In this document: piece after piece, positions 1 through 64,000 of the stretch
How positions within the stretch are numbered: position 1 is the first letter of the stretch
How the letters are laid out: every line of letters starts with the position of its first letter
Source: Candidatus Poribacteria bacterium
GTDB taxonomy: Bacteria; Poribacteria; WGA-4E; WGA-3G
Assembly: GCA_022394755.1 (NCBI GenBank)
Contig: JAGFCA010000028.1
Location: 3,237-67,236, forward strand
DNA length: 64,000 nt
Direction of reading: 5' to 3'
The notes under the pieces: generated by a model
Database searches by the model: none
What the model was told of the DNA's origin: nothing
The model's input: the letters and a program-made list of their open reading frames with translations, nothing else
Translations under genes and position numbers: made by a program

Positions 1-3000
1 GAAGATATTACACAAGAAACGTTCCTGAATGCATATCAAAAACTCTCTACGCTAAAGGAACCTCAGCGTTTCTCAAGTTGGCTCTATGTCATAGCAACCA
101 ACCGTTGTAAAGCATGGCTGTGTCAGAAACGTCTATGGACACAACCCTTGGATAAAGTAAGTAGTTCAGAATTAGAAAAAGCAACATATTCTGGACATAT
201 CATAGAAGAGAACAACAAAATGGCCGTGGAGACACAACATGAGGTTGTACAAAAACTACTTGAAAAGTTACAAGAGAGTGACCGGACAGTCATTTCACTC
301 TACTACCTTGGGGAAATGACATACGAGGAAATAAGCGAGTTTTTAGGCGTATCAATAGGTGCAATTAAAAGTCGACTTCACCGAGCAAGACAACGCCTTA
401 AGAAGGAGGAACCTATGATAAGAGAAGAACTTGAGCATTTTCAAATTTCACCTGCCCTCACAGAAAATATCATGCAAGAGATCGCACGACTTAAACCTGC
501 TGCACCTTCTACCAGCAAACCTTTGAACCCATGGGTGATAAGTGCAACAAGTACAGTTTTGATTGTACTAATGCTCGGTATAGGTAGTCAATACGTAGCA
601 CGTTTTCAGCAACCTTATAGTTTGGATGCGCAATCGGAAAGAGCAATTGAACTCATTGACGCGTTTATTGTGGAAAATGTTGACGTCAAACCGGAGTTCC
701 AAAATCAACTGGGAGCACGTTCCGATACGAATGATAAAAAAGGACGGAATGGTCGGAATGGTGAGAAAGCAAATCAGGTTTTAGGTGATAAAGATGATTA
801 CACTCGGTGGAATTTGCCTGAACACGCAAAGCAGCGGCTTGGAAAAGGTACTATAACCGATATGCATCTATCCCCTGATAGTTCCCACCTTGCTATTGTA
901 AGTTCTACCGGCGTATGGCTTTATGATGTTAACTTAGGGACTGAAACTTCCCTATTTAGGAAAGATACAGATTTAATAGGACTTGTCACGTTCTCACCGG
1001 AGGGCAAAACGCTTGTGAGTGCTGGCAGTGACAATATAATCCGAAGTTGGGATGTTGAGAGTGGAAAGCTGCTTATGAAATTCAATAGTCTTAGCGATTC
1101 ACTTTCCTCTTTGAAATTCTTAGATGATGGTAAAACACTTACTGGGACGAATTTGGATGGTACTGCCTGGTTTTGGAACATCGCTACCGGAGAACATCTA
1201 AAAACTTTTCATCCCGGGGTTTTAGATAAAGTAAAAATCAAAGACATACCTTGGCCCCGTGCATTAGATATCTATATTTTACCTACCGGCGTAGTCAAAT
1301 ATGCTATTGGAAACGAGGATGGCACAATCAGCCTGCAAGATGGACGGAGCATACAAGATGGAGGAACCAGTCAAGAGGTACGAACGCTTGTAGCTCGTAC
1401 AAATGATGCAGCATTTTTCAAGTTACTCGAAGAACATCGTGAAAAGGCAAATTTCAGGGTTGTAAGAATTCCTACGGATCCTGAAGAAGATGACGAAAAG
1501 CCATCTCCCACGAACTATAGGGAGGATGGTACACCATTTCCTATACAATACAATTTTCAAAAATACTCTCCATCGCATTTAGATAAACAACCTGTGAAAT
1601 GGGTAAAGGAACTGAAATTTTCACCGGATGGCAAAATGCTTGTGAGTAAGAGTCGTTATCGGATTTCAAAATCAGATGGTTGGTCAGGCGTTGCAGGTCC
1701 TACTGAAATTTGGAATGTTGATACCGGTGAACAGCTGGCAGCACTTCCTGAATACGTCGACGTAAAGTTTTCAGATGATAGCAAAACCCTCGCACTTATA
1801 TCACAGAATGCTTTCACAAGAGGAAACTGCGCAATATGGGATATTGTTAATCAATGTCAAATTGCTGAGTTTTTATCTACATCGTACGTAGAGTTTTCAG
1901 GTGATGGCAAAACCCTTAATATAAGAAAAGGTGACAGATATGATAGAAACTGGAATCTTATAGAAAGGGCAAGTTATACAATATGGGATATTGACACCCA
2001 AAGTGAAATTACCTCTCTTACTTTGGATGAATATCCGTTTTTACTTTTGTCTAAAAACCATCTGTTTTCTCAAGATGGAACAGTTCTTGTAACTGAGAAT
2101 CAAATTGGCACAGTAGATGTGTGGGACATAAAAAAGAGGGCACAGCCACGAGCCCTTACTAAAGACTACGCTCAAAAGATTACTACGTTGGCGTTTACCC
2201 ATGACGGCAAAACCTTAGCAAGCGGAGGTGACGGTAGTATCCAATTATGGGATACAGACAGTGGCGACAAATTGACTGCAATTAGTACGGGCAAAAACAA
2301 CATTGACGGTTTAACCTTTGCCAGAGACAATAATATCTTAAATGCTGTAGGATTCGCTTCCACCGTTCAGTGGGATGTCACCAGTGGAACCCTGATTAGT
2401 GCTAACACTATTCCGATTAGCTTGATAGGTCCTGGAGGAATCCAAACTTCTTGGGACGATGGAACATCATTTACATTCCCTATATATGTATATTCTCCAA
2501 ATTTCAGAACACTGGCTGCTAAAAATAGAACAAAGAATAAAAACAGTAAGATTGAGTTGTGGAATGTTACCACCCGTAAACATCTATGTAGTCTTACAGA
2601 AAAGGCGTATCAATCGGCTAAGGGAACTATGGCACTAACCCCAGATGGAAGCATCCTCGCAACCGATAATCGAACAGGTAAAGTGTTCTTGTGGGACACG
2701 CACACCGACAAACGAATTGCCACGCTCAATACACACGAAAATTTGATAAAAAAAGTGTTATTGGGAAGTCCTGGTATTTATGCTATGATATTTGATCCCG
2801 ATGGAAAAAACTTGGCAATCGGAATTGGAGATAAGGAGATCCAATTGTGGGAGATTAACGCTCAAAAATGTGTTAGAACCTTCAAAGCACTACATAAATA
2901 TGCAATCTGCAAATTGGCATTCTCGCCGGATGGCTCTCTTCTCGCGAGTGGAGATACGGGAGGTGAAATTCACTTATGGGAGGTGACCACTGGCACGCAT

Positions 3001-3126
3001 CTTGCCTCTTATGTAGGACATAAAGGTAATATCGGGGCTTTAGTGTTTTCCAAAGATAGGGAACTACTTGCGAGCACAAGCAGCCTTGATGGCACCGTCC
3101 TCTTGTGGGATGTGCCATTGAAATAG
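1..3126 (+). CDS. ECF-type sigma-70 factor (5' partial, continues upstream of window) fused in frame to a transmembrane helix and a large WD40 beta-propeller domain
   Basis: Frame 1 is open from nt 1. The N-terminal translation has sigma-70 region 2 (FLNAYQKL...WLYVIATNRCKAWL) and region 4 HTH (LYYLGEMTYEEISEFLGVSIGAIKSRLHRARQRL). A hydrophobic TM segment follows (WVISATSTVLIVLMLGIGS). After it come many WD40-like repeats (DGKTL..WD, SPDGK motifs). Confidence 0.8.
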   Translation, partial: EDITQETFLNAYQKLSTLKEPQRFSSWLYVIATNRCKAWLCQKRLWTQPLDKVSSSELEKATYSGHIIEENNKMAVETQHEVVQKLLEKLQESDRTVISLYYLGEMTYEEISEFLGVSIGAIKSRLHRARQRLKKEEPMIREELEHFQISPALTENIMQEIARLKPAAPSTSKPLNPWVISATSTVLIVLMLGIGSQYVARFQQPYSLDAQSERAIELIDAFIVENVDVKPEFQNQLGARSDTNDKKGRNGRNGEKANQVLGDKDDYTRWNLPEHAKQRLGKGTITDMHLSPDSSHLAIVSSTGVWLYDVNLGTETSLFRKDTDLIGLVTFSPEGKTLVSAGSDNIIRSWDVESGKLLMKFNSLSDSLSSLKFLDDGKTLTGTNLDGTAWFWNIATGEHLKTFHPGVLDKVKIKDIPWPRALDIYILPTGVVKYAIGNEDGTISLQDGRSIQDGGTSQEVRTLVARTNDAAFFKLLEEHREKANFRVVRIPTDPEEDDEKPSPTNYREDGTPFPIQYNFQKYSPSHLDKQPVKWVKELKFSPDGKMLVSKSRYRISKSDGWSGVAGPTEIWNVDTGEQLAALPEYVDVKFSDDSKTLALISQNAFTRGNCAIWDIVNQCQIAEFLSTSYVEFSGDGKTLNIRKGDRYDRNWNLIERASYTIWDIDTQSEITSLTLDEYPFLLLSKNHLFSQDGTVLVTENQIGTVDVWDIKKRAQPRALTKDYAQKITTLAFTHDGKTLASGGDGSIQLWDTDSGDKLTAISTGKNNIDGLTFARDNNILNAVGFASTVQWDVTSGTLISANTIPISLIGPGGIQTSWDDGTSFTFPIYVYSPNFRTLAAKNRTKNKNSKIELWNVTTRKHLCSLTEKAYQSAKGTMALTPDGSILATDNRTGKVFLWDTHTDKRIATLNTHENLIKKVLLGSPGIYAMIFDPDGKNLAIGIGDKEIQLWEINAQKCVRTFKALHKYAICKLAFSPDGSLLASGDTGGEIHLWEVTTGTHLASYVGHKGNIGALVFSKDRELLASTSSLDGTVLLWDVPLK

Positions 3127-3363
3127 TTAAAACAATACTTCAACAGAATTGTTACTTCATTATCTGGTCATTTATAGTAAAATCCGATAATATGTTCATA
3201 TTTCAATGAGTAACAATTCCTACACTCGCGTTGGCGAGGTGGAAATGCCTAAAGACAAATTCCTAACCGAATTGGTTTTTGATATGTCTCTTAGATACTA
3301 TTTCGGAAGCCGCATCTACTGGAGTGATGCACCATCCTACCGAAGAGAAGTTTCATTATCCAA

Positions 3364-6300
3364 TTACAATTCTGCACTTACAGTCATCTCTAACCGGTGT
3401 TCAGGTTTACGCTGTTTTGTTGAAAGAAGACGATAATTGAATCTGAATAATAGGTCCGTGAATTTACGCAACTTATAATCCACTGAGGTACGAACATCAT
3501 GACTTACTCCTTCATAAAAATAGTATTGAGCAAATGGAATACCTCCATCGCTTTTACCATAACCAAGTTTGTGGTTAATTTCAATCCGTCCTTTTCCAAA
3601 AATACTATAAATAAACTGATTCTCAAAGGAGAACGTCCGTGTCTTTGCATCAGGCTCTTCATCCAGTTGTTCTGTGTCAATTGTACGATTATATCCACCG
3701 ACACCACTCCACCGTATTGCGCGACTGATTTCATACTGTAGCTTCAATTCCGTTGTCCTCTCATATTGGTGTAGATCGGAAATTGGTATAGGTGGTAGAT
3801 CATCAACATCCGTGTTAGGATCCTCGTCTACATTTATCTCATCAAATTCAGAAAGATTAAGCTGACTATACCTCTCTTCTTCTCTACGTTGTTCCCAGTT
3901 TGCACCAATAGAGAGACGTTTCGTTGGATTTAAAGAGAAAGCAATATCCCAGGTACGGTAGTTCCTATGTCTTTCCTGTGTATTGATCCTTCTATTGAGT
4001 GAACGTCCGGTCCGGAAATTCACCTCAAAACTGAACCGTGGTGACGGGGAGATTTCCATGCGATGATGTTGGTTGATACGTCCAAAGAGTGTTTGTGAAT
4101 CTTGTAGATCTTGAAGCAGGTAAAGTGAAATTGCGTCTTCTGCTTCCTGTTCTTCTGTTAACCATAGACGTGTTTGTATTCTCAACGCGTTAAGAAACCA
4201 TGTGAATAGGTTATGTTTATTATCTACCTGTTTTGGTGTGTTTGCAGGAGTTGTTGGTGTCCGCAAGTTTTGTTCTATAGACTGTGTTCTGATGGTGTTG
4301 ATTTGGTTTCTGGCGCGGCGGGCAAGGAACAGACGTGGTTGAAGTCGTAATCGAAACGAAGCATCTACAGCAGTAGTAGGTTTATCACCGACATTTTGAT
4401 ATATTTTAATATATGTTCCCTCTTGTGTATCTTCCACATATCTTAGGTCATCCAGTCTAACATAGAAACCTTCACCGGGTTGGATCCGATGTCCTGTGAG
4501 AGGATGAATATCCGTATAGAATTCACGACGTTGGGTTGTGAGTTTTTTATCTAATTCATAGGTAATTTCAGCATCAACTGCACGATTGAATGGTGTGAAA
4601 TGGAGTGTTGTATCTGCCAATTGTGTAGTGGTATCTGTACCGAGATTGGAATGTGCTTTTACCATGCGTCGTGCGAGGTTTGTTTTTAGATTTACCCACT
4701 GTGCTTGTTGTGAAAAAAGCCCTACCTTCCATGTACGTGCTGTCGTAGCACGCATCCAATCAGAAATCCCCAAATATTCATCATCAAGGTTCAATAAGGG
4801 TTCTTTAGCATGTGTCTGTTCCAATTCGTAGCTTGTATTCATAGAAACCCATTTGAATTCAACAAGGTTAATGCTCCCCGAAGATCGGTTTCGTCTACGA
4901 TTTCGTGATGCAGTATAATCATCAATTGAGGTAAATCTATTAGATGTTCCAAGAAATTCAAAAGGTGAAAGCAGATAGGATAAACTCCCCTCTTGTCGTG
5001 ATTTCTGTATATTCTCATCTATACCCGTATCTACACTATTTTCCTCTATAATAGATGTGCTTTGATAGTTATTCCAACGGATGTTCGGCAATCTTCTTAG
5101 AAACGGTGTTTTTTCAGCAGGTTTATTAGTAGCACTGTTATCTATCGTAGTCGGGCTTCGTACGGAATCTGGTTGAAATGTGGTTCTATTAAAACCCGTT
5201 CCCCGAGTAAATATAGGTAAATTTGTACTTCCACTGCTTGAACGAGGTGTAAAGTTTGCCCCCCAATTAAAGTTATTTTTCAGTGTTGTCGGTCCTTCCT
5301 TCACTTCTTCAACAGATCTACCACCACCCAAAGCGAATTGCAGCCATTGATAGGGAAGTAGTTTAAAATCAAGGTTTAAGGTTTTCTCATCATTTGCTTG
5401 TGAAATCACACCTGGATCAAACAGTAATGCATCCTCAAAACCTTCAGTGGCGTATTGTGTTCCATACCGATCTCTATTTCTGTTGCTGCTTGATGCCCCA
5501 ACAGGTAGAAAATTAGCATCCATAGCTCGGACATCAATATTTCCAATTAGTTTTGGCTTAAACTTCTTAGACCATGTTGGAATTTCCCATCCTGTATAAC
5601 CGATAAGTTTCCATGCTTGATACAGATCTTTTCTGTCATTAGTGGAGTATGTATTCTTATCAATACCACTAAATGCCATTTCACAGTTGATCCAAGTCTG
5701 TTCAGTAAGGTTAAGTCGACTCTCCAATCCCCAGACAGTATGTTTTTGTGGTGGTGTAAGTAGGAAACCATCTCCATCAGGATCAAGCGTATTTTCACGG
5801 AGTGCCTGCAGATCCTCATCATCAAAAAGAACTAATGCCTGTTCAGGATCATCAATATCCGCTTCCACTGCGTAAGATGCCCCAAATGACAACCATTCCC
5901 TTGGAAGCGTAAACACACTATTGAGACCGTATAAATTTTGTTGATAGATACGATCTTCTGGTATATATTCAAAATCAACGCGGATGACATCGTTGCTTGT
6001 GATAAGATGTTTACTGTTAAATTCTATGATGGGATCACCGTATTCGCGTATGATGTAATCATTGTTTTCACCGCGTCGCATCTTCTCCCCGTTTAGCCAA
6101 ACGATTTCACTTCCAGCTTTAACAATAACAAACCTATCATCTACATTAAGCCTGTATTCACTACGTCCTTCTTCACCCCGAATAACTTTGCTTGTAGATT
6201 GTCCTTTTGGAAGTGCACTTGGGATAAGATGGAATTTCCCCCAATCGAAATCTCCTTCAACCTTAACACCTTCTAAAGCACGTGGAAAAAATATAAATTC

Positions 6301-7089
6301 TGATGGACCTAAAGATGCGTCAAAATCTCCTAATGTCCCTATCACGTTAGGATGTGTAATTCGAATTAATTTTTGGTTAATATCCTGAATATCCTCCGTC
6401 ATTCCTTCAGGTTGAATAGGTAAGTCCTGATCAGACAATATAGCCAAAACTTGTATATTATCTGAGACATTTCCTCTGACATTGATACGGAATTCTTGGT
6501 TTTGTGATAATGCGCGACCACTACCAACAGAAATTCCGAAAGTACGACTACCAGAATACTCTAACTGTGATGGTGTATTTGAAGATGATGAACTTGGAAC
6601 GGCTGGAGAAGTTTTTGGTTGGTTTACTAAATCAGGAGAAGAATCCTCTTTCTGTTCTTGTGCAGTCACATCCGATAGAGGATTCTTAAAGATGTCACGT
6701 TTGTATATCTTTAGAATATTGAAAGGTAAGGAACGATAGGTGATTATCCACTCGAAGACCTTCTGTTCGTCGATACTTTTATCGAAAGTAATGCTCCCTG
6801 ATGCGTAATCAATTTTGTAATCTTTCCTTCTTTCAAGTATGTCTCCGTTAATATTACGGATCTCTTCACTGTTTTCGACTATAGGAGGATGTTTGAGAGT
6901 CCATACCAGTTTATCTGGATCAATTTTTATTTTTTCTGTTTTATTAATAATGGAGAAAGTAGGTAATTTTAGTGAGGAATCTTGATTTTGAGATTCTGTT
7001 TGTGTGTAAGCACTGTTTATCAAAGAAAAAAAGAGGATTGTAATAAAGAAAACAGGTAAAGAAAGTAGAAATCTTGTAAACCCTTTCAT
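3364..7089 (-). CDS. Very large (about 1240 aa) secreted or outer-membrane protein of unknown function
   Basis: Long ORF. The likely start is MKGFTRFLLSLPVFFITILFFSLINSAYTQ, a signal peptide. The protein is rich in N, S, T and G and carries no recognisable catalytic motif. Confidence 0.6.
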   Translation of the reverse strand: MKGFTRFLLSLPVFFITILFFSLINSAYTQTESQNQDSSLKLPTFSIINKTEKIKIDPDKLVWTLKHPPIVENSEEIRNINGDILERRKDYKIDYASGSITFDKSIDEQKVFEWIITYRSLPFNILKIYKRDIFKNPLSDVTAQEQKEDSSPDLVNQPKTSPAVPSSSSSNTPSQLEYSGSRTFGISVGSGRALSQNQEFRINVRGNVSDNIQVLAILSDQDLPIQPEGMTEDIQDINQKLIRITHPNVIGTLGDFDASLGPSEFIFFPRALEGVKVEGDFDWGKFHLIPSALPKGQSTSKVIRGEEGRSEYRLNVDDRFVIVKAGSEIVWLNGEKMRRGENNDYIIREYGDPIIEFNSKHLITSNDVIRVDFEYIPEDRIYQQNLYGLNSVFTLPREWLSFGASYAVEADIDDPEQALVLFDDEDLQALRENTLDPDGDGFLLTPPQKHTVWGLESRLNLTEQTWINCEMAFSGIDKNTYSTNDRKDLYQAWKLIGYTGWEIPTWSKKFKPKLIGNIDVRAMDANFLPVGASSSNRNRDRYGTQYATEGFEDALLFDPGVISQANDEKTLNLDFKLLPYQWLQFALGGGRSVEEVKEGPTTLKNNFNWGANFTPRSSSGSTNLPIFTRGTGFNRTTFQPDSVRSPTTIDNSATNKPAEKTPFLRRLPNIRWNNYQSTSIIEENSVDTGIDENIQKSRQEGSLSYLLSPFEFLGTSNRFTSIDDYTASRNRRRNRSSGSINLVEFKWVSMNTSYELEQTHAKEPLLNLDDEYLGISDWMRATTARTWKVGLFSQQAQWVNLKTNLARRMVKAHSNLGTDTTTQLADTTLHFTPFNRAVDAEITYELDKKLTTQRREFYTDIHPLTGHRIQPGEGFYVRLDDLRYVEDTQEGTYIKIYQNVGDKPTTAVDASFRLRLQPRLFLARRARNQINTIRTQSIEQNLRTPTTPANTPKQVDNKHNLFTWFLNALRIQTRLWLTEEQEAEDAISLYLLQDLQDSQTLFGRINQHHRMEISPSPRFSFEVNFRTGRSLNRRINTQERHRNYRTWDIAFSLNPTKRLSIGANWEQRREEERYSQLNLSEFDEINVDEDPNTDVDDLPPIPISDLHQYERTTELKLQYEISRAIRWSGVGGYNRTIDTEQLDEEPDAKTRTFSFENQFIYSIFGKGRIEINHKLGYGKSDGGIPFAQYYFYEGVSHDVRTSVDYKLRKFTDLLFRFNYRLLSTKQRKPEHRLEMTVSAEL

Positions 7090-7132
7090 TCTTCTACCTT
7101 TCCATTGTTGTATCCTTCCAATCCTGTATATC

Positions 7133-8164
7133 TTATTCTGCTTTATTCGCATCTGATGTAGAATTCATCTTGTAAATCACATTGAAGACTTTAATATCTC
7201 CTGCATCCGTATCACTAACATATACTTGTCCGTTATCAGAGACAGCTATTCCGCAAGGGTTCAATAATGAATTTATAGTGAAATCAATGATAACATCACC
7301 TTCTTCGGTAAAGATCTGAATTCGTCTATTTCCACTATCTGTGACATACAGATAATTCCATTGGTCTGTTGTAATCCTTTTTGGTTCAATAAACTGTCCA
7401 AGACCACTTCCCTTCTCACCCCATGTCCGTATAGGATTTCCGCTAAAATCGAAACTTTTTATACTATGATTGCCTGTATCAACTACATACATAGTGCCAT
7501 GAGGATTTACAGTAATGTCAGTGGGATTCCAGAACTGTTCTCGGCTACTTCCAAAACTTCCCATTGTCATAACAGGCGCGAGGTTTCTATTGAATTGTAT
7601 CCAACGGTGATTTAAGGTATCAATTACAAAAACTTCACCATTTCGTCCAATACCAATTCCCTCAGGTGCATCAAATTGGATATCTTGTGTTGTATTGGAA
7701 ATAGGATAAAAAATTTGACTCAGTAAATTGCAGAACTGAACTCTATTATTCCCTGTATCGGCAACATAGAGCGTATCAAAACTGAGCGCAACATCATTTG
7801 GAAAATCAAACTCACCCTCTCGCCATCCATGGCTTCCTAATTCATTAACAAAGTGTCCATCCTTATCAATAATTTGTATTCTATTATTTCCTGCATCAGC
7901 GACATATAGTTGTTCATAGGCATCAATAATTAGTCCCATAGGATTTAGAAATTCCCCCGGTGCTTGTCCAATTCTCCCGATTGTTTTCATATAGTTTACA
8001 GCTAAAATCGGTGGAGCGTTGCGTCTTCGTATTGATGGGACAAAGTCAACATTAGGTATCGTTGTTTCTGATATGGGTGTGTTATTAGATTCTGGAATAG
8101 CGCAGCTCATAGTATAGAAAAGCATCGCTATGAGGACGAATCTTTTTGAAGTGAAAATCAAAAA
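7133..8164 (-). CDS. NHL-repeat beta-propeller protein, probably lipoprotein or secreted; start uncertain
   Basis: Repeated YVADxGNNR(I/V)Q motifs, typical of NHL repeats. The ORF is open to 8302 but would then overlap the upstream lipoprotein gene. A TTG start would give MIFTSKRFVLIAMLFYTMSC, a signal/lipobox-like N-terminus. Confidence 0.6.
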   Translation of the reverse strand, partial: FLIFTSKRFVLIAMLFYTMSCAIPESNNTPISETTIPNVDFVPSIRRRNAPPILAVNYMKTIGRIGQAPGEFLNPMGLIIDAYEQLYVADAGNNRIQIIDKDGHFVNELGSHGWREGEFDFPNDVALSFDTLYVADTGNNRVQFCNLLSQIFYPISNTTQDIQFDAPEGIGIGRNGEVFVIDTLNHRWIQFNRNLAPVMTMGSFGSSREQFWNPTDITVNPHGTMYVVDTGNHSIKSFDFSGNPIRTWGEKGSGLGQFIEPKRITTDQWNYLYVTDSGNRRIQIFTEEGDVIIDFTINSLLNPCGIAVSDNGQVYVSDTDAGDIKVFNVIYKMNSTSDANKAE

Positions 8165-8225
8165 AGACGTTATTGTGTATAACCTATTCGTGAATGTGAA
8201 ACTATTGTTTTGTTTTAGGACACGA

Positions 8226-8903
8226 TTACATCCGTTGCATCCTAAATTTAAAAACAAACGTTGTTTGATCACCATTGAATTCACTCGTAACTCGGGGAAC
8301 AATGATCCTTAGGTTTTTCGATTTATTACTCCGTTTTTTAAAATAAACAAAGAATCTGTGTGTGTTTTTCGGCATAATGTTTGTTTTTTTCAAATCTTCA
8401 GTTGGTAGAACTGCCGGATCACCTTGTACACGAATTGTCTTATCCCATCGAAAAACATCTGCTGCGAATTCTGGGGGTAATTTTGGTTTAAAAGACTTTT
8501 TAAAGTAGAAAGAGTGTTGTGATTTATCTATCTGTTTTACGATTTCACCTGATTGGTCAAGCATCTGGCAATCTTCTTTTATTAGACTAACCCAGTGATT
8601 TGTTCTGTTGTGAAGAATGATAGCGAATCCATCAAGATTCTTTACATCGTGGAGAGGAACGGCAATTGCGACGATACCATTTTTGGCATAAATTACAGCC
8701 CCTGTTTGAGGCGTAATATGTGCATCTGGATCAAAAACTGGAACAAGTCGTTCAGGTCTTAAAAAATCATTAATACTATCTGTAAAGGATGCACAGCCTG
8801 TTAAAGTAGTGGAAATAGTTAATATAATTAACATCGTGGAAATATACATTCCAATATTAGATAACTTGTGTCCAGAATTCATCGTTTTACAAAAACACCT
8901 CAT
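8226..8903 (-). CDS. Hypothetical lipoprotein
   Basis: AGGAGG ribosome-binding site upstream of the ATG. The N-terminus has a positively charged region, a hydrophobic stretch and the lipobox LTGC. Confidence 0.55.
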   Translation of the reverse strand: MRCFCKTMNSGHKLSNIGMYISTMLIILTISTTLTGCASFTDSINDFLRPERLVPVFDPDAHITPQTGAVIYAKNGIVAIAVPLHDVKNLDGFAIILHNRTNHWVSLIKEDCQMLDQSGEIVKQIDKSQHSFYFKKSFKPKLPPEFAADVFRWDKTIRVQGDPAVLPTEDLKKTNIMPKNTHRFFVYFKKRSNKSKNLRIIVPRVTSEFNGDQTTFVFKFRMQRM

Positions 8904-8976
8904 TTGATAGTGTTCCTCCTAAAATGTCTTAAATAAATCAGTTGTCAGTAGTCTATTAGAATAATGTGATCCTATT

Positions 8977-9927
8977 CTAATATGCTAACATCGCTGCCCC
9001 CACAAGTCCTGCTTGATTCCCTAATTTTGCAGGAACAATCTCCATGTTACTGGGTATATCCATTGTCCGTTGTTTAAATTCTCTCCGAATATGTTGAAAC
9101 AGTAAACTTTCCCCTGCAGCTGCGATTCCACCACCGATGATAGCAATCTGTGGGTTTAGAATGTGTGCGATTGATGTAAGAGCGATTCCAATGTATCTTC
9201 CTGTCTCAGAATAAATTTGTACAGCCAGTTCATCTCCATCGTTTGCGGCATTCGCAATCTGTTTCGGTGTTAAACTATCAGGATTCAAAGATGTTTTCAT
9301 ATCTTCTGCTATCCGTTGCTGTGTTCTTTCAATAATCCCTTTTGCCCCTGCGTATGCCTCAAGACATCCGAAATTACCGCATCCACACTTACGACCATTT
9401 GGTTGCACAATTGTATGTCCCAATTCACCTGCAGTATTCCAACTTCCGTGGTATACCTGTCTGTTAATAACGACACCTCCCCCAACCCCGGTACCGAGAG
9501 TGAGAGCAATAACATTCTCATATCCTATCCCAGCCCCGTGGTGCAACTCCCCTAATATCATCACGTTTACATCATTATCAATATATAGTGGTAGATCTAT
9601 ATCATCAAGTTCGGTTGATACATAATCCAGTAATGGAATATCTGTCCATCCAGGAAAATTTGGCGAAAAATGTATAATCCCGGAATTTGCGATGATGAGT
9701 CCTGGGGCTCCTATGCCGATTCCAATAATCTTCTTATTTTTTTCAGAATCAGATTCTACGGTATTTATGATCTTTCTGGCAGTTTCTGCAATACGAGTAG
9801 CTATAGGTTTTGCTCCCTCATCTACTTGCGTTGAAACAACCATTCGACAAGAAAGAGAACCGTCTTCACATAATAACCCTGCTTTAATGTCTGTTCCGCC
9901 AAGATCAATACCTATACTATAATTCAT
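8977..9927 (-). CDS. ROK-family sugar kinase (glucokinase / N-acetylglucosamine kinase-like)
   Basis: N-terminal GIDLGGT ATP-binding motif. ROK zinc motif CGCGNFGCLEAY is present. Confidence 0.8.
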   Translation of the reverse strand: MNYSIGIDLGGTDIKAGLLCEDGSLSCRMVVSTQVDEGAKPIATRIAETARKIINTVESDSEKNKKIIGIGIGAPGLIIANSGIIHFSPNFPGWTDIPLLDYVSTELDDIDLPLYIDNDVNVMILGELHHGAGIGYENVIALTLGTGVGGGVVINRQVYHGSWNTAGELGHTIVQPNGRKCGCGNFGCLEAYAGAKGIIERTQQRIAEDMKTSLNPDSLTPKQIANAANDGDELAVQIYSETGRYIGIALTSIAHILNPQIAIIGGGIAAAGESLLFQHIRREFKQRTMDIPSNMEIVPAKLGNQAGLVGAAMLAY

Positions 9928-9942
9928 AGTGGTTGTTTGTTA

Positions 9943-11247
9943 TTAGTTATCAGATATCCATTTTATACGAGCACCGTCACCCGCATTGCATATATAAATC
10001 TGTGGTTCAATGCCAGTGTGTTTAGGATACTCATTATTAACCTTGTTTTGAAATTCATCTACTCTGTCTTGATAGACCAAATTAACAGTGCATCCGCCGA
10101 ATCCTGCTCCTGTCATACGCGCTCCAAAAACACCTTCAGTATTTTTTGCAATCTCAGTCAACAGATCTAACTCATCACAACTTACTTCGTAATCATCCCG
10201 TAACCCTTCGTGAGAAGCATTCATCAAAGTTCCGAAAGTTTCAACATCATTAGTTTTAAGCGCTGAAACGGCTTTCAGAACACGAGTGTTTTCCTCAACA
10301 ACATAACTACACCTCTTTTGTGTAATTTCAGGTAGTTTGTCTTCATATTTTTTAAAATCTTCTACGGAAATATCTCGAAGTGATGTAATAGAAGGCAGCC
10401 ATTGTTGTATTATCTTTACCCCATTTTCACATTCGGACCGTCGTTTATTGTATTCAGATGCAGCAAGTTCCCGTTTGACGTTTGTGTTGCAAATTACAAT
10501 CAGAATATCTGTTAAATTAAGTGGAATGTGTTCGTAATCCAGTGACCGGCAATCTAAAAACAGGGCATGATCCGCTTTACCTAATAATGATATAGTTGGA
10601 TCCATAATACCGCAGTTAACACCCGCGAATTCGTTTTCTGCACGTTGACATATTGAGGCTACTTCAAGCGGAGAACATTCAAGCACTTGAATACCGTTAT
10701 TTGTATTAACACTTGAATGTGGGATTTCTAAACCACACCCCCCTAAAAATGCTAACGTACTTGCCACCTCAAGTGCAGCGGAGGAACTCAATCCTGCACC
10801 AATTGGTACATTCCCTGTAATGACAGCCGTAATTCCATTCAGTGTGTGTTCACTTCCCTGGAGCACCTGTTCTTGTAAGAAATGGGCGACCCCCTTCAGA
10901 TAATTGCTCCAAGGTGGTGTATTTGACTCACGAATAGAGTCCAAATTAAAAACACATTCTTCTTCTACGTCTAATGCGTAAAGATGCACTTCCCTATCAG
11001 ATCTTTGGGAGGCTGCAATATGAAGGTATTTATCAATTGCAACAGGAAATACAAACCCATCATTATAATCGGTATGTTCACCAATTAGGTTTACTCTTCC
11101 TGGTGCAGAAACCATGAATTCTGGTGTATGTCCAAAACATTGATTAAAATCTTGTATCAATCTATTGGTAAAAATAGATTCATCCTGTATCATTCGATTC
11201 CTCGTTGTATGCCTTTGTGTGTATGATGAGACAATAGACTTAGTCAA
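9943..11247 (-). CDS. galK: Galactokinase (GHMP kinase)
   Basis: Galactokinase signature PGRVNLIGEHTDYNDGFVFP. GHMP ATP-binding motif PIGAGLSSSAA. The ATGA overlap with the upstream gene suggests translational coupling. Confidence 0.85.
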   Translation of the reverse strand: MTKSIVSSYTQRHTTRNRMIQDESIFTNRLIQDFNQCFGHTPEFMVSAPGRVNLIGEHTDYNDGFVFPVAIDKYLHIAASQRSDREVHLYALDVEEECVFNLDSIRESNTPPWSNYLKGVAHFLQEQVLQGSEHTLNGITAVITGNVPIGAGLSSSAALEVASTLAFLGGCGLEIPHSSVNTNNGIQVLECSPLEVASICQRAENEFAGVNCGIMDPTISLLGKADHALFLDCRSLDYEHIPLNLTDILIVICNTNVKRELAASEYNKRRSECENGVKIIQQWLPSITSLRDISVEDFKKYEDKLPEITQKRCSYVVEENTRVLKAVSALKTNDVETFGTLMNASHEGLRDDYEVSCDELDLLTEIAKNTEGVFGARMTGAGFGGCTVNLVYQDRVDEFQNKVNNEYPKHTGIEPQIYICNAGDGARIKWISDN

Positions 11248-12008
11248 TTAGATGCGGAAGATGAAAAAAACTTCAAAAAACGTGCTATCACCATGTGCAA
11301 GTCTGACCGAGGAACATAGGTATCCACAGAAATATCTGGCATATTTTGGTTGATATCACGATTTTTTTCAGGTAGGAGTTGTTCTTCAGGCGCATGTAAA
11401 GCAGGCTGGGGATGAGTCCGCGCTGTATTATCTAATTCAGAGGTGCATTCTGCGATGACAATTTCACCGACTGGGAGATGTGACCTCAACTGTCCATTTC
11501 CTGTTTCGGTCAAAACTGTTATATATGGGAGCGATTTATCTGATAATTTCTCTAATTGTAGGAGTAATGGAACAATATCAGGAAAAGAGAGTTTTGATTC
11601 AACAGGATTAGCAGTAAAAACAGAGAGTAATGGAATAGATTTATCTAATGCGGTTAAAATTGCTTCAGAAAACGATTTAATATGGCGTTTTTCCAAAATT
11701 GATTCGTGTTGAAGAATAAATAGACTAACGGAATGTCCACCAATATTCTCCTCAATAGCAAGTACATCGTTGGTGAAATCTTCTGGTGTGTTATCCTCGT
11801 TAATAAACTCTTCTTCATCAGTAGGTTGTATATCTAATAGGAGATTGTGTCTATTTTCAAGCGACAATGGAAACAATTCCTTACACTTTGGACAGATAAA
11901 ACCGTTACGTTTTAATTCTCCTCTGAAAGAAACTTCACTACATTGTGTACATTTATGCCATAAACTGATGTTTTCCTCGGTAATATCGTTATTTCTTATG
12001 TGTTCCAT
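11244..12008 (-). CDS. AccD-like protein: acetyl-CoA carboxylase carboxyltransferase-beta N-terminal zinc ribbon plus degenerate carboxyltransferase domain
   Basis: WHKCTQCSEVSFRGELKRNGFICPKCKELF...RHNLLLD aligns with the AccD C4 zinc ribbon ([38 protein letters not shown]). LPYITVLTETGNGQL corresponds to AccD LPYISVLTDPTMGGV. The glycine-rich catalytic motifs (FMGGSMG, SGGARMQE) are replaced. Confidence 0.6.
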   Translation of the reverse strand: MEHIRNNDITEENISLWHKCTQCSEVSFRGELKRNGFICPKCKELFPLSLENRHNLLLDIQPTDEEEFINEDNTPEDFTNDVLAIEENIGGHSVSLFILQHESILEKRHIKSFSEAILTALDKSIPLLSVFTANPVESKLSFPDIVPLLLQLEKLSDKSLPYITVLTETGNGQLRSHLPVGEIVIAECTSELDNTARTHPQPALHAPEEQLLPEKNRDINQNMPDISVDTYVPRSDLHMVIARFLKFFSSSASN

Positions 12009-12063
12009 AGTGGATCCAATCTATCGGTAAAGCAACAATTATCTACATATTCATATATAGGTG

Positions 12064-12408
12064 TTATTGAAAACTTGCTATTGCTTCAGCCTCTGTATCA
12101 TATCTATCAAAAATTGTTACAAGTTTAGCCATTATAATGAGACTTCTGATGTTGCCACCGATATTAAGTAGCACAACTCTTCCATCATTACGTCGTATAG
12201 AGGCGTATGCGGCTACAATGACACCTAATCCTGAACTATCCATCATCTGTACACGTTCCATATTTAAAATCATGGACACAGGTTCACCTTCAGCAACACG
12301 TATTTGATCATCTATTATGTTTTTTAGTTCTACAGTATTGGGACCTACAAGATTCCCTTCAATATCCAATATAATAACATTACCCTTAATTCTTTGATTA
12401 ATCTTCAT
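12064..12408 (-). CDS. STAS-domain anti-sigma-factor antagonist (SpoIIAA/RsbV-like)
   Basis: Size of 114 aa. DSSGLGVIV phosphorylatable-serine region typical of the STAS domain. Confidence 0.8.
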   Translation of the reverse strand: MKINQRIKGNVIILDIEGNLVGPNTVELKNIIDDQIRVAEGEPVSMILNMERVQMMDSSGLGVIVAAYASIRRNDGRVVLLNIGGNIRSLIIMAKLVTIFDRYDTEAEAIASFQ

Positions 12409-12542
12409 AAAACTTCCTTTCTCTTACATATTTCTTGGCAGGGGCAATCGTACCGACAGATGGATGAATGTAGTTGTCAAGCAAAATACATGCTATAAAG
12501 ATAGGTCCATAGACGTAAAGCAAACCGTGTATGAGTAAAACT

Positions 12543-12968
12543 TTAATTGTCGGTTTGTCTATATTTCACCATCTTGACAACGGTACCGTCTGCCTCGTAA
12601 CCTACCTCATCCATGTAGGCTTCCATAAGAAAAAGGCCTCTCCCACTGCTTTTGAGTAGGTTTTCTGGTTCAAGTGGATTTGCGACATCTTCGCGTTGAA
12701 ACCCTGAGCCTTCATCTGTTATGATAATCGTAAGTTGGCTATCGTCAATAAGGAATTCAAATGTTGCTGTCTTATCCACATCTTCCTTATTACCGTGCTT
12801 GATTGCATTTGTCCCTGCTTCAATAACAGCTAAATTTACATGCTCTTGCGTTTCCTCATCAAACTTCATCTCTCTAAGTAAGTCGGTGATGACAGTGTCG
12901 AGTAAATAAATTAGATGCATTGTGCTTGGGAGAGAAAGTAATATTCTCCATTGAGTTTTCTCGCCCAC
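12543..12968 (-). CDS. Anti-sigma regulatory factor, Ser/Thr protein kinase (RsbW/SpoIIAB-like, HATPase_c)
   Basis: LAVIEAGTNAIKHG N-box. IIITDEGSGF G1 box. Size of about 140 aa. Confidence 0.75.
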   Translation of the reverse strand: MGEKTQWRILLSLPSTMHLIYLLDTVITDLLREMKFDEETQEHVNLAVIEAGTNAIKHGNKEDVDKTATFEFLIDDSQLTIIITDEGSGFQREDVANPLEPENLLKSSGRGLFLMEAYMDEVGYEADGTVVKMVKYRQTDN

Positions 12969-13065
12969 GTGTTAGGCTCCTTCCAGATGTTAATAATTCA
13001 ATTTAGATTATACCATAGTAAATACGTCTTACTGTATACTAATATGCTATTTGTAACAATTCTAC

Positions 13066-14307
13066 CTATTCTTCAATTCGCTTAATTACAACTACAGCGC
13101 GATCATCCTTGAGTTGTGTGGTACCGCTATATTCCATTAAATCGGTTTGGAGAGCATCACATAGCCCTTCAGCAGAGCAATTAAGTTTTTCTGACATACG
13201 CTCAATCAGCCGTTCTTCACCATAAAATTCATTTGGGGTTTTCCCTTCTGTTTCAGTCACACCATCTGTATAAAGCATCAAGACATCGCCATGGGATAAT
13301 TGACAAGTTGCCGACGAAAATGTGGCAATATCAAACGCACCTATCAACATCCCACCGGTATTGAGTAAATCTACTTGATACCTATCTTTTGAAGATTCAT
13401 CATTATTGTTTGTACCGTTGATAAAATGAATCGGTGGACAATGTCCTCCATTTGAATATGTAAAAGCACCTGTTCGTATATCTAATATACCGTATACCAT
13501 TGTTGCAAATTGTTCAAGATCGGTATTATGAAAAAGTAATGTGTTAATCCGTTTCAAAATTGTCGCTGGACTATCTGCCTCATTACTAAGTAAACGTGAT
13601 GCCGTCTGAATCATAACCATGAGCAGTGCAGCAGGAATTCCATGCCCTTTCACGTCCCCCAATACCACACCAAGGCGAGACTCTCCAAGCGGAATAAAAT
13701 CATAAAAGTCACCGGAAACAGAGGTAGAACTTCGAAACATTGTAGCAAAGTCATATCCTGGAATCGTTGGTGGTTTTTCCGGTAGCAGTCTCTCTTGTAT
13801 TTCTGCAGCTGCTTGCAGATGAGATCCGAGTTCAGCGACCCCTGCTTCTGTAAATCCTTCCCCCATAGCATTAATCAAAGGGTTAATATACTTTACAGGA
13901 CGGGTTCGACCTAAAACAGTGTTAATTCTTGCGGTCACCTCACGTAAATCAAACGGTTTTGTAATATAATCATCGCCACCAAGTTCTAATCCAACCAATT
14001 TGTCTTCGGTCTGTGTACGGGCAGTTATCCATAAAACGGGAATTGAATTTGTCTCATTATCTTCTTTTAACTTCCCGATAACCTCTAAACCGTCCATTTG
14101 TGGCATCATGACATCAAGCAATATCAGATCTGGTTGGTCATCTTTTGCAAGTTGGAGACCGGTTAGCCCATTATTAGCAGTAATGACTTGGAATCCATCT
14201 GATGTTAAACTTATTTTCAGGAGTTCAAGTATATCAGTATCATCATCAATTACTAAGATGGTTTCATTTGTTGATGCTTCTTCAGATTGGAAAATAGTTT
14301 CTGCCAT
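13066..14307 (-). CDS. Response-regulator receiver domain fused to PP2C/SpoIIE-type phosphatase (RsbU-like)
   Basis: REC motifs ILVIDDD...DLILLDVMMPQMDG...YITKPF. The C-terminal PP2C region is SGDFYDF...GDVKGHGIPAALLM. Confidence 0.8.
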   Translation of the reverse strand: MAETIFQSEEASTNETILVIDDDTDILELLKISLTSDGFQVITANNGLTGLQLAKDDQPDLILLDVMMPQMDGLEVIGKLKEDNETNSIPVLWITARTQTEDKLVGLELGGDDYITKPFDLREVTARINTVLGRTRPVKYINPLINAMGEGFTEAGVAELGSHLQAAAEIQERLLPEKPPTIPGYDFATMFRSSTSVSGDFYDFIPLGESRLGVVLGDVKGHGIPAALLMVMIQTASRLLSNEADSPATILKRINTLLFHNTDLEQFATMVYGILDIRTGAFTYSNGGHCPPIHFINGTNNNDESSKDRYQVDLLNTGGMLIGAFDIATFSSATCQLSHGDVLMLYTDGVTETEGKTPNEFYGEERLIERMSEKLNCSAEGLCDALQTDLMEYSGTTQLKDDRAVVVIKRIEE

Positions 14308-14637
14308 ATTTCTTCTTATTATTTATAAATTTATTGTTATTAATTCATACCTATAGTTGGACAGTTTTTAGCAATACACATTTCTGTTGTCAAAATATAT
14401 TATTTTCGGAGTTGGATTAGAGTGAAAAATCTGTCAAAAACCAGAAACACTTTGATAATTGGTATGTACCATCAGAAAACTACCCGGTTATACTAACTCA
14501 TTGAACAGCAACATAAGTGTCAATTTTAGCATTAGGACAACCTTGTGGAACCACATCCAATTCGGTTAGAAACCGAATCCTACCATTTGGAAATTTCGAT
14601 TTAATGTTTCGTAAGACATAGAAGCATTTGAATTCAT

Positions 14638-17112
14638 CTAAGATAAAAACGGAATCCAGAATTGAAAGTTGCATCCCATATTATTTTTTCCAGTATCAAC
14701 CCAAATTTTCCCTTTATGCGCCTCAACAAATCCTTGTGCGATGGAAAGCCCTAAACCACTCCCTCCTTGTTCCCGAGTCTGTATATTACTCAGTTGTCGA
14801 AATTTATCAAAAACGGATTCTCTCTCTTGTTCTGGTATACCTGGTCCGGTATCTATTACTTCAACATGGATACCATCCTGATCATCAATATTTTCTGATA
14901 TTACTTCATCATGGGGGTATCCTTTACGAGAAATTTTTACATCTACTTCACCGTTTTCAGGTGTGAATTTAATTGCGTTTCCAACCAGATTTGTGAGAAT
15001 TTGTCCAATATATTCTGCATCGCCGCTGGGTTGAGGTAATTCGGATTCAATATTTAGATCTAACTTGACAGTTTTTTCATCTGCTTGTGGTTTTAGTTCT
15101 TCAACCCGTTGCTCAGCTATCTCACCGATGTTTACAGGTTCAAGTTTCATAACAATTCGTCCCGCTTCAATGCGAGAAATATCAAGAAGATCATTAATCA
15201 TTGTAGCAAGTCTTTTAGATTGTCGATGCGCGCGGGTTAAGCTCTGTTGTTGCACATCGTTTAAAGGTCCGGCTTTACCATCAAGTATAAGTGAAATAAA
15301 TCCTATTATTGATGTTAAGGGGGTACGTAATTCATGAGAAACAAGAGCGACAAAATCAGATTTCATTTTATCAATCTCATGTTCACGTGTTATGTCGTCA
15401 AACACATAAATCATTCCCGCCATATTTGGGTTTTCAGTAGATGTATCTTCTGTATTGGTAGCAACACTGGTAGAAGCGTATTGACTGGATACAACCCTAA
15501 GTATCCGATTTTCCCCCTCTTTATCTAAATTTATCTCTACAGTAGCGCGTGTATCCTGAGCTTGAGCATTCTCCAATACAGTTAGATTAGTTGCTCGTAG
15601 CAATTCTGTAAACCGATTTGGAAATTGTGATGTCTCGTCAAAGTTTAACAGGTATTTTGCTGCTGGATTGAAGTATAGTATTTGATCAGATGTATTTACG
15701 ACAATCAGACCTTCCCCGAGACAATCGACAATGGTAGTCATCTGTTCTTCAGCATTAATAAGTTTGTCGACAGCGATTTTCAGACTATGATGCATGTCGT
15801 TGAATTCTTGTGCGAGCATGCCGACTTCGTTTCGACTATCCACAGAGATCACATCCTGATCTTCATCTTGGTACCATTGCATCTTTGCTATCTGTTGACG
15901 AATTTGATTTGATTCCTGTTGAATCACATCTTTAGCTTCTTGTCCAATTCGTTTTGCAGTTTGTGTAAGTTGCATAACAGGTTGTGTGATGCGTTGTGCC
16001 ACCATATAAGCAATTGGAATAACAATCACACAGGAAGCAAGTGTAACCCATAAGACATACTGATTAAGTTTAACAACTCCAGCAAAGGCTTGTGATGTAG
16101 GGTATGAAACAAAGACAATCCAGTTTGCGAAATTTTGATCATTTTTCCAAGGTTGTCGTCTTGAGGGTCGTGTTCTTGCCCATCCATATACGCGTGATTC
16201 AAAGTTCCGATCTTCTTCACCTTCTGCTTCATATCCATAAAAATCGCCATTTCTCCCTTTTTTTGCCTCAATAATTGCTCTTGCCGTAGCATTTTCTATT
16301 TGCATCTGATCATTAGCTTTATAATTACTCTCTGCTGAAGCGGCAATGATTCTTCCAGATTGACTTGTGAGGATAGTGTATGTCTTTTCCATTTGTGGTC
16401 GTAATTCAACTATATTTGCAAGTTCTCTTAAGTTTAGAACGACCCTAAGTACACCGACAGTTTTTCTTTCTTCTATAGGTGTTCTTATATTTCCTGTACG
16501 TATTGGTAATGCAGCTGAAATGAAATGCACATTCTGGGTCTCATCATATTCCACATCCTCAATATACTGATAACCTCTATTATTGCTAAATGCTCTATTC
16601 CACCAATTTTGATCCGCAACATTAGAGAGTATATTATTTTTGTGATTATCTTCAAACGTTCTATTATTAGAACATAGAACATCACCTTTGGAATTTGTGA
16701 TAGTCACTTCGCTTCTATTAGCGCGTCTAAATCCGCGTCTTCTATATCCACTCCCGGCATAAGATTCAAACAACCGTACACTATCTTCTAAACGCTGCCA
16801 CGCATCTGCAAAAACCTGTATATCCCCTTTTGCATTATTAGATTCTGTTACCACGGATCTAATATTCGGTAATTCTGTATATATTTTTCCTATTTTATCG
16901 GATATTGCGCGGTCAATACGGAACAGTTTTTCTTGTGCTAACTGAACTAAACCTTCTCCAACGCTACTTTTCAAGGTACTTGTACCAAGATATTTAATTG
17001 TTAATGATACCACTAACAGTGGTGTAAGTGATACGAGTAGAAACAAAACAACCTGTTGTCCGCGCAGCCCTATCTTAAACCGTGCAAGCTTCCCAGGTTT
17101 TTCGTTTTTCAT
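14638..17112 (-). CDS. Membrane sensor histidine kinase (2 TM, large periplasmic domain, HAMP, PAS, HisKA, HATPase)
   Basis: HisKA H-box VSHELRTPLTSIIGF. HATPase N/G boxes LVGNAIKFT, DTGPGIP, GGSGLGLSI. Two hydrophobic segments flank a periplasmic domain of about 300 aa. GGAGAG ribosome-binding site before MKNEK. Confidence 0.85.
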   Translation of the reverse strand: MKNEKPGKLARFKIGLRGQQVVLFLLVSLTPLLVVSLTIKYLGTSTLKSSVGEGLVQLAQEKLFRIDRAISDKIGKIYTELPNIRSVVTESNNAKGDIQVFADAWQRLEDSVRLFESYAGSGYRRRGFRRANRSEVTITNSKGDVLCSNNRTFEDNHKNNILSNVADQNWWNRAFSNNRGYQYIEDVEYDETQNVHFISAALPIRTGNIRTPIEERKTVGVLRVVLNLRELANIVELRPQMEKTYTILTSQSGRIIAASAESNYKANDQMQIENATARAIIEAKKGRNGDFYGYEAEGEEDRNFESRVYGWARTRPSRRQPWKNDQNFANWIVFVSYPTSQAFAGVVKLNQYVLWVTLASCVIVIPIAYMVAQRITQPVMQLTQTAKRIGQEAKDVIQQESNQIRQQIAKMQWYQDEDQDVISVDSRNEVGMLAQEFNDMHHSLKIAVDKLINAEEQMTTIVDCLGEGLIVVNTSDQILYFNPAAKYLLNFDETSQFPNRFTELLRATNLTVLENAQAQDTRATVEINLDKEGENRILRVVSSQYASTSVATNTEDTSTENPNMAGMIYVFDDITREHEIDKMKSDFVALVSHELRTPLTSIIGFISLILDGKAGPLNDVQQQSLTRAHRQSKRLATMINDLLDISRIEAGRIVMKLEPVNIGEIAEQRVEELKPQADEKTVKLDLNIESELPQPSGDAEYIGQILTNLVGNAIKFTPENGEVDVKISRKGYPHDEVISENIDDQDGIHVEVIDTGPGIPEQERESVFDKFRQLSNIQTREQGGSGLGLSIAQGFVEAHKGKIWVDTGKNNMGCNFQFWIPFLS

Positions 17113-17189
17113 TGATACTCTCCTATAATCTATACCATACACATCCTGGCAGAACTCAGATTACAATCTTAAATATTTGCAATCCTATC

Positions 17190-17549
17190 CTATGTAAATG
17201 CGTTGAGAGCAGCTTCTTTTGTATCGTATACCTCTAAAATCGACGTAAGACGCGTAATTTCAAGTATACTGCTAACAGCTTGCTGCGGACTCAGCAGTAC
17301 CAATTTTCCTTCCGATCTTTGTAAGATTTGCCATGTAATAATTATAACACCAAGTGCAGTACTGTCAAGCAATGGAACATTCGTTAGATCAATGATCAGG
17401 TTTACATTCCCAATTTCCATTTGTTGGTGAAGTGCCTGACGAAATTCTACAACAGTGTTTCCAATTATTTTTCCATTTACTTGGACAATGGCAGTATTTT
17501 GAGCATCAGTCGTGATATCAATCATTCCATAAAACTCCTTCAGTAGCAA
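17190..17549 (-). CDS. Second STAS-domain anti-sigma-factor antagonist
   Basis: Size of about 115 aa. LLDSTALGVII STAS motif. Alternative start MIDIT at 17525. Confidence 0.75.
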   Translation of the reverse strand: MLLKEFYGMIDITTDAQNTAIVQVNGKIIGNTVVEFRQALHQQMEIGNVNLIIDLTNVPLLDSTALGVIIITWQILQRSEGKLVLLSPQQAVSSILEITRLTSILEVYDTKEAALNAFT

Positions 17550-17604
17550 ACTGCTTTGGTACTTAATACATAACTATAAAGTGGAACTACGATATATACA
17601 AAGT

Positions 17605-18273
17605 TTATATCCTATTATCAAGCCTTCGAATAATAATGTATGAACGATTTAATAGTGCAATACGGCTATCATGGATACTTTCAATTTTTCCGAAATGTTC
17701 CTTCAGTGCAGATTCGCTTTCCTGAATCTCGACATCTTTTTCCTTAGATTTATACGCAACCCATCTACCAGTTTCATTAAGTAGAGGCAAACAGTATCTT
17801 ACTGACTTCGCTAAAGAAGCAACGTATCGTGTCATAACCCAGTCATATGCGTTTTTATATGTATCAGTTTCAGCACAGATTTCCGCTCTTTCTGCCACAA
17901 CCTGTATCGATGAATCAATCCCCAATTGAGATGTCAGATATTTAAGGAATGCCACCTTCTTATATGAAGCTTCAACAAGCGTCAATTGGATATTGGGAAT
18001 ATATATTTTAAGTACAATCCCTGGAAATCCAGCACCAGTCCCTATATCTACAAGCTTATGTCCTTCCTTAACTGAGCAATGTTCAAGAACACTAACAGAA
18101 TCGAGGAAATGCTTATAAATCACATCTGTGTCTTCATTAATTGCGGTGAGATTTATATGGTGATTCCATTGTCTTAATTCGACACTATACAAAACCAATT
18201 GTTCGATCTGTTTTGATGTCAATGGAAACCCATGATTATCAAACACCTGTTCTAATTTTTGATGGATTTGCAC
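17605..18273 (-). CDS. rsmG: 16S rRNA (guanine527-N7)-methyltransferase RsmG (GidB)
   Basis: SAM-binding motif LVDIGTGAGFPGIVL. Conserved position downstream of mnmG. Confidence 0.9.
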   Translation of the reverse strand: MQIHQKLEQVFDNHGFPLTSKQIEQLVLYSVELRQWNHHINLTAINEDTDVIYKHFLDSVSVLEHCSVKEGHKLVDIGTGAGFPGIVLKIYIPNIQLTLVEASYKKVAFLKYLTSQLGIDSSIQVVAERAEICAETDTYKNAYDWVMTRYVASLAKSVRYCLPLLNETGRWVAYKSKEKDVEIQESESALKEHFGKIESIHDSRIALLNRSYIIIRRLDNRI

Positions 18274-18343
18274 TCCTCTGTTCCTGTTATGAATAATCTT
18301 TAAATCTGTACCGTAAATACCTCAGGTAGACATGTTTTGATAT

Positions 18344-20209
18344 TTACTGATGTAACATAACCATTAATATTGATATATCCGCAGGTGACACTCCGGGCAG
18401 ACGCGAGGCTTGACCAATTGAAGCTGGACGTATTTTTTCGAGTTTTTCCCGTGCTTCTGTCTTGAGTCCTCGTACATCAGAATAACTGAAGGTATCTGGT
18501 ATTCTAAGATTCTCTAATCTCTTGAACTGATGAATTTGACGTTGTTGCCGTTGGATATACCCATCGTATTTAATCTGAATTTCTACCTGTTCTTTAACCG
18601 CGTGGGGTAATTCTTCTGGTGGTGGCACGAGTCCAATTATGTGCTCATAACGGAGTTCAGGACGTTTGAGCAAATCTGCTAATAACGTAGGTTGTTTTAA
18701 CTCACCTGTCTCAACGATAGTTGCTAATCTATCAACAGTAGATGCATTCGGGACTAATCGTGTTTCGTCCAAACGTTTTAGTTCTGATTCTATAGATGAT
18801 GCTTTCTTCTTGAATTTATCATATACCTCATCTTTAACAAGTCCAATTTTCCTACCTATTTCGGTCAGACGTAGATCAGCATTATCTTCTCGTAATGCTA
18901 ATCGGTATTCCGCGCGTGATGTGAACATTCGGTATGGTTCTCGTATATCTAAACTGACAAGATCATCAATAAGTACAGCAATATAGGCTTGAGATCTATC
19001 AAGGATAAGTGGATTCTCCCCTTGTACCTTTAATGCAGCATTAATGCCTGCCATGAGCCCTTGTGCAGCAGCTTCTTCATATCCCGTTGTTCCGTTGAGT
19101 TGACCTGCGAAATAGAGACCTGGTACAGACTTGGTTTCGAGAGTTGGTTGAAGTTGTGTTGCAGGGGCAAAGTCATACTCAACGGCATAGCCGAAGCGCA
19201 TAATTTCAGCATCCTCTAATCCCTTGATACTGTGTACCATATCTACTTGAACATCTTCAGGTAAACTGGCAGAAATCCCATTTAAATAAATCTCATCTGT
19301 ATCCAATCCTTCTGGCTCAACAAATACCTGATGTTCCGTTTTTTCAGCAAAACGTACAACTTTATCTTCAATTGACGGGCAGTAACGGGGTCCAATTCCA
19401 ACAATACGACCGCTATACATTGCGGAACGATGTAGGTTTTCTTTGATTACTTCATGAGTTTTTTCATTTGTGTAGGTAAGATAACATGGTAGTTGTGGTT
19501 GCGTGATCTCTTCAGTAGAAAATGAGAAGGGTAATGGATCCTCGTCTCCAGGTTGGATTTCCATTTGATCTGTGTCAATAGTATGTGCGTTGACACGTGG
19601 AGGTGTACCTGTTTTTAGCCTTCCAATTTCAAAACCGAGGTTCAGGAAACTTTCCGAGAGTTTTTCTGCGGAAGATTCTCCAGCCCTACCGGCACTATAG
19701 GAGACATCCCCTATATGTATAAGCCCTCTGAGGAAAGTGCCTGTTGTGAGAATAACGGTTTCAGCCAGATATGCTGTTTGTGTTTGGCTCTTAATACCAA
19801 TACACTTCTCACCTTCGGTTAGCAGTTCTTCTACTAATACCTGTTTGATGTCGAGTTTATCTTGTTGTTCCAAAACACGTTTCATTTCATCTTGATACGC
19901 TTTTTTGTCTGCTTGTGCCCGACTTGAGCGAACAGCGGGACCTTTTTTTGTGTTTAAACGACGGAATTGTATACCGGTCTTGTCAATATTTTTTGCCATC
20001 TCACCACCGAGTGCATCAATCTCTTTGACAAGGTGTCCCTTCGCCAACCCACCTATAGCAGGATTGCAAGACATTTTAGCAATAGTATCCAAATTTATTG
20101 TAACTATGAGTGTATCACACCCCATACGTGCCGCAGCGAGTGCAGCTTCACAGCCTGCATGACCTGCTCCAACAACAATGACATCGTATTTTTTGTGATA
20201 TGTGTTCAT
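18344..20209 (-). CDS. mnmG: tRNA uridine-5-carboxymethylaminomethyl modification enzyme MnmG (GidA)
   Basis: FAD-binding N-terminus YDVIVVGAGHAGCEAALAAARMG. Length of 621 aa. Confidence 0.95.
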   Translation of the reverse strand: MNTYHKKYDVIVVGAGHAGCEAALAAARMGCDTLIVTINLDTIAKMSCNPAIGGLAKGHLVKEIDALGGEMAKNIDKTGIQFRRLNTKKGPAVRSSRAQADKKAYQDEMKRVLEQQDKLDIKQVLVEELLTEGEKCIGIKSQTQTAYLAETVILTTGTFLRGLIHIGDVSYSAGRAGESSAEKLSESFLNLGFEIGRLKTGTPPRVNAHTIDTDQMEIQPGDEDPLPFSFSTEEITQPQLPCYLTYTNEKTHEVIKENLHRSAMYSGRIVGIGPRYCPSIEDKVVRFAEKTEHQVFVEPEGLDTDEIYLNGISASLPEDVQVDMVHSIKGLEDAEIMRFGYAVEYDFAPATQLQPTLETKSVPGLYFAGQLNGTTGYEEAAAQGLMAGINAALKVQGENPLILDRSQAYIAVLIDDLVSLDIREPYRMFTSRAEYRLALREDNADLRLTEIGRKIGLVKDEVYDKFKKKASSIESELKRLDETRLVPNASTVDRLATIVETGELKQPTLLADLLKRPELRYEHIIGLVPPPEELPHAVKEQVEIQIKYDGYIQRQQRQIHQFKRLENLRIPDTFSYSDVRGLKTEAREKLEKIRPASIGQASRLPGVSPADISILMVMLHQ

Positions 20210-20369
20210 CTGTTCCTTCTATCTGTTTTAATTAATGCTTATACTGTAACATTTTCAATGATAATTTTCAGCATAGTTGCCAGAACCTACTATCTGTTTA
20301 TCAAAAGGACTTAAGAGGAAGTGTATCCGTCCTGATTTAATTAGCTTGTAAAGCAGTGCGTTGATGTCG

Positions 20370-21299
20370 TTATTCCTTGTTTTGATTCAATACTTGCGTG
20401 AATTCTTCCAGAGTTTCAACTTGCATTGCAACTTGAAACAGTTGTTTGAGGCGTTGGAGATTGCCAATCTTCTCCAAAGCAGGTTTTAAGGTTTGGACAT
20501 TTTCGGTTTGTAATCGTAAGGCGAGAGTCTCAAGGATTATCTCGCGTGTAGTTTCTTGAGCACCTTGCTGTATACCTTGTTGTATACCTTGTTGTATACC
20601 TTGTTGCCTTCCTCTTTCGCGTGCTTGTGGTGCTACGTATTCAACAATTGGCGGATTTTGCATGGTTTCCTCCGAGATAATATCTAAAATCGTTTGTGAA
20701 TCGTAAATTAAATTTCCCAAAATAGCCAAACTTCCGAGATATTCAGGCTTGTTCGGAACATCAATACTATCAGCTATTTTAACACACCTGCGAAGCCATT
20801 GTACAGAATCTATGTCTCCCGGATGCTGCATGAGTGGAGTGAAAGGGACCAAACCTACCAACTTTAAATCGAGTATCGTTTGTCCATCCATTTCACTTAG
20901 CCGGAAAACTTTGTATTCAATAGAAATATTATGGTTTTCCAGATTTTGTGTAAACTTTCCCGGGTCGTTTCTCCCCGCATCAGGACGAAGGTAAAGGACA
21001 TTGGAATACACAGGCATACGGTAGACTTCAACCGCTCTAATAATATACCCCGCCATCCGCAGTGGCATCTCCGGGTCATAACTATCAGTAGTTTGAAACT
21101 CAAAATGCACAAGCACTTCTGTCCCTTCGTAAAGGACTTTGATGAGAATGTCTGCTTGACGCATTTCAACGGTTGGTTGTTCAGGAGTAACAACCTCCAG
21201 TACGGTGATATTATCCAATCCAAATTTGAAGCAGAGATGGACGAAATCCTGCGGATTTGTCTCTACCTGTTTTTTAGAGGCAGTATCAAAACTTGCCAT
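20370..21299 (-). CDS. Rpn-family PD-(D/E)xK nuclease / putative transposase with DUF4351-like C-terminus
   Basis: Overall resemblance to YhgA/Rpn-like proteins. Internal QQGIQQGIQQGIQQG repeat linker. The C-terminus resembles the DUF4351 tail common in cyanobacterial Rpn-like proteins. Confidence 0.5.
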   Translation of the reverse strand: MASFDTASKKQVETNPQDFVHLCFKFGLDNITVLEVVTPEQPTVEMRQADILIKVLYEGTEVLVHFEFQTTDSYDPEMPLRMAGYIIRAVEVYRMPVYSNVLYLRPDAGRNDPGKFTQNLENHNISIEYKVFRLSEMDGQTILDLKLVGLVPFTPLMQHPGDIDSVQWLRRCVKIADSIDVPNKPEYLGSLAILGNLIYDSQTILDIISEETMQNPPIVEYVAPQARERGRQQGIQQGIQQGIQQGAQETTREIILETLALRLQTENVQTLKPALEKIGNLQRLKQLFQVAMQVETLEEFTQVLNQNKE

Positions 21300-21341
21300 C
21301 TGTATCCTTCACAGTTTCAATTATATGCATTTAGCCTTAAC

Positions 21342-22283
21342 TTATAATCCTTCATATATTATATTGATAACGAGTTTTGCTACAACTTCTAAACTCTTTG
21401 GACTACATTTATCAACAGTATCTTCAAGTGTATGCCAATACGGATAATCGAAGTCAATGATATTTACCATCGGTATACCTGCTTTGATTAAAGGCACATG
21501 ATCATCCATTATGGCATCCCCTAATTTGTGTTGAAATGGAGCTAAACCGAGTTTTTGTGCTCGCCGCCAGATAGCGTCCGTATATTCACGGTTTGCATTC
21601 CATGAAAATAGTTCAATAGGTATTTGCAGATCTTTGTCACCTATCATATCTAAAAGGATACCGTAATCAGGTTTCCATTTCCCCATGTTTTTCGCGAAAT
21701 ATCGAGATCCCAGAAACATCTGATCTCCTGTTTTCCCATAATCTTCACCATCAAACAAAACAATGATGACCCTTCGTGGGGGTGGTACTTCTTTTAATAC
21801 CCGGGCGACCTCCACCAAAACAGCAACACCAGAAGCACCATCATTTGCTCCCATAATAGGTTCCCGTTGCTTCTCTGGATTTGGATCTTTATCTGCACAA
21901 GGTCGTGTATCCCAATGTGCTGCAAGTAGAAGAGTATCGCTATGGTCATTACCAAATTCAGCGATAATGTTATTCATATGGAGTGTGATGCGTTCAGGTG
22001 GAATACTATTTGTATCTACATCGGATGTGTAGGGTTGGAGGGTCACAGTATCAGAGTATTTTTTGAGTTCCGAAAACAGATAATCTCTGGTCTTTCGATG
22101 TGCATCAGTGTTCGGCGGCCTGGGTCCAAATTCGCACTGTTTTTTAAGAATATCAAAGGCCCGATTACTATCAAAAAGTATTAATGGATCCTCAGAGGGT
22201 GAAGTTGACGATTCTATACATGCGATATTAAGTAATCCGCAATATAGAAATAAAAAAAGAAAGGCAATTCGTATAATTTTCAT
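21342..22283 (-). CDS. Secreted M28-family zinc peptidase / glutaminyl-cyclase-like
   Basis: Signal peptide. Metal-binding motifs HWDTR, GANDGASGVAVLLE and FDGEDYG. Confidence 0.7.
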   Translation of the reverse strand: MKIIRIAFLFLFLYCGLLNIACIESSTSPSEDPLILFDSNRAFDILKKQCEFGPRPPNTDAHRKTRDYLFSELKKYSDTVTLQPYTSDVDTNSIPPERITLHMNNIIAEFGNDHSDTLLLAAHWDTRPCADKDPNPEKQREPIMGANDGASGVAVLVEVARVLKEVPPPRRVIIVLFDGEDYGKTGDQMFLGSRYFAKNMGKWKPDYGILLDMIGDKDLQIPIELFSWNANREYTDAIWRRAQKLGLAPFQHKLGDAIMDDHVPLIKAGIPMVNIIDFDYPYWHTLEDTVDKCSPKSLEVVAKLVINIIYEGL

Positions 22284-22326
22284 CTCAACTCCAAATGTAT
22301 AAGCATTCGAATCTCTATTAAGGATC

Positions 22327-22926
22327 TTAGACTTCGCGTCTACCTTCTAATGCTTTTGCAAGAGTCACTTCGTCAATATATTCTAAATCTCCTCCAACGG
22401 GAATACCATACGCTATTCTGGTCACAGAGACCTGATATTGTTCAAGATGTTGTGTAAGATAAAGAGCCGTTGCTTGTCCCTCAGTATCCCAATTGGTAGC
22501 GAGAATAACCTCATTGACATTACCATTACCAACACGGTTGAAGAGGGAATCAATCCTCAGAGAATCAGGACCAACACCATCTAATGGTGATAAAACTCCA
22601 CCGAGCACGTGGTACAATCCAGGAAATATCTCAGTCCGTTCAATTGCCCATAGGTCATCCGGTTGTTCAACGACACATATTTTTTGTTGATCGCGTCTTG
22701 GATTTGAACAGATTCGACAGGGATTAATATCCGTTATAGTGCCACATGTATTGCAATCAGACAAGTTTTCTTTTACCTCTAAAATCGCCTCAGCAATCTG
22801 GTTAGTTTCAATATCTGGCAATGTTAACATAAAAAATGCTAAACGTTGTGCGGTTTTTGGACCAACAGTTGGTAATTTTTGAAGCTGCAGAATGAGCCGT
22901 TCCAATGGTTGTGGGTAGCCTTGCAT
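22327..22926 (-). CDS. recR: Recombination protein RecR
   Basis: N-terminal helix-hairpin-helix LPTVGPKTAQRLAF. C4 zinc finger CNTCGTITDINPCRICSN. Toprim domain. Confidence 0.95.
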   Translation of the reverse strand: MQGYPQPLERLILQLQKLPTVGPKTAQRLAFFMLTLPDIETNQIAEAILEVKENLSDCNTCGTITDINPCRICSNPRRDQQKICVVEQPDDLWAIERTEIFPGLYHVLGGVLSPLDGVGPDSLRIDSLFNRVGNGNVNEVILATNWDTEGQATALYLTQHLEQYQVSVTRIAYGIPVGGDLEYIDEVTLAKALEGRREV

Positions 22927-23057
22927 GTTTTGCCTAACGTTTAGATGGTACTTTATAAATGGCTATCTTTAGATGTCCTTATTTATATTTTTTAGGTGTA
23001 TTAGATTATTAATCTGTAATAACTACTAACTTGTATAGCGTAAGAACTGACGTATAA

Positions 23058-23363
23058 TTATGGTAATCCTGGAATTTTAAGACCGCCAGTGAGTTTGCTC
23101 ATTTCATCCGACATAAGATCTTGTGATTGTTGGAGTGCTTCATTTACGGCGGCAACGACCAAATCTTCCAACATCTCCGTGTCATCAGGATCAACAACTT
23201 CAGGTGTAATGCGTAGTGATACCAGCTCTTGCTGTCCATTCACAACGGCAGTGACCATACCACCACCGACTGTTGCTTCAATAGTCTGATTAGCGAGTTC
23301 TTCTCTAATTTCGAGCATACGTTTCTGCATCTGTTGTGCTTGTTTCATCAAGTCATTCATTTT
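23058..23363 (-). CDS. ybaB: Nucleoid-associated protein YbaB/EbfC
   Basis: LMKQAQQMQKRM...ATVGGGMVTAVVNG. Conserved dnaX-ybaB-recR order. Confidence 0.9.
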   Translation of the reverse strand, partial: KMNDLMKQAQQMQKRMLEIREELANQTIEATVGGGMVTAVVNGQQELVSLRITPEVVDPDDTEMLEDLVVAAVNEALQQSQDLMSDEMSKLTGGLKIPGLP

Positions 23364-23408
23364 CATAGTATCAAGTGTACCAGTTCTCAAAGAGAATTGG
23401 AAATCTCC

Positions 23409-25160
23409 TTATTGAGTATCTAATATTTTTGCGTCAAACAGTTCAAGCACAGGTCCGATCTGTTCATCTTCTTCAGCTTGCCGTTTACGCATCATAGGTG
23501 TAGTAGGAATTTCTTCAACATTTTCAGGTGCTTCTTCTGTGGGGGGTATTTCTGCCTTAACCAATTCAACATGTATAGGTTTACCGATAACATCAGAAAA
23601 AATCCGTGTGGTGTCTTTTATTGTTTCATCATCAACTAAAGAGAAACTACCGTGTGGACAAGATATCTTTATACGATCATCACCATCTTTTGCTGGGACA
23701 GCATCCTTAAATATACCGTGAATTAATAAGGGTGAAACCTCCTTAAGAATTGTTTTTACCTCATCCCAAATAGCCGGTAATTCATCTAAACTACGAACAG
23801 TTGCATGGTCAGATTTAACGGTATTTGTTTCTGAGGTATTATCCTCTGCATTAGGTTTTGGAGCGGGTTGTACCAGTGTTTCCTGTTTTTGTGAATCTTG
23901 TGAAGGACTATCTATATTTGAGGTTGGCTCGGGGGTATTACTTTGAGGGATATTTGAAATTGGTGGTGCTGAAGAAACATCGGAAGTTTCAATTTTCTGT
24001 TCAATTTCAATCAATTTTTTCACAATCTCATCAAGTGGAATTATTTCATTGATTGCATTAATTTGAACTAAAGCACTTTCAAGTTGTAATTGTGGGTATC
24101 CGTATTCTTTTATTTCACGGTTGGTGTGCATTAATATCTTTACAATCCGTGACAATCTCTCTACAGAAATTTGGTCTGCTTTTTCCTTAAGATTTGGTAG
24201 ATCGGACTTCGGACTCTGAACAAGTTCTTCAAGTTGATTATCAATTGCGAGCAGTCTTAGGTCGCGAAAATAAGCGATAAGTTGGCTAATACATTGTGCT
24301 AAATCCATACCCTGTTTAGACAACTTGTCTAATGTTGCCAGTCCAGCAGAAAGGTCTCGTCCAGTGATTGCTTCAGTAAGCTCGTGTAGTAGATAGCTTG
24401 AGCCAAGTCCGAGTGTTTCTTCCACATTTGTGGTGTTTAACTCTTTTCCTGCGGAAGCAACTAATCTTTCGAGTAAGTTTTCTGCATCCCGAAGACAGCC
24501 TTCAGATTGTCGTGCAATGAGAGAAAGCACATCTGTATCAGCTGAAATTTCTTCATCGTTAGCAATAAGTTGCAAGCGTTCAATAATCTGTTCATTGTCG
24601 ATATGACGAAAATCAAAATCTTGACAACGTGAAATGATGGTTTTAGGGATATTGGCGTGTTCAGTTGTCGCCATAATGAAAATCACATGGGATGGAGGTT
24701 CTTCAAGGGTCTTCAGTAATGCGTTGAAGCCTTCCGTTGTGAGCATGTGAACTTCATCAATAATGTAGATTTTATATTTATAGGCTGCGGGGGAAAGTTT
24801 AACATTTTCGCGCAGGTCTCTGATGGTATCAATTCCACGATTAGATGCTGCATCCATCTCTATGACATCAAAAGATGAGCCATTTGTAATTTCTTTACAA
24901 GCTTGGCATTCATTACACGGTTCACCGGTAATAACTTTTTCGAATTCAGTTTCTTTTGTGGGATTTTGACAGTTGACAGTCTTGGCAAAGAGTCGTGCAA
25001 CAGTAGTTTTACCTGTACCTCTTGGTCCCCAAAAAAGGTAGGCGTGTCCGATCCGTTCTGATCGGATTTGATTCTGTAACGTAGTAGTTACATGAGTTTG
25101 CCCAACAACGTCGTTGAAAGACTGTGGACGCCATTTTTGTGCGAGGACTTCGTATGACAT
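23409..25160 (-). CDS. dnaX: DNA polymerase III subunits gamma/tau
   Basis: N-terminus WRPQSFNDVVGQ. Walker A GPRGTGKTT. Zinc module CNECQACK. Length of 583 aa. Confidence 0.95.
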   Translation of the reverse strand: MSYEVLAQKWRPQSFNDVVGQTHVTTTLQNQIRSERIGHAYLFWGPRGTGKTTVARLFAKTVNCQNPTKETEFEKVITGEPCNECQACKEITNGSSFDVIEMDAASNRGIDTIRDLRENVKLSPAAYKYKIYIIDEVHMLTTEGFNALLKTLEEPPSHVIFIMATTEHANIPKTIISRCQDFDFRHIDNEQIIERLQLIANDEEISADTDVLSLIARQSEGCLRDAENLLERLVASAGKELNTTNVEETLGLGSSYLLHELTEAITGRDLSAGLATLDKLSKQGMDLAQCISQLIAYFRDLRLLAIDNQLEELVQSPKSDLPNLKEKADQISVERLSRIVKILMHTNREIKEYGYPQLQLESALVQINAINEIIPLDEIVKKLIEIEQKIETSDVSSAPPISNIPQSNTPEPTSNIDSPSQDSQKQETLVQPAPKPNAEDNTSETNTVKSDHATVRSLDELPAIWDEVKTILKEVSPLLIHGIFKDAVPAKDGDDRIKISCPHGSFSLVDDETIKDTTRIFSDVIGKPIHVELVKAEIPPTEEAPENVEEIPTTPMMRKRQAEEDEQIGPVLELFDAKILDTQ

Positions 25161-25302
25161 AGTTGATACCTTCGGTGGGAGAAATAAGATTCAACCTTAG
25201 TCCGTATCGTCAATACCAGTAACAACATTTCTGCGATTGCGTACACCGGAGAATGACGAATTGTAAGGAGTAAACACCACCGATCCGTTCAATAAATATA
25301 AT

Positions 25303-25572
25303 GGCTATGCACCCAGAGTTGACAAACCATTCCGGGCGTTTCCCATATCGTTTGCTCAAGTTAGGCTACCTTGCGTCACACGAAAAGACTTACCTGCCGC
25401 TGCTTCCTTCCGGACCTGACGGGATTCAACAAGCTATCGTTGCTCAAGACCCAACTATCAACGCCACGTGTATGGGACAGTCCCCACAAAGATAGGCCGC
25501 GTGCCGGGGATTCAGTTCTGCTATAGCGGATTGCAGATACAGGGCACCGCTACCTCCCCACTTAGCATAGCC
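25303..25572 (-). ncRNA. ffs: Signal recognition particle RNA, large (Bacillus scRNA-type, with Alu domain)
   Basis: The minus-strand sequence contains the domain IV core GUCAGGUCCGGAAGGAAGCAGC. It contains the 5' Alu-domain stretch GGGGAGGUAGCGGUGCCCUGUAUCUGCAAUCCGCU, nearly identical to the B. subtilis scRNA. The 5' GGCUAUGC and 3' GCAUAGCC ends pair as a terminal helix. The gene sits upstream of dnaX as in many bacteria. Confidence 0.85.
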
Positions 25573-25648
25573 AAACCGTAAAACTCATTCGTTGATGTGG
25601 TAAACGTCGGTTGGGTATTTCCTACCAACCGACGTTTTTTCTTAAAAC

Positions 25649-25740
25649 TGGCGGAGAGAGTGGGATTCGAACCCACGGTACTGCAAAACAGCACACATGC
25701 TTTCCAGGCATGCCAGTTCAGCCATCTCCTGCATCTCTCC
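25649..25740 (-). tRNA. tRNA-Ser (anticodon GGA), CCA encoded
   Basis: Manual fold: 7 bp acceptor GGAGAGA/TCTCTCC. Anticodon stem CATGC/GCATG with loop CUGGAAA. Long variable arm. T-arm GTGGG-TTCGAAT-CCCAC. Discriminator G. Confidence 0.8.
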
Positions 25741-25760
25741 AGAAAATACCATTGAATAAA

Positions 25761-25833
25761 TGGAGCAGACGGGAGTTGAACCCGTGACCTCATCCGTGCG
25801 AGGGATGCGCTCTCCCAACTGAGCTACTGCCCC
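25761..25833 (-). tRNA. tRNA-Ala (anticodon CGC)
   Basis: Acceptor GGGGCAG with G3:U70. Anticodon loop CUCGCAC. T-loop TTCAACT. No CCA encoded. Confidence 0.8.
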
Positions 25834-25876
25834 AATGTTATTTTAAAGAACGTAACAAACACCTAAATATCTAAAA

Positions 25877-25961
25877 CGGAGAGAGTGGGATTCGAACCCA
25901 CGGTAGCTTACGCTACAACAGTTTTCGAGACTGTCCAGTTCAACCGCTCCTGCATCTCTCC
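25877..25961 (-). tRNA. tRNA-Ser (anticodon CGA)
   Basis: Paralogous to the Ser-GGA gene. Anticodon stem ACAGT/ACTGT with loop CUCGAAA. Long variable arm. G73. Confidence 0.8.
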
Positions 25962-26040
25962 TTGTGGCTTTCAGCTTTAAACAAGCAATGTTCTATAACG
26001 CTAACCTGACATTTAGTTTTACAGTACATTATGAATTAAC

Positions 26041-26553
26041 TTAACGTCTGTCTTTAAAGAACGATTTCAAGACAGCACTACTCTCTTCAGCACAAACACC
26101 GCTGACGACATCAACTTGGTGATTCAGGCGTTCGTCTTGTAGTATATTATAGAGTGTGCCTGCTGCTCCTGCCTTCGGATCTGCAGTTGCGTAAACAATT
26201 CTGGGGATACGTGCTTGAACTATAGCGCCAGCACACATAGGACATGGCTCTAAGGTTACATATAGGATCGTATCCGTTAGACGCCAATTTCCAACCTCTT
26301 TTGATGCTTGCTGCATAGCGAGCATTTCAGCGTGTGCAATTGGGTTGCCAGTTTGTTCTCGTAGGTTATAGGCAGCTGCTAAATCCGTGTTGTTTTTAAC
26401 AATGATAGCCCCAACTGGGACTTCACCTTCTTCACCAGCTTGTTTTGCCAACAGTAGTGCCTTCTTCATCCACAGAATATCTTTTTCTAATGTGTGATTA
26501 ATAGCGGAAGATTCTGAAGGTGTCTGTATTTTGATTGATTCTTGAGCACTCAC
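26041..26553 (-). CDS. tadA: tRNA-specific adenosine deaminase TadA
   Basis: CDA zinc motifs HAEMLAM and PCPMCAGAI. Confidence 0.9.
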   Translation of the reverse strand: MSAQESIKIQTPSESSAINHTLEKDILWMKKALLLAKQAGEEGEVPVGAIIVKNNTDLAAAYNLREQTGNPIAHAEMLAMQQASKEVGNWRLTDTILYVTLEPCPMCAGAIVQARIPRIVYATADPKAGAAGTLYNILQDERLNHQVDVVSGVCAEESSAVLKSFFKDRR

Positions 26554-26574
26554 TTGTATGCCCTAAGATTCAAA

Positions 26575-26648
26575 AGCGCCTGAGAGGATTCGAACCCCCG
26601 GCCTTCTGATCCGTAGTCAGATGCTCTAATCCACTGAGCTACAGGCGC
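26575..26648 (-). tRNA. tRNA-Arg (anticodon ACG)
   Basis: Acceptor GCGCCTG/CAGGCGC. D-arm GCTC-AGTGGATTA-GAGC. Anticodon stem TCTGA/TCAGA with loop CUACGGA. T-loop TTCGAAT. Confidence 0.8.
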
Positions 26649-26779
26649 ATCTTCGCCAAAACGATGGCAATATAAATGAATTCAGTTGGATTTGACTATA
26701 TTGTTAAACCCAACCTTCAGCTTAGATCACGTATATAACACCAAGTCATAGGTATTGATACACGCTTCATAACAAAAAA

Positions 26780-26864
26780 CGGAGAGGGTGGGATTCGAAC
26801 CCACGATGGCTAACGCCATAACTGCTTAGCAGGCAGTCCAGTTCAACCACTCCTGCACCTCTCC
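26780..26864 (-). tRNA. tRNA-Ser (anticodon GCU)
   Basis: Acceptor GGAGAGG. Anticodon stem ACTGC/GCAGT with loop CUGCUAA. Long variable arm. G73. Confidence 0.8.
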
Positions 26865-26871
26865 AATAATA

Positions 26872-26959
26872 TGGCGGTGGGAGTAGGATTCGAACCCACG
26901 GTGACTTGCGCCACAACGGTTTTCAAGACCGCCGCTTTCGTCCACTCAGCCATCCCACC
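26872..26959 (-). tRNA. tRNA-Ser (anticodon UGA), CCA encoded
   Basis: Acceptor GGTGGGA/TCCCACC. Anticodon loop CUUGAAA. Long variable arm. T-loop TTCGAAT. G73. Confidence 0.75.
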
Positions 26960-26983
26960 ATTCTGTTTAAATAGCAAATTTTA

Positions 26984-27012
26984 ATTATAGCATAGACTAA
27001 CCCTTTTGTCAA
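26984..27012 (-). promoter_or_regulatory. Consensus sigma-70 promoter driving the minus-strand tRNA cluster
   Basis: The minus strand reads TTGACA, a 17 bp spacer, then TATAAT. The tRNA-Ser(UGA) 5' end is 24 nt after the -10. An AT-rich UP-like tract lies upstream of the -35. Confidence 0.6.
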
Positions 27013-27021
27013 GTGATTTTA

Positions 27022-27417
27022 AGGGCTCTGAGTATGTAAAGTTTTTGACATAAATAGCGTATTTTCCATGTGTATATTTATAGATTACAGTTATTGGTTT
27101 TCAACATACAGTTTACTATAGTATTACATCTAAGCTATTACATTATTAAAATGATTTTATCGTTTTTCCAACATAGTACATTTTATTAGATGTGAGACAA
27201 AAATGTTACACTTTTCCTACAAATTGTAGGATTGTATCTTGTTATTTGATTGCCTTTCCTATTAGTCCCTGTCTGGGTTTGTAGCGAATTAAACCTCTAA
27301 TTCTAAAATTTTAAAAAAGTTGCAATTTTGTAGTTTTCCTTGATGGCGCTGATTCTGTTTTTACTATTATTAACGTGAGTTTGATAAATCTAATTTTATT
27401 AATCAGTGCGGTTAGGA
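27022..27417. repeat. IR-L: left copy of an approximately 400 bp inverted repeat
   Basis: The reverse complement of 27022-27417 aligns to 62373-62420 plus 63040-63380 with only scattered mismatches. The match was checked block by block by eye. The copy contains the 13-mer AACGTGAGTTTGA at 27372. Confidence 0.75.
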
Positions 27418-28275
27418 AACCTTACCTACCGGCTCTTTCGGAGAGATATTCTTGAAATATCAAGTTATGCCATTTTTAATAACAGATGTCTCATTCAAAG
27501 AGTCGGGATTCGGAGATCCCTCCTACCAAAGAACAGAACACGAAATAAAGTCATAATGTAAATAAATCAATTGAAAATGGTATTATTTATCCTATTGTCA
27601 AACTCACGTTATTATTATTCTCATAACATAATATTTATCGGTAGATTCACTCCTGAAAAATCAGATTATTGGATTAGATTATAATACACTTTGTAGTACT
27701 ACTATGTATGATAATAATTCTCTCTATGTTATTGTAACGTGTATTTATTATTATGTCAATGTGTATTTATCTATATGGTATTAGTTGCTTTGTCATTTGT
27801 TTTCTTCAATTTATTTTTATGTATTATACATGTTGTCTGAAACGCTGATAGTCGACTGCTATTGTTCCTTATGTCAGAATCTCGTATTACACGGAGAAGA
27901 AGGCTTTAGGTAGTGATGGCTTTCTTTTCTGAATCACGGATGATACAGGATTACGCGGAGAAGGGTCTTGCTACATTTATTGTTTGATCCCCGAATCTGA
28001 ATAGGATTTCACACATTCCGCTCCTCGAATCAGAATCAGAAACAGGAATCAGGAATCAGAATCAACGGTATGAACCCCATTTAGGAGTTCCCCGGGTATG
28101 AATGCCGTAGGACATTCCCCGGAACTCAAAATATAAGATAATCCCTAATACAGACAAGCCATAATGAAAATCTATTACTTGAAAATGGTATTACATCAAA
28201 CTAACGTTATCAATACATCATAAAATATAGACGGTTTCTTACTTGGGTTTGTCCCAATACATCTGTAATCAAATC

Positions 28276-29100
28276 CTATTCCTTTACCACAACCTTGCTA
28301 AACATACTCCAGATTCCTAAGCCTGCCAGAATTGATAGATTTGGAAAAAGAAGTGGTGCCAAAATAGGAGCACCATAGAGGAATTTATCTATCTGTGTAA
28401 TACCAGGAGCTTGTAGATCTGTTGTCAGGTGGAGGAAAAAACCCAGAACGCCAACTATGAAGTTAATTACTAATACTATTATACAAAACCTAAAGAATAG
28501 GGGTTCGGGTGATATAAAAAACAGTGTTCCTAAACATCCTACTGCGAATGCGCTTGCAAAAACAGGTATCCACTCAGATGGATTGAAAAATCCGTTTTGT
28601 GCATGGTCGAAAACAGAGAGTATGAAATTACCGCACCATCCAACCCACGCTATAAACACAATCCATTGTGACCATTCTAAATCTTTATCACTAATCATTC
28701 TGTTCATAATCAAAAGAAGACCGATACCTGTAAAAGCGAGAGGTGCGACAAACGGAGCTGTATAGACAATGTTTTTGAGCGTTAGATCAGAGAAAAACTC
28801 ACTGCCGAGATGGAAGAACATACCAGAAACACCGATACCTATTGCACTTGCCCCTATAGTGAAACAGCAATAGTTTTTCCAGATCCGTGTTCTACCTAAG
28901 CGTACGATAGCGAGTAGGAGTGAAGCTCCTAATGCGAAGTAGAAAGGAATCCATTCCGCTGGGTGAGCAAATGCATTGACGGAATGTGCTATAAACACAT
29001 CAAGAGCTAAAAATGCGAGGTTAGCGACAATGAAAATATCAAGTATTTTGGCAGCTGATCCTTTACTATTTAGTAGCGTTTTGTCTGAGTTCTTGTGCAA
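28276..29100 (-). CDS. Integral membrane protein (about 8 TM) with an internal duplication and conserved His residues; possible b-type heme/quinol-interacting partner of the adjacent cytochrome
   Basis: Hydrophobic profile. Duplicated motif HPAEWIPFYFALGASLL / NPSEWIPVFASAFAVGCL. Conserved His in AHSVNAFAH, FFHLG, FDHAQNGF and HLTTD. The start overlaps the upstream gene end. Confidence 0.55.
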   Translation of the reverse strand: MHKNSDKTLLNSKGSAAKILDIFIVANLAFLALDVFIAHSVNAFAHPAEWIPFYFALGASLLLAIVRLGRTRIWKNYCCFTIGASAIGIGVSGMFFHLGSEFFSDLTLKNIVYTAPFVAPLAFTGIGLLLIMNRMISDKDLEWSQWIVFIAWVGWCGNFILSVFDHAQNGFFNPSEWIPVFASAFAVGCLGTLFFISPEPLFFRFCIIVLVINFIVGVLGFFLHLTTDLQAPGITQIDKFLYGAPILAPLLFPNLSILAGLGIWSMFSKVVVKE

Positions 29101-30301
29101 TTTTTTTCATCTCCGTCATCTTCAACAACAACTCATAATTCCCGTGCCACTGTACAAAATCAGCACCCCCCATAAATGCACCATGTTTTGCTGTTCGACC
29201 ATAGTAGTGCCACAAATCAAAGTAGATAAATTCTATGGGTTCATCAAAAGGTGTCTCAGTAAGCAATCCTTCCTCACGTAGCGATTGCATCAATGTAACC
29301 GCTTCCGAAATTTTGCTATTAGTATCAATAACGACCTGTTCAGCCTCCTGATAATAACGTTCTATCTGTGTAGTTGCGTGGCATTTTAAGCATGTTTCTT
29401 TCATTGCATCTTGCCCCTGTTGATAGGTTGGTCGTTTATCTGAGATAGATGCAAATAACCAATATGAAAGTCGTTCAGTTGTATCGTGTGTAACATTTAG
29501 TCCATCTAAACCGCTTAGGTGACAGGTTACGCAAGTTGGTACTGACATGTCTGCAGTCGTAAGTGATTTGGGTGGTGCTTTAAGATTCATCTCTGATTTC
29601 TGTGCGTTATAAAGGACACCATGCTTCGATTCATGATAAATTTCAATCTGTGAATGGTCTGGTCCCATGTGGCATTGACCACAAGTTTCGGGTTCGCGTG
29701 CTAAAGCAACAGAACTTGAATGTCGTGCATGGCAACTCGTGCAGTTCCCTATAGAACCATCAGAGTTCGGTTTTCCAATATCGTGGCATCCATAACATCC
29801 TACAATCGTAGCACTTTCTCCTTCAATAATTGCTAAAGAATTAGCAGGACGTTCAACAGCTCCTTTATGATACTTTTCAGCAAAGGCAATCTGTTCTGCA
29901 GTAAAATCTTTTGCTCCAGACACTGCTGCCCATGCGGGGGCTGCATGTCTACTTCTGAGAAACTGCGAATATTCAGTTGAATGGCATTCACTACAATTTT
30001 TAGCTGTAAGGTGTTGTGCTATTGTAAACCCTCGGTGTGCTTGTGTTTCCTGATTCTCCACAGCTTTGTGGCAATCTAAGCAGCTTACACCGTGTTTTGC
30101 GTGTTCGCTTCGTTCAAATTGATGGACAACAGCAGACGTAGTACGACGATGACATTCTGCACACTTCCCTGAGGCACGTACGAAATCGGCACTTGGTTGG
30201 TTAACTTCTACCGTTGGTCGTTTCGCATTCAAGATCAACACGATAGCAATCAGAACAATCCCGAGAAATACCGAAATAAAGATAGATTTAAATGATTTCA
30301 T
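29066..30301 (-). CDS. Membrane-anchored octaheme c-type cytochrome
   Basis: N-terminal signal/anchor. Eight CxxCH motifs: CAECH, CLDCH, CSECH, CYGCH, CTSCH, CGQCH, CVTCH and CLKCH. Confidence 0.85.
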   Translation of the reverse strand: MKSFKSIFISVFLGIVLIAIVLILNAKRPTVEVNQPSADFVRASGKCAECHRRTTSAVVHQFERSEHAKHGVSCLDCHKAVENQETQAHRGFTIAQHLTAKNCSECHSTEYSQFLRSRHAAPAWAAVSGAKDFTAEQIAFAEKYHKGAVERPANSLAIIEGESATIVGCYGCHDIGKPNSDGSIGNCTSCHARHSSSVALAREPETCGQCHMGPDHSQIEIYHESKHGVLYNAQKSEMNLKAPPKSLTTADMSVPTCVTCHLSGLDGLNVTHDTTERLSYWLFASISDKRPTYQQGQDAMKETCLKCHATTQIERYYQEAEQVVIDTNSKISEAVTLMQSLREEGLLTETPFDEPIEFIYFDLWHYYGRTAKHGAFMGGADFVQWHGNYELLLKMTEMKKIAQELRQNATK

Positions 30302-30320
30302 AACAATTTGATACCGTAAA

Positions 30321-31400
30321 TTAAAGCCACTTTTTTAGTTTGAAATAGATAAACATTCCGATACTAATAGTCAACATAGCTAACAGAACAACCGGATAGC
30401 CCCAAAGTGAATCAAGTTCAGGCATGAATTTGAAATTCATGCCATAAATACCAGTGATGAATGTAAGTGGTATAAAAAAAGTGGCAACAACGGTTAATAC
30501 TTTCATCACTTCATTCATCCTATGACTGATAGCGGAAGTATAGGTATTAAACAATTCCGAAACAGCAATTCGTAGAGTTTCTATTGTGTGTATCACCTGT
30601 TCTAAATGATCATAGACATCTTGAAAATACAGATGTGTGTCTTGTGTAATAAATTGTATTTCACCCTTTACCGTCTCTTCCAGTACATCACGTAACGGAA
30701 GTATTGGTCTCCGTAGAAATAAGAATTCCCTTCTCAATGAATTAATCTCAGTAAGTACTTCTGGGGTGGGATTGGTTATAGCTTGCTCTTCTACTGCCTC
30801 AATTCTGTCGTTAAGCTGGTCAATGATTATAAAGTAGTTATCGACAATAATATCAATTAACGCACACAACAAATAATCGACACCCATCTGTCGAATTCTA
30901 CCCATTTTATTCCGTAGTCTGTCTTTTACAGAAGCAAATAGATCTCCAGGTTCCTCTTGCAGAGAGATCAGAAAATTCTCACCAATAATCAAACTGATTT
31001 GCTCTTTAGAAATATCTAATGATGTCGTAGGGTAACCGATGCTTTTGAGAATTATAAATACATACTTATCATGTACTTCTATTTTAGGTAATTGTGTGGA
31101 AGTCATTAAATCCTCAAGCACAAGAGAATTGACACCAAAATGGACTCCGATCTCTTCAATAATTTCCGCATCATGAATACCCTCAGCATGAATCCATAAT
31201 ACAGTATCATCATTTCTATAAGGCAGACATGCCTCAACTGTTTGAACTATATTCTCGTCAAAAAGTGTTTCATTGTAATTGAAAACACTAATTTGAACAG
31301 GGTCTGTTCGTTCTTCCCCTACATAAACAAGCGTTCCTGGAGGAAGTCCAACTTTCCTATTGGTATATTTTTTTAATGAACTTATTAATGGAATCCTCAT
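30321..31400 (-). CDS. corA: Magnesium/cobalt transporter CorA
   Basis: C-terminal two TM helices with the YGMNF signature. Length of 359 aa. Confidence 0.9.
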   Translation of the reverse strand: MRIPLISSLKKYTNRKVGLPPGTLVYVGEERTDPVQISVFNYNETLFDENIVQTVEACLPYRNDDTVLWIHAEGIHDAEIIEEIGVHFGVNSLVLEDLMTSTQLPKIEVHDKYVFIILKSIGYPTTSLDISKEQISLIIGENFLISLQEEPGDLFASVKDRLRNKMGRIRQMGVDYLLCALIDIIVDNYFIIIDQLNDRIEAVEEQAITNPTPEVLTEINSLRREFLFLRRPILPLRDVLEETVKGEIQFITQDTHLYFQDVYDHLEQVIHTIETLRIAVSELFNTYTSAISHRMNEVMKVLTVVATFFIPLTFITGIYGMNFKFMPELDSLWGYPVVLLAMLTISIGMFIYFKLKKWL

Positions 31401-31436
31401 TTTATTCTCAATATTTAGGAGTTATGTTGATACATT

Positions 31437-31826
31437 TTAATCCGATACTTTACCACCAATAACAATCAAGAAAGAACTATCTTTCGTTGCATGAACCGAG
31501 TGAAGGACATCACCAGTGAAGGTAACCCCATCCCCTTTTTCAAGTGTAATTTTATTTTTGTTTGATGTGAAGATTATCTCTCCTGTGAGCATAACAACGA
31601 CCGCAGCAGAGGGTGCTCGATGTTCACTCAATGTTGTTTCTGCTTTCATAACAGTCAAAACGACTGTCATTTCATCTCCCCGTGCTAAAGTAAGAGATGC
31701 TCGACCTGAAGTGGCAAATTCGGCTTCTTCCATAAGGTTTTCAGTCATTGAAACAAACGGAAAACCTTGGGTTAATGTTGTATTTAGATCTACTGGTCTA
31801 TATGGTCTTTCGTAAGAGGCATTCAT
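31437..31826 (-). CDS. Cupin-domain protein
   Basis: Small beta-barrel cupin-2-like sequence with conserved His residues (EHRAP, HSVHA). Confidence 0.5.
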   Translation of the reverse strand: MNASYERPYRPVDLNTTLTQGFPFVSMTENLMEEAEFATSGRASLTLARGDEMTVVLTVMKAETTLSEHRAPSAAVVVMLTGEIIFTSNKNKITLEKGDGVTFTGDVLHSVHATKDSSFLIVIGGKVSD

Positions 31827-32094
31827 TATATTCTCCTGATTTAGAGTAAATAGGTAAAAGCAGGCACATTGTTCCCCGAAATACCTATGATGATTCTACC
31901 AAAACGCGCAAACCTTTTCAAGGCATGTAAATTTTGACAGTGTTTACAGACCTTTATCAGCCAAAACACCTATCCCAGGCAAGGTTTTGGTAGTGTGTTA
32001 ATGGTTTATAACGTCGTGAAAGTCGTAGATAGGTCGAGAACTTTGAAAAAGGAAATCACGAATAAGAGCTTATAATTCCGAATACTTTCCTGCT

Positions 32095-32736
32095 CTATTT
32101 TTCGTCAACCCATTCCAATGGCTTGTTCTCTAAATATGGTCGGAGAAGTTCACGTAGTTTTCGATGTGCCTTATGTAAATGGGTTTTTACCGTACCTTCT
32201 GATCGATTTATATGGAGAGCGATCTCTTTCATAAGAAGTTTCTGATCATACCGTAGTTTAAAGACCTCCTGTTGCTTAGGTGGCAGATGTGTTATTGCTT
32301 TGGTGATCATATCCCCAAGTTCTTCCATCTCTACAAAGTGTGAAGGTGATGGAAAACTACCAAATAAGAGACACTCTTCTGGTGTTTTAGGTAATTCATC
32401 ATATAAGTAATTTTGTCGTCTTTTCTGTTTTCGCTGAAAATCGATGCAACAATTCTCAGCTATACGGTATAACCAACTATAAAAAGCGGAATCATGTTTG
32501 AATCTTGGCAACGCTTTATATGCTTTTAGGAATACTTCTTGTGAGAGATCTTTTGTGGCTTCAACGTCTTTAACGTATTTGTAAATAAGTTTAGCAATCT
32601 GATCCTGATATTTTAGTACTAATGTATTAAATGCCGATGTATCACCATTTTGGAAACGTGTAACGAGTGTAATTTCATCAATTGAATCGAGTTCATTAGT
32701 TGACAACATATCTACAGTGTTTTCTATTTTTTGCAT
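32095..32736 (-). CDS. ECF-family RNA polymerase sigma factor
   Basis: Region 2 (FLKAYKALPRF...WLYRIAENCCIDFQRK) and region 4 (ALHINRSEGTVKTHLHKAHRKL). Confidence 0.85.
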   Translation of the reverse strand: MQKIENTVDMLSTNELDSIDEITLVTRFQNGDTSAFNTLVLKYQDQIAKLIYKYVKDVEATKDLSQEVFLKAYKALPRFKHDSAFYSWLYRIAENCCIDFQRKQKRRQNYLYDELPKTPEECLLFGSFPSPSHFVEMEELGDMITKAITHLPPKQQEVFKLRYDQKLLMKEIALHINRSEGTVKTHLHKAHRKLRELLRPYLENKPLEWVDEK

Positions 32737-33251
32737 ACTTATCTCTCCTTGAGCAGTTGTTTTATTATTTCATGCATATTGGATTATCTTAGATTCACAT
32801 AAAATCGACTTTGGTTTCTCTCAATTCTTTATTAATCTTTATAATTATTAGGTGATAAAAGAGAGTTTACAGTAAACAACGATGGAGTAGGACGGCATAC
32901 TACGTGGGACAACTGTATTTAAGGTGAAGGACTGGAATCCCAACTACAAGGAGGCAACCTCATACAATTGACACCCATGGGTAGATTGTATTCACCCATG
33001 CAAAACACACTTATGCCGATATGACATTATATATACACACCAAAAACCAAAAAATGTTCCCAAAATTTGGTTTTTCTTTTAATCATCGCATTCTTGTCTA
33101 AAACCCGAAATAGGCAATAGGAAGTTTATGAACAAAGTAAAGTGAATGGTAATAGAAATGGTATAACTATTCTGTGTGCATTCTGCTTTTACTTGACAAT
33201 AACAGTTTAGTAGCGTAAAGTGTTTATAGTGCTTAGAGATAAGGTATACCT

Positions 33252-34634
33252 ATGCGCCGCTTTAGTATTCAAACCAAAATTGTCCTCCCTTTTCTGCTCC
33301 TGTTTGTATTTGTTTCGATCCTCGTGCCATTGATAACTGTGGAATTATTCGTCTGGAAATACAGTGAACAGTTTACACGTGAAACAGAAGGATGGCTGAA
33401 TGTCATAGTCGACACAGGATATTTCTTGGATAATATCAAGGTGAAACAGGCGTATAGTGTAGAAATCATGATTTTTGGATCGGATTATACGCTCAACTCT
33501 ACAACTCTCACCGGTCTCTCTGATGAAGAACAAAACTACGAATACCTTGCTAACCTTTTTGAACTAAAGGATATCAAGCAGAAATCTGAAGACCAAGCCG
33601 CGAATACCTTACCCATTACCCATGACATCACACTCGGTGGTATTCCTTACAAAGTATTTTATCGAATCCTTCCTCAAGGCAGATACTACTGTCTTTTACG
33701 TCCTATGGATGAAATAGCAGATGCTAAACGGACGCTTACATGGTCAATGTTGGGAATTGCGGTGTTTGTTATTGCCCTTGTGGCTTTTATCAGTCAGAAA
33801 ATAGGAAAAAATCTAACAGATCCGATTAAAGATTTAGTTGGTTTTACAACACAAGTAGCAGAGGGTAATCTTGATAATCAGTGTGAAATTAAGACACAGG
33901 ATGAAATTGGGGATTTAACTGTTGCGTTTAACCAGATGACTCATGATCTAAAACAATCGCGGGACAAGTTAATTCAAGCGGAACGTTTAGCAACTGCGGG
34001 AAAAATGTCTGCCTCATTTGCCCACGAAATTCGGAATCCATTATCATCTATGCGGATGTTATCGCAGATGTTAATGAAAAAGCCTGATGTAACACCAGAA
34101 CAGCAAAAATCTCTCGAATATATCCTTGAGGAAATCGAAAGAATTGATAACATTGTCAAAGGTTTGATGGATTTTGCACGTCCGACAACGCTTAATCTTG
34201 AGCAACAACCGTTACCCCCTGTATTACAGTCCGTTTTAGCATTGATGGAAGCAAACTTAGAGCATCACCAGATTCATTTAGTATCTGATTTTTCAAGTGA
34301 TCTTACGGAGTTTAAATTCGATTCGGATAAAGTGAAACAAGCATTTATGAATGTTGTTTTGAATGGAATGGAAGCAATGCCAGAAGGTGGTACATTAACT
34401 GTGTCTACTTTCAAAGAGAAAGCTGCTGTGTGTATCCAAGTTATGGACACAGGAGTAGGTATATCTGAGGAAGATATCGACCATCTATTTGAGCCGTTTT
34501 TTACTCGTAAGGATAAAGGGACAGGCCTCGGATTAGCAAATGTAAAACGGATTCTTGAGGAACATAACGGTAAGATTGAAATAGATAGTACTCTTAGTGA
34601 AGGGACAACGGTTACGATGTGGTTGCCGTGTTGA
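33252..34634 (+). CDS. Sensor histidine kinase (TM, HAMP, HisKA, HATPase)
   Basis: HAMP region ITDPIKDLVGFTTQVAEGNLD. H-box SFAHEIRNPLSSM. N/G boxes NVVLNGMEA, DTGVGI and GTGLGLA. Confidence 0.9.
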   Translation: MRRFSIQTKIVLPFLLLFVFVSILVPLITVELFVWKYSEQFTRETEGWLNVIVDTGYFLDNIKVKQAYSVEIMIFGSDYTLNSTTLTGLSDEEQNYEYLANLFELKDIKQKSEDQAANTLPITHDITLGGIPYKVFYRILPQGRYYCLLRPMDEIADAKRTLTWSMLGIAVFVIALVAFISQKIGKNLTDPIKDLVGFTTQVAEGNLDNQCEIKTQDEIGDLTVAFNQMTHDLKQSRDKLIQAERLATAGKMSASFAHEIRNPLSSMRMLSQMLMKKPDVTPEQQKSLEYILEEIERIDNIVKGLMDFARPTTLNLEQQPLPPVLQSVLALMEANLEHHQIHLVSDFSSDLTEFKFDSDKVKQAFMNVVLNGMEAMPEGGTLTVSTFKEKAAVCIQVMDTGVGISEEDIDHLFEPFFTRKDKGTGLGLANVKRILEEHNGKIEIDSTLSEGTTVTMWLPC

Positions 34635-34948
34635 CCCCTCAGAACTGCCCAAGCAACAATAATGGTAAAACCTCAAGCACTCTCATATTTCCTTGCGAAC
34701 TTACTCTCTCAAGCACGTCGTCTCTAATCTTAGTAAAACCTAACTAACTTGCGACTTCCTGAAGAATTGATTTCCAAACAAGACAACTATATACAGGTGT
34801 TTTTACAAACATTCTGAAGAAACACCCAAACAAACCCCGCTGGGAAACAACGTTGATTTGCACTTGAACTTATTTATATGAGTTATGTCGGTGTGAGAAA
34901 CTCACTGAAACATTGGAAAAGCAGAAAAATGTCCAAACTTTAGTTCTT

Positions 34949-35542
34949 TTAAGCAAGGGAACATAATTCCTGATCATGATAACTATCGGCTTTGATGTCC
35001 TTAGCGTTATGTCGATACGTAGTACAGACGCGATAATCATTTTTACATTTGGCGCAGGTCTTCTCTTGATGTGCAGTCGTATCCTGACAGGACCAGAGGA
35101 TTGTCGACTGACAACTACAGGGACCGATGAGATGTGAGTCAAAGGTTGCCGTTTTTTTCTTACATTTCCTACATAGGATGACAGGCGGAACCCCGTATTT
35201 CGCAAAAAGATTGTTGACGATTTCTTCAGCGGCAGCCGCACCGAATCTTTCGGTCAATTCCGCTGTAGTAACAGTCCTTGCTTCTGCGGTAACGTCCGTA
35301 TCTTCTGCAAGTGCGGCGAAGATTTCACGATAGGCTTCGCCGAATTCTGCGTCCCGTTTCTCAATCTGTTTCTGAAGTTTGAGACAATCTTCCATGGTAG
35401 GATAACGTCTTTTGAATAATTCGGGAGAGAGTCGTAGAAAATTGAATGTGTCGGGATATTTCTCGATTACAAGGTCATTGCATTCACGCAACTTTAAGAC
35501 CCTGGACTCTATGCGTATGGTGTCTTTCATCTTGTTTTGCAT
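34949..35542 (-). CDS. Hypothetical protein with Cys-rich C-terminus (putative metal-binding)
   Basis: ORF of 197 aa. C-terminus CRKCKKK...CSCQ...CAKCKNDYRVC. Overlaps the upstream protease gene by 16 nt. Confidence 0.4.
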   Translation of the reverse strand: MQNKMKDTIRIESRVLKLRECNDLVIEKYPDTFNFLRLSPELFKRRYPTMEDCLKLQKQIEKRDAEFGEAYREIFAALAEDTDVTAEARTVTTAELTERFGAAAAEEIVNNLFAKYGVPPVILCRKCKKKTATFDSHLIGPCSCQSTILWSCQDTTAHQEKTCAKCKNDYRVCTTYRHNAKDIKADSYHDQELCSLA

Positions 35543-36789
35543 AACTTTTCCTTTGCCTTCTTGAAATCCGCTTCAGATGCGGCTTGTTGTCCAAGTTTTT
35601 CTATTGCAAGCGCACGATTATAGTAGACATCAGCATCTTCAGGGGACAGGCAGAACGCAGCATCGTAATCTAAGATCGCACCACGATAATCCCCAAGTTC
35701 ATCTTTCGCATACCCACGATTATAGTAGACATCAACATCTTCAGGGGACAGGCATAACGCAGCATCGTAATCTAAGATCGCACCACTATAATCCCCAAGT
35801 TCACCTTTCGCATACCCACGATTAAAATACACATTGTCGTACTGTGGATTTAACCGGATCACTTGTGTGTAATCTAAGACAGCGGACCGAAAATCACCAA
35901 GTGCCTCTTTCGCAAGCGCACGATTAAAATAAGCTACGACAAATTCAGGATTGAGACGGAGTGTCGTATCGTAATCTGACACGGCAGCACTAAAATCGCC
36001 AAGTGCCTCTTTCGCAAGCGCACGATTAAAGAACCCATAGAAATACTCAGCGTTTAATTTTATAGCACAATCATAATACGATATAGCTTTTTTATACTTA
36101 CCTTTCTCTGATTGGGCGGAACCCAAAGCTATCTTCGTATAGGCTCTTATTTCGGGGCGTTTCTGCCACGTTAGCAAAGACTCAACTTGCCTTGAATTCG
36201 ATATCAGTTCTCGCAGCACTATTGTTGGAATAGCATTTACAAAAATATAACTCTTTTCACTATTCTCAATTTCACAAGCAGAAACAACAACACCGACGAC
36301 TTCACCGCTGTTGTTCAACACAGCCCCTCCACTATAACCTGGTCCCACATTATCTTTGGGGCGTTTCACTTTTATTTGAAAGAGTTTGTTACAACGTGGA
36401 TCAATAACAACACCCATCATACCATTATATTCGCTGTTATGTCCATACCCAATAAAATAAACAGGTTCACCCTTTTTAAGGGCTTCAAGATTTCCAATCG
36501 GTAGTGGAACACCAGGTCCGGAAACTTTTATCAACGCCAGATCATTTCTGGTGTCAAACGCTGTTACACCTACAAGCGAGTACCTCTTTGTAAGTGAATG
36601 ACCACCACAAATAGAGACTTTTGTAGATCCATTTATTGCATGCACGTTTGTCACAACTATGTCGCGCGTAACAAAAAAGCCACTCGCCAATCTTCTCGTT
36701 AACCCAAATTTTTTCCTCTTTATGCAAGCGGTTGATCTACGGTTGCTGATTATTTGAGACAATGTGTCTTGGTTAACTCCCATACCCAT
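35527..36789 (-). CDS. Trypsin-like (S1/DegP-type) serine protease domain fused to about 6 C-terminal TPR repeats
   Basis: Protease catalytic triad context: TNVHAI (His), DLALIKV (Asp) and GYSGGAV (Ser). Repeated TPR units YFNRALAKEALGDF..AVLDY. Confidence 0.75.
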   Translation of the reverse strand: MGMGVNQDTLSQIISNRRSTACIKRKKFGLTRRLASGFFVTRDIVVTNVHAINGSTKVSICGGHSLTKRYSLVGVTAFDTRNDLALIKVSGPGVPLPIGNLEALKKGEPVYFIGYGHNSEYNGMMGVVIDPRCNKLFQIKVKRPKDNVGPGYSGGAVLNNSGEVVGVVVSACEIENSEKSYIFVNAIPTIVLRELISNSRQVESLLTWQKRPEIRAYTKIALGSAQSEKGKYKKAISYYDCAIKLNAEYFYGFFNRALAKEALGDFSAAVSDYDTTLRLNPEFVVAYFNRALAKEALGDFRSAVLDYTQVIRLNPQYDNVYFNRGYAKGELGDYSGAILDYDAALCLSPEDVDVYYNRGYAKDELGDYRGAILDYDAAFCLSPEDADVYYNRALAIEKLGQQAASEADFKKAKEKLCKTR

Positions 36790-37185
36790 GTGCTAACCTC
36801 TCACCTTCTACAAAGTCTAAGACGCTTTTGCGTTAATCTGATGAATATGACATAATAATCAGAGGCTACCATACAATAAAAAAGGGTGTTAACCAAATAA
36901 TTATACAAGGTTTAGCAAAATACCGTCTGAATCTCGCTGTATCATCTCAACGAAAAGAATAATAACATTTATGACAAAATTGTCAATGAAAATCAATCTG
37001 AGTATTAATTGACTTACATGGTTAAAACCTCTGTACTCATTGAAAGCAAACAGACTTCCACACAATCCTTTTCAAATCAATTGTAGATGGAATCAATGCT
37101 GAATACTTGTATGAATTCAGCATTGGTTCGTAAGGTATAACCATTTGCGAAACGATTTGAAGGTCTCCCTACAATTCTGATAAAC

Positions 37186-38241
37186 CTATTTTATTGTCCC
37201 CCATTGTGTTGGTTTCTTACCTTCAGGAGAAACTGAAAGCACATCATCACTTATCCAATCAATATAAAAATGATCTCCTTCAAAATCTGTAAGTCGTTTC
37301 ATTTCACCTGTCTTGATATTATACTTATAGATAGTATGAGGTGGGTTTTCTCCCCATCCAAGAGGTAACTCGTTCAAGGCTGCCTTCCTTCCAGTAAAAA
37401 CAATAGATTTATCATCGTCCATCCAATCAATGTCTATACAACTTATGTCTATAGGTATATTTAACCGTTTTACCGTATTGCCGTCTTTATCAGCGATAAA
37501 ATACCGAAATGCCTTGGTGATCATAGATACAATTTCCGGTTTTCGTTCCTCCCACGTATAGTCAATTTGTCTATATACGAAATATCTTCCATCGGATGAC
37601 CATTTTGGTGCCCATCTACCTATATTCAACTCATCCCCAATTGGTGGGGCTAACACTTCTCTAATGTTATCACCATCGGCATCCATAATATAGATACTAT
37701 TTCCAGCTCTCTCCCCACCCAACTGAACAGGTGTGGAAAATATAATGTATTTACCATCCGGTGACCAATCGAGTTGCGCTATGTTTAGATCGTCAGCTAT
37801 CTTCTTGATTTTGCGGGTCTTGATATTTATCACACGAACACTTCGTACGTTTTTTCTATTTATCTCTTGAATCATAGAGAATACAATATAATTCCCGTCT
37901 GGTGAAAAAGCAAACTTACCAAGATCAGCTTTCAGCTCCTTGGGTCCGATGAATTTTTGAATATTTGAACCATCTGGATTCATAAGGTATAGGCCTCCGA
38001 AGTGGCTATGATATATCATAAGTCCGATCAGTTCACCATTGATTGCCCAACGGGACTCATACTTTTCGCGTATTTCGTTCCGACGGAGTTGTGTCACATT
38101 ATCCCCATTATCGTCCATAACGTAAACACCTTCATCACCTTTGTGTATATCGTGTCTTACGGTAAAAAGTATCTTGGCATCCGTCATTGTTGAAGAGAGT
38201 ATTAGTACAATACAAAAAATTACCTGTTTCAAAAAGGGCAT
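37186..38241 (-). CDS. Periplasmic TolB-like / PD40 beta-propeller protein
   Basis: Signal peptide. Repeated (F/W)SPDG(K/N)YI(I/V)F(S) motifs. Confidence 0.7.
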   Translation of the reverse strand: MPFLKQVIFCIVLILSSTMTDAKILFTVRHDIHKGDEGVYVMDDNGDNVTQLRRNEIREKYESRWAINGELIGLMIYHSHFGGLYLMNPDGSNIQKFIGPKELKADLGKFAFSPDGNYIVFSMIQEINRKNVRSVRVINIKTRKIKKIADDLNIAQLDWSPDGKYIIFSTPVQLGGERAGNSIYIMDADGDNIREVLAPPIGDELNIGRWAPKWSSDGRYFVYRQIDYTWEERKPEIVSMITKAFRYFIADKDGNTVKRLNIPIDISCIDIDWMDDDKSIVFTGRKAALNELPLGWGENPPHTIYKYNIKTGEMKRLTDFEGDHFYIDWISDDVLSVSPEGKKPTQWGTIK

Positions 38242-38730
38242 ATCTACTATCCTTTTGCATATTAATTATTGAAGAACCCCTTCAAAGAGGAGTTCTTCAA
38301 TATAGAACAGTTGTTTACTCGGTAATATCAACCGCTTCATCTACACTATTAAATGTCACATCATTCTCAATAAAATAATGATCTTCTCCATTAGGACCTG
38401 ATACGACAAGACGAACATACGCACTGGAAGTGTAACTCTGCATATTAAGATCGACACCATAATGCGTTATGGAATTACTATTTGAATATGATCCAAAATT
38501 AGGACCGATACGTTTCGCTTCGACTTGACCGTCCTCATTTTTCGGTTGTTCCTTTTCTTTTACCTCGCGTCCCGTTAATACATGTCTACAACGGGAGTAA
38601 ACTCTTCTCCTTTTGATACCTTTCTGGTACCATTATTTCAATCAATATCTGAGACATTGATTTGAAGGAAAAGTACTATATTTTAGCACATCTCCCGTTT
38701 ACAGCAAACAAAACGTCATTGAATACGCTA

Positions 38731-38979
38731 TTACCGTTTGCTATTTTGGAATAGCGACACACCGAAATGCTCACGCACTTTCCTAATAATCACACGTTTG
38801 CGCGACTTCACTGTGCTTTCTGGAATGCCTAACTTCTCACCGATTTCAATGGAAGTCCATCCTTCAAACCATAATTCAATGACCATCTTGTATATAGAAT
38901 TCATTTTATCAATTACCTCAAATATAAAAAGTGTAACTTTTTTCATATTTTCGTTGCACAGACAATACAACAACAGCAC
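38731..38979 (-). CDS. Stand-alone sigma-70 region-4-like HTH protein (possible truncated ECF sigma)
   Basis: ELWFEGWTSIEIGEKLGIPESTVKSRKRVIIRKVREHF matches sigma region 4.2. There is no region 2 upstream. Confidence 0.45.
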   Translation of the reverse strand: MLLLYCLCNENMKKVTLFIFEVIDKMNSIYKMVIELWFEGWTSIEIGEKLGIPESTVKSRKRVIIRKVREHFGVSLFQNSKR

Positions 38980-39274
38980 GATCTTCTGACTGAGTATTTA
39001 GGATTAAATCTCTGTTTTTATACCTTATTTTTTGTCTGTATATTAGGATTAAATGTTTGTTTTGATACCTTTTGACCATCAGAAATATCAGTTATTAAAC
39101 AGGATTCTCTACGTGAAATATGTGTAATCCACGTAATCCAACACAAGATAAGCGAATTAATGTCAAACTTTACATACCCTGAATCTTGATTTCTATTGAA
39201 TCAAAACGACTAATTACCTATAATGTACAGCAAAAGTTATCTACATATATATAAAGAACAAGGACGGTCTGATA

Positions 39275-41944
39275 GTGACAAAAATTGAAACACCGCGTCC
39301 AGAATATCCAAGACCCGATTTTCAACGAGGCACCTCCGAAGGAATTGATTGGATAAACCTAAACGGCACATGGGAATTTGCTTTTGACCCAAATGATATC
39401 GGTAATAAAGAAGAATGGTTTTTACCCAATGGGAATAATTTTCCACTGCAAATACAGGTCCCGTACCCATGGGAAAGCCTTGCAGCGTGGGGAGAAGAAG
39501 ACCAAGCAAATAGCGAGAATTACCTTAGCACAAATGCTTATCTTACACCTGAAGAAGTTACCTGTGGTGGTCTAAGCCGCGAAGGAAATTATCGTGGTGA
39601 ACCACGACATACTATTGGGTGGTACCGAAGGTCTGTTTCTGTTCCTGAGAATTGGAACGACAAACGTGTAATTTTGAAATTCTGTGCTGTTGACTGGGAA
39701 ACAACAGTGTGGGTGAATGGTAAAGTCATTGGTAGCAATGAAAACGGTTACCTTCCCTTTGAATTTGATATAACAGATGCACTTACCCTCGGTAAACCAG
39801 CAGATATTGTTGTCCGTGCGTATGATGCACAAGACCACAGTGAACAACTTGCTGGAAAACAGATTGGTTGGTATACCCGTACCAGTGGCATTTGGCAGCC
39901 TGTTATTCTGGAACCCAGAAACGAAACATATATAAATCAATGCCACATAACTCCCGATATTGACAACAGCACTGCAGCTTTTGATGTTACGGTAGATGGT
40001 AATATCGCATCTGGCACCGAAATACATTGGGAATGTGAGGATATGTCAGGGAAGGTTGATGCTGCAGATAAGACAGAATTCACCGTCAATATCCCATCAG
40101 AAAAACTCAGACTCTGGGATGTAGATACACCTAACCTATACAATGTGACACTCAAGTTGGTATCTGGTGAATCTGTCATTGATAGAATTTACACATATTT
40201 CGGAATGCGAAAAGTTTCTATTGAGAAGGCACCGGGTGGTGATTATAATTATATCTACCTAAACAACCGTCCAATATATCTTTTAGGTGCATTAAATCAA
40301 TCATTTACACCTGACGGGGTTTATACCTTTCTGACAGATGAGGCTATCCGAACCGATATTGAACGCGCTAAAGAATTTGGTTTTAACTTTCTACGGCTTC
40401 ATATCAAAATTGATGAACCGCGACTCTACTACTGGGCAGACAAATTGGGTATGCTCTTTATGTGCGATATTCCCAACTTCGGTAACTATACCGAAGTGGC
40501 AAAAAGTAGATTAGAAACTGCACTTCGGGGAAACATTGCACGCGATTTCAACCACCCGTCCATAATCTCCTGGTGCGTTTTCAACGAAACATGGGGACTC
40601 GGTGGCGGAGAATTCAAAGAACTAAAAGATCGTCAAGAATGGGTAAGAGAGATGTATCACTTAGCAAAATCAATTGATCCTACTCGTCTTATTGAAGATA
40701 ACTCTCCCTGCCTTTATGACCACGTTGAAACGGACATCAACTCTTGGCATTTCTATATAAACGATTACAAACACGCGAAAGATCATATTGCAAATGTCGT
40801 GGAACAGACATATCCCGGTTCAAAATTTAATTACGCAGGGGATAATGCACAAACAGATGCCCCTTTAATTAATAGCGAATATGGCGGTATTAGCGCTGGG
40901 GCAGGTGATAAAGATGTCGCTTGGTGCTTTAAGTATCTGACAAACGAGTTACGCCTACATCCGAAAATCTGTGGATACATCTATACCGAATTGCAGGATA
41001 TTGAATGGGAACACAACGGTTTCATGAACTATGACCGTTCTGTAAAGGAATTTGGATACGATTACAACGACATCAACACGCTTGATTTTATTGCTATTGA
41101 CTATCCACCCGGGACAGTCGTTGCTCCTGGTGACATCGTACAAGCCGATATCTATGCCAGTCACTACTCAGACAAAACGATTAACGGCACTACGCTCCAT
41201 TGGCAACTGGATACTCTTGAGCAGAACGGTGATTTAACGCGTAGACGGGTAAGTGGCAGTGTTGGTATTCCTTTTCCGCAGTATCAAGTAGAACAGGTAC
41301 ACCAACTTGAAATTACCATACCAGAAGTTAACTCGTCTGTTGGTACGCTCCATGTATGGGTATCTGATGATAGTGGTGCAGTAGTTGCCCGAAATTACAT
41401 CAATTTTGAAATCTATCTGGAAGACAGTTCTGGTCTCACCTCACTTTCGCATCTTCCAGGGGACATCTCTACCAGTAAATGGGATGCCGGTTCCGAAATA
41501 ACCGAACAACGTCTTACTGCACAAGGTGCAGGTTACGTTGAATACCAGGTGTCTCTCCCTGATGATGTAATCCGTGAAGAGATTACCAAGATGGAACTTG
41601 TCTTTGAGGCATCTTCATCAAACGGGGGTTCACGACAAACTGAACCTGAAAAATATCCATCGGATGTTACAATTTCTGTAAATGGTACTGAGGTAGAAAC
41701 CATAACACTCCCTGATTGTCCTGCAGATGCACGTGGTGTCCTCACTTATATCCACGAAAACCTTGGCAACTACGGTTACCTGTATCGGATACCATTAGAT
41801 CAGGAAACATGTCTGAATGGTGTCACAGATACACTTACGGTACGTTATGAAGTCAAAGGTAATGCCGAAAACAGAGGTGGACTCACTCTCTACGGTAACC
41901 GCCGTGGAAGATATCCGACCCCACCACACATTGTTATTTCATAA
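39275..41944 (+). CDS. Glycoside hydrolase family 2 (beta-galactosidase/beta-mannosidase/glucuronidase-like)
   Basis: GH2 sugar-binding and TIM-barrel motifs: NHPSIISWCVFNE (acid/base region) and WHFY. Length of 889 aa. Apparent GTG start. Confidence 0.8.
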   Translation: MTKIETPRPEYPRPDFQRGTSEGIDWINLNGTWEFAFDPNDIGNKEEWFLPNGNNFPLQIQVPYPWESLAAWGEEDQANSENYLSTNAYLTPEEVTCGGLSREGNYRGEPRHTIGWYRRSVSVPENWNDKRVILKFCAVDWETTVWVNGKVIGSNENGYLPFEFDITDALTLGKPADIVVRAYDAQDHSEQLAGKQIGWYTRTSGIWQPVILEPRNETYINQCHITPDIDNSTAAFDVTVDGNIASGTEIHWECEDMSGKVDAADKTEFTVNIPSEKLRLWDVDTPNLYNVTLKLVSGESVIDRIYTYFGMRKVSIEKAPGGDYNYIYLNNRPIYLLGALNQSFTPDGVYTFLTDEAIRTDIERAKEFGFNFLRLHIKIDEPRLYYWADKLGMLFMCDIPNFGNYTEVAKSRLETALRGNIARDFNHPSIISWCVFNETWGLGGGEFKELKDRQEWVREMYHLAKSIDPTRLIEDNSPCLYDHVETDINSWHFYINDYKHAKDHIANVVEQTYPGSKFNYAGDNAQTDAPLINSEYGGISAGAGDKDVAWCFKYLTNELRLHPKICGYIYTELQDIEWEHNGFMNYDRSVKEFGYDYNDINTLDFIAIDYPPGTVVAPGDIVQADIYASHYSDKTINGTTLHWQLDTLEQNGDLTRRRVSGSVGIPFPQYQVEQVHQLEITIPEVNSSVGTLHVWVSDDSGAVVARNYINFEIYLEDSSGLTSLSHLPGDISTSKWDAGSEITEQRLTAQGAGYVEYQVSLPDDVIREEITKMELVFEASSSNGGSRQTEPEKYPSDVTISVNGTEVETITLPDCPADARGVLTYIHENLGNYGYLYRIPLDQETCLNGVTDTLTVRYEVKGNAENRGGLTLYGNRRGRYPTPPHIVIS

Positions 41945-41960
41945 TAGGAGGAATAGTTGA

Positions 41961-43040
41961 ATGTCAACACCGCAATTCTTATTTACTCGTAACCCTGGTT
42001 TAGAACGTTCATGGCCCTTCGTCCACGAACAGATGGTAAAACGTCTGGAAAACTTAGGCGTAACCCTCGTCCTCAACACAACCAGCCAAGATCCTATCCA
42101 TCAACAGGTGGATCTCAGCGAAGTTATCGGAATTTCACAATGGGGTGGCCGCCTCACTGATGAGTGTATAGATAACGCACCAAAACTCAAGGTCGTCGGT
42201 ACAATGACAGATAACACAGGACACGGTATCCCGTATGCAAAATGTCAAAGTCGTGGTATACCGGTGATTGAATCCACACGAGCTTGGTCACAATCTGTAG
42301 CTGAGTGTGCATTCGGTCTTGCATTGTCTTCGTTACGCCGTACAGCACAATGGCATATGAAGATGGCTACCGGTGAAAAACTGTGGGATTGGGAGAACCC
42401 TATTTGGGGACCTCAAAAATTACCCGTTGCACATCAATACTGTGATGATCCTGATTTTGTCAACGGGGATCTGGGTACCAAGCAGATCGGTGTTATCGGT
42501 CTTGGACAAATTGGTGGAAAGATAGCGAAATGGTGTAGTGTATTCGGCGCAACCGTTATGGGTTTTGACCCGTACGTACCAGATGAACTTCTTGCTGAAT
42601 GGGATGTAGAACGTGCTGATATGGACACACTGGCTGATAGAGCAGATATTGTTTTTGTTTCTGTCCCTCCAACACCATCCGCTCGCCATCTACTAAACCG
42701 TGAACGTATTGAACGTCTACGTAAGGGTGCGTTAGTTGTTATTATTACACGTGCACATGCTGTTGATATGGAAGCTTTGCGTGAACGGATTGTAAAAGAC
42801 GAACTCGCTGGTGCGTTTGATGTTTATGATAGGGAGCCAGTACCAATTGATGACGAACTTCGGAACCGGGATAACGTCGTTCATACACCACATATCGCAG
42901 GTAGGACTGAGGATTCGAATTTACGTGTTGCTGATATGATTGTTGACGATTTTGAACGTGTACTAAAGGGAGAAAAACCTCTTGGTGCGTTAACACTAGA
43001 GGCAATTAAGGTTCGTACGGCTGATAATCCGAATGAGTAA
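41961..43040 (+). CDS. D-isomer-specific 2-hydroxyacid dehydrogenase (NAD-binding)
   Basis: Rossmann motif GVIGLGQIGGKIA. Catalytic R..E..H region VHTPHIAGRT. AGGAGG ribosome-binding site. Confidence 0.85.
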   Translation: MSTPQFLFTRNPGLERSWPFVHEQMVKRLENLGVTLVLNTTSQDPIHQQVDLSEVIGISQWGGRLTDECIDNAPKLKVVGTMTDNTGHGIPYAKCQSRGIPVIESTRAWSQSVAECAFGLALSSLRRTAQWHMKMATGEKLWDWENPIWGPQKLPVAHQYCDDPDFVNGDLGTKQIGVIGLGQIGGKIAKWCSVFGATVMGFDPYVPDELLAEWDVERADMDTLADRADIVFVSVPPTPSARHLLNRERIERLRKGALVVIITRAHAVDMEALRERIVKDELAGAFDVYDREPVPIDDELRNRDNVVHTPHIAGRTEDSNLRVADMIVDDFERVLKGEKPLGALTLEAIKVRTADNPNE

Positions 43041-43435
43041 GGTTGATTGTATAGTAGTAGGCATGCTCCGTGTGCTGTAAACCCGTTGTATGGAATGCGG
43101 ATGGAGTGTGTCTATGATGTTTTATGAAACGGAAAATAGCGGTTACGGATTTTTTACCTGTTTATGACAAGTAATACAAAGTATGTCATACCTTCTAAAA
43201 AGTGTATGAACAAACCGTGGGATACAAATGGCAAGACACCTTTACAACCACAAATGTTTTAATATAGGAAAGACAACAAAATTATCCGTTTGTAAACAGT
43301 TAATTATCGTTTGTGGTTGATGTTGTAGTATTTTAAATGTATAATAAGACTTACGGAATGTCTATTAAAACAAAATTAATCTTCATATTATACCCCTTCA
43401 TATAATATAGTGTCTTTTATAAAAAGGTTAGTGTT

Positions 43436-44533
43436 ATGAATGCATTGTCAAAAGATAATAAATCCGTAGTTATTTCTGCTGTGGATCTATTTTGTGGTGT
43501 TGGCGGTCTGACTTATGGTCTCCACAAATCAGGTATAAACGTAGCTGCTGGAATAGATGTTGACCCAACGTGCCGGTATGCATACAACAAAAATAATGAA
43601 GCTGAGTTTATTGAACAAGACATTCGTGAAATAACAGCTGATGATCTTAACGATTTCTATCCAGAAGGTCATCTCAAATTACTCGCTGGATGTGCCCCAT
43701 GCCAACCATTTTCATCTCTACCTAAGAATAGAAGACAACCTGCACAAAATGATGAAAAATGGAACTTACTATCTGAATTTGGGAGACTGGTTGAAGAAGT
43801 TGTACCTGAACTTATCACATTTGAAAATGTTCCGCCAATTCGGCATCAGAACATATATTTAGAGTTTCTTGATAAATTGAAGTCTCTTGGTTATAAATTT
43901 GATTCCGATATAGTTTACTGTCCCAATTATGGAGTTCCACAGATACGGCGTCGGCTTGTTGTTATAGCCTCTATCTTGGGGAAAATCGATCCTCTTTGTG
44001 AAACACATTCACCGTATGGTCACAATGGTTTAGAACCTTATTCAACCGTTAGAGATACAATAGGGAATCTCCCTAATATTGCTGCGGGGGAAAAGTGCGA
44101 AACTGATAAGTTACATGTATCACCAAGACTCTTAGATAAGAATATTGAACGAATTAAACAATCAAAACAAGGTGGAACATGGGACGATTGGCATAAGGAC
44201 CTACTTGCACCATGTCATAAAAAAGCGTCCGGACAAACTTATAAGTCTGTTTATGGACGTATGAAATGGGATGAACCTTCACCTACGATAACAACACAAT
44301 TTCATAATTATGGTAGCGGTCGTTTTGGGCATCCTGAACAGAATCGAGCCCTTTCAATTCGAGAAGGAGCTCTTTTGCAGACATTCCCGAAAGATTACGA
44401 ATTCGTTGATCACGATCATCCCGTTCAGATTCTCCAATTAGGAAAACATATTGGAAACGCTGTCCCTGTGAAACTTGCAACTACCATCGGCTATCATATA
44501 CAAGATCATGTAAAGGATTATTATCATGATTGA
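43436..44533 (+). CDS. DNA (cytosine-5)-methyltransferase (Dcm family)
   Basis: Motif I DLFCGVGGL. Motif IV GCAPCQPFS. Motif VI ENV. Motif VIII QIRRRLV. C-terminal motif X GNAVPV. Confidence 0.9.
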   Translation: MNALSKDNKSVVISAVDLFCGVGGLTYGLHKSGINVAAGIDVDPTCRYAYNKNNEAEFIEQDIREITADDLNDFYPEGHLKLLAGCAPCQPFSSLPKNRRQPAQNDEKWNLLSEFGRLVEEVVPELITFENVPPIRHQNIYLEFLDKLKSLGYKFDSDIVYCPNYGVPQIRRRLVVIASILGKIDPLCETHSPYGHNGLEPYSTVRDTIGNLPNIAAGEKCETDKLHVSPRLLDKNIERIKQSKQGGTWDDWHKDLLAPCHKKASGQTYKSVYGRMKWDEPSPTITTQFHNYGSGRFGHPEQNRALSIREGALLQTFPKDYEFVDHDHPVQILQLGKHIGNAVPVKLATTIGYHIQDHVKDYYHD

Positions 44534-46517
44534 AGAAAAATATGAAATGAGTATTACCCTTAATGTCTTGAACCACCTCGGGATCAATCTTTACAGTAAT
44601 GTTCCTGCCGTTCTGTCTGAAGTTGTCGCTAATTCTTGGGATGCAGATGCATCAGTCGTTAACATTAAGATTGAACCTAAGTCAATTACCATTACAGATG
44701 ACGGTCATGGCATGGATGAAGTGGATATAAATAAAAAGTATCTCAACGTTGGATACAAGAAACGTGATGATACTAAAGTAACTGCTAAATTCAATCGTCC
44801 AGTAATGGGGAGAAAAGGTATAGGTAAACTCTCGCTCTTCTCTATTGCAGATACTATTGAAATACATACCGTGAAATCAGGAAATAAGTACGGATTTCGG
44901 ATGTCTGCCAAAGATATTGAAAACCTGACAGAACAGAATAATAGAAATAAAGAGAATAAATCATACTATCCGGAATCTTTGGATGACACTCATATAACTT
45001 TAGACGATAATGGAACTAAAATTGTTTTAACAAATATAAAAAAACGTACTTCAAATCTTGAATCCTATTTGCGTAAACGAATAGCACGCAGATTTAGTAT
45101 TATCGGGGACGAATATACCTTTTCAGTTAATATAAACGGTGAACCAATACAGATCACAGATAGGGACTATTTTCATAAAATGCGGTATTTATGGTACTTT
45201 GGAGATAAAAGTGAAGAATATATTGATTTATGCCAATTAGAAAAGGATGAATTCGCTGAGAAAATAGATGGAGCAATTGATATAGAGGGGGATACTCAAC
45301 ACTCAGTAACAGGTTGGATTGGAACCGTGCAGAAATCTGGGGATCTTACAGACAAAGAAGGGGATGAAAATCTTAATAAAATAGTGATTATGGTTCGTGG
45401 AAAACTTGCACAAGAAGATATCCTTGAAGACTTTAGGGAAGGCGGTCTTTATACAAAATACCTAATCGGTGAAATTCATGCAGATTTCCTTGACCAGAAT
45501 AATGAACCTGATATTGCAACCAGCAACCGGCAAGAAATCATCAAAGATGACCCTCGATATTTAGCTCTTCGAGATAGGGTTAATAGTGCATTAAAAATAA
45601 TTGAAAAAAAATGGTTGGCGCGTCAAAAGAAAAAAGGAGTAATTGACGCAAGAAAGATACCCGCAATCGATAAATGGTTGGATACCATGAGAGGTGACAA
45701 GAAGGAGAATGCGGAAGCTATTTTAGGTAAAATTGGTCAACTTGAATTAGACGATCATCAGCGGGTTGATCTATATAAGCATTGTGTTCTGGCTTTCGAA
45801 AATCTAATGTATAGAGAAAGGCTTTCAATGCTTGAAAACTTGACTCCTGAAAATTCTGCTGAGATAACCAAGATATTCGCTGAACATGCGGACGTTGAAG
45901 CTTCACACTATTATAAGATAGTTAATGAGCGACTCCATGTAATTGAAGTCTTTAGTAAACATGTTGAGGACAATGTTCTTGAAAAAGTAATACAAGAATA
46001 TCTTCCAAAACATTTCTGGTTACTTGATCCTTCATGGGAAAGAGCCAGTGATCATATGTATATAGAGCAAAATGTTACGACTGCATTTGATGTAATTAGT
46101 GAAAAGTTAACCGATGAAGAGCGTAAAGGACGAATTGACATCAGATATAAAAAAATGGCAGGACAAAACGTCATTATAGAGTTGAAGCGTCCGGGTGTTA
46201 AAATTAGTGAATCTGCATTATGGGAACAAGTTAGTAAATATAGAACTGCTTTGGAAAAACAACTTAATTTGATAGGTGCTGGTGATGATCCTATTGAAAT
46301 ACTCTGTGTTGTTGGTGAAGAACTCACAGATTGGACGACCACACAAAATCGCCAAATGTCAAAGGATAGTCTTGATAGGAAAAATACGCGTGTCTTACTT
46401 TATAGGGAACTCATTCAAGAAGCATATCAGAGTTATAAAGAATTTTTAGAAAAGAAAGAAGACGTTGGAAGAATATGTGAACTTATCAAAAATATTGATA
46501 TTGAATTTAGCACATAG
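44526..46517 (+). CDS. GHKL (HATPase_c_3 / MORC-MutL-like) ATPase with C-terminal PD-(D/E)xK nuclease-fold domain; candidate restriction/defence component
   Basis: Bergerat-fold boxes: N-box EVVANSWDADAS, G1 TITDDGHGMD and G2 GRKGIGKLS. C-terminal RIDIRY...IIELKRP (D...ExK) motif. The start overlaps the MTase stop by 8 nt. Confidence 0.75.
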   Translation: MIEEKYEMSITLNVLNHLGINLYSNVPAVLSEVVANSWDADASVVNIKIEPKSITITDDGHGMDEVDINKKYLNVGYKKRDDTKVTAKFNRPVMGRKGIGKLSLFSIADTIEIHTVKSGNKYGFRMSAKDIENLTEQNNRNKENKSYYPESLDDTHITLDDNGTKIVLTNIKKRTSNLESYLRKRIARRFSIIGDEYTFSVNINGEPIQITDRDYFHKMRYLWYFGDKSEEYIDLCQLEKDEFAEKIDGAIDIEGDTQHSVTGWIGTVQKSGDLTDKEGDENLNKIVIMVRGKLAQEDILEDFREGGLYTKYLIGEIHADFLDQNNEPDIATSNRQEIIKDDPRYLALRDRVNSALKIIEKKWLARQKKKGVIDARKIPAIDKWLDTMRGDKKENAEAILGKIGQLELDDHQRVDLYKHCVLAFENLMYRERLSMLENLTPENSAEITKIFAEHADVEASHYYKIVNERLHVIEVFSKHVEDNVLEKVIQEYLPKHFWLLDPSWERASDHMYIEQNVTTAFDVISEKLTDEERKGRIDIRYKKMAGQNVIIELKRPGVKISESALWEQVSKYRTALEKQLNLIGAGDDPIEILCVVGEELTDWTTTQNRQMSKDSLDRKNTRVLLYRELIQEAYQSYKEFLEKKEDVGRICELIKNIDIEFST

Positions 46518-46936
46518 AACATGATGTTAGGAGTGGTAAATTATTTGATATTTTCAATAAAAAAGACAATCCTTTATTGATTTAAATGTATAAAATTAGA
46601 GGTTCATGTAGAGAATAAGTGCTAATAGAAAACAAGAATACCCATGTCCATTGACTTCGCTGAAAATGTTCGCACTCAATTCATACATGAGCGAATTAGA
46701 ATATTAACAATGAAAAGAAATCAGTAAGTTTGTAAAGACAGTTTGAGACAGTTATAAACCTTGTTCACTTTGAAATATGGATATTAAGTGACATTGGAAG
46801 GACAAGAATTCGGCTAATGTTTATAACAAAATATATGCAATCCGACCCGTAAGAGATATAATCGGAAACCCAGAATATCAGACAGTTTTGCAAAAGTGTA
46901 ATTATATCAAAGAGTGAGGCTGTTGAATGTTTATAT

Positions 46937-48184
46937 TTACTTGGAATCCTCTGCATAAGGCACAAGCACATCATCCACCGAACGCGTATTGGGAAACCAT
47001 CCAACTATCTTACGCAACACCTCATCAAGGAGGATATCTGGACAAGACGCACCCGCAGTCAAAACAATGTCGACAGGAAGTCTATTCGGTTTTTCAGTTA
47101 GCAGCCAATCCTCCGTCAACTGAACCTTTTTTGTTTCAAGACTCAGATGGCGAATCTGTACTGGACTGATTAACTCATCAGCGTCTCGTACAAAGTAGGT
47201 TGGAAGTTTATGTTCGCACAGTTCCACCAGATGACTCGTATTCGAGGAATTATATCCACCTACTACAACTGCTACATCTCCACCTTCAGCAATCAACGCT
47301 AACGTTGCATCTTGATTCTCTTTTGTTGCGTAGCACAATGTATCCTTTGTATCAGCAAAATGTTCTGCCAGATTAGCTTCACCATAACGTAGGACAATAG
47401 CTTTTCGTAATAAATCTGCAATCGCCTGTGTTTCAGTAGCAAGCATCGTTGTTTGATTAACAACACCGACCCGTTTTAGATGTAAATCTGGATGGAAACC
47501 TTCCGAATATCGGTCAGCAAACTTTGCAAAGAAAAAATCAGCATCTGCTTCTCCGCTAATTACTTTCGCAAGGTTTTCTGCTTCAGCAAGATCACGAACA
47601 ACAACAACAGGAGCTTCTGATTGAGCATGTGAAAAAGTGGCACGGGTCTCTTCATGGTATCGCTTACCATGAACAACAACCGTATAATCTTGCTTACCGA
47701 TTTCTTGACTACGTTTCCACACCTTTTCAACGAATGGACATGTAGTATTATAGGACGAGAGGGTAACACCGCGATTGTTGAGTTCTTCCTCAACCTCTAA
47801 CGTTGTCCCAAAGGCAGGTACAATTACGACATCGTCAGGGATTAACACATCAAACGGTAGTAACGGGTTTCCCTCTGTATCAGAGAGAAATTGTACACCG
47901 TGATGTCGTAAATTGTCGTTAACACGAGGATTATGAATTATTTCAGAGAGAAGGAATATTCGTTTATCAGGATTCTCTTCAAGGGCACGATAAGCAATCT
48001 CTACAGCGTTTTCGACTCCATAACAGAATCCGAAGTGGCGTGCAATCTTAAAACGAACAGGTCCAAAATCTAAAACGGAGGGGGATAGATCCCGTTTACG
48101 GGCATCCATATTTCGCCGTGATGCCTTAACGGTCGATATGATTGGACTTTCATAAAAACGAGGTATGTTAAATGTACGAGGCAT
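46937..48184 (-). CDS. ispH: 4-hydroxy-3-methylbut-2-enyl diphosphate reductase (long cyanobacterial/plant-type form)
   Basis: HFGFCYGVENAV (Cys1 region), conserved His in the catalytic site, and the C-terminal Cys region SSNTSHL. The N-terminal extension may start internally at MDARKRDL. Confidence 0.85.
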   Translation of the reverse strand: MPRTFNIPRFYESPIISTVKASRRNMDARKRDLSPSVLDFGPVRFKIARHFGFCYGVENAVEIAYRALEENPDKRIFLLSEIIHNPRVNDNLRHHGVQFLSDTEGNPLLPFDVLIPDDVVIVPAFGTTLEVEEELNNRGVTLSSYNTTCPFVEKVWKRSQEIGKQDYTVVVHGKRYHEETRATFSHAQSEAPVVVVRDLAEAENLAKVISGEADADFFFAKFADRYSEGFHPDLHLKRVGVVNQTTMLATETQAIADLLRKAIVLRYGEANLAEHFADTKDTLCYATKENQDATLALIAEGGDVAVVVGGYNSSNTSHLVELCEHKLPTYFVRDADELISPVQIRHLSLETKKVQLTEDWLLTEKPNRLPVDIVLTAGASCPDILLDEVLRKIVGWFPNTRSVDDVLVPYAEDSK

Positions 48185-48202
48185 CTTTGTTCCGAAGCAG
48201 CT

Positions 48203-48337
48203 TTAGGCACTTAGGACTCTTCTACCTTTAGCGCGTCTGCGGGCAATGGTTTTTCTTCCATGCCGAGTAGACATACGTTTTCTAAATCCGAGTTTATTTT
48301 TTCGTTTCCGCCTATGCGGTTGATAGGTACGTTTCAT
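48203..48337 (-). CDS. rpmH: 50S ribosomal protein L34
   Basis: Manual translation gives [44 protein letters not shown] (44 aa). It is too short for the ORF track. It lies divergent from dnaA. Confidence 0.9.
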
Positions 48338-48813
48338 TACTCTTATCCTTTCTATTGCTTAACTTTTTGGCACCGCATGGAATATTGATTTAACGCAATC
48401 AGCAACAATAAGGATACCCAATTTTTCTCATTTTGTCAAATTATTCTGTTTAGAGAATCGTTATCAATTCCGTAAAAGCAACGTTAGTTATAATGATTTG
48501 TATAAAAACTATAAGATTTAAGCATGCGAGCACACCCATTTAGAATGTAATTATCAAACCAAAACAGACCATAATTTTACTTTTTTAAACAAAATTGTGG
48601 AAAGGATTCAGTTAGAATCCCGCTTAATTCCTACTACAAAATTTCTGAAAAAATAGGGCGTAAAAAGACCTTATTTTTTAATAAAAAATTACGCTGTTTT
48701 AATTTGATAATTAAATTTAATTCTGTATAATTCACGTTCGCGTCGTTAAGATTTGATTGGAAATATCCCAACTAATTACAGCTGTAATATTATAAATAAA
48801 TAGGAATATTCTC

Positions 48814-50148
48814 ATGAATCAGAACCCTGATAAACTCTGGTTAGATATCTTAGAGGATCTTGACGATTCTGCTGACGATGATGTCTATTTACGTCAAGCA
48901 AGACCTCATACTCTCACCGAAGATTCCTTCATCATAGCTGTTCCTTCTACATACACACAGGCTGAAATTGAGAATAGATATCTCAAGAATATTGATAAAT
49001 CATTAGCTGATCGAATGGGTGTAGACTGTACATTAAAATTTACCGTTGAACCACCACTTGAAAGTGAGACGGCATCCGAAGAACCAAAACCGCCTTCTCA
49101 AAACGGATCTTCTGAATCTGCCAGTTTAAATCCAAACTACGTTTTCGACAATTTTATTGTTGGGCAAAGCAATCGTATATGTCATGCAACTGCGTATTCA
49201 GTTTCAGATGACCCGGGCGCGGAGTATAACCCACTTTTTATTTATGGTGGTGTTGGACTTGGCAAAACACATTTATTACATGCTATTGGCAACAGAGTAC
49301 AGGAAAAAATACATGATTGTAAAGTTCTTTACGTCACCTCTGAGACCTTTATGAACGAGTATATTGAATCTATTGTCAAACGCACTTCAGCACAAGATTT
49401 CCGGAACAAATATCGTAAAACCGATCTACTATTAATTGATGACATTCAGTTCTTACAACGCAAAGAAGGTACACAAGAGGAATTTTTTAATACTTTCAAC
49501 GATCTGTATTTAAACTCAGGGCAAATCGTTTTGTCAAGTGACCGTTCACCAAGCATGCTTGAGAATCTTGAAGAGAGATTAAGCTCACGGTTTGAATGGG
49601 GTATGGTGGCGGAAATCGATAAGCCGAATTATGAGTTGAGACTGGCAATTCTACGAGGCAAATGTCAAGAACAAGGTCTGGATGATATTTCTGATGAAGT
49701 TCTAAATTATATAGCAGAAATCGTCACATCGAACATCCGTCAATTGGAAGGTACATTATTAAGCCTTAATACACGAGCGTCCTTTCTCGGTGAAAAGTTA
49801 GATCTCGATTTTGCACGCTCAGCACTAAACGATACATCAACTCGGAGCGGATCACGTCGTAAAGCAGTAACTGCTGCAGCTATACAACAAATGGTAGTAG
49901 ACCACTTTCACTTGGATAAGGATGACCTACTTTCTGCCAAACGGACTAAGGCTATAGCCTTCCCACGACAAGTCGCAATGTATTTATGCAGAGAACTCAC
50001 ACAACTTTCATTATTAGATATTGCTGAAGCATTTCATAGACAAAACCATACAACAGTAATACACGCATGCACACAAATAGAAAAATTAAGTTCTGAAGAT
50101 GAAGATACAAAAAAATTAGTAAATATGTTCATGGATGAGTTGACTTAA
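48814..50148 (+). CDS. dnaA: Chromosomal replication initiator DnaA
   Basis: AAA+ Walker A GGVGLGKTHLL. Sensor motifs and C-terminal DnaA-box-binding HTH (HTTVIHACTQIEK). Confidence 0.95.
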   Translation: MNQNPDKLWLDILEDLDDSADDDVYLRQARPHTLTEDSFIIAVPSTYTQAEIENRYLKNIDKSLADRMGVDCTLKFTVEPPLESETASEEPKPPSQNGSSESASLNPNYVFDNFIVGQSNRICHATAYSVSDDPGAEYNPLFIYGGVGLGKTHLLHAIGNRVQEKIHDCKVLYVTSETFMNEYIESIVKRTSAQDFRNKYRKTDLLLIDDIQFLQRKEGTQEEFFNTFNDLYLNSGQIVLSSDRSPSMLENLEERLSSRFEWGMVAEIDKPNYELRLAILRGKCQEQGLDDISDEVLNYIAEIVTSNIRQLEGTLLSLNTRASFLGEKLDLDFARSALNDTSTRSGSRRKAVTAAAIQQMVVDHFHLDKDDLLSAKRTKAIAFPRQVAMYLCRELTQLSLLDIAEAFHRQNHTTVIHACTQIEKLSSEDEDTKKLVNMFMDELT

Positions 50149-50149
50149 C

Positions 50150-50627
50150 CTGCTCCCTGCCTAAGTTCTAAGGCTATAAACACATGTTATGCACAATTGC
50201 TGTGCATAACTCCTAAATTCTTGTTGATAACTTGTTGATAACTTGTTGATAACTTCACTCGCGATAATTGTATTAACAAATTGTCAATAATTACAAAATT
50301 GAATACACATGTTATCAACACCCCTAATCTCAAATACCATAAACGATTAGAGCAGTTATCAACTTATGCACACCCCCTACTACTACTGCTAATTACAATT
50401 TTAAATTATATGTAATTATTAATATAATTAATATAGGTGAATAATTACGAAATAGATAATTTTAAATTTAGGTTGTAGATAATAGGTATATTTGCAAGCA
50501 ATCATTATGGTATAGTTTATTAGTTGATATGAGATTTTTTTGAATGACAAGTTTATATAGTAAGGAAATTTCAAAATCTTATATTAAACTGAAGATAAAT
50601 ATATACACCCAAACGAGTGGAGTTTAG
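50150..50627. promoter_or_regulatory. Probable oriC: DnaA-box cluster plus AT-rich DNA-unwinding element
   Basis: Three tandem CTTGTTGATAA units (TTATCAACA boxes) at 50221-50256. Further boxes TGTTATCAACA, GTTATCAACT and inverted TTATGCACA/TGTGCATAA. An extremely AT-rich tract follows at 50390-50480. Confidence 0.7.
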
Positions 50628-51788
50628 ATGTACCTTGAACGATTGTGCTTGCGAAATTTTAGAAATTATCAGGAGTGCGACATAACATTTCATTCCCCAG
50701 TAACCTTGATTGTTGGTAGAAACGCTATGGGGAAGACAAGCCTACTGGAATCTGTATATTTTCTGTGTACCGGTGAATCCCACCGATCTAATACCGCAGC
50801 AGAGTTAATACGTCATAATACTGAAGGGTTTGCTGTTACAGGATATTTCCAAAGTGATAAAAGACCAGGTACACATATCCGGCTTGAAGCAGTTAAACCA
50901 CGACAAGGTCCGTTTCGTTTAAAAACTGATGGTGTTCTCCAACGGAGACGCTCGGATTGGATAGGACAGTTCAATGTAGTCGTTTTCTCACCAGAATCAT
51001 TGGATCTTGTAAAAGGATCTCCGACATTCCGCAGACGATGGATTGATTTACTCTTATGTCAATTAAATCGTGAGTATTTAGATGAACTGCAACGGTATCG
51101 TGGAATATTGCAACACCGGAATGCGTTATTAAAACAGTTGAGTATAGGGAAAGGTGTTGCTAATGAGGTGTCTGTATGGGATGGATTACTAATTGAATCC
51201 GGAGTCGCTTTAATTGGGGCTCGATTTACTGCCTTGAAACGTGTAAGTGTTGTTGTGGAAAATACCCATCTATCGTTGACAGGTGGAATGGAACGGTTAA
51301 TATTGGAATATATCCCCGGAATAGAGAATGGTGGAGAGGCTATATCAGATATAACTAATCTAACCGAACATTTTCGTGAAGCAGTAACAAAAGCTCGTCG
51401 TGATGAAGTGCGTCGGGGTGTAACCCTTGTTGGTCCACATCGTGATGATTTTACATTGGCATTAGAGAAAGTAGATGCTGAAGATGAAAAATTACGAGAA
51501 ACAGCTCGTACCTATGCCTCACAAGGACAACATAGGACAATTGCCCTTGCTTTAAAACTTGCTGAGTTAGAGTATATAAGAGAAGATACTGGAAGTGCTC
51601 CACTTTTCCTTTTGGATGATGTTTTATCTGAATTGGATGTAAAGAGACGAGCGTATCTATTATCCTATCTTCAAGGGGTTGCTGCCCAAACAGTTATTAC
51701 CGCTACCGATAAAGATGTTATGGGAGACGAACTACCAGATGTTCACCTGTTAACGGTTGAAGAAGGTGTCATCGTAGATGGAAGTTAG
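50628..51788 (+). CDS. recF: DNA replication and repair protein RecF
   Basis: Walker A GRNAMGKTSLLE. ABC signature and D-loop LLDDVLSELD. Confidence 0.95.
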   Translation: MYLERLCLRNFRNYQECDITFHSPVTLIVGRNAMGKTSLLESVYFLCTGESHRSNTAAELIRHNTEGFAVTGYFQSDKRPGTHIRLEAVKPRQGPFRLKTDGVLQRRRSDWIGQFNVVVFSPESLDLVKGSPTFRRRWIDLLLCQLNREYLDELQRYRGILQHRNALLKQLSIGKGVANEVSVWDGLLIESGVALIGARFTALKRVSVVVENTHLSLTGGMERLILEYIPGIENGGEAISDITNLTEHFREAVTKARRDEVRRGVTLVGPHRDDFTLALEKVDAEDEKLRETARTYASQGQHRTIALALKLAELEYIREDTGSAPLFLLDDVLSELDVKRRAYLLSYLQGVAAQTVITATDKDVMGDELPDVHLLTVEEGVIVDGS

Positions 51789-51858
51789 AACGTTGAAAAC
51801 AGTAAATTTATACTAATACTTGTCATGCCATAATCATATATTGGATAAGGTGTATTAA

Positions 51859-52434
51859 ATGCAATATGGAAAATCAGGTAAACAGAGACGGAGAGTACAA
51901 ATACAACGGGGTACAGTAAAGGTACATGATGTTGTAGAAGGTGTTCTACGTAAACGTGGCTGGTCTGATAAACTATATGAAAGACGTGTTTTTGATATTT
52001 GGGAGTCGGTTGTTGGGAAGGCAAATGCTGCACAAAGTGCACCGATTTCATTATATAACGGGATTTTAAGAGTTGATGTGTCCCATCCTGTCTATGCGAA
52101 TGAAATGACAATGATGAAAATTGATATTATAGAAAAACTCAAAAGTGAACTTGAGAACGAAGATCCAAAGGTTCGGAAAGTTACCATGACAAAAAATATC
52201 GTCGATATTCGGTTTAACTTTAACCCACGTTTTTCCAAAGAAAAATCTCATAGTGTAAGAGATAAATCAAAGACTGATACAGTTGAAAAAAATGTTATAC
52301 CGGTGTCATCAGAAATGAAGCAACAGATAGAATCTATGGTTTCAGTTGTAAACGATCAAGAATTACGTGAGGCGTTAAAAACCCTCTTTACAACACAATG
52401 CGCTGACACAGAAAAAGTAGATGATGGGAATTGA
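51859..52434 (+). CDS. DUF721 / DciA-like protein (putative replicative helicase operator)
   Basis: Conserved position between recF and gyrB. VFDIWESVVG...ILRVDVSHPVYANEMTMMK matches the DUF721 core. Confidence 0.6.
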   Translation: MQYGKSGKQRRRVQIQRGTVKVHDVVEGVLRKRGWSDKLYERRVFDIWESVVGKANAAQSAPISLYNGILRVDVSHPVYANEMTMMKIDIIEKLKSELENEDPKVRKVTMTKNIVDIRFNFNPRFSKEKSHSVRDKSKTDTVEKNVIPVSSEMKQQIESMVSVVNDQELREALKTLFTTQCADTEKVDDGN

Positions 52435-52736
52435 ACAGTTGAGAATAATGTCTATAACATTTTCACAAAATAGATAAAAAAAGAGGTTGCAGAAGTAGTG
52501 TCGTTTATGCTACAATGCATATAAGTAAAATCAATTTTATATTAGTGATATTACAAAACAAGTTAGACTATAAAACATATATAAGTTGACGGATTTTGTT
52601 ATAAATATTTTTAATATATTATAACTATAAGTAATGTTTTTGTGTTGCTGTGATTCGGTTGCTTTATCTTACAGATGATTTCATAATTGCTTTCAAATTT
52701 TACCTAATTGGGGCAACTGATAAACAAAGCCAATAA

Positions 52737-55310
<2,574 letters not shown>

Positions 55311-55477
55311 CACATTCGATATGTCATATTTTTCCGATTTAACAGGCACAGACGGCATATTCATAACTTAACATAAGTTTGATAATTGGAATCGGTAATT
55401 TGTTGCTTCAGCGCACCGAGTATAAATGATTTATCAAACTCAGGTTATACTACCAACTTAGATTATAAGAGAAGGAA

Positions 55478-57922
55478 ATGCAAGAAGAAAATATCATTAG
55501 GCGCACAATAGAATCTGAATTACAAACATCATATCTCACCTACGCTATGAGCGTAAATACGAATAGAGCTATCCCAGATGTACGGGATGGTTTGAAACCG
55601 AGTGCACGACGGATAATCTATGCTATGGGTGAACTCAACCTAACGAATGACCGTCCTACTGATAAATGTGCTGCGGTCGTTGGTGAGGTGATGAAAAATT
55701 TCCATCCACACGGGGATGGTCCGATTTATGGAACACTTGTAGGACTTGCTCAAGACTTTACTATGCGGTATCCCTTAATTTACGGACAAGGCAACTTTGG
55801 ATCAATAGACGAAGACCCTGCAGGTGCAATGCGGTATACGGAATGCAGACTTACCAAGATTGCTGAGACACTTCTACTTGATATTAAGAAAGATACAGTT
55901 GATTTTCAACCAAATTATAAAGAATCCATGGAAGAACCAACTGTGTTGCCAGGTCTTCTTCCGAATATCCTTGTTAATGGTACCACCGGCATCGGTGTTG
56001 GTTATCAAACGAAAATACCGCCACATAATCTAAACGAAGTAGTTGATGCTCTCTTACATACACTTGATTTTCCTGAGGCTACTGTTGATGAATTACTTGA
56101 ATTTATTCCTGGACCTGATTTTCCTACGGGTGGAATCATTGTCGGTAGGAATGAAATCAAGAAGATGTATACTACAGGAAAAGGGAATATGCCGGTGCGC
56201 GCAAGGGTAGAAATTGAACCCATGACAAATGATAAATCTCGAGGTGAACGGGAGCAGATTATCGTTACTGAAATACCTTATCATGTAAAGAAGAATAAAC
56301 TACTTGATGAAATATATGAGTTGGTGGTGACCAAAGTAATAACTGGAATTTCCGATATTCGAGATGAATCTGATGAGGATATTCGCATTGTCATTGAACT
56401 CAAGCGAGGAGAGGTACCACAGGTTATCCTAAATCAGTTGTATAAACACACAAAGATGCAGCAACACTATTCTGCAAATATGCTTTGTCTTGTAGAAGGA
56501 CTCCCGAAAGTATTAACGCTCACCGAAATTCTGAATTATTATTTAGAACATAGACGCGATGTTATCCGTCGACGAACACAGTTCGATTTAACACGATGCG
56601 AAAATAGAGCTCATGTTTTAGAAGGATACCGTATCGCTCTTGAAAATATTGACGAGGTGATAGAAATTGTTCAAACCGCCGAAACACCACAAGAGGCAAG
56701 AGAACAACTTCAGGAACAATTTGAACTATCCGAAATTCAAGCACGGGAAGTATTGGATCTAACTTTGCGCCAGTTGACCGGTTTAGAACGCCAACGTATT
56801 AATGACGAATACGAAGATCTACTGGTTCAAATTGCAGAATTCAAGGCAATTCTTGAAAGTGATGAACTTGTTACCAATATCATCAGAGAAGAATTAGAAG
56901 GATTGAAAGAAGATCATGGGGATGATCGTCTTACCGAAATAGTTGATGAAGTAAGAAGTTTTGAAATGGAAGACTTGATTGCTGATGAAGAAATGGTTGT
57001 TACACTGACACATTCAGGTTATCTAAAACGAATTCCAATGGACACATATCAAACACAAAATCGTGGGGGTGTTGGTATTAAAGGTGGAAATCCCAAAGAT
57101 GGCGATTTCTTAGAACAATTAATTATTGCAACAGCCCACCAATCTCTGCTTTTCTTTACGAGTTTTGGTAAGTGTTATGTAAAAAAAGTTTATGAAATAC
57201 CGGAAGGTTCGCGTACCGCAGCTGGACGTGCTGCAGTAAATATGTTAAAGCTTGGAGATACCGAGACTATTTCCGCATTCTTACCTGTACGAGAGTTTAA
57301 TGAAGAACAATATATCCTTATGGCAACAAGGAATGGTATTGTGAAAAAAACCGCACTTACCGATTTTAGCAACCGAATTTCAAGTGGTATCATTGCTGTA
57401 AAATTGGATGATGGTGACCAGTTAATTGGTGCTCAACTGACTGATGGAAATTATGAAGTTATTTTGGTTAGTCACAATGGGAACTCTATCCGCTTTAACG
57501 AATCAGAGGTGCGGAGCATGGGGCGCGCAACACGTGGGGTTAGAGGTATCCGACTCAGTGGTGAAGATGACTATGTCGTAGACATGGTGTGTTCGGCAGA
57601 TGAAAACGATTCTCTATTGGTTGTAACTGAAAATGGTTATGGTAAACGTACAGCATTGTCGGCATATCGTTCTCAAAAACGTGGCGGCGTAGGTCTCACA
57701 GCGATTAAACGTTCAACTCGTAATGGGGCAATGGTTTCTGCAAAATTAGTTGCGGATCCAGACGAGCTTGTTTTGATTAGTTCTGCAGGATATGTTACTC
57801 GGATGGCTGTCAGCGATGTTCGCGTAATTGGACGGGCGACACAAGGTGTGAGACTCATGAGTTTAGGTGAAGATGAAAAACTCGTAGATGTGGCTAAAAT
57901 AACCGCAACTAACACTGAATAA
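55478..57922 (+). CDS. gyrA: DNA gyrase subunit A
   Basis: Active-site region AAVVGEVMKNFHPHGD. Tyr region AMRYTECRL. C-terminal beta-pinwheel repeats. Confidence 0.95.
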   Translation: MQEENIIRRTIESELQTSYLTYAMSVNTNRAIPDVRDGLKPSARRIIYAMGELNLTNDRPTDKCAAVVGEVMKNFHPHGDGPIYGTLVGLAQDFTMRYPLIYGQGNFGSIDEDPAGAMRYTECRLTKIAETLLLDIKKDTVDFQPNYKESMEEPTVLPGLLPNILVNGTTGIGVGYQTKIPPHNLNEVVDALLHTLDFPEATVDELLEFIPGPDFPTGGIIVGRNEIKKMYTTGKGNMPVRARVEIEPMTNDKSRGEREQIIVTEIPYHVKKNKLLDEIYELVVTKVITGISDIRDESDEDIRIVIELKRGEVPQVILNQLYKHTKMQQHYSANMLCLVEGLPKVLTLTEILNYYLEHRRDVIRRRTQFDLTRCENRAHVLEGYRIALENIDEVIEIVQTAETPQEAREQLQEQFELSEIQAREVLDLTLRQLTGLERQRINDEYEDLLVQIAEFKAILESDELVTNIIREELEGLKEDHGDDRLTEIVDEVRSFEMEDLIADEEMVVTLTHSGYLKRIPMDTYQTQNRGGVGIKGGNPKDGDFLEQLIIATAHQSLLFFTSFGKCYVKKVYEIPEGSRTAAGRAAVNMLKLGDTETISAFLPVREFNEEQYILMATRNGIVKKTALTDFSNRISSGIIAVKLDDGDQLIGAQLTDGNYEVILVSHNGNSIRFNESEVRSMGRATRGVRGIRLSGEDDYVVDMVCSADENDSLLVVTENGYGKRTALSAYRSQKRGGVGLTAIKRSTRNGAMVSAKLVADPDELVLISSAGYVTRMAVSDVRVIGRATQGVRLMSLGEDEKLVDVAKITATNTE

Positions 57923-57973
57923 AAAATGGACAACAAGTTCCATTACATTAATTGAATAGGAGTAAGTTAGGAG

Positions 57974-59515
57974 ATGGTGATAAAAAAGAAAAATTGGACG
58001 GTCTTATTTCTTGTTAGTATATTTTGTCTTATGGCTACAAGGATCGCTATATTTGCCCAAGATGTTTATCCGCTTGAAACTCCAGAACTTGTAACAGAAA
58101 ATAATGTCTCCGACATAAGCAAGACCTATTCACGGATGATGGCAGCAGTCTATTTGCAGCGATCTACAGAAGATCTGACGATCTCAAAACAGTTGTACGA
58201 TCAATTGGTAAATGATGTTGAAGACTCTGCTTTTGTCTGGTATAAACGAGCACAGCTCCGGTATCAACGACTACAGGATATTCGTGGAGCTGAGAAAGAT
58301 ATTGAGAAAGCTCTTGAAATTGATCCTTCCCATGTTCCCGCGACATGGCAACTTGCCCAAATTTTAGCACACCGTGCGTCTTATTCAGGAGGACGCGGGA
58401 TAAAAAAATTAGTAGAGACACTTAAAAGAGTTACCGAATTGGATTCAGATCATTTTATGGCACATCGGATGCTGTCGGATATATCATTTCAACTTCAGGA
58501 TTTTGATACTGCTGAAAAATCATTCAAGGCACTTACACGGATAGTGCCTTTCGATCCCCAATATCACAAATCCTTAGGAGATATATACAAAAAGCAGAAA
58601 AAAATACAAGAGGCGATTGACGCTTATCAACGTGTTATAAAGATTAAGCCTAATGATTTAAATGTGCTGAACACTGTAGGATATATATACTATGATACCG
58701 GGAAGATTAAGCAAGCACAAGAAACTTTTATGAAAGCTGTTGAGGTCGAACCGAATAATGTTGATGCAAACATAGGTCTTGGGTTGGTACTGGAAAATCT
58801 GGCTTATGAGATACAAGCACTGAAAAATAAAGAGGATAATAGAGAATTGATTGATCCTGCAACACTTATTCAAGATGCAGAGAGATACCTCGGACGTGCA
58901 ATCTTCTTTTCTAAAGAAATTCTCAACAATCCTAAGAATGATGCTCAACATGCATTCTATCTTGAAAAAATGATTACTGCACAGTATGCATTGGCTAATG
59001 TTTATATAATATTTGAAAAACTTGAAAATGCTGAGGACGCGTTTAAGCAACTTCTCGCTGAAGTTCCAGATCATATCGGCGCAACATACGGAATTGGTTC
59101 AGTCTATCAAAGTATGGGAAACTTTGAAATGGCAGAGACATATTTGCGTAAAACGCTTACTATGGAACCTGCACATGAAATTGCTCTTAATGCACTCGGG
59201 TATCTATATGCACAACAAGGTATACAACTTGATGAAGCTGAGGCGTTAATCAAACGAGCACTCAAAAAATCCCCAACAAATGGGGCATATCTTGATAGTC
59301 TTGGATGGGTATTTTATAAACAAGGAAAGTTTGCTGAAGCTGTCAGAACTTTAGAAGAGGCAAATCAACAAGCACCTAATAACGCAGAAATTCTTATGCA
59401 TCTTGGGGATGCATATCTCAAGAATGGTGAACCCGGAAAAGCTCAAAGTGTCTGGGAACAAGCCAAAACAATTGAACCAGATAACGAAGAGATACATGAA
59501 CGCCTTAATCAATGA
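57974..59515 (+). CDS. Secreted TPR-repeat protein
   Basis: Signal peptide. Multiple 34-aa TPR-like repeats. Confidence 0.7.
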   Translation: MVIKKKNWTVLFLVSIFCLMATRIAIFAQDVYPLETPELVTENNVSDISKTYSRMMAAVYLQRSTEDLTISKQLYDQLVNDVEDSAFVWYKRAQLRYQRLQDIRGAEKDIEKALEIDPSHVPATWQLAQILAHRASYSGGRGIKKLVETLKRVTELDSDHFMAHRMLSDISFQLQDFDTAEKSFKALTRIVPFDPQYHKSLGDIYKKQKKIQEAIDAYQRVIKIKPNDLNVLNTVGYIYYDTGKIKQAQETFMKAVEVEPNNVDANIGLGLVLENLAYEIQALKNKEDNRELIDPATLIQDAERYLGRAIFFSKEILNNPKNDAQHAFYLEKMITAQYALANVYIIFEKLENAEDAFKQLLAEVPDHIGATYGIGSVYQSMGNFEMAETYLRKTLTMEPAHEIALNALGYLYAQQGIQLDEAEALIKRALKKSPTNGAYLDSLGWVFYKQGKFAEAVRTLEEANQQAPNNAEILMHLGDAYLKNGEPGKAQSVWEQAKTIEPDNEEIHERLNQ

Positions 59516-61236
59516 TGCGATATATCACCATCAAGGTTATCTTATTGACACTAACGTTTTTCATCCAATACGGTGAAACGTTCCAGTGCGGGGTTCCTGA
59601 AATAAAAAACCATATCGGTACACATGTTATACCAGATGTACCCTCTGCACCCGCACAACCTGCTGCCCCAGAACTTCCAATCGGGTCCGAACGCACCTTC
59701 TTTGCCATAGATTTCGCAAAAAAACAGCAGTACACTATCAATACTACATTGCAAGGTAGTGGACCTCACTGTTATATTTATGTTGAAAACTCAGAATGGC
59801 GACGAAATGTCTCTCCCATAACAGTTCAAACTATCCAAAACGCATTTAATTTTACAACACCAGCAGATCCAAACCGTGGAATCTATCAGATCCTAACGGA
59901 AGACATTGGACCGGTACCAGATATTGATAGAAACGAAAAAGTAATATTGCTACTACTCAATATACGTGATGTTGGTAACACCCATTCTACAGTCGGATAT
60001 TTCATGCCGATTGATCAACATCGAGGTATTCTTCAACACCCGACACTCGGACCACTCCACAGTAATGTTGGCGAAATTTTGTATATTGATGCAAAAGATA
60101 AACTCCTGAATAATTCTCAAATGCAGGCAGTTATTGCTCATGAACTGCAACATATTATACACTGGGAACACTCACCAAAAGAACATACATGGGTTGATGA
60201 AGGATGTGCAAATTACGCTGCGTTTCAATGTGGATACGATATTTACCAGCATGTTAAAGCTTTTCAGGAAGCTCCGAACACGTCCCTTACTGATTGGTCC
60301 CAAACAACTGATACCAACTTACTCGCACATTATGGGGCTGCCTTCATATTTATGATGTACCTACATGACCATTATGGAGGTTTGGAAACCATTTCTGCCC
60401 TTGTGCAAAATCCATTAGATGGAATTCCAGGGATTACCAATACACTGGATGCGAGAAGTATCACCAACTCTTTCTCAAATGTGTTTTCTGATTGGAAAGT
60501 TGCAAACTATCTTTCTACATGGGGATTACTCGGTTCGATTGGAAAACAATACCTGTATAACTCGATTAGACCTGTTGTAACACCACAATTCACACACGAT
60601 ACATACCCAGTTAACAGAAGAAATGAGACGTTGGCAAATTTTACTGCACACGCAATTGATTGTAAGGTAGCATCTGCTGGTCAGTTAGGTCTTAACTTCA
60701 GTTTTACGACACAACGGAACACAAAGGTTGATATAAGAGTTGCTTATTTAAATGATTCTGGAGAAATATCTGTAGAATCACTACCCTTTAAAACAACTGA
60801 TGGAACAGCAATACTTGATCTTCCTGACTTTGGTTCTACAGTCAAACGTGCTATACTTATACCAAGTCTACAGATAGAAAATCCGAGTTTTGCTCAACAG
60901 TCTATAACATATAACTATGGTGTGTTTGAAGGGGGACTGGGAACTTATTCCACAAAAGTCCTTCCGAATCCAATACATCCAAATTATTGGGAAATAATTG
61001 CTGTACCAGATGATGCAGCAGGTATAGTTTCACTTACTGTGAACTTGACTTACCAAAACCGAAATCTTTTTGAAGATAAACCGATGGTTTACATTCAAAA
61101 CGCCGGCAAGACATTGTATCGCTACGCTTTCCATCTTAAGCCTGAGATTAATACTGAAGGAGTAGAATGGAGCATCAACCGAGGGGATACTATTATTGAT
61201 GAAGGGGTTTTGGATGAAACAACAAACAAGAAATGA
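59512..61236 (+). CDS. Secreted putative zinc metalloprotease (HExxH)
   Basis: Signal peptide. VIAHELQHIIHWEH...VDEGCANYAA (HExxH + downstream E). ATGA overlap with the TPR gene. Confidence 0.55.
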   Translation: MMRYITIKVILLTLTFFIQYGETFQCGVPEIKNHIGTHVIPDVPSAPAQPAAPELPIGSERTFFAIDFAKKQQYTINTTLQGSGPHCYIYVENSEWRRNVSPITVQTIQNAFNFTTPADPNRGIYQILTEDIGPVPDIDRNEKVILLLLNIRDVGNTHSTVGYFMPIDQHRGILQHPTLGPLHSNVGEILYIDAKDKLLNNSQMQAVIAHELQHIIHWEHSPKEHTWVDEGCANYAAFQCGYDIYQHVKAFQEAPNTSLTDWSQTTDTNLLAHYGAAFIFMMYLHDHYGGLETISALVQNPLDGIPGITNTLDARSITNSFSNVFSDWKVANYLSTWGLLGSIGKQYLYNSIRPVVTPQFTHDTYPVNRRNETLANFTAHAIDCKVASAGQLGLNFSFTTQRNTKVDIRVAYLNDSGEISVESLPFKTTDGTAILDLPDFGSTVKRAILIPSLQIENPSFAQQSITYNYGVFEGGLGTYSTKVLPNPIHPNYWEIIAVPDDAAGIVSLTVNLTYQNRNLFEDKPMVYIQNAGKTLYRYAFHLKPEINTEGVEWSINRGDTIIDEGVLDETTNKK

Positions 61237-61263
61237 GTATCAGAAACTAATTAGGAGGTATAT

Positions 61264-62244
61264 ATGTCGAAAACATTATATGCTGGGACAATTGGACAGA
61301 GTATTTGGCGAAGCACTGATATAGGTAAAACGTGGGATAGAGCAAGTAATGGTATCTTTCCAGAAGCAGATATTCGTGCTATTGTTGTTGATCCTACAGA
61401 TTCAAATATCTTGTATGCTGGCACAGAAAAAGGCGTTGTTAAAACCACTGACGGTGGTAATATGTGGGAACATATGCCAAGTGAAATGGATAGTAAAGAG
61501 GTCTGGTCACTCGCTATCCATCCAACAAATCCAGGAACTCTCTTTGCTGGAACGTGTCCATCCGCTTTTTACAAAACAACTGACGGCGCAAAAACATGGA
61601 CAAAACTTGATGCAGAACTCGCACAAGAATGTGAAGGTATTCCTATCATACCCCGTGTTACAACTATCATAATTGATCCAGAAGATCATGATACCATCTA
61701 TGCGGGAATTGAAATTGATGGAATGCGTCTCAGTAATGATGGCGGTAAGACATGGACAGAACGAAGTGAAGGTTTGAGTAGTTTAGACATACACGGTCTT
61801 ACGGTGGTACCGGGTGAACAAAAAACACTTGTCGCTGCAACAAATAACGATGTTTGTATCACTACGGATATGCACAGTTGGACACCATTGAAAGTTCGTG
61901 AACATTATCCGTGGCCATACTGTAGGGCAGCCTTTTATCTTAACGGAGACAACGCTAAGGTATTTATTGGAGCAGGAAACGGACCTCCGGGTGACCAAGG
62001 TGGAATATTTTTTATGAAAGATGCAAGTGATGCTTCGGATGCAGAAGCTATTCAATGGGATCGCTCTGATATCGGAATTACAGCAAACAGTACAATTTGG
62101 TGTTTCGGATATAATCCGAGTGTTGATGGATTGCTAATTGCCTGTAGTGTAAGCGGTCAACTATTTCTGAGTGAAGACAACGGTGATTCATGGGAGAAGT
62201 TATCACATGAATTCGGAGAAGTACGCGCATTAGCAATTGCTTGA
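61264..62244 (+). CDS. BNR/sortilin-type (Ycf48-like) beta-propeller protein
   Basis: Repeated S/TxDxGxTW motifs (STDIGKTW, TTDGGNMW, TTDGAKTW, SNDGGKTW, SEDNGDSW). Confidence 0.7.
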   Translation: MSKTLYAGTIGQSIWRSTDIGKTWDRASNGIFPEADIRAIVVDPTDSNILYAGTEKGVVKTTDGGNMWEHMPSEMDSKEVWSLAIHPTNPGTLFAGTCPSAFYKTTDGAKTWTKLDAELAQECEGIPIIPRVTTIIIDPEDHDTIYAGIEIDGMRLSNDGGKTWTERSEGLSSLDIHGLTVVPGEQKTLVAATNNDVCITTDMHSWTPLKVREHYPWPYCRAAFYLNGDNAKVFIGAGNGPPGDQGGIFFMKDASDASDAEAIQWDRSDIGITANSTIWCFGYNPSVDGLLIACSVSGQLFLSEDNGDSWEKLSHEFGEVRALAIA

Positions 62245-62372
62245 TACGGTATATAGGTTTGCTAATAGATAATGTAGTTAGCGAACCTATCCACTAATGC
62301 TTATTTGATGGATTCCGACGATAACCTTTACTTCTGTATGGTATTGATTTAACGTGAGTTTGACAAGGTGCG

Positions 62373-63380
62373 GTTTCCTAACCGCACTGATAAATAAATT
62401 TAAATTAATCAAACTCACGTTTGATTAAGGAATAACTTGCTCAGATATCCGGGGTGTGTAAACTTTTGGCACTTTACAAAAGTGGTTTTATACCTACTAT
62501 CGTTTGGGAAATTTCCGAGAGGATACAACAAAATTTCAAAGTGTTATGGCATTTTCGATATTTTACTAACGAGAATCTAATTCCAAAAAAGATTTTGGAT
62601 AAGATAAAGGGTAACCCCGGGGAACGCCTAATGGCGTTCATACCCGAGGAATGTGTGAAATCCTATTCTGATTCGGGATAAAACAATAAATGAAGCAAGA
62701 CCGCTTCTCCGCGCAATCCTGTATCATCTGCGATTCAGAAAAGAAAACCATCACTACCCAAAGGCTTCTTTTCCGTGTAATCCGAGATTCTGCATAAAGA
62801 GCAATAGCAGACGACTATCAGCGTTACAGACAACATGCATAATACAAAAAAAATGAAGAAAATAAATGACAAAGCAACTAATATCATAAAGATAAATATG
62901 CATCGACATAATAAATACACACTACAATAACATATAGAGAATTAGTATAATACATCGTAGTAAAATAAAGTGTATTAAAATATAATCCAATAATCTGATT
63001 TTTCTGGAGTGAATCTGCCGATAAATATTATGTAATAATAGTAAAAACAGAATCATCGCTCATCAAGGAAAACTACAAAATTGTAACTTTTTTCAAATTT
63101 TAGAATTAGAGGTTAAATTCGTTACAAACCCAGACAGGGACTAACAGGAAAGGCGGTGAAAGAACAAGAAACATTCCTACACTTTGTAGGAAAAGTGTAA
63201 CATTTTCTCACACATCTAATAAAATGTACTAAGTTCGAAAACGATAAAATCATTTTAAAAATGTAATAGCTTAGATTTAATGCTACTGTAAACTGTATAA
63301 TGAAAACCAATTACTGTAATCTATGAAATATATACATGGATAATACGGTATTTATACCAAAAACTTTACATACCCAGATA
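62373..63380. repeat. IR-R: right copy of the inverted repeat, interrupted by about 620 bp insertion (62421-63039)
   Basis: 62373-62420 and 63040-63380 match the reverse complement of 27022-27417. The 13-mer AACGTGAGTTTGA and its complement lie at 62350 and 62409. Confidence 0.75.
62454..62681 (+). CDS. Small hypothetical ORF (75 aa) inside the IR-R insertion
   Basis: ORF only. No recognisable motifs. Lies within the copy-specific 620 bp insertion. Confidence 0.25.
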   Translation: MCKLLALYKSGFIPTIVWEISERIQQNFKVLWHFRYFTNENLIPKKILDKIKGNPGERLMAFIPEECVKSYSDSG

Positions 63381-63781
63381 TCCTAAATACGGTGGTATTC
63401 TTCGATTAGTTAATACTGATAAATAGGACTAATTAACTTAAAAATTGGAGTTCCGTATGGACGGAATGTTGATAAATATAACATTGAACTAAATTAACTT
63501 TGTCCTAATGCAAATAATGTATACTTATCAATTAGAAATGGTATTAGAATATCTAACCGATGTTTAATTAACTTCACACGTAGAAATTGCCCAAACGAAG
63601 GTAATTTTACTGAAACCGTAGTAAATTACCTTCGTTTTTATAAAACCTTGTGAAAATGATGTAGAAATAGGCTTTTTAGTGTAATTTTAGTGAATTTTAT
63701 TTGACATATCTTTCATTTAGTGATATACTTAAGGTCTGCTCTGGGATGAAACAATGTTTCTCCCGTTCTTTGAAAATAAAT

Positions 63782-63862
63782 TTGACTTGAGTCGTATAGC
63801 ATGGTATACTACTTTTTCCATTAGAGAATGGATTTGACTTAAGTTCGGATTTAGGGTATATT
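63782..63862 (+). promoter_or_regulatory. Tandem sigma-70 promoters upstream of tRNA-Ala(UGC)
   Basis: P1 is TTGACT, 17 bp, TATACT (63782-63810). P2 is TTGACT, 17 bp, TATATT (63834-63862). The tRNA starts at 63882. Confidence 0.5.
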
Positions 63863-63881
63863 TGAAATATACCAGACGCGA

Positions 63882-63954
63882 GGGGGTGTAGCTCAGCTGG
63901 GAGAGCAACTGCTTTGCACGCAGTAGGTCAGCGGTTCAACTCCGCTCATCTCCA
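63882..63954 (+). tRNA. tRNA-Ala (anticodon UGC)
   Basis: Acceptor GGGGGTG with G3:U70. D-arm GCTC-AGCTGGGA-GAGC. Anticodon loop UUUGCAC. T-loop TTCAACT. No CCA. Confidence 0.8.
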
Positions 63955-64000
63955 TCGTCTATCAGAGGTAATTTATCTTCTGAACATTAGACGGCGTTCT

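Follow-up and report, generated by a model that had tools for sequence, protein, structure and literature searches.

This locus raises the question of what an accD-like gene is doing with genes for signaling proteins upstream of it and genes for sugar kinases downstream. The gene lies at positions 11244 to 12008 on the reverse strand of the window, by which we mean the whole stretch of 64,000 nucleotides of Candidatus Poribacteria DNA that was analyzed, and it encodes a 254-amino-acid protein, here called pseudo-AccD, that has a zinc ribbon and a carboxyltransferase-beta fold and is without the catalytic motifs. A first-pass annotation, made from the DNA letters, had proposed that this protein heads a sugar-kinase operon in a repurposed regulatory role. 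As set out below, we conclude that it is probably a signaling component rather than an enzyme or a regulator of galactokinase.

The open reading frame is genuine, and its product is a degenerate full-length homologue of AccD, the carboxyltransferase beta subunit. A single-sequence search matched it to Escherichia coli AccD with an E value of 3e-11, and profile searching likewise placed it with AccD: the profile of its family matched the AccD entry 9m70_A in the PDB with an E value of 1.6e-21 over profile positions 15 to 248, which is nearly the full length. The first-pass view that the carboxyltransferase fold is kept was borne out by this match and by an AF2 model (pTM, 0.76), for which the top Foldseek matches were the AccD structures 2f9y_B and 2f9i_B (TM, 0.59 to 0.61). 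The N-terminal AccD zinc ribbon, which had also been recognized in the first pass, spans residues 17 to 42 (positions 11883 to 11960, reverse strand) and scored 28.8 bits against Pfam Zn_ribbon_ACC (PF17848; gathering score, 24.5; E value, 1.4e-6), which is the sole precomputed Pfam assignment for the family. Its four cysteines (C20, C23, C39, and C42) do not vary in any subgroup.

Like AccDs in general (TIGR00515), pseudo-AccD has an N-terminal Cys4 ribbon and a crotonase-type core whose secondary-structure elements follow one another in the same order, and it shares with them the LPxI(S/T)VLT and (L/V)G(D/E)xxxAE blocks and the C-terminal xDxxVxRxxL helix. It has also kept R60, E220, D258, and R263, noncatalytic residues that are invariant in canonical AccDs. 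Unlike AccD, it has lost the linker of ~30 residues after the ribbon (equivalent to E. coli residues ~70 to 105), a deletion that accounts for the shorter protein noted at the first pass, and outside the ribbon it is very acidic, with a net charge of about −18 and a pI of 4.7 versus 8.0 for canonical AccDs. Its score against TIGR00515 (47.8 bits) falls far under the cutoff of 317.45, a Pfam scan found no match to PF01039, and its partners are signaling genes rather than acc genes.

The four catalytic blocks of AccD, FMGGSMGxxxG, SGGARMQE, PTxGGV, and GFAGPR, are 86 to 100% conserved in 28 canonical AccDs, and none of them occurs in any of 99 Poribacteria-type sequences (subgroups of 49, 46, and 4), which upholds the earlier claim that the catalytic glycine motifs are gone. 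Both columns of the glycine pair in the PTxGGV loop, which we take to be the oxyanion-hole pair G204/G205 of E. coli AccD, are 100% Gly in the 28 canonical sequences. The window protein has G172 and Q173 there, and in the P0001 subclade the first residue is Gly in 33% of sequences and the second is Pro in 47% or Gln in 35%, the aligned oxyanion positions being variable within the family. The block LPYITVLTE (positions 11505 to 11531, reverse strand) is retained from canonical LPYISVLTDP, and the TETGNGQ that follows it stands in place of the oxyanion-hole loop. Where canonical AccDs have GFAGPRVIEQ, the window protein has QPALHAPEEQ (positions 11379 to 11408, reverse strand), a block that all 49 aligned members of its subclade share without change, that is absent from the other subclades, and that sits in a low-confidence loop of the AF2 model. 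Judged by these residues, pseudo-AccD is predicted to be catalytically dead. We rejected the idea of a frameshift or sequencing error masking the motifs because the same motif-less architecture recurs in >140 independent sequence clusters.

The pseudo-AccD family comprises 94 clusters at 37 to 100% identity, with ~50 further clusters at 41 to 100% identity to member P0100, and an intact open reading frame with the invariant residues is found in >140 sequence clusters, down to ~25% identity. All named members are labeled Candidatus Poribacteria except P0105, which comes from a metagenome-assembled genome labeled Deltaproteobacteria. Two family subtypes were never seen together on a complete or near-complete contig among those examined from Poribacteria; the megabase-scale contigs bearing the two subtypes have no length in common, and each contig therefore has one subtype. 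That the gene stays intact across the whole phylum with its motifs lost favors a repurposed, noncatalytic role over decay, in agreement with the first-pass proposal. Pseudo-AccD is nevertheless the fastest-evolving gene of its block, with 24 to 31% identity where RsbW keeps 48 to 63%, and this rate, about twice that of its neighbors, could reflect weak constraint. We found no literature on the family, and searches of the literature for AccD pseudoenzymes, or for partner switching together with a carboxyltransferase, returned nothing relevant.

The first-pass annotation had described an ATGA overlap between the pseudo-AccD stop codon and the galK start codon and had assumed translational coupling of the two genes. 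The actual letters are TTGA, and the TTG in question, at 11247, is not the conserved galK start. Instead, galK (positions 9943 to 11193, reverse strand; 416 amino acids) runs from a conserved ATG at 11193 that lies 50 nt past the pseudo-AccD stop and is preceded by a GAGGA site; the galK orthologue of related locus L001 begins at the equivalent of this ATG, behind the same GAGGAATCGA spacer. The gap between the two genes is 37 to 194 nt in other genomes. The coupling is not upheld. As for the pairing of the two genes in relatives, it held in 6 of the 15 loci compared, where galK is at most three genes downstream: it follows pseudo-AccD in the window, L001, L002, L003, and L007, and the divergent locus L008 has an orthologue, at 52% identity, three genes downstream. 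It failed in the other nine (L005, L006, L009, L010, L090, L091, L092, L093, and L094), in which galK does not adjoin pseudo-AccD. The ROK and NHL genes that had been reported farther downstream are present. All on the reverse strand, galK is followed by a ROK-family sugar kinase (positions 8977 to 9927), a conserved 225-amino-acid protein with no family match (positions 8226 to 8903), an NHL-repeat beta-propeller (positions 7133 to 8302), and, at the block's conserved end, a 1,262-amino-acid protein that likewise matched no family (positions 3364 to 7152). In genomes without galK and ROK, it is the 225-amino-acid protein that directly follows pseudo-AccD.

Nor does pseudo-AccD head an operon, since five codirectional signaling genes lie upstream of it. 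This cassette begins with STAS1, a second anti-sigma-factor antagonist (positions 17190 to 17549), and continues with a sensor histidine kinase (positions 14638 to 17142; HAMP-HisKA-HATPase_c by orthology with L001), a fusion of a response regulator with a PP2C (SpoIIE) phosphatase (positions 13066 to 14307), an RsbW-like serine kinase/anti-sigma factor of the HATPase_c_2 type (positions 12543 to 12968), and STAS2, an anti-sigma-factor antagonist of the RsbV/SpoIIAA type that carries a DSSGLG motif (positions 12064 to 12408), all on the reverse strand; pseudo-AccD comes last, starting 55 nt after the end of STAS2. No terminator-like site was predicted on the coding strand near pseudo-AccD, and a promoter or terminator splitting it from its neighbors was rejected, the counts of such sites being at or below shuffle expectation.

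The two STAS proteins scored 69 bits (STAS1) and 61 bits (STAS2) against the TIGR00377 cutoff of 53.45, and the DSSGLG of STAS2 is a phosphorylation motif with its conserved phosphorylatable serine. The RsbW-like protein matched PF13581 (E value, 5.9e-26), the RsbW model (7e-21), and RsbW structure 6m36 in the PDB (2e-13), and it matches both RsbW and SpoIIAB. The response regulator-phosphatase gene is 79% identical to its L001 orthologue; the orthologues carry Response_reg and SpoIIE domains, and the top full-length NCBIfam match of the window protein is the receiver-PP2C regulator RssB. No sigma-factor gene was found inside the cassette.

Nearly all of the sponge-associated Poribacteria compared have pseudo-AccD directly behind partner-switching genes: across the 15 loci, RsbW and STAS genes immediately precede it in 13 (the window, L001, L002, L003, L005, L006, L007, L010, L090, L091, L092, L093, and L094), versus the six with galK nearby, and we have accordingly given up the idea of a sugar-kinase operon. 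Two loci run counter to this linkage: in L009, a sulfatase gene takes the place of the signaling genes upstream, and in L008, the 200 nt of upstream sequence available show no STAS gene. The trio of RsbW, STAS, and pseudo-AccD is kept in L005, where both the upstream and the downstream genes differ, and in L010, where an M24 peptidase gene lies downstream. The divergent loci L093 and L094 have the order parA-parB-STAS-RsbW-pseudoAccD, with a 20-nt overlap between the RsbW gene and the start of pseudo-AccD in L094. This survival of the trio through changed flanks and gene order supports a role in partner switching. L010 was the informative locus of a contig search with the zinc-ribbon pattern, which is common to canonical AccDs; the search also returned 79 canonical accD loci (L011 to L089), which were uninformative.

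The cassette resembles the RsbV-RsbW-SigB and SpoIIAA-SpoIIAB-SigF modules in having a STAS antagonist with a phosphoserine motif and an RsbW-type HATPase_c_2 kinase, together with a receiver-fused PP2C phosphatase that in Poribacteria is preceded by a histidine kinase. The same kinase-to-response regulator-PP2C input is found in RsbK-RsbY of Bacillus cereus. The order in L093 and L094 is that of spoIIAA-spoIIAB-sigF, which puts pseudo-AccD in the sigma-factor slot. The Poribacteria cassette differs from the SigB and SigF modules in its two STAS genes and in its third gene, an AccD-derived pseudoenzyme rather than a sigma factor. Partner-switching modules with nonsigma or unknown outputs have been documented, and SypA/SypE, BtrUVW, HmpUVW, and HenR-All4160 share the PP2C/STAS/serine-kinase logic without an adjacent sigma factor and with an enzyme-like output (PMC8256260, PMC13555669). 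None of these, however, involves a carboxyltransferase-like protein, and the glycosyltransferase All4160 carries its STAS domain as a fusion, unlike the separate proteins of Poribacteria.

The reading that we favor, with somewhat better than even confidence, is that pseudo-AccD is a nonsigma component of the partner-switching module, serving as the output of that module or as a co-sensor in it. The histidine kinase would signal to the PP2C phosphatase, which would dephosphorylate STAS; unphosphorylated STAS would then capture the RsbW-like protein, and this capture would change whether RsbW holds pseudo-AccD. Once freed, pseudo-AccD might bind another protein, such as AccA or the ACC complex, or might work by way of its zinc ribbon. 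Within the same frame, it might alternatively be an acyl-CoA-binding co-sensor, comparable to RsbQ, which is the co-sensor for RsbP. In several loci, ECF sigma genes lie a few kilobases away, and it could be such a factor that the module really targets.

More tentative, and in our estimate rather doubtful, is the specific proposal that a dead ACC subunit has replaced the sigma factor. Environmental cues, sensed by way of the kinase and the PP2C phosphatase, would free this subunit from the RsbW-like protein, and it would then either titrate AccA and thereby throttle the synthesis of malonyl-CoA and lipids or act on nucleic acid by means of its zinc ribbon. If true, this would be a direct posttranslational wire from a stress-signaling switch to central lipid metabolism.

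A further idea is that the dead subunit regulates ACC directly, replacing active AccD as the partner of AccA, with no involvement of the neighboring signaling genes. Plants offer a partial parallel in the BADC proteins, which are dead paralogues of BCCP and act as inhibitors of heteromeric ACCase: like them, pseudo-AccD is a seemingly dead relative of an ACC subunit kept as an intact, conserved gene, although the subunit and the kingdom are different and the contact between pseudo-AccD and ACC is hypothetical. The retained carboxyltransferase-beta core and C-terminal helix would suit such pairing, as would the four preserved noncatalytic residues, but Pfam scans found no acc genes in the window, none were present in the compared loci, and the post-ribbon linker is deleted. 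We consider this explanation unlikely, as it leaves the persistent RsbW/STAS linkage unexplained; AccA pairing would be compatible with the partner-switching role as its downstream step.

Another unlikely account is that the gene neighborhood is inherited synteny without a functional tie, the function of pseudo-AccD being unrelated to its neighbors or weakly constrained. Many Poribacteria share a collinear recR-M28-gidA-gidB-...-NHL block, and since recR, gidA, and gidB belong to long syntenic blocks near the origin, some of the cassette adjacency could be historical; the rapid evolution of pseudo-AccD is in keeping with this account. It fits poorly, however, with the retention of the trio despite changed flanks and internal order (L005, L010, L093, and L094) and with the intact reading frame and invariant residues of the divergent clusters.

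We regard as improbable the first-pass suggestion that pseudo-AccD is a zinc-ribbon RNA-binding translational regulator of the galK and ROK sugar-kinase genes. In E. coli, carboxyltransferase uses its zinc ribbon to bind the mRNAs that encode it (PMC2831308), and the invariant Cys4 ribbon keeps RNA-binding control in consideration, as does galK in the six loci that have it. The acidic body of the protein weakens that part of the suggestion, and the regulation of galK in particular is made less likely by the TTGA junction, by the 50 nt before the conserved galK start, and by the nine loci in which galK does not adjoin. Finally, a genuine, very divergent, and still catalytic Poribacteria AccD, a reading prompted by the JGI pipeline's label of carboxyl transferase subunit beta on several members and by the searches described below, is very improbable given the loss of all four catalytic blocks, including residues 100% conserved in canonical AccDs, the variable oxyanion positions, and the TIGR00515 and PF01039 results.

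No canonical Poribacteria accD was located in searches with the family profile or in the window and L001 to L007, where a canonical-AccD HMM matched pseudo-AccDs only, and none was found in papers or their supplements. These searches likewise yielded no accA from Poribacteria. P0304, the top canonical match to the family profile, was rejected as a Poribacteria accD, being deltaproteobacterial, and the top canonical AccD representatives include Hydrogenedentes sequences. Because of the JGI labels, metabolic reconstructions of sponge symbionts may be counting an apparently dead protein as accD.

Pseudo-AccD defines a family of AccD-derived pseudoenzymes, previously undescribed, that spans the phylum. 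The targets of noncanonical partner-switching systems are mostly unknown (PMC8256260), and in the Poribacteria system pseudo-AccD is a specific candidate for that missing output. The proteins are all small and look soluble, which makes heterologous tests of the predicted interactions feasible despite the lack of cultured hosts. An exhaustive profile search also found several other motif-less AccD-like groups in metagenomes. The frequency of dead AccD copies may have been underestimated.

The pseudo-AccD gene (window 11244..12008, minus strand) encodes a 254-aa degenerate homologue of AccD, the carboxyltransferase beta subunit in acetyl-CoA carboxylase (ACC); its product exactly matches JT359_07255, a hypothetical protein of a Candidatus Poribacteria MAG. 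The window has a GC content of 39% and contains dnaA, recF, dciA, gyrB, gyrA, gidA, gidB, recR and dnaX, with the replication origin nearby. The first-pass annotation had proposed that the protein begins with an AccD zinc ribbon and keeps the carboxyltransferase fold, and both proposals held. Residues 17-42 exceed the gathering score of the Pfam AccD zinc-ribbon model, and AccD chains were the sole matches among PDB sequences (phmmer, E = 3e-11). A profile built from 49 members of the family (Poribacteria-type, motif-less AccD-like proteins) matched PDB chain 9m70_A over nearly its full length (E = 1.6e-21; profile positions 15-248 aligned to chain residues 24-280), and also E. coli AccD (E = 7.7e-21). 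Furthermore, an AF2 model made on the 49-member alignment (pLDDT 77.9, pTM 0.76) had the AccDs of E. coli and S. aureus as its top structural matches (TM 0.59-0.61). The fold and ancestry of pseudo-AccD are thus secure.

The catalytic apparatus is nevertheless gone, as had been claimed from the sequence for the glycine motifs. In an alignment of 28 canonical AccDs and 99 family members, we considered all columns whose conservation among the canonical AccDs was 85% or more. W24, Cys 27/30/46/49, R60, E220, D258 and R263 are kept in the family, whereas FMGGSMGxxxG (F129-G139), SGGARMQE (S162-E169), PTxGGV (P201/T202/G204/G205), A208/S209 and G229 (GFAGPR) are missing from every subgroup. The numbering follows E. 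coli AccD, in agreement with the PDB alignments of pseudo-AccD and the family and with the cysteine numbers in the literature (PMC2831308). Where AccD has DPTMGGV, the window protein has TETGNGQ, at positions that vary across the family. Pseudo-AccD scored 47.8 bits against TIGR00515 (cutoff, 317) and had no match to PF01039. It is indeed shorter than functional AccD, because the linker after the ribbon has been lost. A sequencing artefact was ruled out as the cause of motif loss, since the same architecture occurs in 94 clusters and about 50 more.

The family is a conserved, not a decaying, gene. All named members are from Candidatus Poribacteria except P0105, which carries a Deltaproteobacteria MAG label. 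The window protein's own subclade (P0001 type, about 240-260 aa) has an invariant QPALHAPEEQ block, which the model puts in a low-confidence loop, at the place of AccD GFAGPRVIEQ; the P0100/P0096 type (about 267-280 aa) lacks this block. No length is common to the megabase-scale contigs with one type and those with the other, so each such contig has only one of the two types. More distant motif-less groups are the P0103/P0105/P0108, P0104 and P0110/P0111 types. Further AccD-like zinc-ribbon groups without any catalytic motif were seen among 50%-identity metagenome representatives (P0117-P0120, P0162, P0175 and P0176; P0121, P0128, P0130 and P0200; P0116, P0192 and P0234). NCBI labels members of this dead family hypothetical, and JGI/IMG labels P0008, P0062, P0262, P0282, P0294 and P0305 "acetyl-CoA carboxylase carboxyl transferase subunit beta". 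When sponge symbionts are reconstructed from KO assignments, dead-family members may therefore be tallied as accD.

The genomic context is the principal result. Pseudo-AccD had been thought to head its operon, but five signalling genes lie upstream on the same strand: STAS2 (DSSGLG motif, 55 nt upstream), an RsbW-like kinase (HATPase_c_2), a response regulator fused to a PP2C phosphatase (RR/PP2C), a sensor histidine kinase and STAS1. No terminator-like site was predicted on the minus strand between 8800 and 17700. A perfect sigma-70 consensus (17341-17368, minus strand; TTGACA, 16-nt spacer, TG, TATAAT; 12/12) sits within the STAS1 ORF, just upstream of where the histidine kinase gene starts, and might act as an internal promoter of the genes from the kinase to pseudo-AccD; promoter-like counts across the region overall were not above chance.

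We compared 15 loci (the window and 14 others), in which pseudo-AccD identity falls from 67% to 24%. The full order STAS1-histidine kinase-RR/PP2C-RsbW-STAS2-pseudo-AccD was found in the window, L001-L003, L005-L007, L010 and L090-L092. Two loci, L093 from an NCBI Poribacteria MAG and L094 from a JGI metagenome contig located with a purpose-made DNA pattern, have the order parA-parB-STAS-RsbW-pseudo-AccD, with a 20-nt overlap between the RsbW gene and the pseudo-AccD start in L094. This order is the layout of spoIIAA-spoIIAB-sigF, with pseudo-AccD in the sigma factor slot. The exceptions are L009, with a sulfatase upstream, and L008, where the sequence upstream extends for only 200 nt and contains no STAS. 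Side observations were a DarT/NADAR toxin-antitoxin pair upstream of gidA in one genome (L006 44-1516) and an IS605 OrfB/TnpB-like gene near the conserved block in another (L092 12969-14096).

The best-supported reading is that pseudo-AccD is a pseudoenzyme recruited into a partner-switching module. In its simplest form, RsbW would bind pseudo-AccD, a non-sigma partner, alternately with STAS; alternatively, pseudo-AccD could be an acyl-CoA-binding co-sensor. Once freed, it might titrate AccA or bind nucleic acid through its ribbon; all interactions in this reading are inferred. The literature documents noncanonical partner-switching systems whose targets are unknown or are enzymes (PMC8256260; PMC13555669), including a STAS-glycosyltransferase controlled by a receiver-PP2C phosphatase (PMC13555669). 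Literature searches found no description of a dead AccD family or of partner-switching cassettes that include a carboxyltransferase-like protein.

Several rival explanations bear on this reading. The first-pass annotation proposed an RNA regulator; E. coli carboxyltransferase binds nucleic acid via its zinc ribbon (PMC2831308), but the P0001 type is strongly acidic (pI 4.7; net charge about -18, excluding the ribbon), against a mean pI of 8.0 for canonical AccDs. Pseudo-AccD might instead be a dead subunit serving ACC only. A canonical-AccD HMM run on the window and L001-L007 was part of a search that found no canonical accD or accA for any Poribacteria genome, and for that reason we only infer that pseudo-AccD is a paralogue of a genuine AccD. 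The adjacency could also be inherited synteny with no function behind it. Pseudo-AccD is the fastest-evolving cassette gene (where its identity to the window protein is 24-31%, that of RsbW is 48-63%, STAS2 55-58% and RR/PP2C 51-58%), yet it still keeps the ribbon, LPxITVLT, PxG(D/E)xVxAE and a C-terminal xDxYVxRxxL...FF helix. The flanking genes differ among loci: L005 has neither gidA/gidB upstream nor galK/ROK downstream, L006 has ROK without galK, an M24 peptidase follows pseudo-AccD in L010, and a conserved 225-aa protein and an NHL propeller follow it directly in L090-L092. The remaining rival is a divergent AccD that is still active; the case against pseudo-AccD being the working enzyme is the loss of every catalytic block.

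Translational coupling to galK through an ATGA stop/start overlap had also been suggested and is unsupported. The junction bases are TTGA, and TTG is not a conserved start codon: in L001, the orthologue starts at the residue equivalent to the window's ATG at 11193, and a GAGGAATCGA spacer precedes the galK start in both. This ATG lies 50 nt from the pseudo-AccD stop codon, and the gap in other genomes is 37, 62, 116 or 194 nt. The sugar kinase link is real in some lineages, yet it is secondary, because galK lies within three genes downstream in only 6 of the 15 loci. In the divergent lineage of L008 (1319-6337), two nucleotidyltransferase genes come after pseudo-AccD, together with those of a galactokinase orthologue and another GHMP kinase, a set that looks like sugar-1-phosphate/NDP-sugar salvage.

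In most Poribacteria loci, the NHL propeller that lies downstream of the cassette is accompanied by two proteins that are well conserved although neither has a Pfam or NCBIfam match: the 225-aa protein (window 8226-8903, minus strand; 53-66% identity) and a 1262-aa protein (3364-7152, minus strand; 45-73%). A protein of about 990 aa, in which ECF sigma factor regions (r2/r4) are fused to numerous WD40 beta-propeller repeats, is encoded convergently to the conserved block, at its end, in the window (148-3126, plus strand), L002 (20047-20723) and L007 (20199-20720). The partner-switching module could have this protein as an alternative target. Elsewhere in the window, recF directly follows dnaA (48814-51788, plus strand) with no dnaN-sized ORF (at least 150 aa) between them, and dciA, gyrB and gyrA come next, an origin-proximal dnaA-recF arrangement that is unusual. 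A C-5 cytosine DNA methylase gene overlaps that of a 663-aa GHKL (HATPase_c_3) protein (43436-46517, plus strand), and the two may work together in restriction-modification or defence.

Follow-up and report, generated by a model that had tools for sequence, protein, structure and literature searches.

We analysed a window of 64,000 nucleotides from a Candidatus Poribacteria bacterium (contig JAGFCA010000028.1), in which an inverted repeat brackets a 35-kb segment containing the probable replication origin. The two arms of this repeat are most probably diverged copies of a single transposable element, non-coding and non-autonomous, which at 924 bp is a long representative of a Poribacteria family of miniature inverted-repeat elements (MITEs). 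What seems to be a purpose-built bracket around the origin is explained in this way by two insertions of an interspersed non-coding transposon. The feature itself is ordinary: one insertion lies upstream of a tRNA operon and the other upstream of an rRNA operon, with no sign of an origin inversion.

Both arms are AT-rich (30% GC, compared with 39% for the window) and lie in non-coding DNA adjoining outward-facing stable-RNA genes, a setting given in the earlier note and seen again in the tRNA and promoter positions. The left spacer separates a gene for a 274-aa membrane protein from the promoter of a tRNA-Ser operon, and the right spacer separates a gene for a 326-aa beta-propeller protein from the promoters of tRNA-Ala-23S-5S; in the relatives L001 and L002, tRNA-Ala(TGC) is followed by 23S and 5S rRNA. 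We also confirmed the gene content reported between the arms, which enclose dnaA, the DnaA-box cluster, recF, dciA, gyrB, gyrA, a C5-methyltransferase and GHKL-ATPase pair, and a multihaem cytochrome. The landmarks are as follows.

Ending at 26959: tRNA-Ser(TGA), beside the left arm
26984..27012, minus strand: sigma-70 consensus promoter of the tRNA-Ser(TGA)-Ser(GCT)-Arg(ACG) operon, a perfect TTGACA-17-TATAAT, conserved in L081
48814-50148: dnaA
50187..50482: DnaA-box cluster between dnaA and recF, probable oriC, with the left arm about 22 kb away and the right arm about 12 kb
63701..63862, plus strand: three tandem promoters of the tRNA-Ala(TGC) operon
63882-63954: tRNA-Ala(TGC), beside the right arm

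The inverted repeat around the origin segment is real and not a product of chance, having been recovered by both a repeat search and blastn, although its first description as about 400 bp matching almost base for base needs correction on both counts. In the blastn repeat search, positions 27018-27372 matched 63387-63033 at 89 to 90% (E 1e-111 to 1e-125), and past a 239-bp insertion in the left arm the homology resumed, pairing 27612-28019 with 63047-62648 at 87 to 89% (E 1e-122 to 1e-133), with a GC-rich hairpin next in both arms (28096-28066 and 62616-62644). An inter-arm alignment of 27031-28118 with 63374-62616 gave 768 alignable columns at 90.6% identity, so that the repeat comprises about 770 alignable bases and roughly 1 base in 10 differs. 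The differences include 30 transitions and 42 transversions, and the longest identical runs are 38 and 33 bp. A further match, between 27372-27427 and 62421-62366 (89%), had been counted as part of the repeat; it is instead a separate, smaller element of a second MITE family (family 1), located at different places in the two arms.

The right arm is the complete copy, as indicated by its TIRs, its target-site duplication and its absence from L001 and L002.

62442..62450: target-site duplication, copy 1, CAGATATCC
62451..63374, plus strand: right arm, complete non-coding MITE-like element (family 2), 924 bp
62451-62472: 5' TIR, GGGGTGTGTAAACTTTTGGCAC
63354-63374: 3' TIR, whose reverse complement reads GGTATGTAAAGTTTTTGGTAT
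63375..63383: target-site duplication, copy 2, CAGATATCC
62351..62421, plus strand: family-1 mini-MITE of 71 bp just outside the element, with flanks TGATTT and TGATTA

The 9-bp duplication is exact on both flanks of this copy. Its TIRs, about 20 bp long, are imperfect: GGTGTGTAAACTTTT and the reverse complement GGTATGTAAAGTTTT agree at 13 of 15 positions, after which the match runs on through GG with a 1-nt offset. When we scanned the window for direct 9-mer pairs 300 to 3000 bp apart, this was the sole pair among 1490 with a TIR (score at least 11) immediately inside. The 3' edge of the right copy is also the point at which the homology between the arms ends. Since the right arm carries its own target duplication on both sides, it inserted on its own.

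The left arm, by comparison, is a truncated copy that was later interrupted.

27031..28118, minus strand: left arm, 5'-truncated, corresponding to positions ~166-924 of the right copy in the inter-arm alignment
27031-27051: its 3' TIR, separated by 18 bp from the downstream -35 box of the tRNA-Ser promoter
27372..27610, plus strand: nested family-1 MITE of 239 bp, TIR AACGTGAGTTTGA(TAA), at a site that is empty in the right arm
27366-27371 and 27611-27616: 6-bp target duplication ATTATT of the nested MITE
28020..28118: (GAATCA)n microsatellite (28027-28064) and two tandem GC-rich REP-like hairpins
28140..28208, plus strand: 3' half of a partial family-1 MITE, bordering the left insertion on its gene-proximal side; its solo TIR lies at 28196-28208

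A 5' TIR and a second target duplication were looked for at the left arm, where one flank could be inspected, and were not detected. Because this copy has one TIR and no detectable second duplication, we infer from the right copy that it arose by transposition. The right arm has a single GC-rich REP-like hairpin (62616-62647). Hairpins similar to these are also present in four other loci (L003, L006, L010 and L016).

We compared both sites with the corresponding spacers of the closest relatives. At the left site, L081 and L082, which share about 88% nucleotide identity with the window, have 28 bp in place of its 1216 bp (27026-28241); at the right site (62313-63603), the corresponding stretch is 97 bp in L002 and 613 unrelated bp in L001. 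Gene order runs straight through both junctions: window positions 27025 and 28242 correspond to 10890 and 10861 in L081, and 62312 and 63604 to 16845 and 16943 in L002. The absence of both arms from the same spacers in these relatives implies that the insertions are recent. Their age is further reflected in the divergence between the arms: this is 9.4%, while the window and its relatives differ by 29 to 45% at four-fold sites, which makes the arms younger than the species split and fits insertion after it.

The ends of the element recur well beyond this window. Family 2 is defined by a TIR of about 20 bp, GGTGTGTAAAGTTTTTGGCA, and a 9-bp target-site duplication; family 1 combines the TIR AACGTGAGTTTGATAA with a 6-bp duplication. 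Allowing up to 1 mismatch, the family-2 TIR 15-mer GGTGTGTAAAGTTTT had 14 occurrences, spread over 9 of the 80 other Poribacteria loci (~1.7 Mb), compared with an estimated ~0.6 chance matches across the 1.8 Mb scanned. In these loci the ends bound elements of 124 to 421 bp, and inverted pairs in L044, L030 and L015 are flanked by 9-bp duplications with 0 to 1 mismatch, although members in L006 and L014 have no such duplication. The relatives have the ends and some subterminal motifs in common with the window element, but not the interior. The window itself holds four family-2 TIRs, one of them a solo end at 39164-39178. Of the 924-bp variant we saw two copies, both within the window; a search of 1.8 Mb of other Poribacteria DNA found no match to its interior, nor did two exact 21- to 22-mers recover it in scans of the collection. 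The earlier note had set a specific bracketing pair against a generic interspersed element, and the TIRs and target duplications largely bear out the latter at the level of the family; the multi-copy character is shown by this TIR family and not by the 924-bp variant itself.

MITE activity in this lineage also appears recent, as a family-1 MITE with its 6-bp duplication has entered one arm only. The spacer downstream of the gene for the 326-aa protein carries family-1 and/or family-2 ends in four other loci (L011, L014, L015 and L023); spacers next to stable-RNA operons and downstream of this gyrA-linked gene are insertion hotspots. Within 1.8 Mb of Poribacteria DNA, we found neither a TIR pair enclosing a transposase nor an autonomous element with matching ends. 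A literature search returned no paper treating both Poribacteria and miniature inverted-repeat elements, and these two families are documented here with no earlier description found in the literature searched.

Taken together, these observations suggest the following course of events. After the split from the sequenced relatives, copies of the element, probably mobilised in trans by a DDE transposase, would have inserted into two permissive spacers. Because one spacer lies on each side of oriC and the two insertions point in opposite directions, the result is an inverted repeat around the origin, and the bracketing itself would be incidental. The left copy has lost its first ~165 bp, including one TIR, and would later have been interrupted by the family-1 MITE and gained the expanded microsatellite. 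Truncated, lacking one TIR and carrying the later MITE and microsatellite, it is now immobile.

We considered whether the arms serve as a recombination substrate, such that RecA-dependent exchange flips the 35-kb oriC segment, two isomers coexist in the population, and the repeat is maintained or consequential for that reason. The geometry is suitable: the arms are inverted, lie on opposite replichores, one ~22 kb and the other ~12 kb away from the DnaA-box cluster, and offer identical runs of 38 and 33 bp, so that an exchange between them would invert the segment as the earlier note had proposed. Inversion of the segment in related genomes, which that note had suggested looking for, did not appear; both junctions are collinear with arm-less relatives (L081 and L002), from which it follows that the assembled order is ancestral and that no inversion has been fixed. 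Nor have the arms been homogenised by gene conversion, given their 9.4% divergence, an insertion of ~240 bp and several indels. The near-identity that exchange calls for is lacking, since the arms are 90.6% identical, their indels are arm-specific and one of them alone carries a MITE, and mismatch-repair control of recombination should strongly depress homologous exchange at such divergence. The Logan contigs L083 and L085, assembled independently from the same run, agree with the flanks and stop at the hairpins, and they contain no alternative junction. We conclude that the arms could in principle recombine, that their divergence disfavours this, and that a role in flipping the origin is unlikely. 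Origin-symmetric inversions are the commonest bacterial rearrangement, and some have breakpoints with repeated transposase-bearing sequences (PMC9584773). The window resembles these X-alignment cases in having inverted homologous sequences on opposite replichores close to oriC; it differs in that no inversion is seen, the order being that of repeat-less relatives, and in that its arms are 90.6% identical and unequally far from oriC.

A more speculative proposal combines position with function. By analogy with eukaryotic retroelements targeted to tRNA genes, the element might be directed to strong stable-RNA promoters, or kept there by selection, always in one orientation, and/or the pair might drive a reversible flip of the oriC segment, giving two isomers in the sponge-associated population; we regard this as quite improbable. 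Both copies have the same orientation toward the stable-RNA operon, an arrangement with a 50% chance under random insertion that a functional relationship would also predict.

That arrangement bears equally on the idea that the repeat is a duplicated regulatory region of stable-RNA promoters, serving for upstream activation, insulation or the binding of nucleoid proteins, for example. The copies do lie upstream of strong consensus tRNA and rRNA operon promoters and are AT-rich, as are UP elements and the Fis-site upstream activating regions of promoters such as E. coli rrnB P1, which lie directly upstream of strong stable-RNA promoters. Those regions, however, span ~40 to 150 bp, occupy fixed positions and are conserved among orthologous promoters, whereas here a 0.9-kb lineage-specific insertion with transposon ends stands at a variable distance from the -35 box (18 bp for the left copy, 326 bp for the right). 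In L081, L082, L001 and L002 the orthologous promoters of tRNA-Ser and tRNA-Ala-23S are conserved without the repeat, the substitution pattern between the arms, with its indels and MITE insertion, looks neutral, and the TIRs and target duplication account for the presence of the repeat without any function. Duplicated upstream activating regions, one of the alternatives first offered for the repeat, are thus not supported, and we consider a regulatory role very unlikely.

Still less plausible is a coding or RNA function, in which each arm would specify either a small protein or a long structured non-coding RNA. The arms fold more stably than shuffled sequence (z-scores of -3.4 and -3.7), but the values are similar on both strands, as expected of palindromes or hairpins in DNA and not of a strand-specific RNA. 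Substitutions between the arms broke 34 predicted pairs and kept 4 on one strand (30 and 16 on the other), and no covariation signal was found. Rfam returned only the flanking tRNA for 26900-28300 at E up to 10, and nothing in either arm in a scan of the whole window at the gathering threshold. The left arm contains one strong promoter-like site (27759-27731), which the right arm does not conserve. All six frames contain stop codons (15 to 42 per frame), and Pfam gave no match in the arms at E up to 1. The right arm does hold hydrophobic ORFs of 61 to 62 aa, but these are frameshifted or stopped in the other arm, and a search of 5.8 billion proteins found no relative of the 62-aa ORF.

Least credible is that the arms are the ends of a large composite or ancient integrated element carrying the 35-kb segment: bracketing inverted repeats resemble a composite transposon and the segment includes islets without counterpart in relatives (34.7-39.2 kb), yet the empty sites with identical flanking order refute this, the right arm is flanked on both sides by its own duplication, the arms are younger than the species split, the segment's gene order is also present in relatives without arms, and the enclosed ispH-dnaA-recF-dciA-gyrB-gyrA block, with oriC between dnaA and recF, shows conserved synteny in the seven other Poribacteria loci that we compared.

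Whatever their history, such repeats break short-read assemblies of Poribacteria symbiont genomes. They are also potential substrates for origin-proximal rearrangements, which is useful to bear in mind when reading synteny breaks in Poribacteria MAGs.

Among known elements, an insertion sequence in L004 (2813-4207, with a DDE_Tnp_1/DDE_5 transposase) has the TIR ACTAAAGTTTGGACAAT, whose core TAAAGTTTGGACA is common to the family-2 end and clearest at 39158-39178. Because it makes a 7-bp duplication (TCTAAAT) instead of 9 bp, and its ends do not include the GGTGTG found outermost in the MITEs, it can at most be related to the partner element. Bacterial MITEs such as Correia of Neisseria, RUP of Streptococcus pneumoniae and Nezha of cyanobacteria are non-autonomous derivatives of DDE insertion sequences. 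The transposable element described here resembles them in its TIRs, its target duplication of fixed length (9 bp) and its non-coding, intergenic nature, in having common ends with heterogeneous interiors interspersed in related genomes, and in its empty sites in relatives and the nesting of one MITE in another. Its length of 924 bp is several times the usual size of such elements (usually under about 500 bp) and exceeds the 124 to 421 bp of its relatives, and for this reason we class it as a long MITE-like, non-autonomous element and not as a textbook MITE.

Comparison of the window with itself revealed an inverted repeat with one arm on either side of the likely replication origin. Two main blocks aligned, 27018-27372 with 63387-63033 at 89 to 90% identity and 27612-28019 with 63047-62648 at 87 to 89% identity (E-values 1e-111 to 1e-133), together with a short block in which 27372-27427 matches 62421-62366. 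A gapped alignment of the arms contained 768 common columns at 90.6% identity, with 30 transitions, 42 transversions, and longest identical runs of 38 and 33 bp. Relative to the right arm, the left arm has three additions: an insertion of about 240 bp, an expanded (GAATCA)n tract, and one more copy of a hairpin. Taken together, the self-comparison and the gapped alignment indicate that the repeat described in an earlier note is real, but that it is about twice the ~400 bp reported and that its arms, said to match almost base for base, are about 10% diverged.

The gene content of the window was confirmed by tRNA, Rfam, open reading frame (ORF), and Pfam scans; with the arms, promoters, and DnaA boxes added, it is as follows:

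Left of the left arm, all minus strand: dnaX, SRP RNA, tRNA genes, tadA, and tRNA-Arg/Ser/Ser
27012-26984, minus strand: promoter of the tRNA-Ser operon, a perfect TTGACA-17-TATAAT
27031-28118, minus strand: left arm
Between the arms, first part: 274-aa membrane protein, multihaem cytochrome, CorA, ECF sigma factor, histidine kinase, and a small islet
Between the arms, second part: GH2, a dehydrogenase, and a C5-methyltransferase with a GHKL ATPase
Between the arms, third part: ispH, dnaA, recF, dciA, gyrB, gyrA, a TPR protein, and 574-aa and 326-aa proteins
50187-50482: DnaA-box cluster, likely oriC
62451-63374, plus strand: right arm
63701-63862: three tandem consensus promoters upstream of tRNA-Ala(TGC), which ends at 63954

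Around the origin (50148-50628), the order is dnaA, DnaA-box cluster, recF, and no dnaN intervenes. Located between the dehydrogenase gene and ispH (43436-46517), the genes for a 365-aa C5 cytosine methyltransferase and a 663-aa GHKL-type ATPase (HATPase_c_3) overlap by 8 bp, and no recognizable restriction endonuclease domain was found in this pair. In the two closest relatives, tRNA-Ala(TGC) is directly followed by 23S and 5S rRNA genes with no 16S gene (L001, 17667-21001; L002, 17222-20549), and this arrangement is therefore an rRNA operon without 16S. The tRNA-Ala(TGC) operon adjoins the 326-aa gene only in the clade of the window, L001, and L002; the tRNA gene was absent from the ~5 kb examined downstream in the other 78 Poribacteria loci. 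At 63583-63640, ~60 bp ahead of rRNA promoter P1, there is a perfect 15-bp stem (AAACGAAGGTAATTT...AAATTACCTTCGTTT) with a T run after it. The stem is reduced to 6 bp in L001 and L002 and may insulate the rRNA promoters against transcription reading through from the insertion.

The ends of the repeated element were located through an exact 9-bp direct repeat, CAGATATCC, which flanks the right arm at 62442-62450 and 63375-63383. Just inside these repeats lie imperfect terminal inverted repeats (TIRs), GGGGTGTGTAAACTTTTGGCAC at one end and, as the reverse complement, GGTATGTAAAGTTTTTGGTAT at the far end, and among 1490 direct 9-mer pairs spaced 300 to 3000 bp apart in the window this pair was the sole one with such termini. 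The 3' edge of the right element is also the limit of homology between the arms. With the ends placed at the limits of homology, or at those of the entire insertion, the TIR test was negative; another candidate, a 21-nt inverted pair (62495-62515/63583-63603), was borderline chance (rough p ~0.15) and had no family support.

The TIR 15-mer, allowing at most one mismatch, had 14 matches in 9 of the 80 other Candidatus Poribacteria loci retrieved by a GyrA search, compared to an estimated ~0.6 chance matches over the 1.8 Mb scanned. These matches mostly formed inverted pairs spaced 124 to 421 bp apart, and in three loci (L044, L030, and L015) such pairs are flanked by 9-bp duplications with 0 to 1 mismatch. 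Members of this family (family 2) have their ends and some subterminal motifs in common, and their interiors differ. Judged by these sequence features, 62451-63374 (924 bp) appears to be a long member of the family 2 MITEs. The left arm corresponds to approximately positions 166 to 924 of the right copy and keeps the 3' TIR (27031-27051), 18 bp from the -35 box; the absence of the first 165 bp and of the 5' TIR marks it as a truncated copy. The arms are thus very probably an intact and a decayed copy of a noncoding, MITE-like transposon whose family is interspersed among Poribacteria. Exact-word scans, which are insensitive to copies ~10% diverged, found no match to the 22-mer TTAGTCCCTGTCTGGGTTTGTA in genome or metagenome contig collections, from which the source genome is absent, and none to a 23-mer of the core in viral contigs. 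The single metagenome-contig match to GGAATGTGTGAAATCCTATTC (L084) was attributed to chance, as the similarity does not extend.

The age of the insertions could be assessed from relatives, of which L001 and L002 are the nearest by GyrA (94% identity). On the left side, a protein annotated JT359_07360, on a 68,207-bp contig of a Poribacteria MAG, matches the 274-aa protein at 100%, and an 88% homologue is found on a 5.06-Mb ENA contig (L081) and on a second contig (L082). L081 and L082 align collinearly with window 23051-27025 and 28242-31707, and the 1216 bp of the left insertion correspond to just 28 bp in them, directly upstream of the same tRNA-Ser promoter. On the right side, window positions 62312 and 63604 map to L002 positions 97 bp apart, and in L001 this site is occupied by another sequence, of 613 bp. 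Given these empty sites and collinear flanks, both arms originated in the lineage of the window; the gene order across them is ancestral, and hence no inversion has been fixed. Divergence between the arms (9.4%), set against 29 to 45% at four-fold sites between the window and its relatives, agrees with insertion after the split.

Look-ups of the 274-aa and 574-aa proteins led to two independent Logan contigs from the same sequencing run, L083 (window 28082-35683) and L085, which agree with the window flanks; no exact record was found for either the 326-aa protein or TadA. L083 terminates in REP-like hairpins at the left-arm edge and L085 a few hundred bp beyond the 326-aa gene, close to the right-arm start, so that neither reads through an arm and the arm interiors are represented by the MAG contig alone. 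In more distant Poribacteria (L086 and L087, compared with window 28276-30301), the multihaem cytochrome/274-aa pair lies ~2.3 Mb from gyrA among unrelated neighbors, so that only the window/L081 clade has the pair close to the origin and beside the tRNA-Ser operon. The 326-aa gene of distant Poribacteria has no tRNA-Ala(TGC) gene behind it, and synteny there is too scrambled to inform on a past inversion between the two spacers.

A second MITE family (family 1) accounts for the insertion in the left arm (27372-27610), whose TIRs are 13 to 16 bp long, AACGTGAGTTTGA(TAA), and whose flanking duplication, ATTATT, is 6 bp; the matching site in the right arm is empty. Further family 1 copies are as follows:

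62351-62421: copy of 71 bp
28140-28208: partial copy
55370-55446: degenerate copy of 77 bp, in the gyrB-gyrA spacer
Relatives' loci L011, L015, and L024: copies, with the duplication CAGAAT in L011

MITE ends also occur downstream of the 326-aa gene in L011, L014, L015, and L023, which marks this spacer as a recurrent landing site. Both insertions share 8 bp (GTATTGAT) beside the family 1 TIR on their gene-proximal side, a match too short to tell whether one site was copied from the other. The GC-rich hairpins that border each arm on its inner side are found again in L003, L006, L010, and L016, and the gyrB-gyrA spacer of L006 contains three tandem REP-like hairpin units (9538-9855).

An islet of ~4.5 kb (34700-39200), encoding a 197-aa ORF, a trypsin-like protease with TPR repeats, and a PD40 beta-propeller protein, is missing from L081 and L082, where the histidine-kinase-GH2 gap is 238 bp. 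Its right edge bears a solo family 2 MITE end (39158-39178). On its left edge is ATGTCCAAACTTTAGT (~34929-34944), a solo IS end that matches the TIR of an IS in L004. That 1.4-kb IS (2813-4207; DDE_Tnp_1/DDE_5 transposase, 20-bp TIRs ACTAAAGTTTGGACAAT..., 7-bp duplication TCTAAAT) occupies the dnaA-recF spacer of L004, which places its insertion within or next to the origin region.

Inversion of the origin segment, as proposed in the earlier note, is permitted by the arrangement: the arms flank oriC in inverted orientation, and exchange between them would flip ~35 kb while keeping gene orientation relative to replication. Origin-symmetric inversions are common (PMC9584773). No sign of such an exchange was seen; gene order is the ancestral one, the divergence between the arms shows no homogenization, and their longest perfect match is 38 bp. 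The proposal of an upstream activating region of stable-RNA operons was not supported, as the element is missing from the orthologous promoters and its distance to the -35 box is 18 bp in one case versus 326 bp in the other. Neither arm had an Rfam match; folding z-scores (-3.4 and -3.7) were similar for the two strands, a result that DNA palindromes would be expected to give, and the majority of between-arm substitutions break predicted RNA pairs. No cluster of DnaA boxes or parS was found in the arms, with isolated one-mismatch DnaA-box matches at 62594 and 63467 in the right insertion and none in the left arm. Coding capacity was likewise lacking: every frame contains stops, Pfam gave no match, and the small ORFs of one arm are interrupted in the other; a 62-aa ORF had no relative among 5.8 billion proteins, yielding no candidate for further element copies, and exact look-ups of 61-aa and 51-aa ORFs gave no match.

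Overall, the observation in the earlier note was confirmed and its interpretation only partly right. The bracketing of oriC by the arms is most simply incidental, and the terminal repeats in Poribacteria loci, with 9-bp duplications in three of them, have the anatomy of a MITE family.

Follow-up and report, generated by a model that had tools for sequence, protein, structure and literature searches.

A mobile gene pair near ispH and the replication origin of a Poribacteria genome, a probable type II restriction-modification system of the BbrUII/HgiDII family

Results and Discussion

Organization of the gene pair

The window (the whole 64,000-nucleotide stretch of DNA that was analysed) carries two overlapping genes on the forward strand, M for a C5-cytosine DNA methyltransferase (MTase) and R for a 663-aa protein. 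They are flanked by the genes for a 2-hydroxyacid dehydrogenase and IspH/LytB; the genes for DnaA and RecF lie farther out. The sequence is that of a MAG, its host being a sponge symbiont of the Poribacteria. The following features were located:

43125..46953, no strand: variable 3.8-kb islet holding the M-R pair, delimited by blastn against L083 (GCA_003635315.1)
43317..43345, forward strand: sigma-70-like promoter candidate (TTGATG-17-TATAAT) some 90 nt 5' of the MTase start, on weak evidence from a consensus scan
43436..44533, forward strand: M, C5-cytosine DNA methyltransferase gene (365 aa, ORF call)
44526..44533, forward strand: 8-nt overlap ATGATTGA, the R gene start inside the M gene end, read from the sequence
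44526..46517, forward strand: R, BbrUII/HgiDII-family type II restriction endonuclease gene (663 aa, by NF050001.1 and PADLOC REase_II)

The original prediction, in which the 663-aa open reading frame starts 8 nt inside the stop of a Dcm-type MTase and the pair lies between a 2-hydroxyacid dehydrogenase gene and ispH, was exact for both frames, the overlap and the neighbours. The junction reads CAT GAT TGA, the ATG of R being at 44526 and the TGA of M at 44531-44533, and AAGGA is found 8-9 nt 5' of the R ATG. R would be translationally coupled to M through this overlap. The sigma-70-like consensus scan of the region gave 20 sites for 16.3 expected, which is not significant, and the counts of the terminator scan were likewise at chance level. 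No gene for a controller (C) protein was found in the spacers of the islet.

The methyltransferase

M matched PF00145 (1e-56), TIGR00675 (128 bits, cutoff 100.65) and PADLOC MTase_II (2.7e-87), and its C5 motifs were all intact:

43490-43507, forward strand: FCGVGG motif
43697-43705, forward strand: PCQ motif
43823-43831, forward strand: ENV motif
43940-43954, forward strand: QIRRR motif
44453-44467, forward strand: GNAVP motif

The top PADLOC model for the MTase was DrmMII of DISARM class 2. This system was rejected, as neither drmA, drmB, drmC nor drmE lies beside the MTase and the islet consists of two genes only, with 2-Hacid_dh, IspH, DnaA and RecF as neighbours. Across 60 linked MTases the target-recognition region (aa ~226-300) was conserved as strongly as the catalytic core, which is consistent with a specificity shared among them.

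Domains and active sites of R

R is a member of the BbrUII/HgiDII family. Its aa 6-657 aligned to the full length (positions 1-659/659) of the equivalog profile NF050001.1, 'BbrUII/HgiDII family restriction enzyme', with 777.5 bits for a cutoff of 550. PADLOC called REase_II and MTase_II at the locus, two REase_II models matching R at 1e-79 to 1e-91 (best 7.6e-91); PADLOC or DefenseFinder would already assign the locus to RM type II. The domains of R were as follows:

44607..44966, forward strand: GHKL (Bergerat) ATP-binding domain, HATPase_c_3, with E32 (44619), N36 (44631), D58 (44697), G60/G62 and the G95-K101 lid
45108..45530, forward strand: beta-rich middle domain (aa ~195-335), S5-like transducer of the MORC/MutL ATPase module
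45552..46025, forward strand: long helical linker or arm (aa ~343-500), from the AF2 model at lower confidence
46038..46454, forward strand: PD-(D/E)xK nuclease domain, NucS/Shedu-like, with E514 (46065), D538 (46137), E552 (46179), K554 (46185) and Q568 (46227)

All the GHKL and D...ExK motifs that had been predicted are present in the translation: the N-box EVVANSWDADAS (aa 32-43), DDGHGMD (aa 58-64) and GRKGIGKLS (aa 95-103) at the N-terminus, and RIDIRY (aa 536-541) and VIIELKRP (aa 549-556) at the C-terminus. The profile search bore out the first of the two folds, HATPase_c_3 matching aa 28-147 at 2e-18, and the nuclease was recognised by fold comparison. Between them, the AF2 model had helices at aa 343-499 with pLDDT 45-85. 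In alignments at 53-82% and at 33-51% identity the ATP-binding residues E32, N36, D58, G60, G62 and G95-K101 were invariant. The nuclease active site was also conserved, with E514 invariant and D538, E552, K554 and Q568 found in at least 90% of the sequences of the 33-51% identity alignment.

R.HgiDII was described as an N-terminal GHKL domain followed by a C-terminal domain (Orlowski & Bujnicki 2008, PMC2441816), and R has the same architecture. [quoted passage not shown] A sequence search of the C-terminal domain of R against the PDB gave no meaningful match, and the assignment was made by fold comparison, in which SduA and NucS were nearest, together with weak Pfam matches across family members. 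As an addition of the present analysis, this domain is assignable to the NucS/Shedu branch of PD-(D/E)xK nucleases, with an E-D-ExK-Q signature.

Identity with MutL was rejected, since R scored below the cutoff of NCBIfam TIGR00585 (26.2 bits, cutoff 180) and ends in a PD-(D/E)xK domain, with no MutL C-terminal dimerisation/endonuclease domain. R differs from the MORC ATPases, eukaryotic and prokaryotic, and from the N-terminal domain of MutL in having its own PD-(D/E)xK nuclease and no CW or coiled-coil region.

Linkage of M and R among homologues

Homologues of R were found in bacteria and archaea, in over 550 species; the family is large, with 640 clusters at 50% identity (E <= 1e-30). A C5-MTase homologue lies directly upstream on the same strand in 59 of the 80 best R loci, which are spread over many phyla of bacteria and archaea, and the commonest junctions at these 59 loci are overlaps of 8, 4 and 14 nt (-8, -4, -14). 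Plasmids also carry the M-R arrangement, including one with a homologue at just 32% identity. The linkage of M to R is conserved. About one quarter of the best 80 R loci are without an adjacent C5-MTase, some at contig ends and others not, and some family members may function without one.

The original prediction had regarded the fusion, joined to an overlapping Dcm gene, as an architecture that matches no characterised R-M type. The NF050001 score, the REase_II call and two earlier studies (PMC2441816; PMC2292703) contradict this. HgiDII of Herpetosiphon and BbrUII/BbrII of Bifidobacterium breve UCC2003 share with the present pair a full-length NF050001 match and an m5C MTase partner; the present pair differs from them in its Poribacteria host, its kinship is by that profile, and its GTCGAC specificity is assumed. 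The paraMORC3 proteins are GHKL, S5 and RE-fold fusions linked to DCM cytosine methylase genes (Iyer, Abhiman & Aravind 2008, PMC2292703). Compared by architecture, R resembles them in its GHKL and S5 domains and its C-terminal RE-fold with E-D-ExK; the association with a cytosine methylase and the sporadic, laterally mobile distribution are likewise common to both. A stand-alone position was reported for many paraMORC3 genes, whereas the HgiDII/BbrUII family is almost always methylase-linked. The design of an enzyme joining ATPase and nuclease was thus already described in 2008, and the locus adds to a known family and is no new system.

A second comparison is with Shedu type I-D, in which VcSduA (GHKL ATPase plus DUF4263 nuclease) has the same domain order as R. 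This stand-alone nuclease was tested experimentally, and E27A and K557A each abolish its defence (PMC12137116); the ATPase catalytic E and the nuclease K, both needed there, are conserved in R. VcSduA differs in being a single gene that lacks a methylase partner and for which no sequence specificity is known. R might accordingly be read as a stand-alone nuclease of this type I-D, VcSduA/paraMORC3-like kind, triggered by infection through its GHKL domain, next to an unrelated or orphan MTase. The identical domain order (PMC12137116), the SduA_C matches in 17 of 20 relatives and the homologous loci with no C5-MTase nearby are in its favour. We consider it very improbable, however, given the upstream and usually overlapping MTase across phyla and on plasmids, the absence of any PADLOC SduA match to R where two REase_II models match strongly, and a curated family, NF050001, that is named for restriction enzymes. 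Membership of R in Shedu (SduA, DUF4263/PF14082) itself was rejected on its SduA_C score, which is below the gathering value (14.4 bits, cutoff 27), on the PADLOC result and on the overlapping MTase.

Restriction or another function

M.BbrII is essential in B. breve UCC2003 (PMC5514069), which implies an active cognate endonuclease against which the methylase protects. In-vitro cleavage by R.BbrII has reportedly never been demonstrated (PMC5514069). Two further functions for the pair were weighed with these data. In one of them M would be accompanied by a repair endonuclease, a MutL-like ATPase with a NucS/EndoMS-like nuclease fixing the T:G mismatches that arise by 5-methylcytosine deamination, in analogy to Dcm-Vsr. 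Recruitment of such proteins to repair was noted as possible by Iyer et al. (PMC2292703), and no Vsr gene was found in the islet. Nevertheless, the prototype R genes adjoin M.HgiDII and M.BbrUII, and the strains that carry them show restriction phenotypes; the essentiality of M.BbrII is better matched by a partner that is toxic through restriction than by one that repairs DNA (PMC5514069); and R-M systems typically have a mobile, patchy distribution like this one, so that a repair function seems highly unlikely.

In the other, R would be a modification-dependent (type IV-like) nuclease cutting foreign methylation patterns, and the methylase would have another role. A methylation-sensing nuclease had also been offered in the original prediction, and a role in reading epigenetic marks has been discussed for MORC and paraMORC proteins (PMC2292703). 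The modified-base reader domains SRA, EVE and PUA were not detected in R, the tightly coupled m5C methylase would make the substrate of such a nuclease in its own host, and essentiality of M.BbrII points to protection by methylation (PMC5514069); this function is considered extremely improbable. The other claim of that prediction, a restriction module protected by its methyltransferase, is supported, and with good confidence the M-R pair is assigned to the type II R-M systems of the BbrUII/HgiDII family.

A variable slot beside ispH

The pair had been described as flanked by AT-rich spacers of about 400 bp, as AT-richer than its neighbours in codon usage and, on these grounds, as horizontally acquired. 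The two spacers measure 395 and 419 bp with GC of 0.32 and 0.30, as described, and are typical of the intergenic DNA of the window, which has many spacers of 300-1000 bp at GC 0.25-0.38. M and R show a mild shift in GC (0.388 and 0.353; window gene mean 0.399 +/- 0.026) and in GC3 (0.249 and 0.276; window 0.304 +/- 0.037), and several other genes within the window are equally AT-rich. Since the deviation is less than 2 sd, the argument for acquisition was taken instead from comparison with related genomes.

By blastn, L083, a closely related Poribacteria genome, aligns at 86-87% identity to positions 41957-43124 and 46954-51798 of the window. Between these conserved flanks the window has the M-R pair, whereas in L083 three unrelated genes fill a stretch of 5.9 kb. 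The closest homologue (79% identity) is in another Poribacteria MAG, in an unrelated gene context. As a further addition of the present analysis, the islet is, judging from this alignment, a replaceable slot between ispH and the 2-hydroxyacid dehydrogenase gene. Horizontal acquisition of the pair is supported, the comparative argument being strong and the compositional one weak. Neither integrase nor transposase genes were found around the islet, and the flanking repeats are short chance-level matches only. The locus appears to mark a hot spot of defence cargo beside ispH and oriC in Poribacteria.

Target site

Experiments have characterised M.HgiDII as an m5C methylase of GTCGAC, and M.BbrUII too is a characterised m5C methylase (PMC5867850; PMC6329791). 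By family assignment GTCGAC is the likely target of the present pair. The window has 9 GTCGAC sites, where shuffles predict 8.5 and a Markov model 5.9, and the site is not under-represented; in 1.0 Mb of the 80 host loci its observed/expected ratio is 0.72, a value shared by many other palindromes. The counts therefore give no independent support for GTCGAC as the target or for long residence of the system.

The pair could also be an inactive remnant, an orphan methylase kept with a decaying or silenced endonuclease gene, a reading with which the lack of GTCGAC avoidance in the window and the MAG origin of the sequence would agree. It is nonetheless thought very unlikely for an R frame that is full length over profile positions 1-659/659, retains all conserved ATPase and nuclease residues and keeps the coupled 8-nt overlap.

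Proposed mechanism

In the favoured restriction-modification reading, the MTase would mark the host copies of a short palindromic site, most likely GTCGAC, and R would cut unmethylated copies in incoming DNA by means of its C-terminal PD-(D/E)xK nuclease (E514, D538, E552-x-K554). The MORC/MutL-like GHKL and S5 module is presumed to dimerise upon ATP binding; DNA would thereby be clamped and the two nuclease domains either joined or licensed, a scheme already put forward for paraMORC3 and GHKL-Shedu proteins. In the literature searched, no biochemical work on the ATPase of HgiDII-family enzymes was found, and for this reason the ATP-gating step rests on analogy.

In this formally type IIP enzyme, all the MORC-like ATP-binding residues are strictly conserved. 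We propose tentatively, as a real possibility that we would not yet favour, that the 'type II' enzymes of the HgiDII family are ATP-gated clamp nucleases, that is, a Shedu/paraMORC3-type GHKL nuclease turned sequence-specific and methylation-sensitive. If so, restriction in vivo would need the MORC-like module to bind or hydrolyse ATP, and such a requirement would account for the failure of standard assays to show BbrII activity. The family would then bridge Shedu immune nucleases, MORC ATPases and classical R-M systems in both evolution and mechanism. The HgiDII family is large and would make a tractable bacterial model for the control of a DNA-acting effector by a GHKL/MORC ATPase. As to annotation, a matter of little weight, R is better labelled as type II R-M of the BbrUII/HgiDII family than as 'ATP-binding protein'.

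Gene Pair and Methyltransferase

Both open reading frames of the original prediction were confirmed at their coordinates in the window, and all the motifs quoted for them were found in the translation:

43436..44533, + strand, ORF1, C5-cytosine methyltransferase (365 aa)
44526..46517, + strand, ORF2, GHKL ATPase/nuclease (663 aa)

The R gene (ORF2) is coupled to the M gene (ORF1) by an 8-nt overlap, the ATG of ORF2 lying within the 3′ end of ORF1 (ATGATTGA) with an AAGGA sequence 8–9 nt 5′ of it. The pair lies between genes for a 2-hydroxyacid dehydrogenase and IspH, after which come those for DnaA and RecF.

Judged by its sequence, ORF1 is a complete C5-cytosine methyltransferase, with matches to PF00145 (1e-56, profile search), TIGR00675 (128 bits, cutoff 100.65) and the PADLOC models MTase_II and DrmMII, and with none of the motifs I, IV, VI, VIII, IX and X missing. 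Among 60 linked methylases the target-recognition region (MTase aa ~226–300) was as conserved as the catalytic core, which is compatible with, without proving, one specificity common to these enzymes.

Family Assignment and Domain Organization of ORF2

The ORF2 protein matched NF050001.1, the NCBIfam equivalog for BbrUII/HgiDII family restriction enzymes, with 777.5 bits (curated cutoff 550) over profile positions 1–659 of 659, as well as two PADLOC type II REase models (7.6e-91 and 8.5e-79). By these profile matches the R-M pair is a further member of a known, curated family. NCBI already lists an identical protein, assigned to a Candidatus Poribacteria MAG and labelled merely "ATP-binding protein". 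The original reading of the pair as an R-M system stood, and its description of the architecture as uncharacterised was contradicted by the NF050001 match and by published work that already covers R.HgiDII, paraMORC3 and GHKL-Shedu proteins. R.HgiDII was described as an N-terminal GHKL domain and a C-terminal domain without fold assignment, and four more GHKL-containing REase subfamilies were named in the same study (Orlowski & Bujnicki 2008, PMC2441816). The paraMORC3 proteins of Iyer, Abhiman & Aravind 2008 combine GHKL and S5 domains with a C-terminal RE-fold domain carrying E-D-ExK, and occur in R-M contexts beside cytosine methylases (PMC2292703). GHKL-Shedu proteins are now a recognised group (preprint 10.1101/2023.08.10.552793), and phage defence by one of them, VcSduA, requires the ATPase glutamate and the nuclease lysine (PMC12137116).

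An AlphaFold2 model of ORF2 was built with 52 homologues as input (mean pLDDT 74.5). The N-terminal module is a GHKL domain (Pfam HATPase_c_3, aa 28–147, 2e-18) with an S5-like transducer, and a long helical linker of lower model confidence (aa ~343–500) separates it from the C-terminal module. A separate model of aa 484–663 (pLDDT 79.4) matched the fold of other PD-(D/E)xK nucleases; the fold of the formerly unassigned C-terminal domain is now assigned. Pfam HSDR_N_2 matched ORF2 weakly (aa 527–584) and 9 of 20 family members, and SduA_C matched 17 of the 20 (best 1.1e-6), the score of ORF2 itself being 14.4 bits, under the cutoff of 27. A precomputed match to Pfam PF28130 was listed for some close homologues (P0058, P0060, P0064 and others).

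In 59 representatives with 33–51% identity to ORF2, residues E32, N36, D39, D58, G60, G62, G95, K97, G98, G100, K101 and E514 were invariant, and D538, E552, K554 and Q568 were kept in at least 90%, indicating strong purifying selection on both active sites. A decayed remnant is unlikely, because the ATPase, nuclease and methylase sites are intact. Of continuing interest is the strictly conserved MORC-like ATPase within a nominally type IIP enzyme. The family nuclease signature, E-D-ExK-Q, parallels Shedu motifs I–IV (preprint 10.1101/2023.08.10.552793). The interpretation of ORF2 as a stand-alone Shedu nuclease is contradicted by the overlapping methylase, which is conserved across loci, and by the failure of ORF2 to match any PADLOC SduA model.

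Proposed Mechanism

M.HgiDII is an experimentally characterised GTCGAC m5C methylase, and M.BbrUII a characterised m5C methylase (PMC5867850; REBASE-derived table, PMC6329791). Transposon mutagenesis of Bifidobacterium breve UCC2003 showed the BbrII methylase gene to be essential, which was read by the authors as proof of an active cognate endonuclease, in vitro activity not being shown (PMC5514069). By analogy with these family prototypes, the methylase would guard a palindrome, probably GTCGAC, whose unmethylated copies in incoming DNA the nuclease would cleave. A nuclease dependent on modification is unlikely, since the search found no reader domain in ORF2 and a methylase is coupled to it. 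In the restriction reading, the GHKL module may dimerise by ATP, clamp DNA and assemble or licence two nuclease domains, as suggested by MutL, MORC and VcSduA. This ATP step is the least certain element, with about an even chance of being correct: if HgiDII was indeed first isolated as a SalI isoschizomer by ordinary type II assays, ATP is not strictly needed for cleavage in vitro.

Distribution

Relatives of ORF2 formed 640 clusters at 50% identity (E ≤ 1e-30), nearly all of 640–700 aa, and were encoded by more than 550 GTDB species representatives from many bacterial phyla and archaea. Of the best 80 loci, 59 had a C5-MTase homologue (34–80% identical) immediately upstream in the same orientation, the commonest junctions being 8-, 4- and 14-nt overlaps. 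The M-then-R arrangement was also found on haloarchaeal, Rhizobium and Burkholderia plasmids, one plasmid homologue, just 32% identical, being flanked by IS5 elements.

An 11-kb locus of an uncultured Cenarchaeum MAG (L064) contained a single C5-MTase homologue (2–979) followed by three GHKL-nuclease genes:

1140–3059, same strand as the MTase, GHKL-nuclease
6001–7932, same strand as the MTase, GHKL-nuclease
9124–11043, same strand as the MTase, GHKL-nuclease

Two more copies in this MAG (L059, L075) had no C5-MTase inside 6 kb; mutual identity of the copies was 71–81%. The Latescibacteria MAG OY282377.1 (L031, L035, L080) carried the whole M+R pair three times, with REases 90–94% identical, which suggests spread via a repeated element. 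Sponge-associated MAGs were strikingly frequent among the hosts of the best 80 loci (several Poribacteria, along with Cenarchaeum, Entotheonella, Poriferihabitaceae and Latescibacteria), a hint of exchange of BbrUII/HgiDII-type R-M systems within sponge microbiomes.

The ispH Slot and its Neighbourhood

The pair is mobile and, as originally suggested, was horizontally acquired; base composition gave weak support and the comparison of related genomes was decisive. Around the pair's closest homologue, found in another Poribacteria MAG at 79–80% identity, the genes are entirely different, and the flanking genes of the window were common to none of the 80 homologous loci. The related Poribacteria genome L083 (GCA_003635315.1; IspH 93% identical) aligned with window positions 41957–43124 and 46954–51798 at 86–87% nucleotide identity, and between these blocks it has 5.9 kb with three unrelated genes where the window has the 3.8-kb R-M islet. 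The cargo, including that of another relative (L084), was:

43125–46953, window, R-M pair
8232–14085, L083, NPCBM/FlgD_ig protein, 271-aa ORF and SNIPE/T5orf172 nuclease
8282–11832, L084, beside ispH, FRG-TPR protein and N6_N4-MTase/Mrr_cat fusion

In related Poribacteria the slot beside ispH thus takes variable cargo, mostly defence genes.

About 3.7 kb from the slot, eight 9-mers that resemble the DnaA box, with one mismatch to TTATCCACA, are clustered at window positions 50187–50482, in an AT-rich spacer (GC 0.28) 3′ of dnaA; 34 such matches were observed across the window, with 23.8 expected. This cluster is probably oriC. Gene strand flips at ~38242–39274, from nearly all minus before 38241 to nearly all plus after 39275, and the sign of the GC skew switches there too; dnaA and the DnaA-box cluster lie ~10 kb away.
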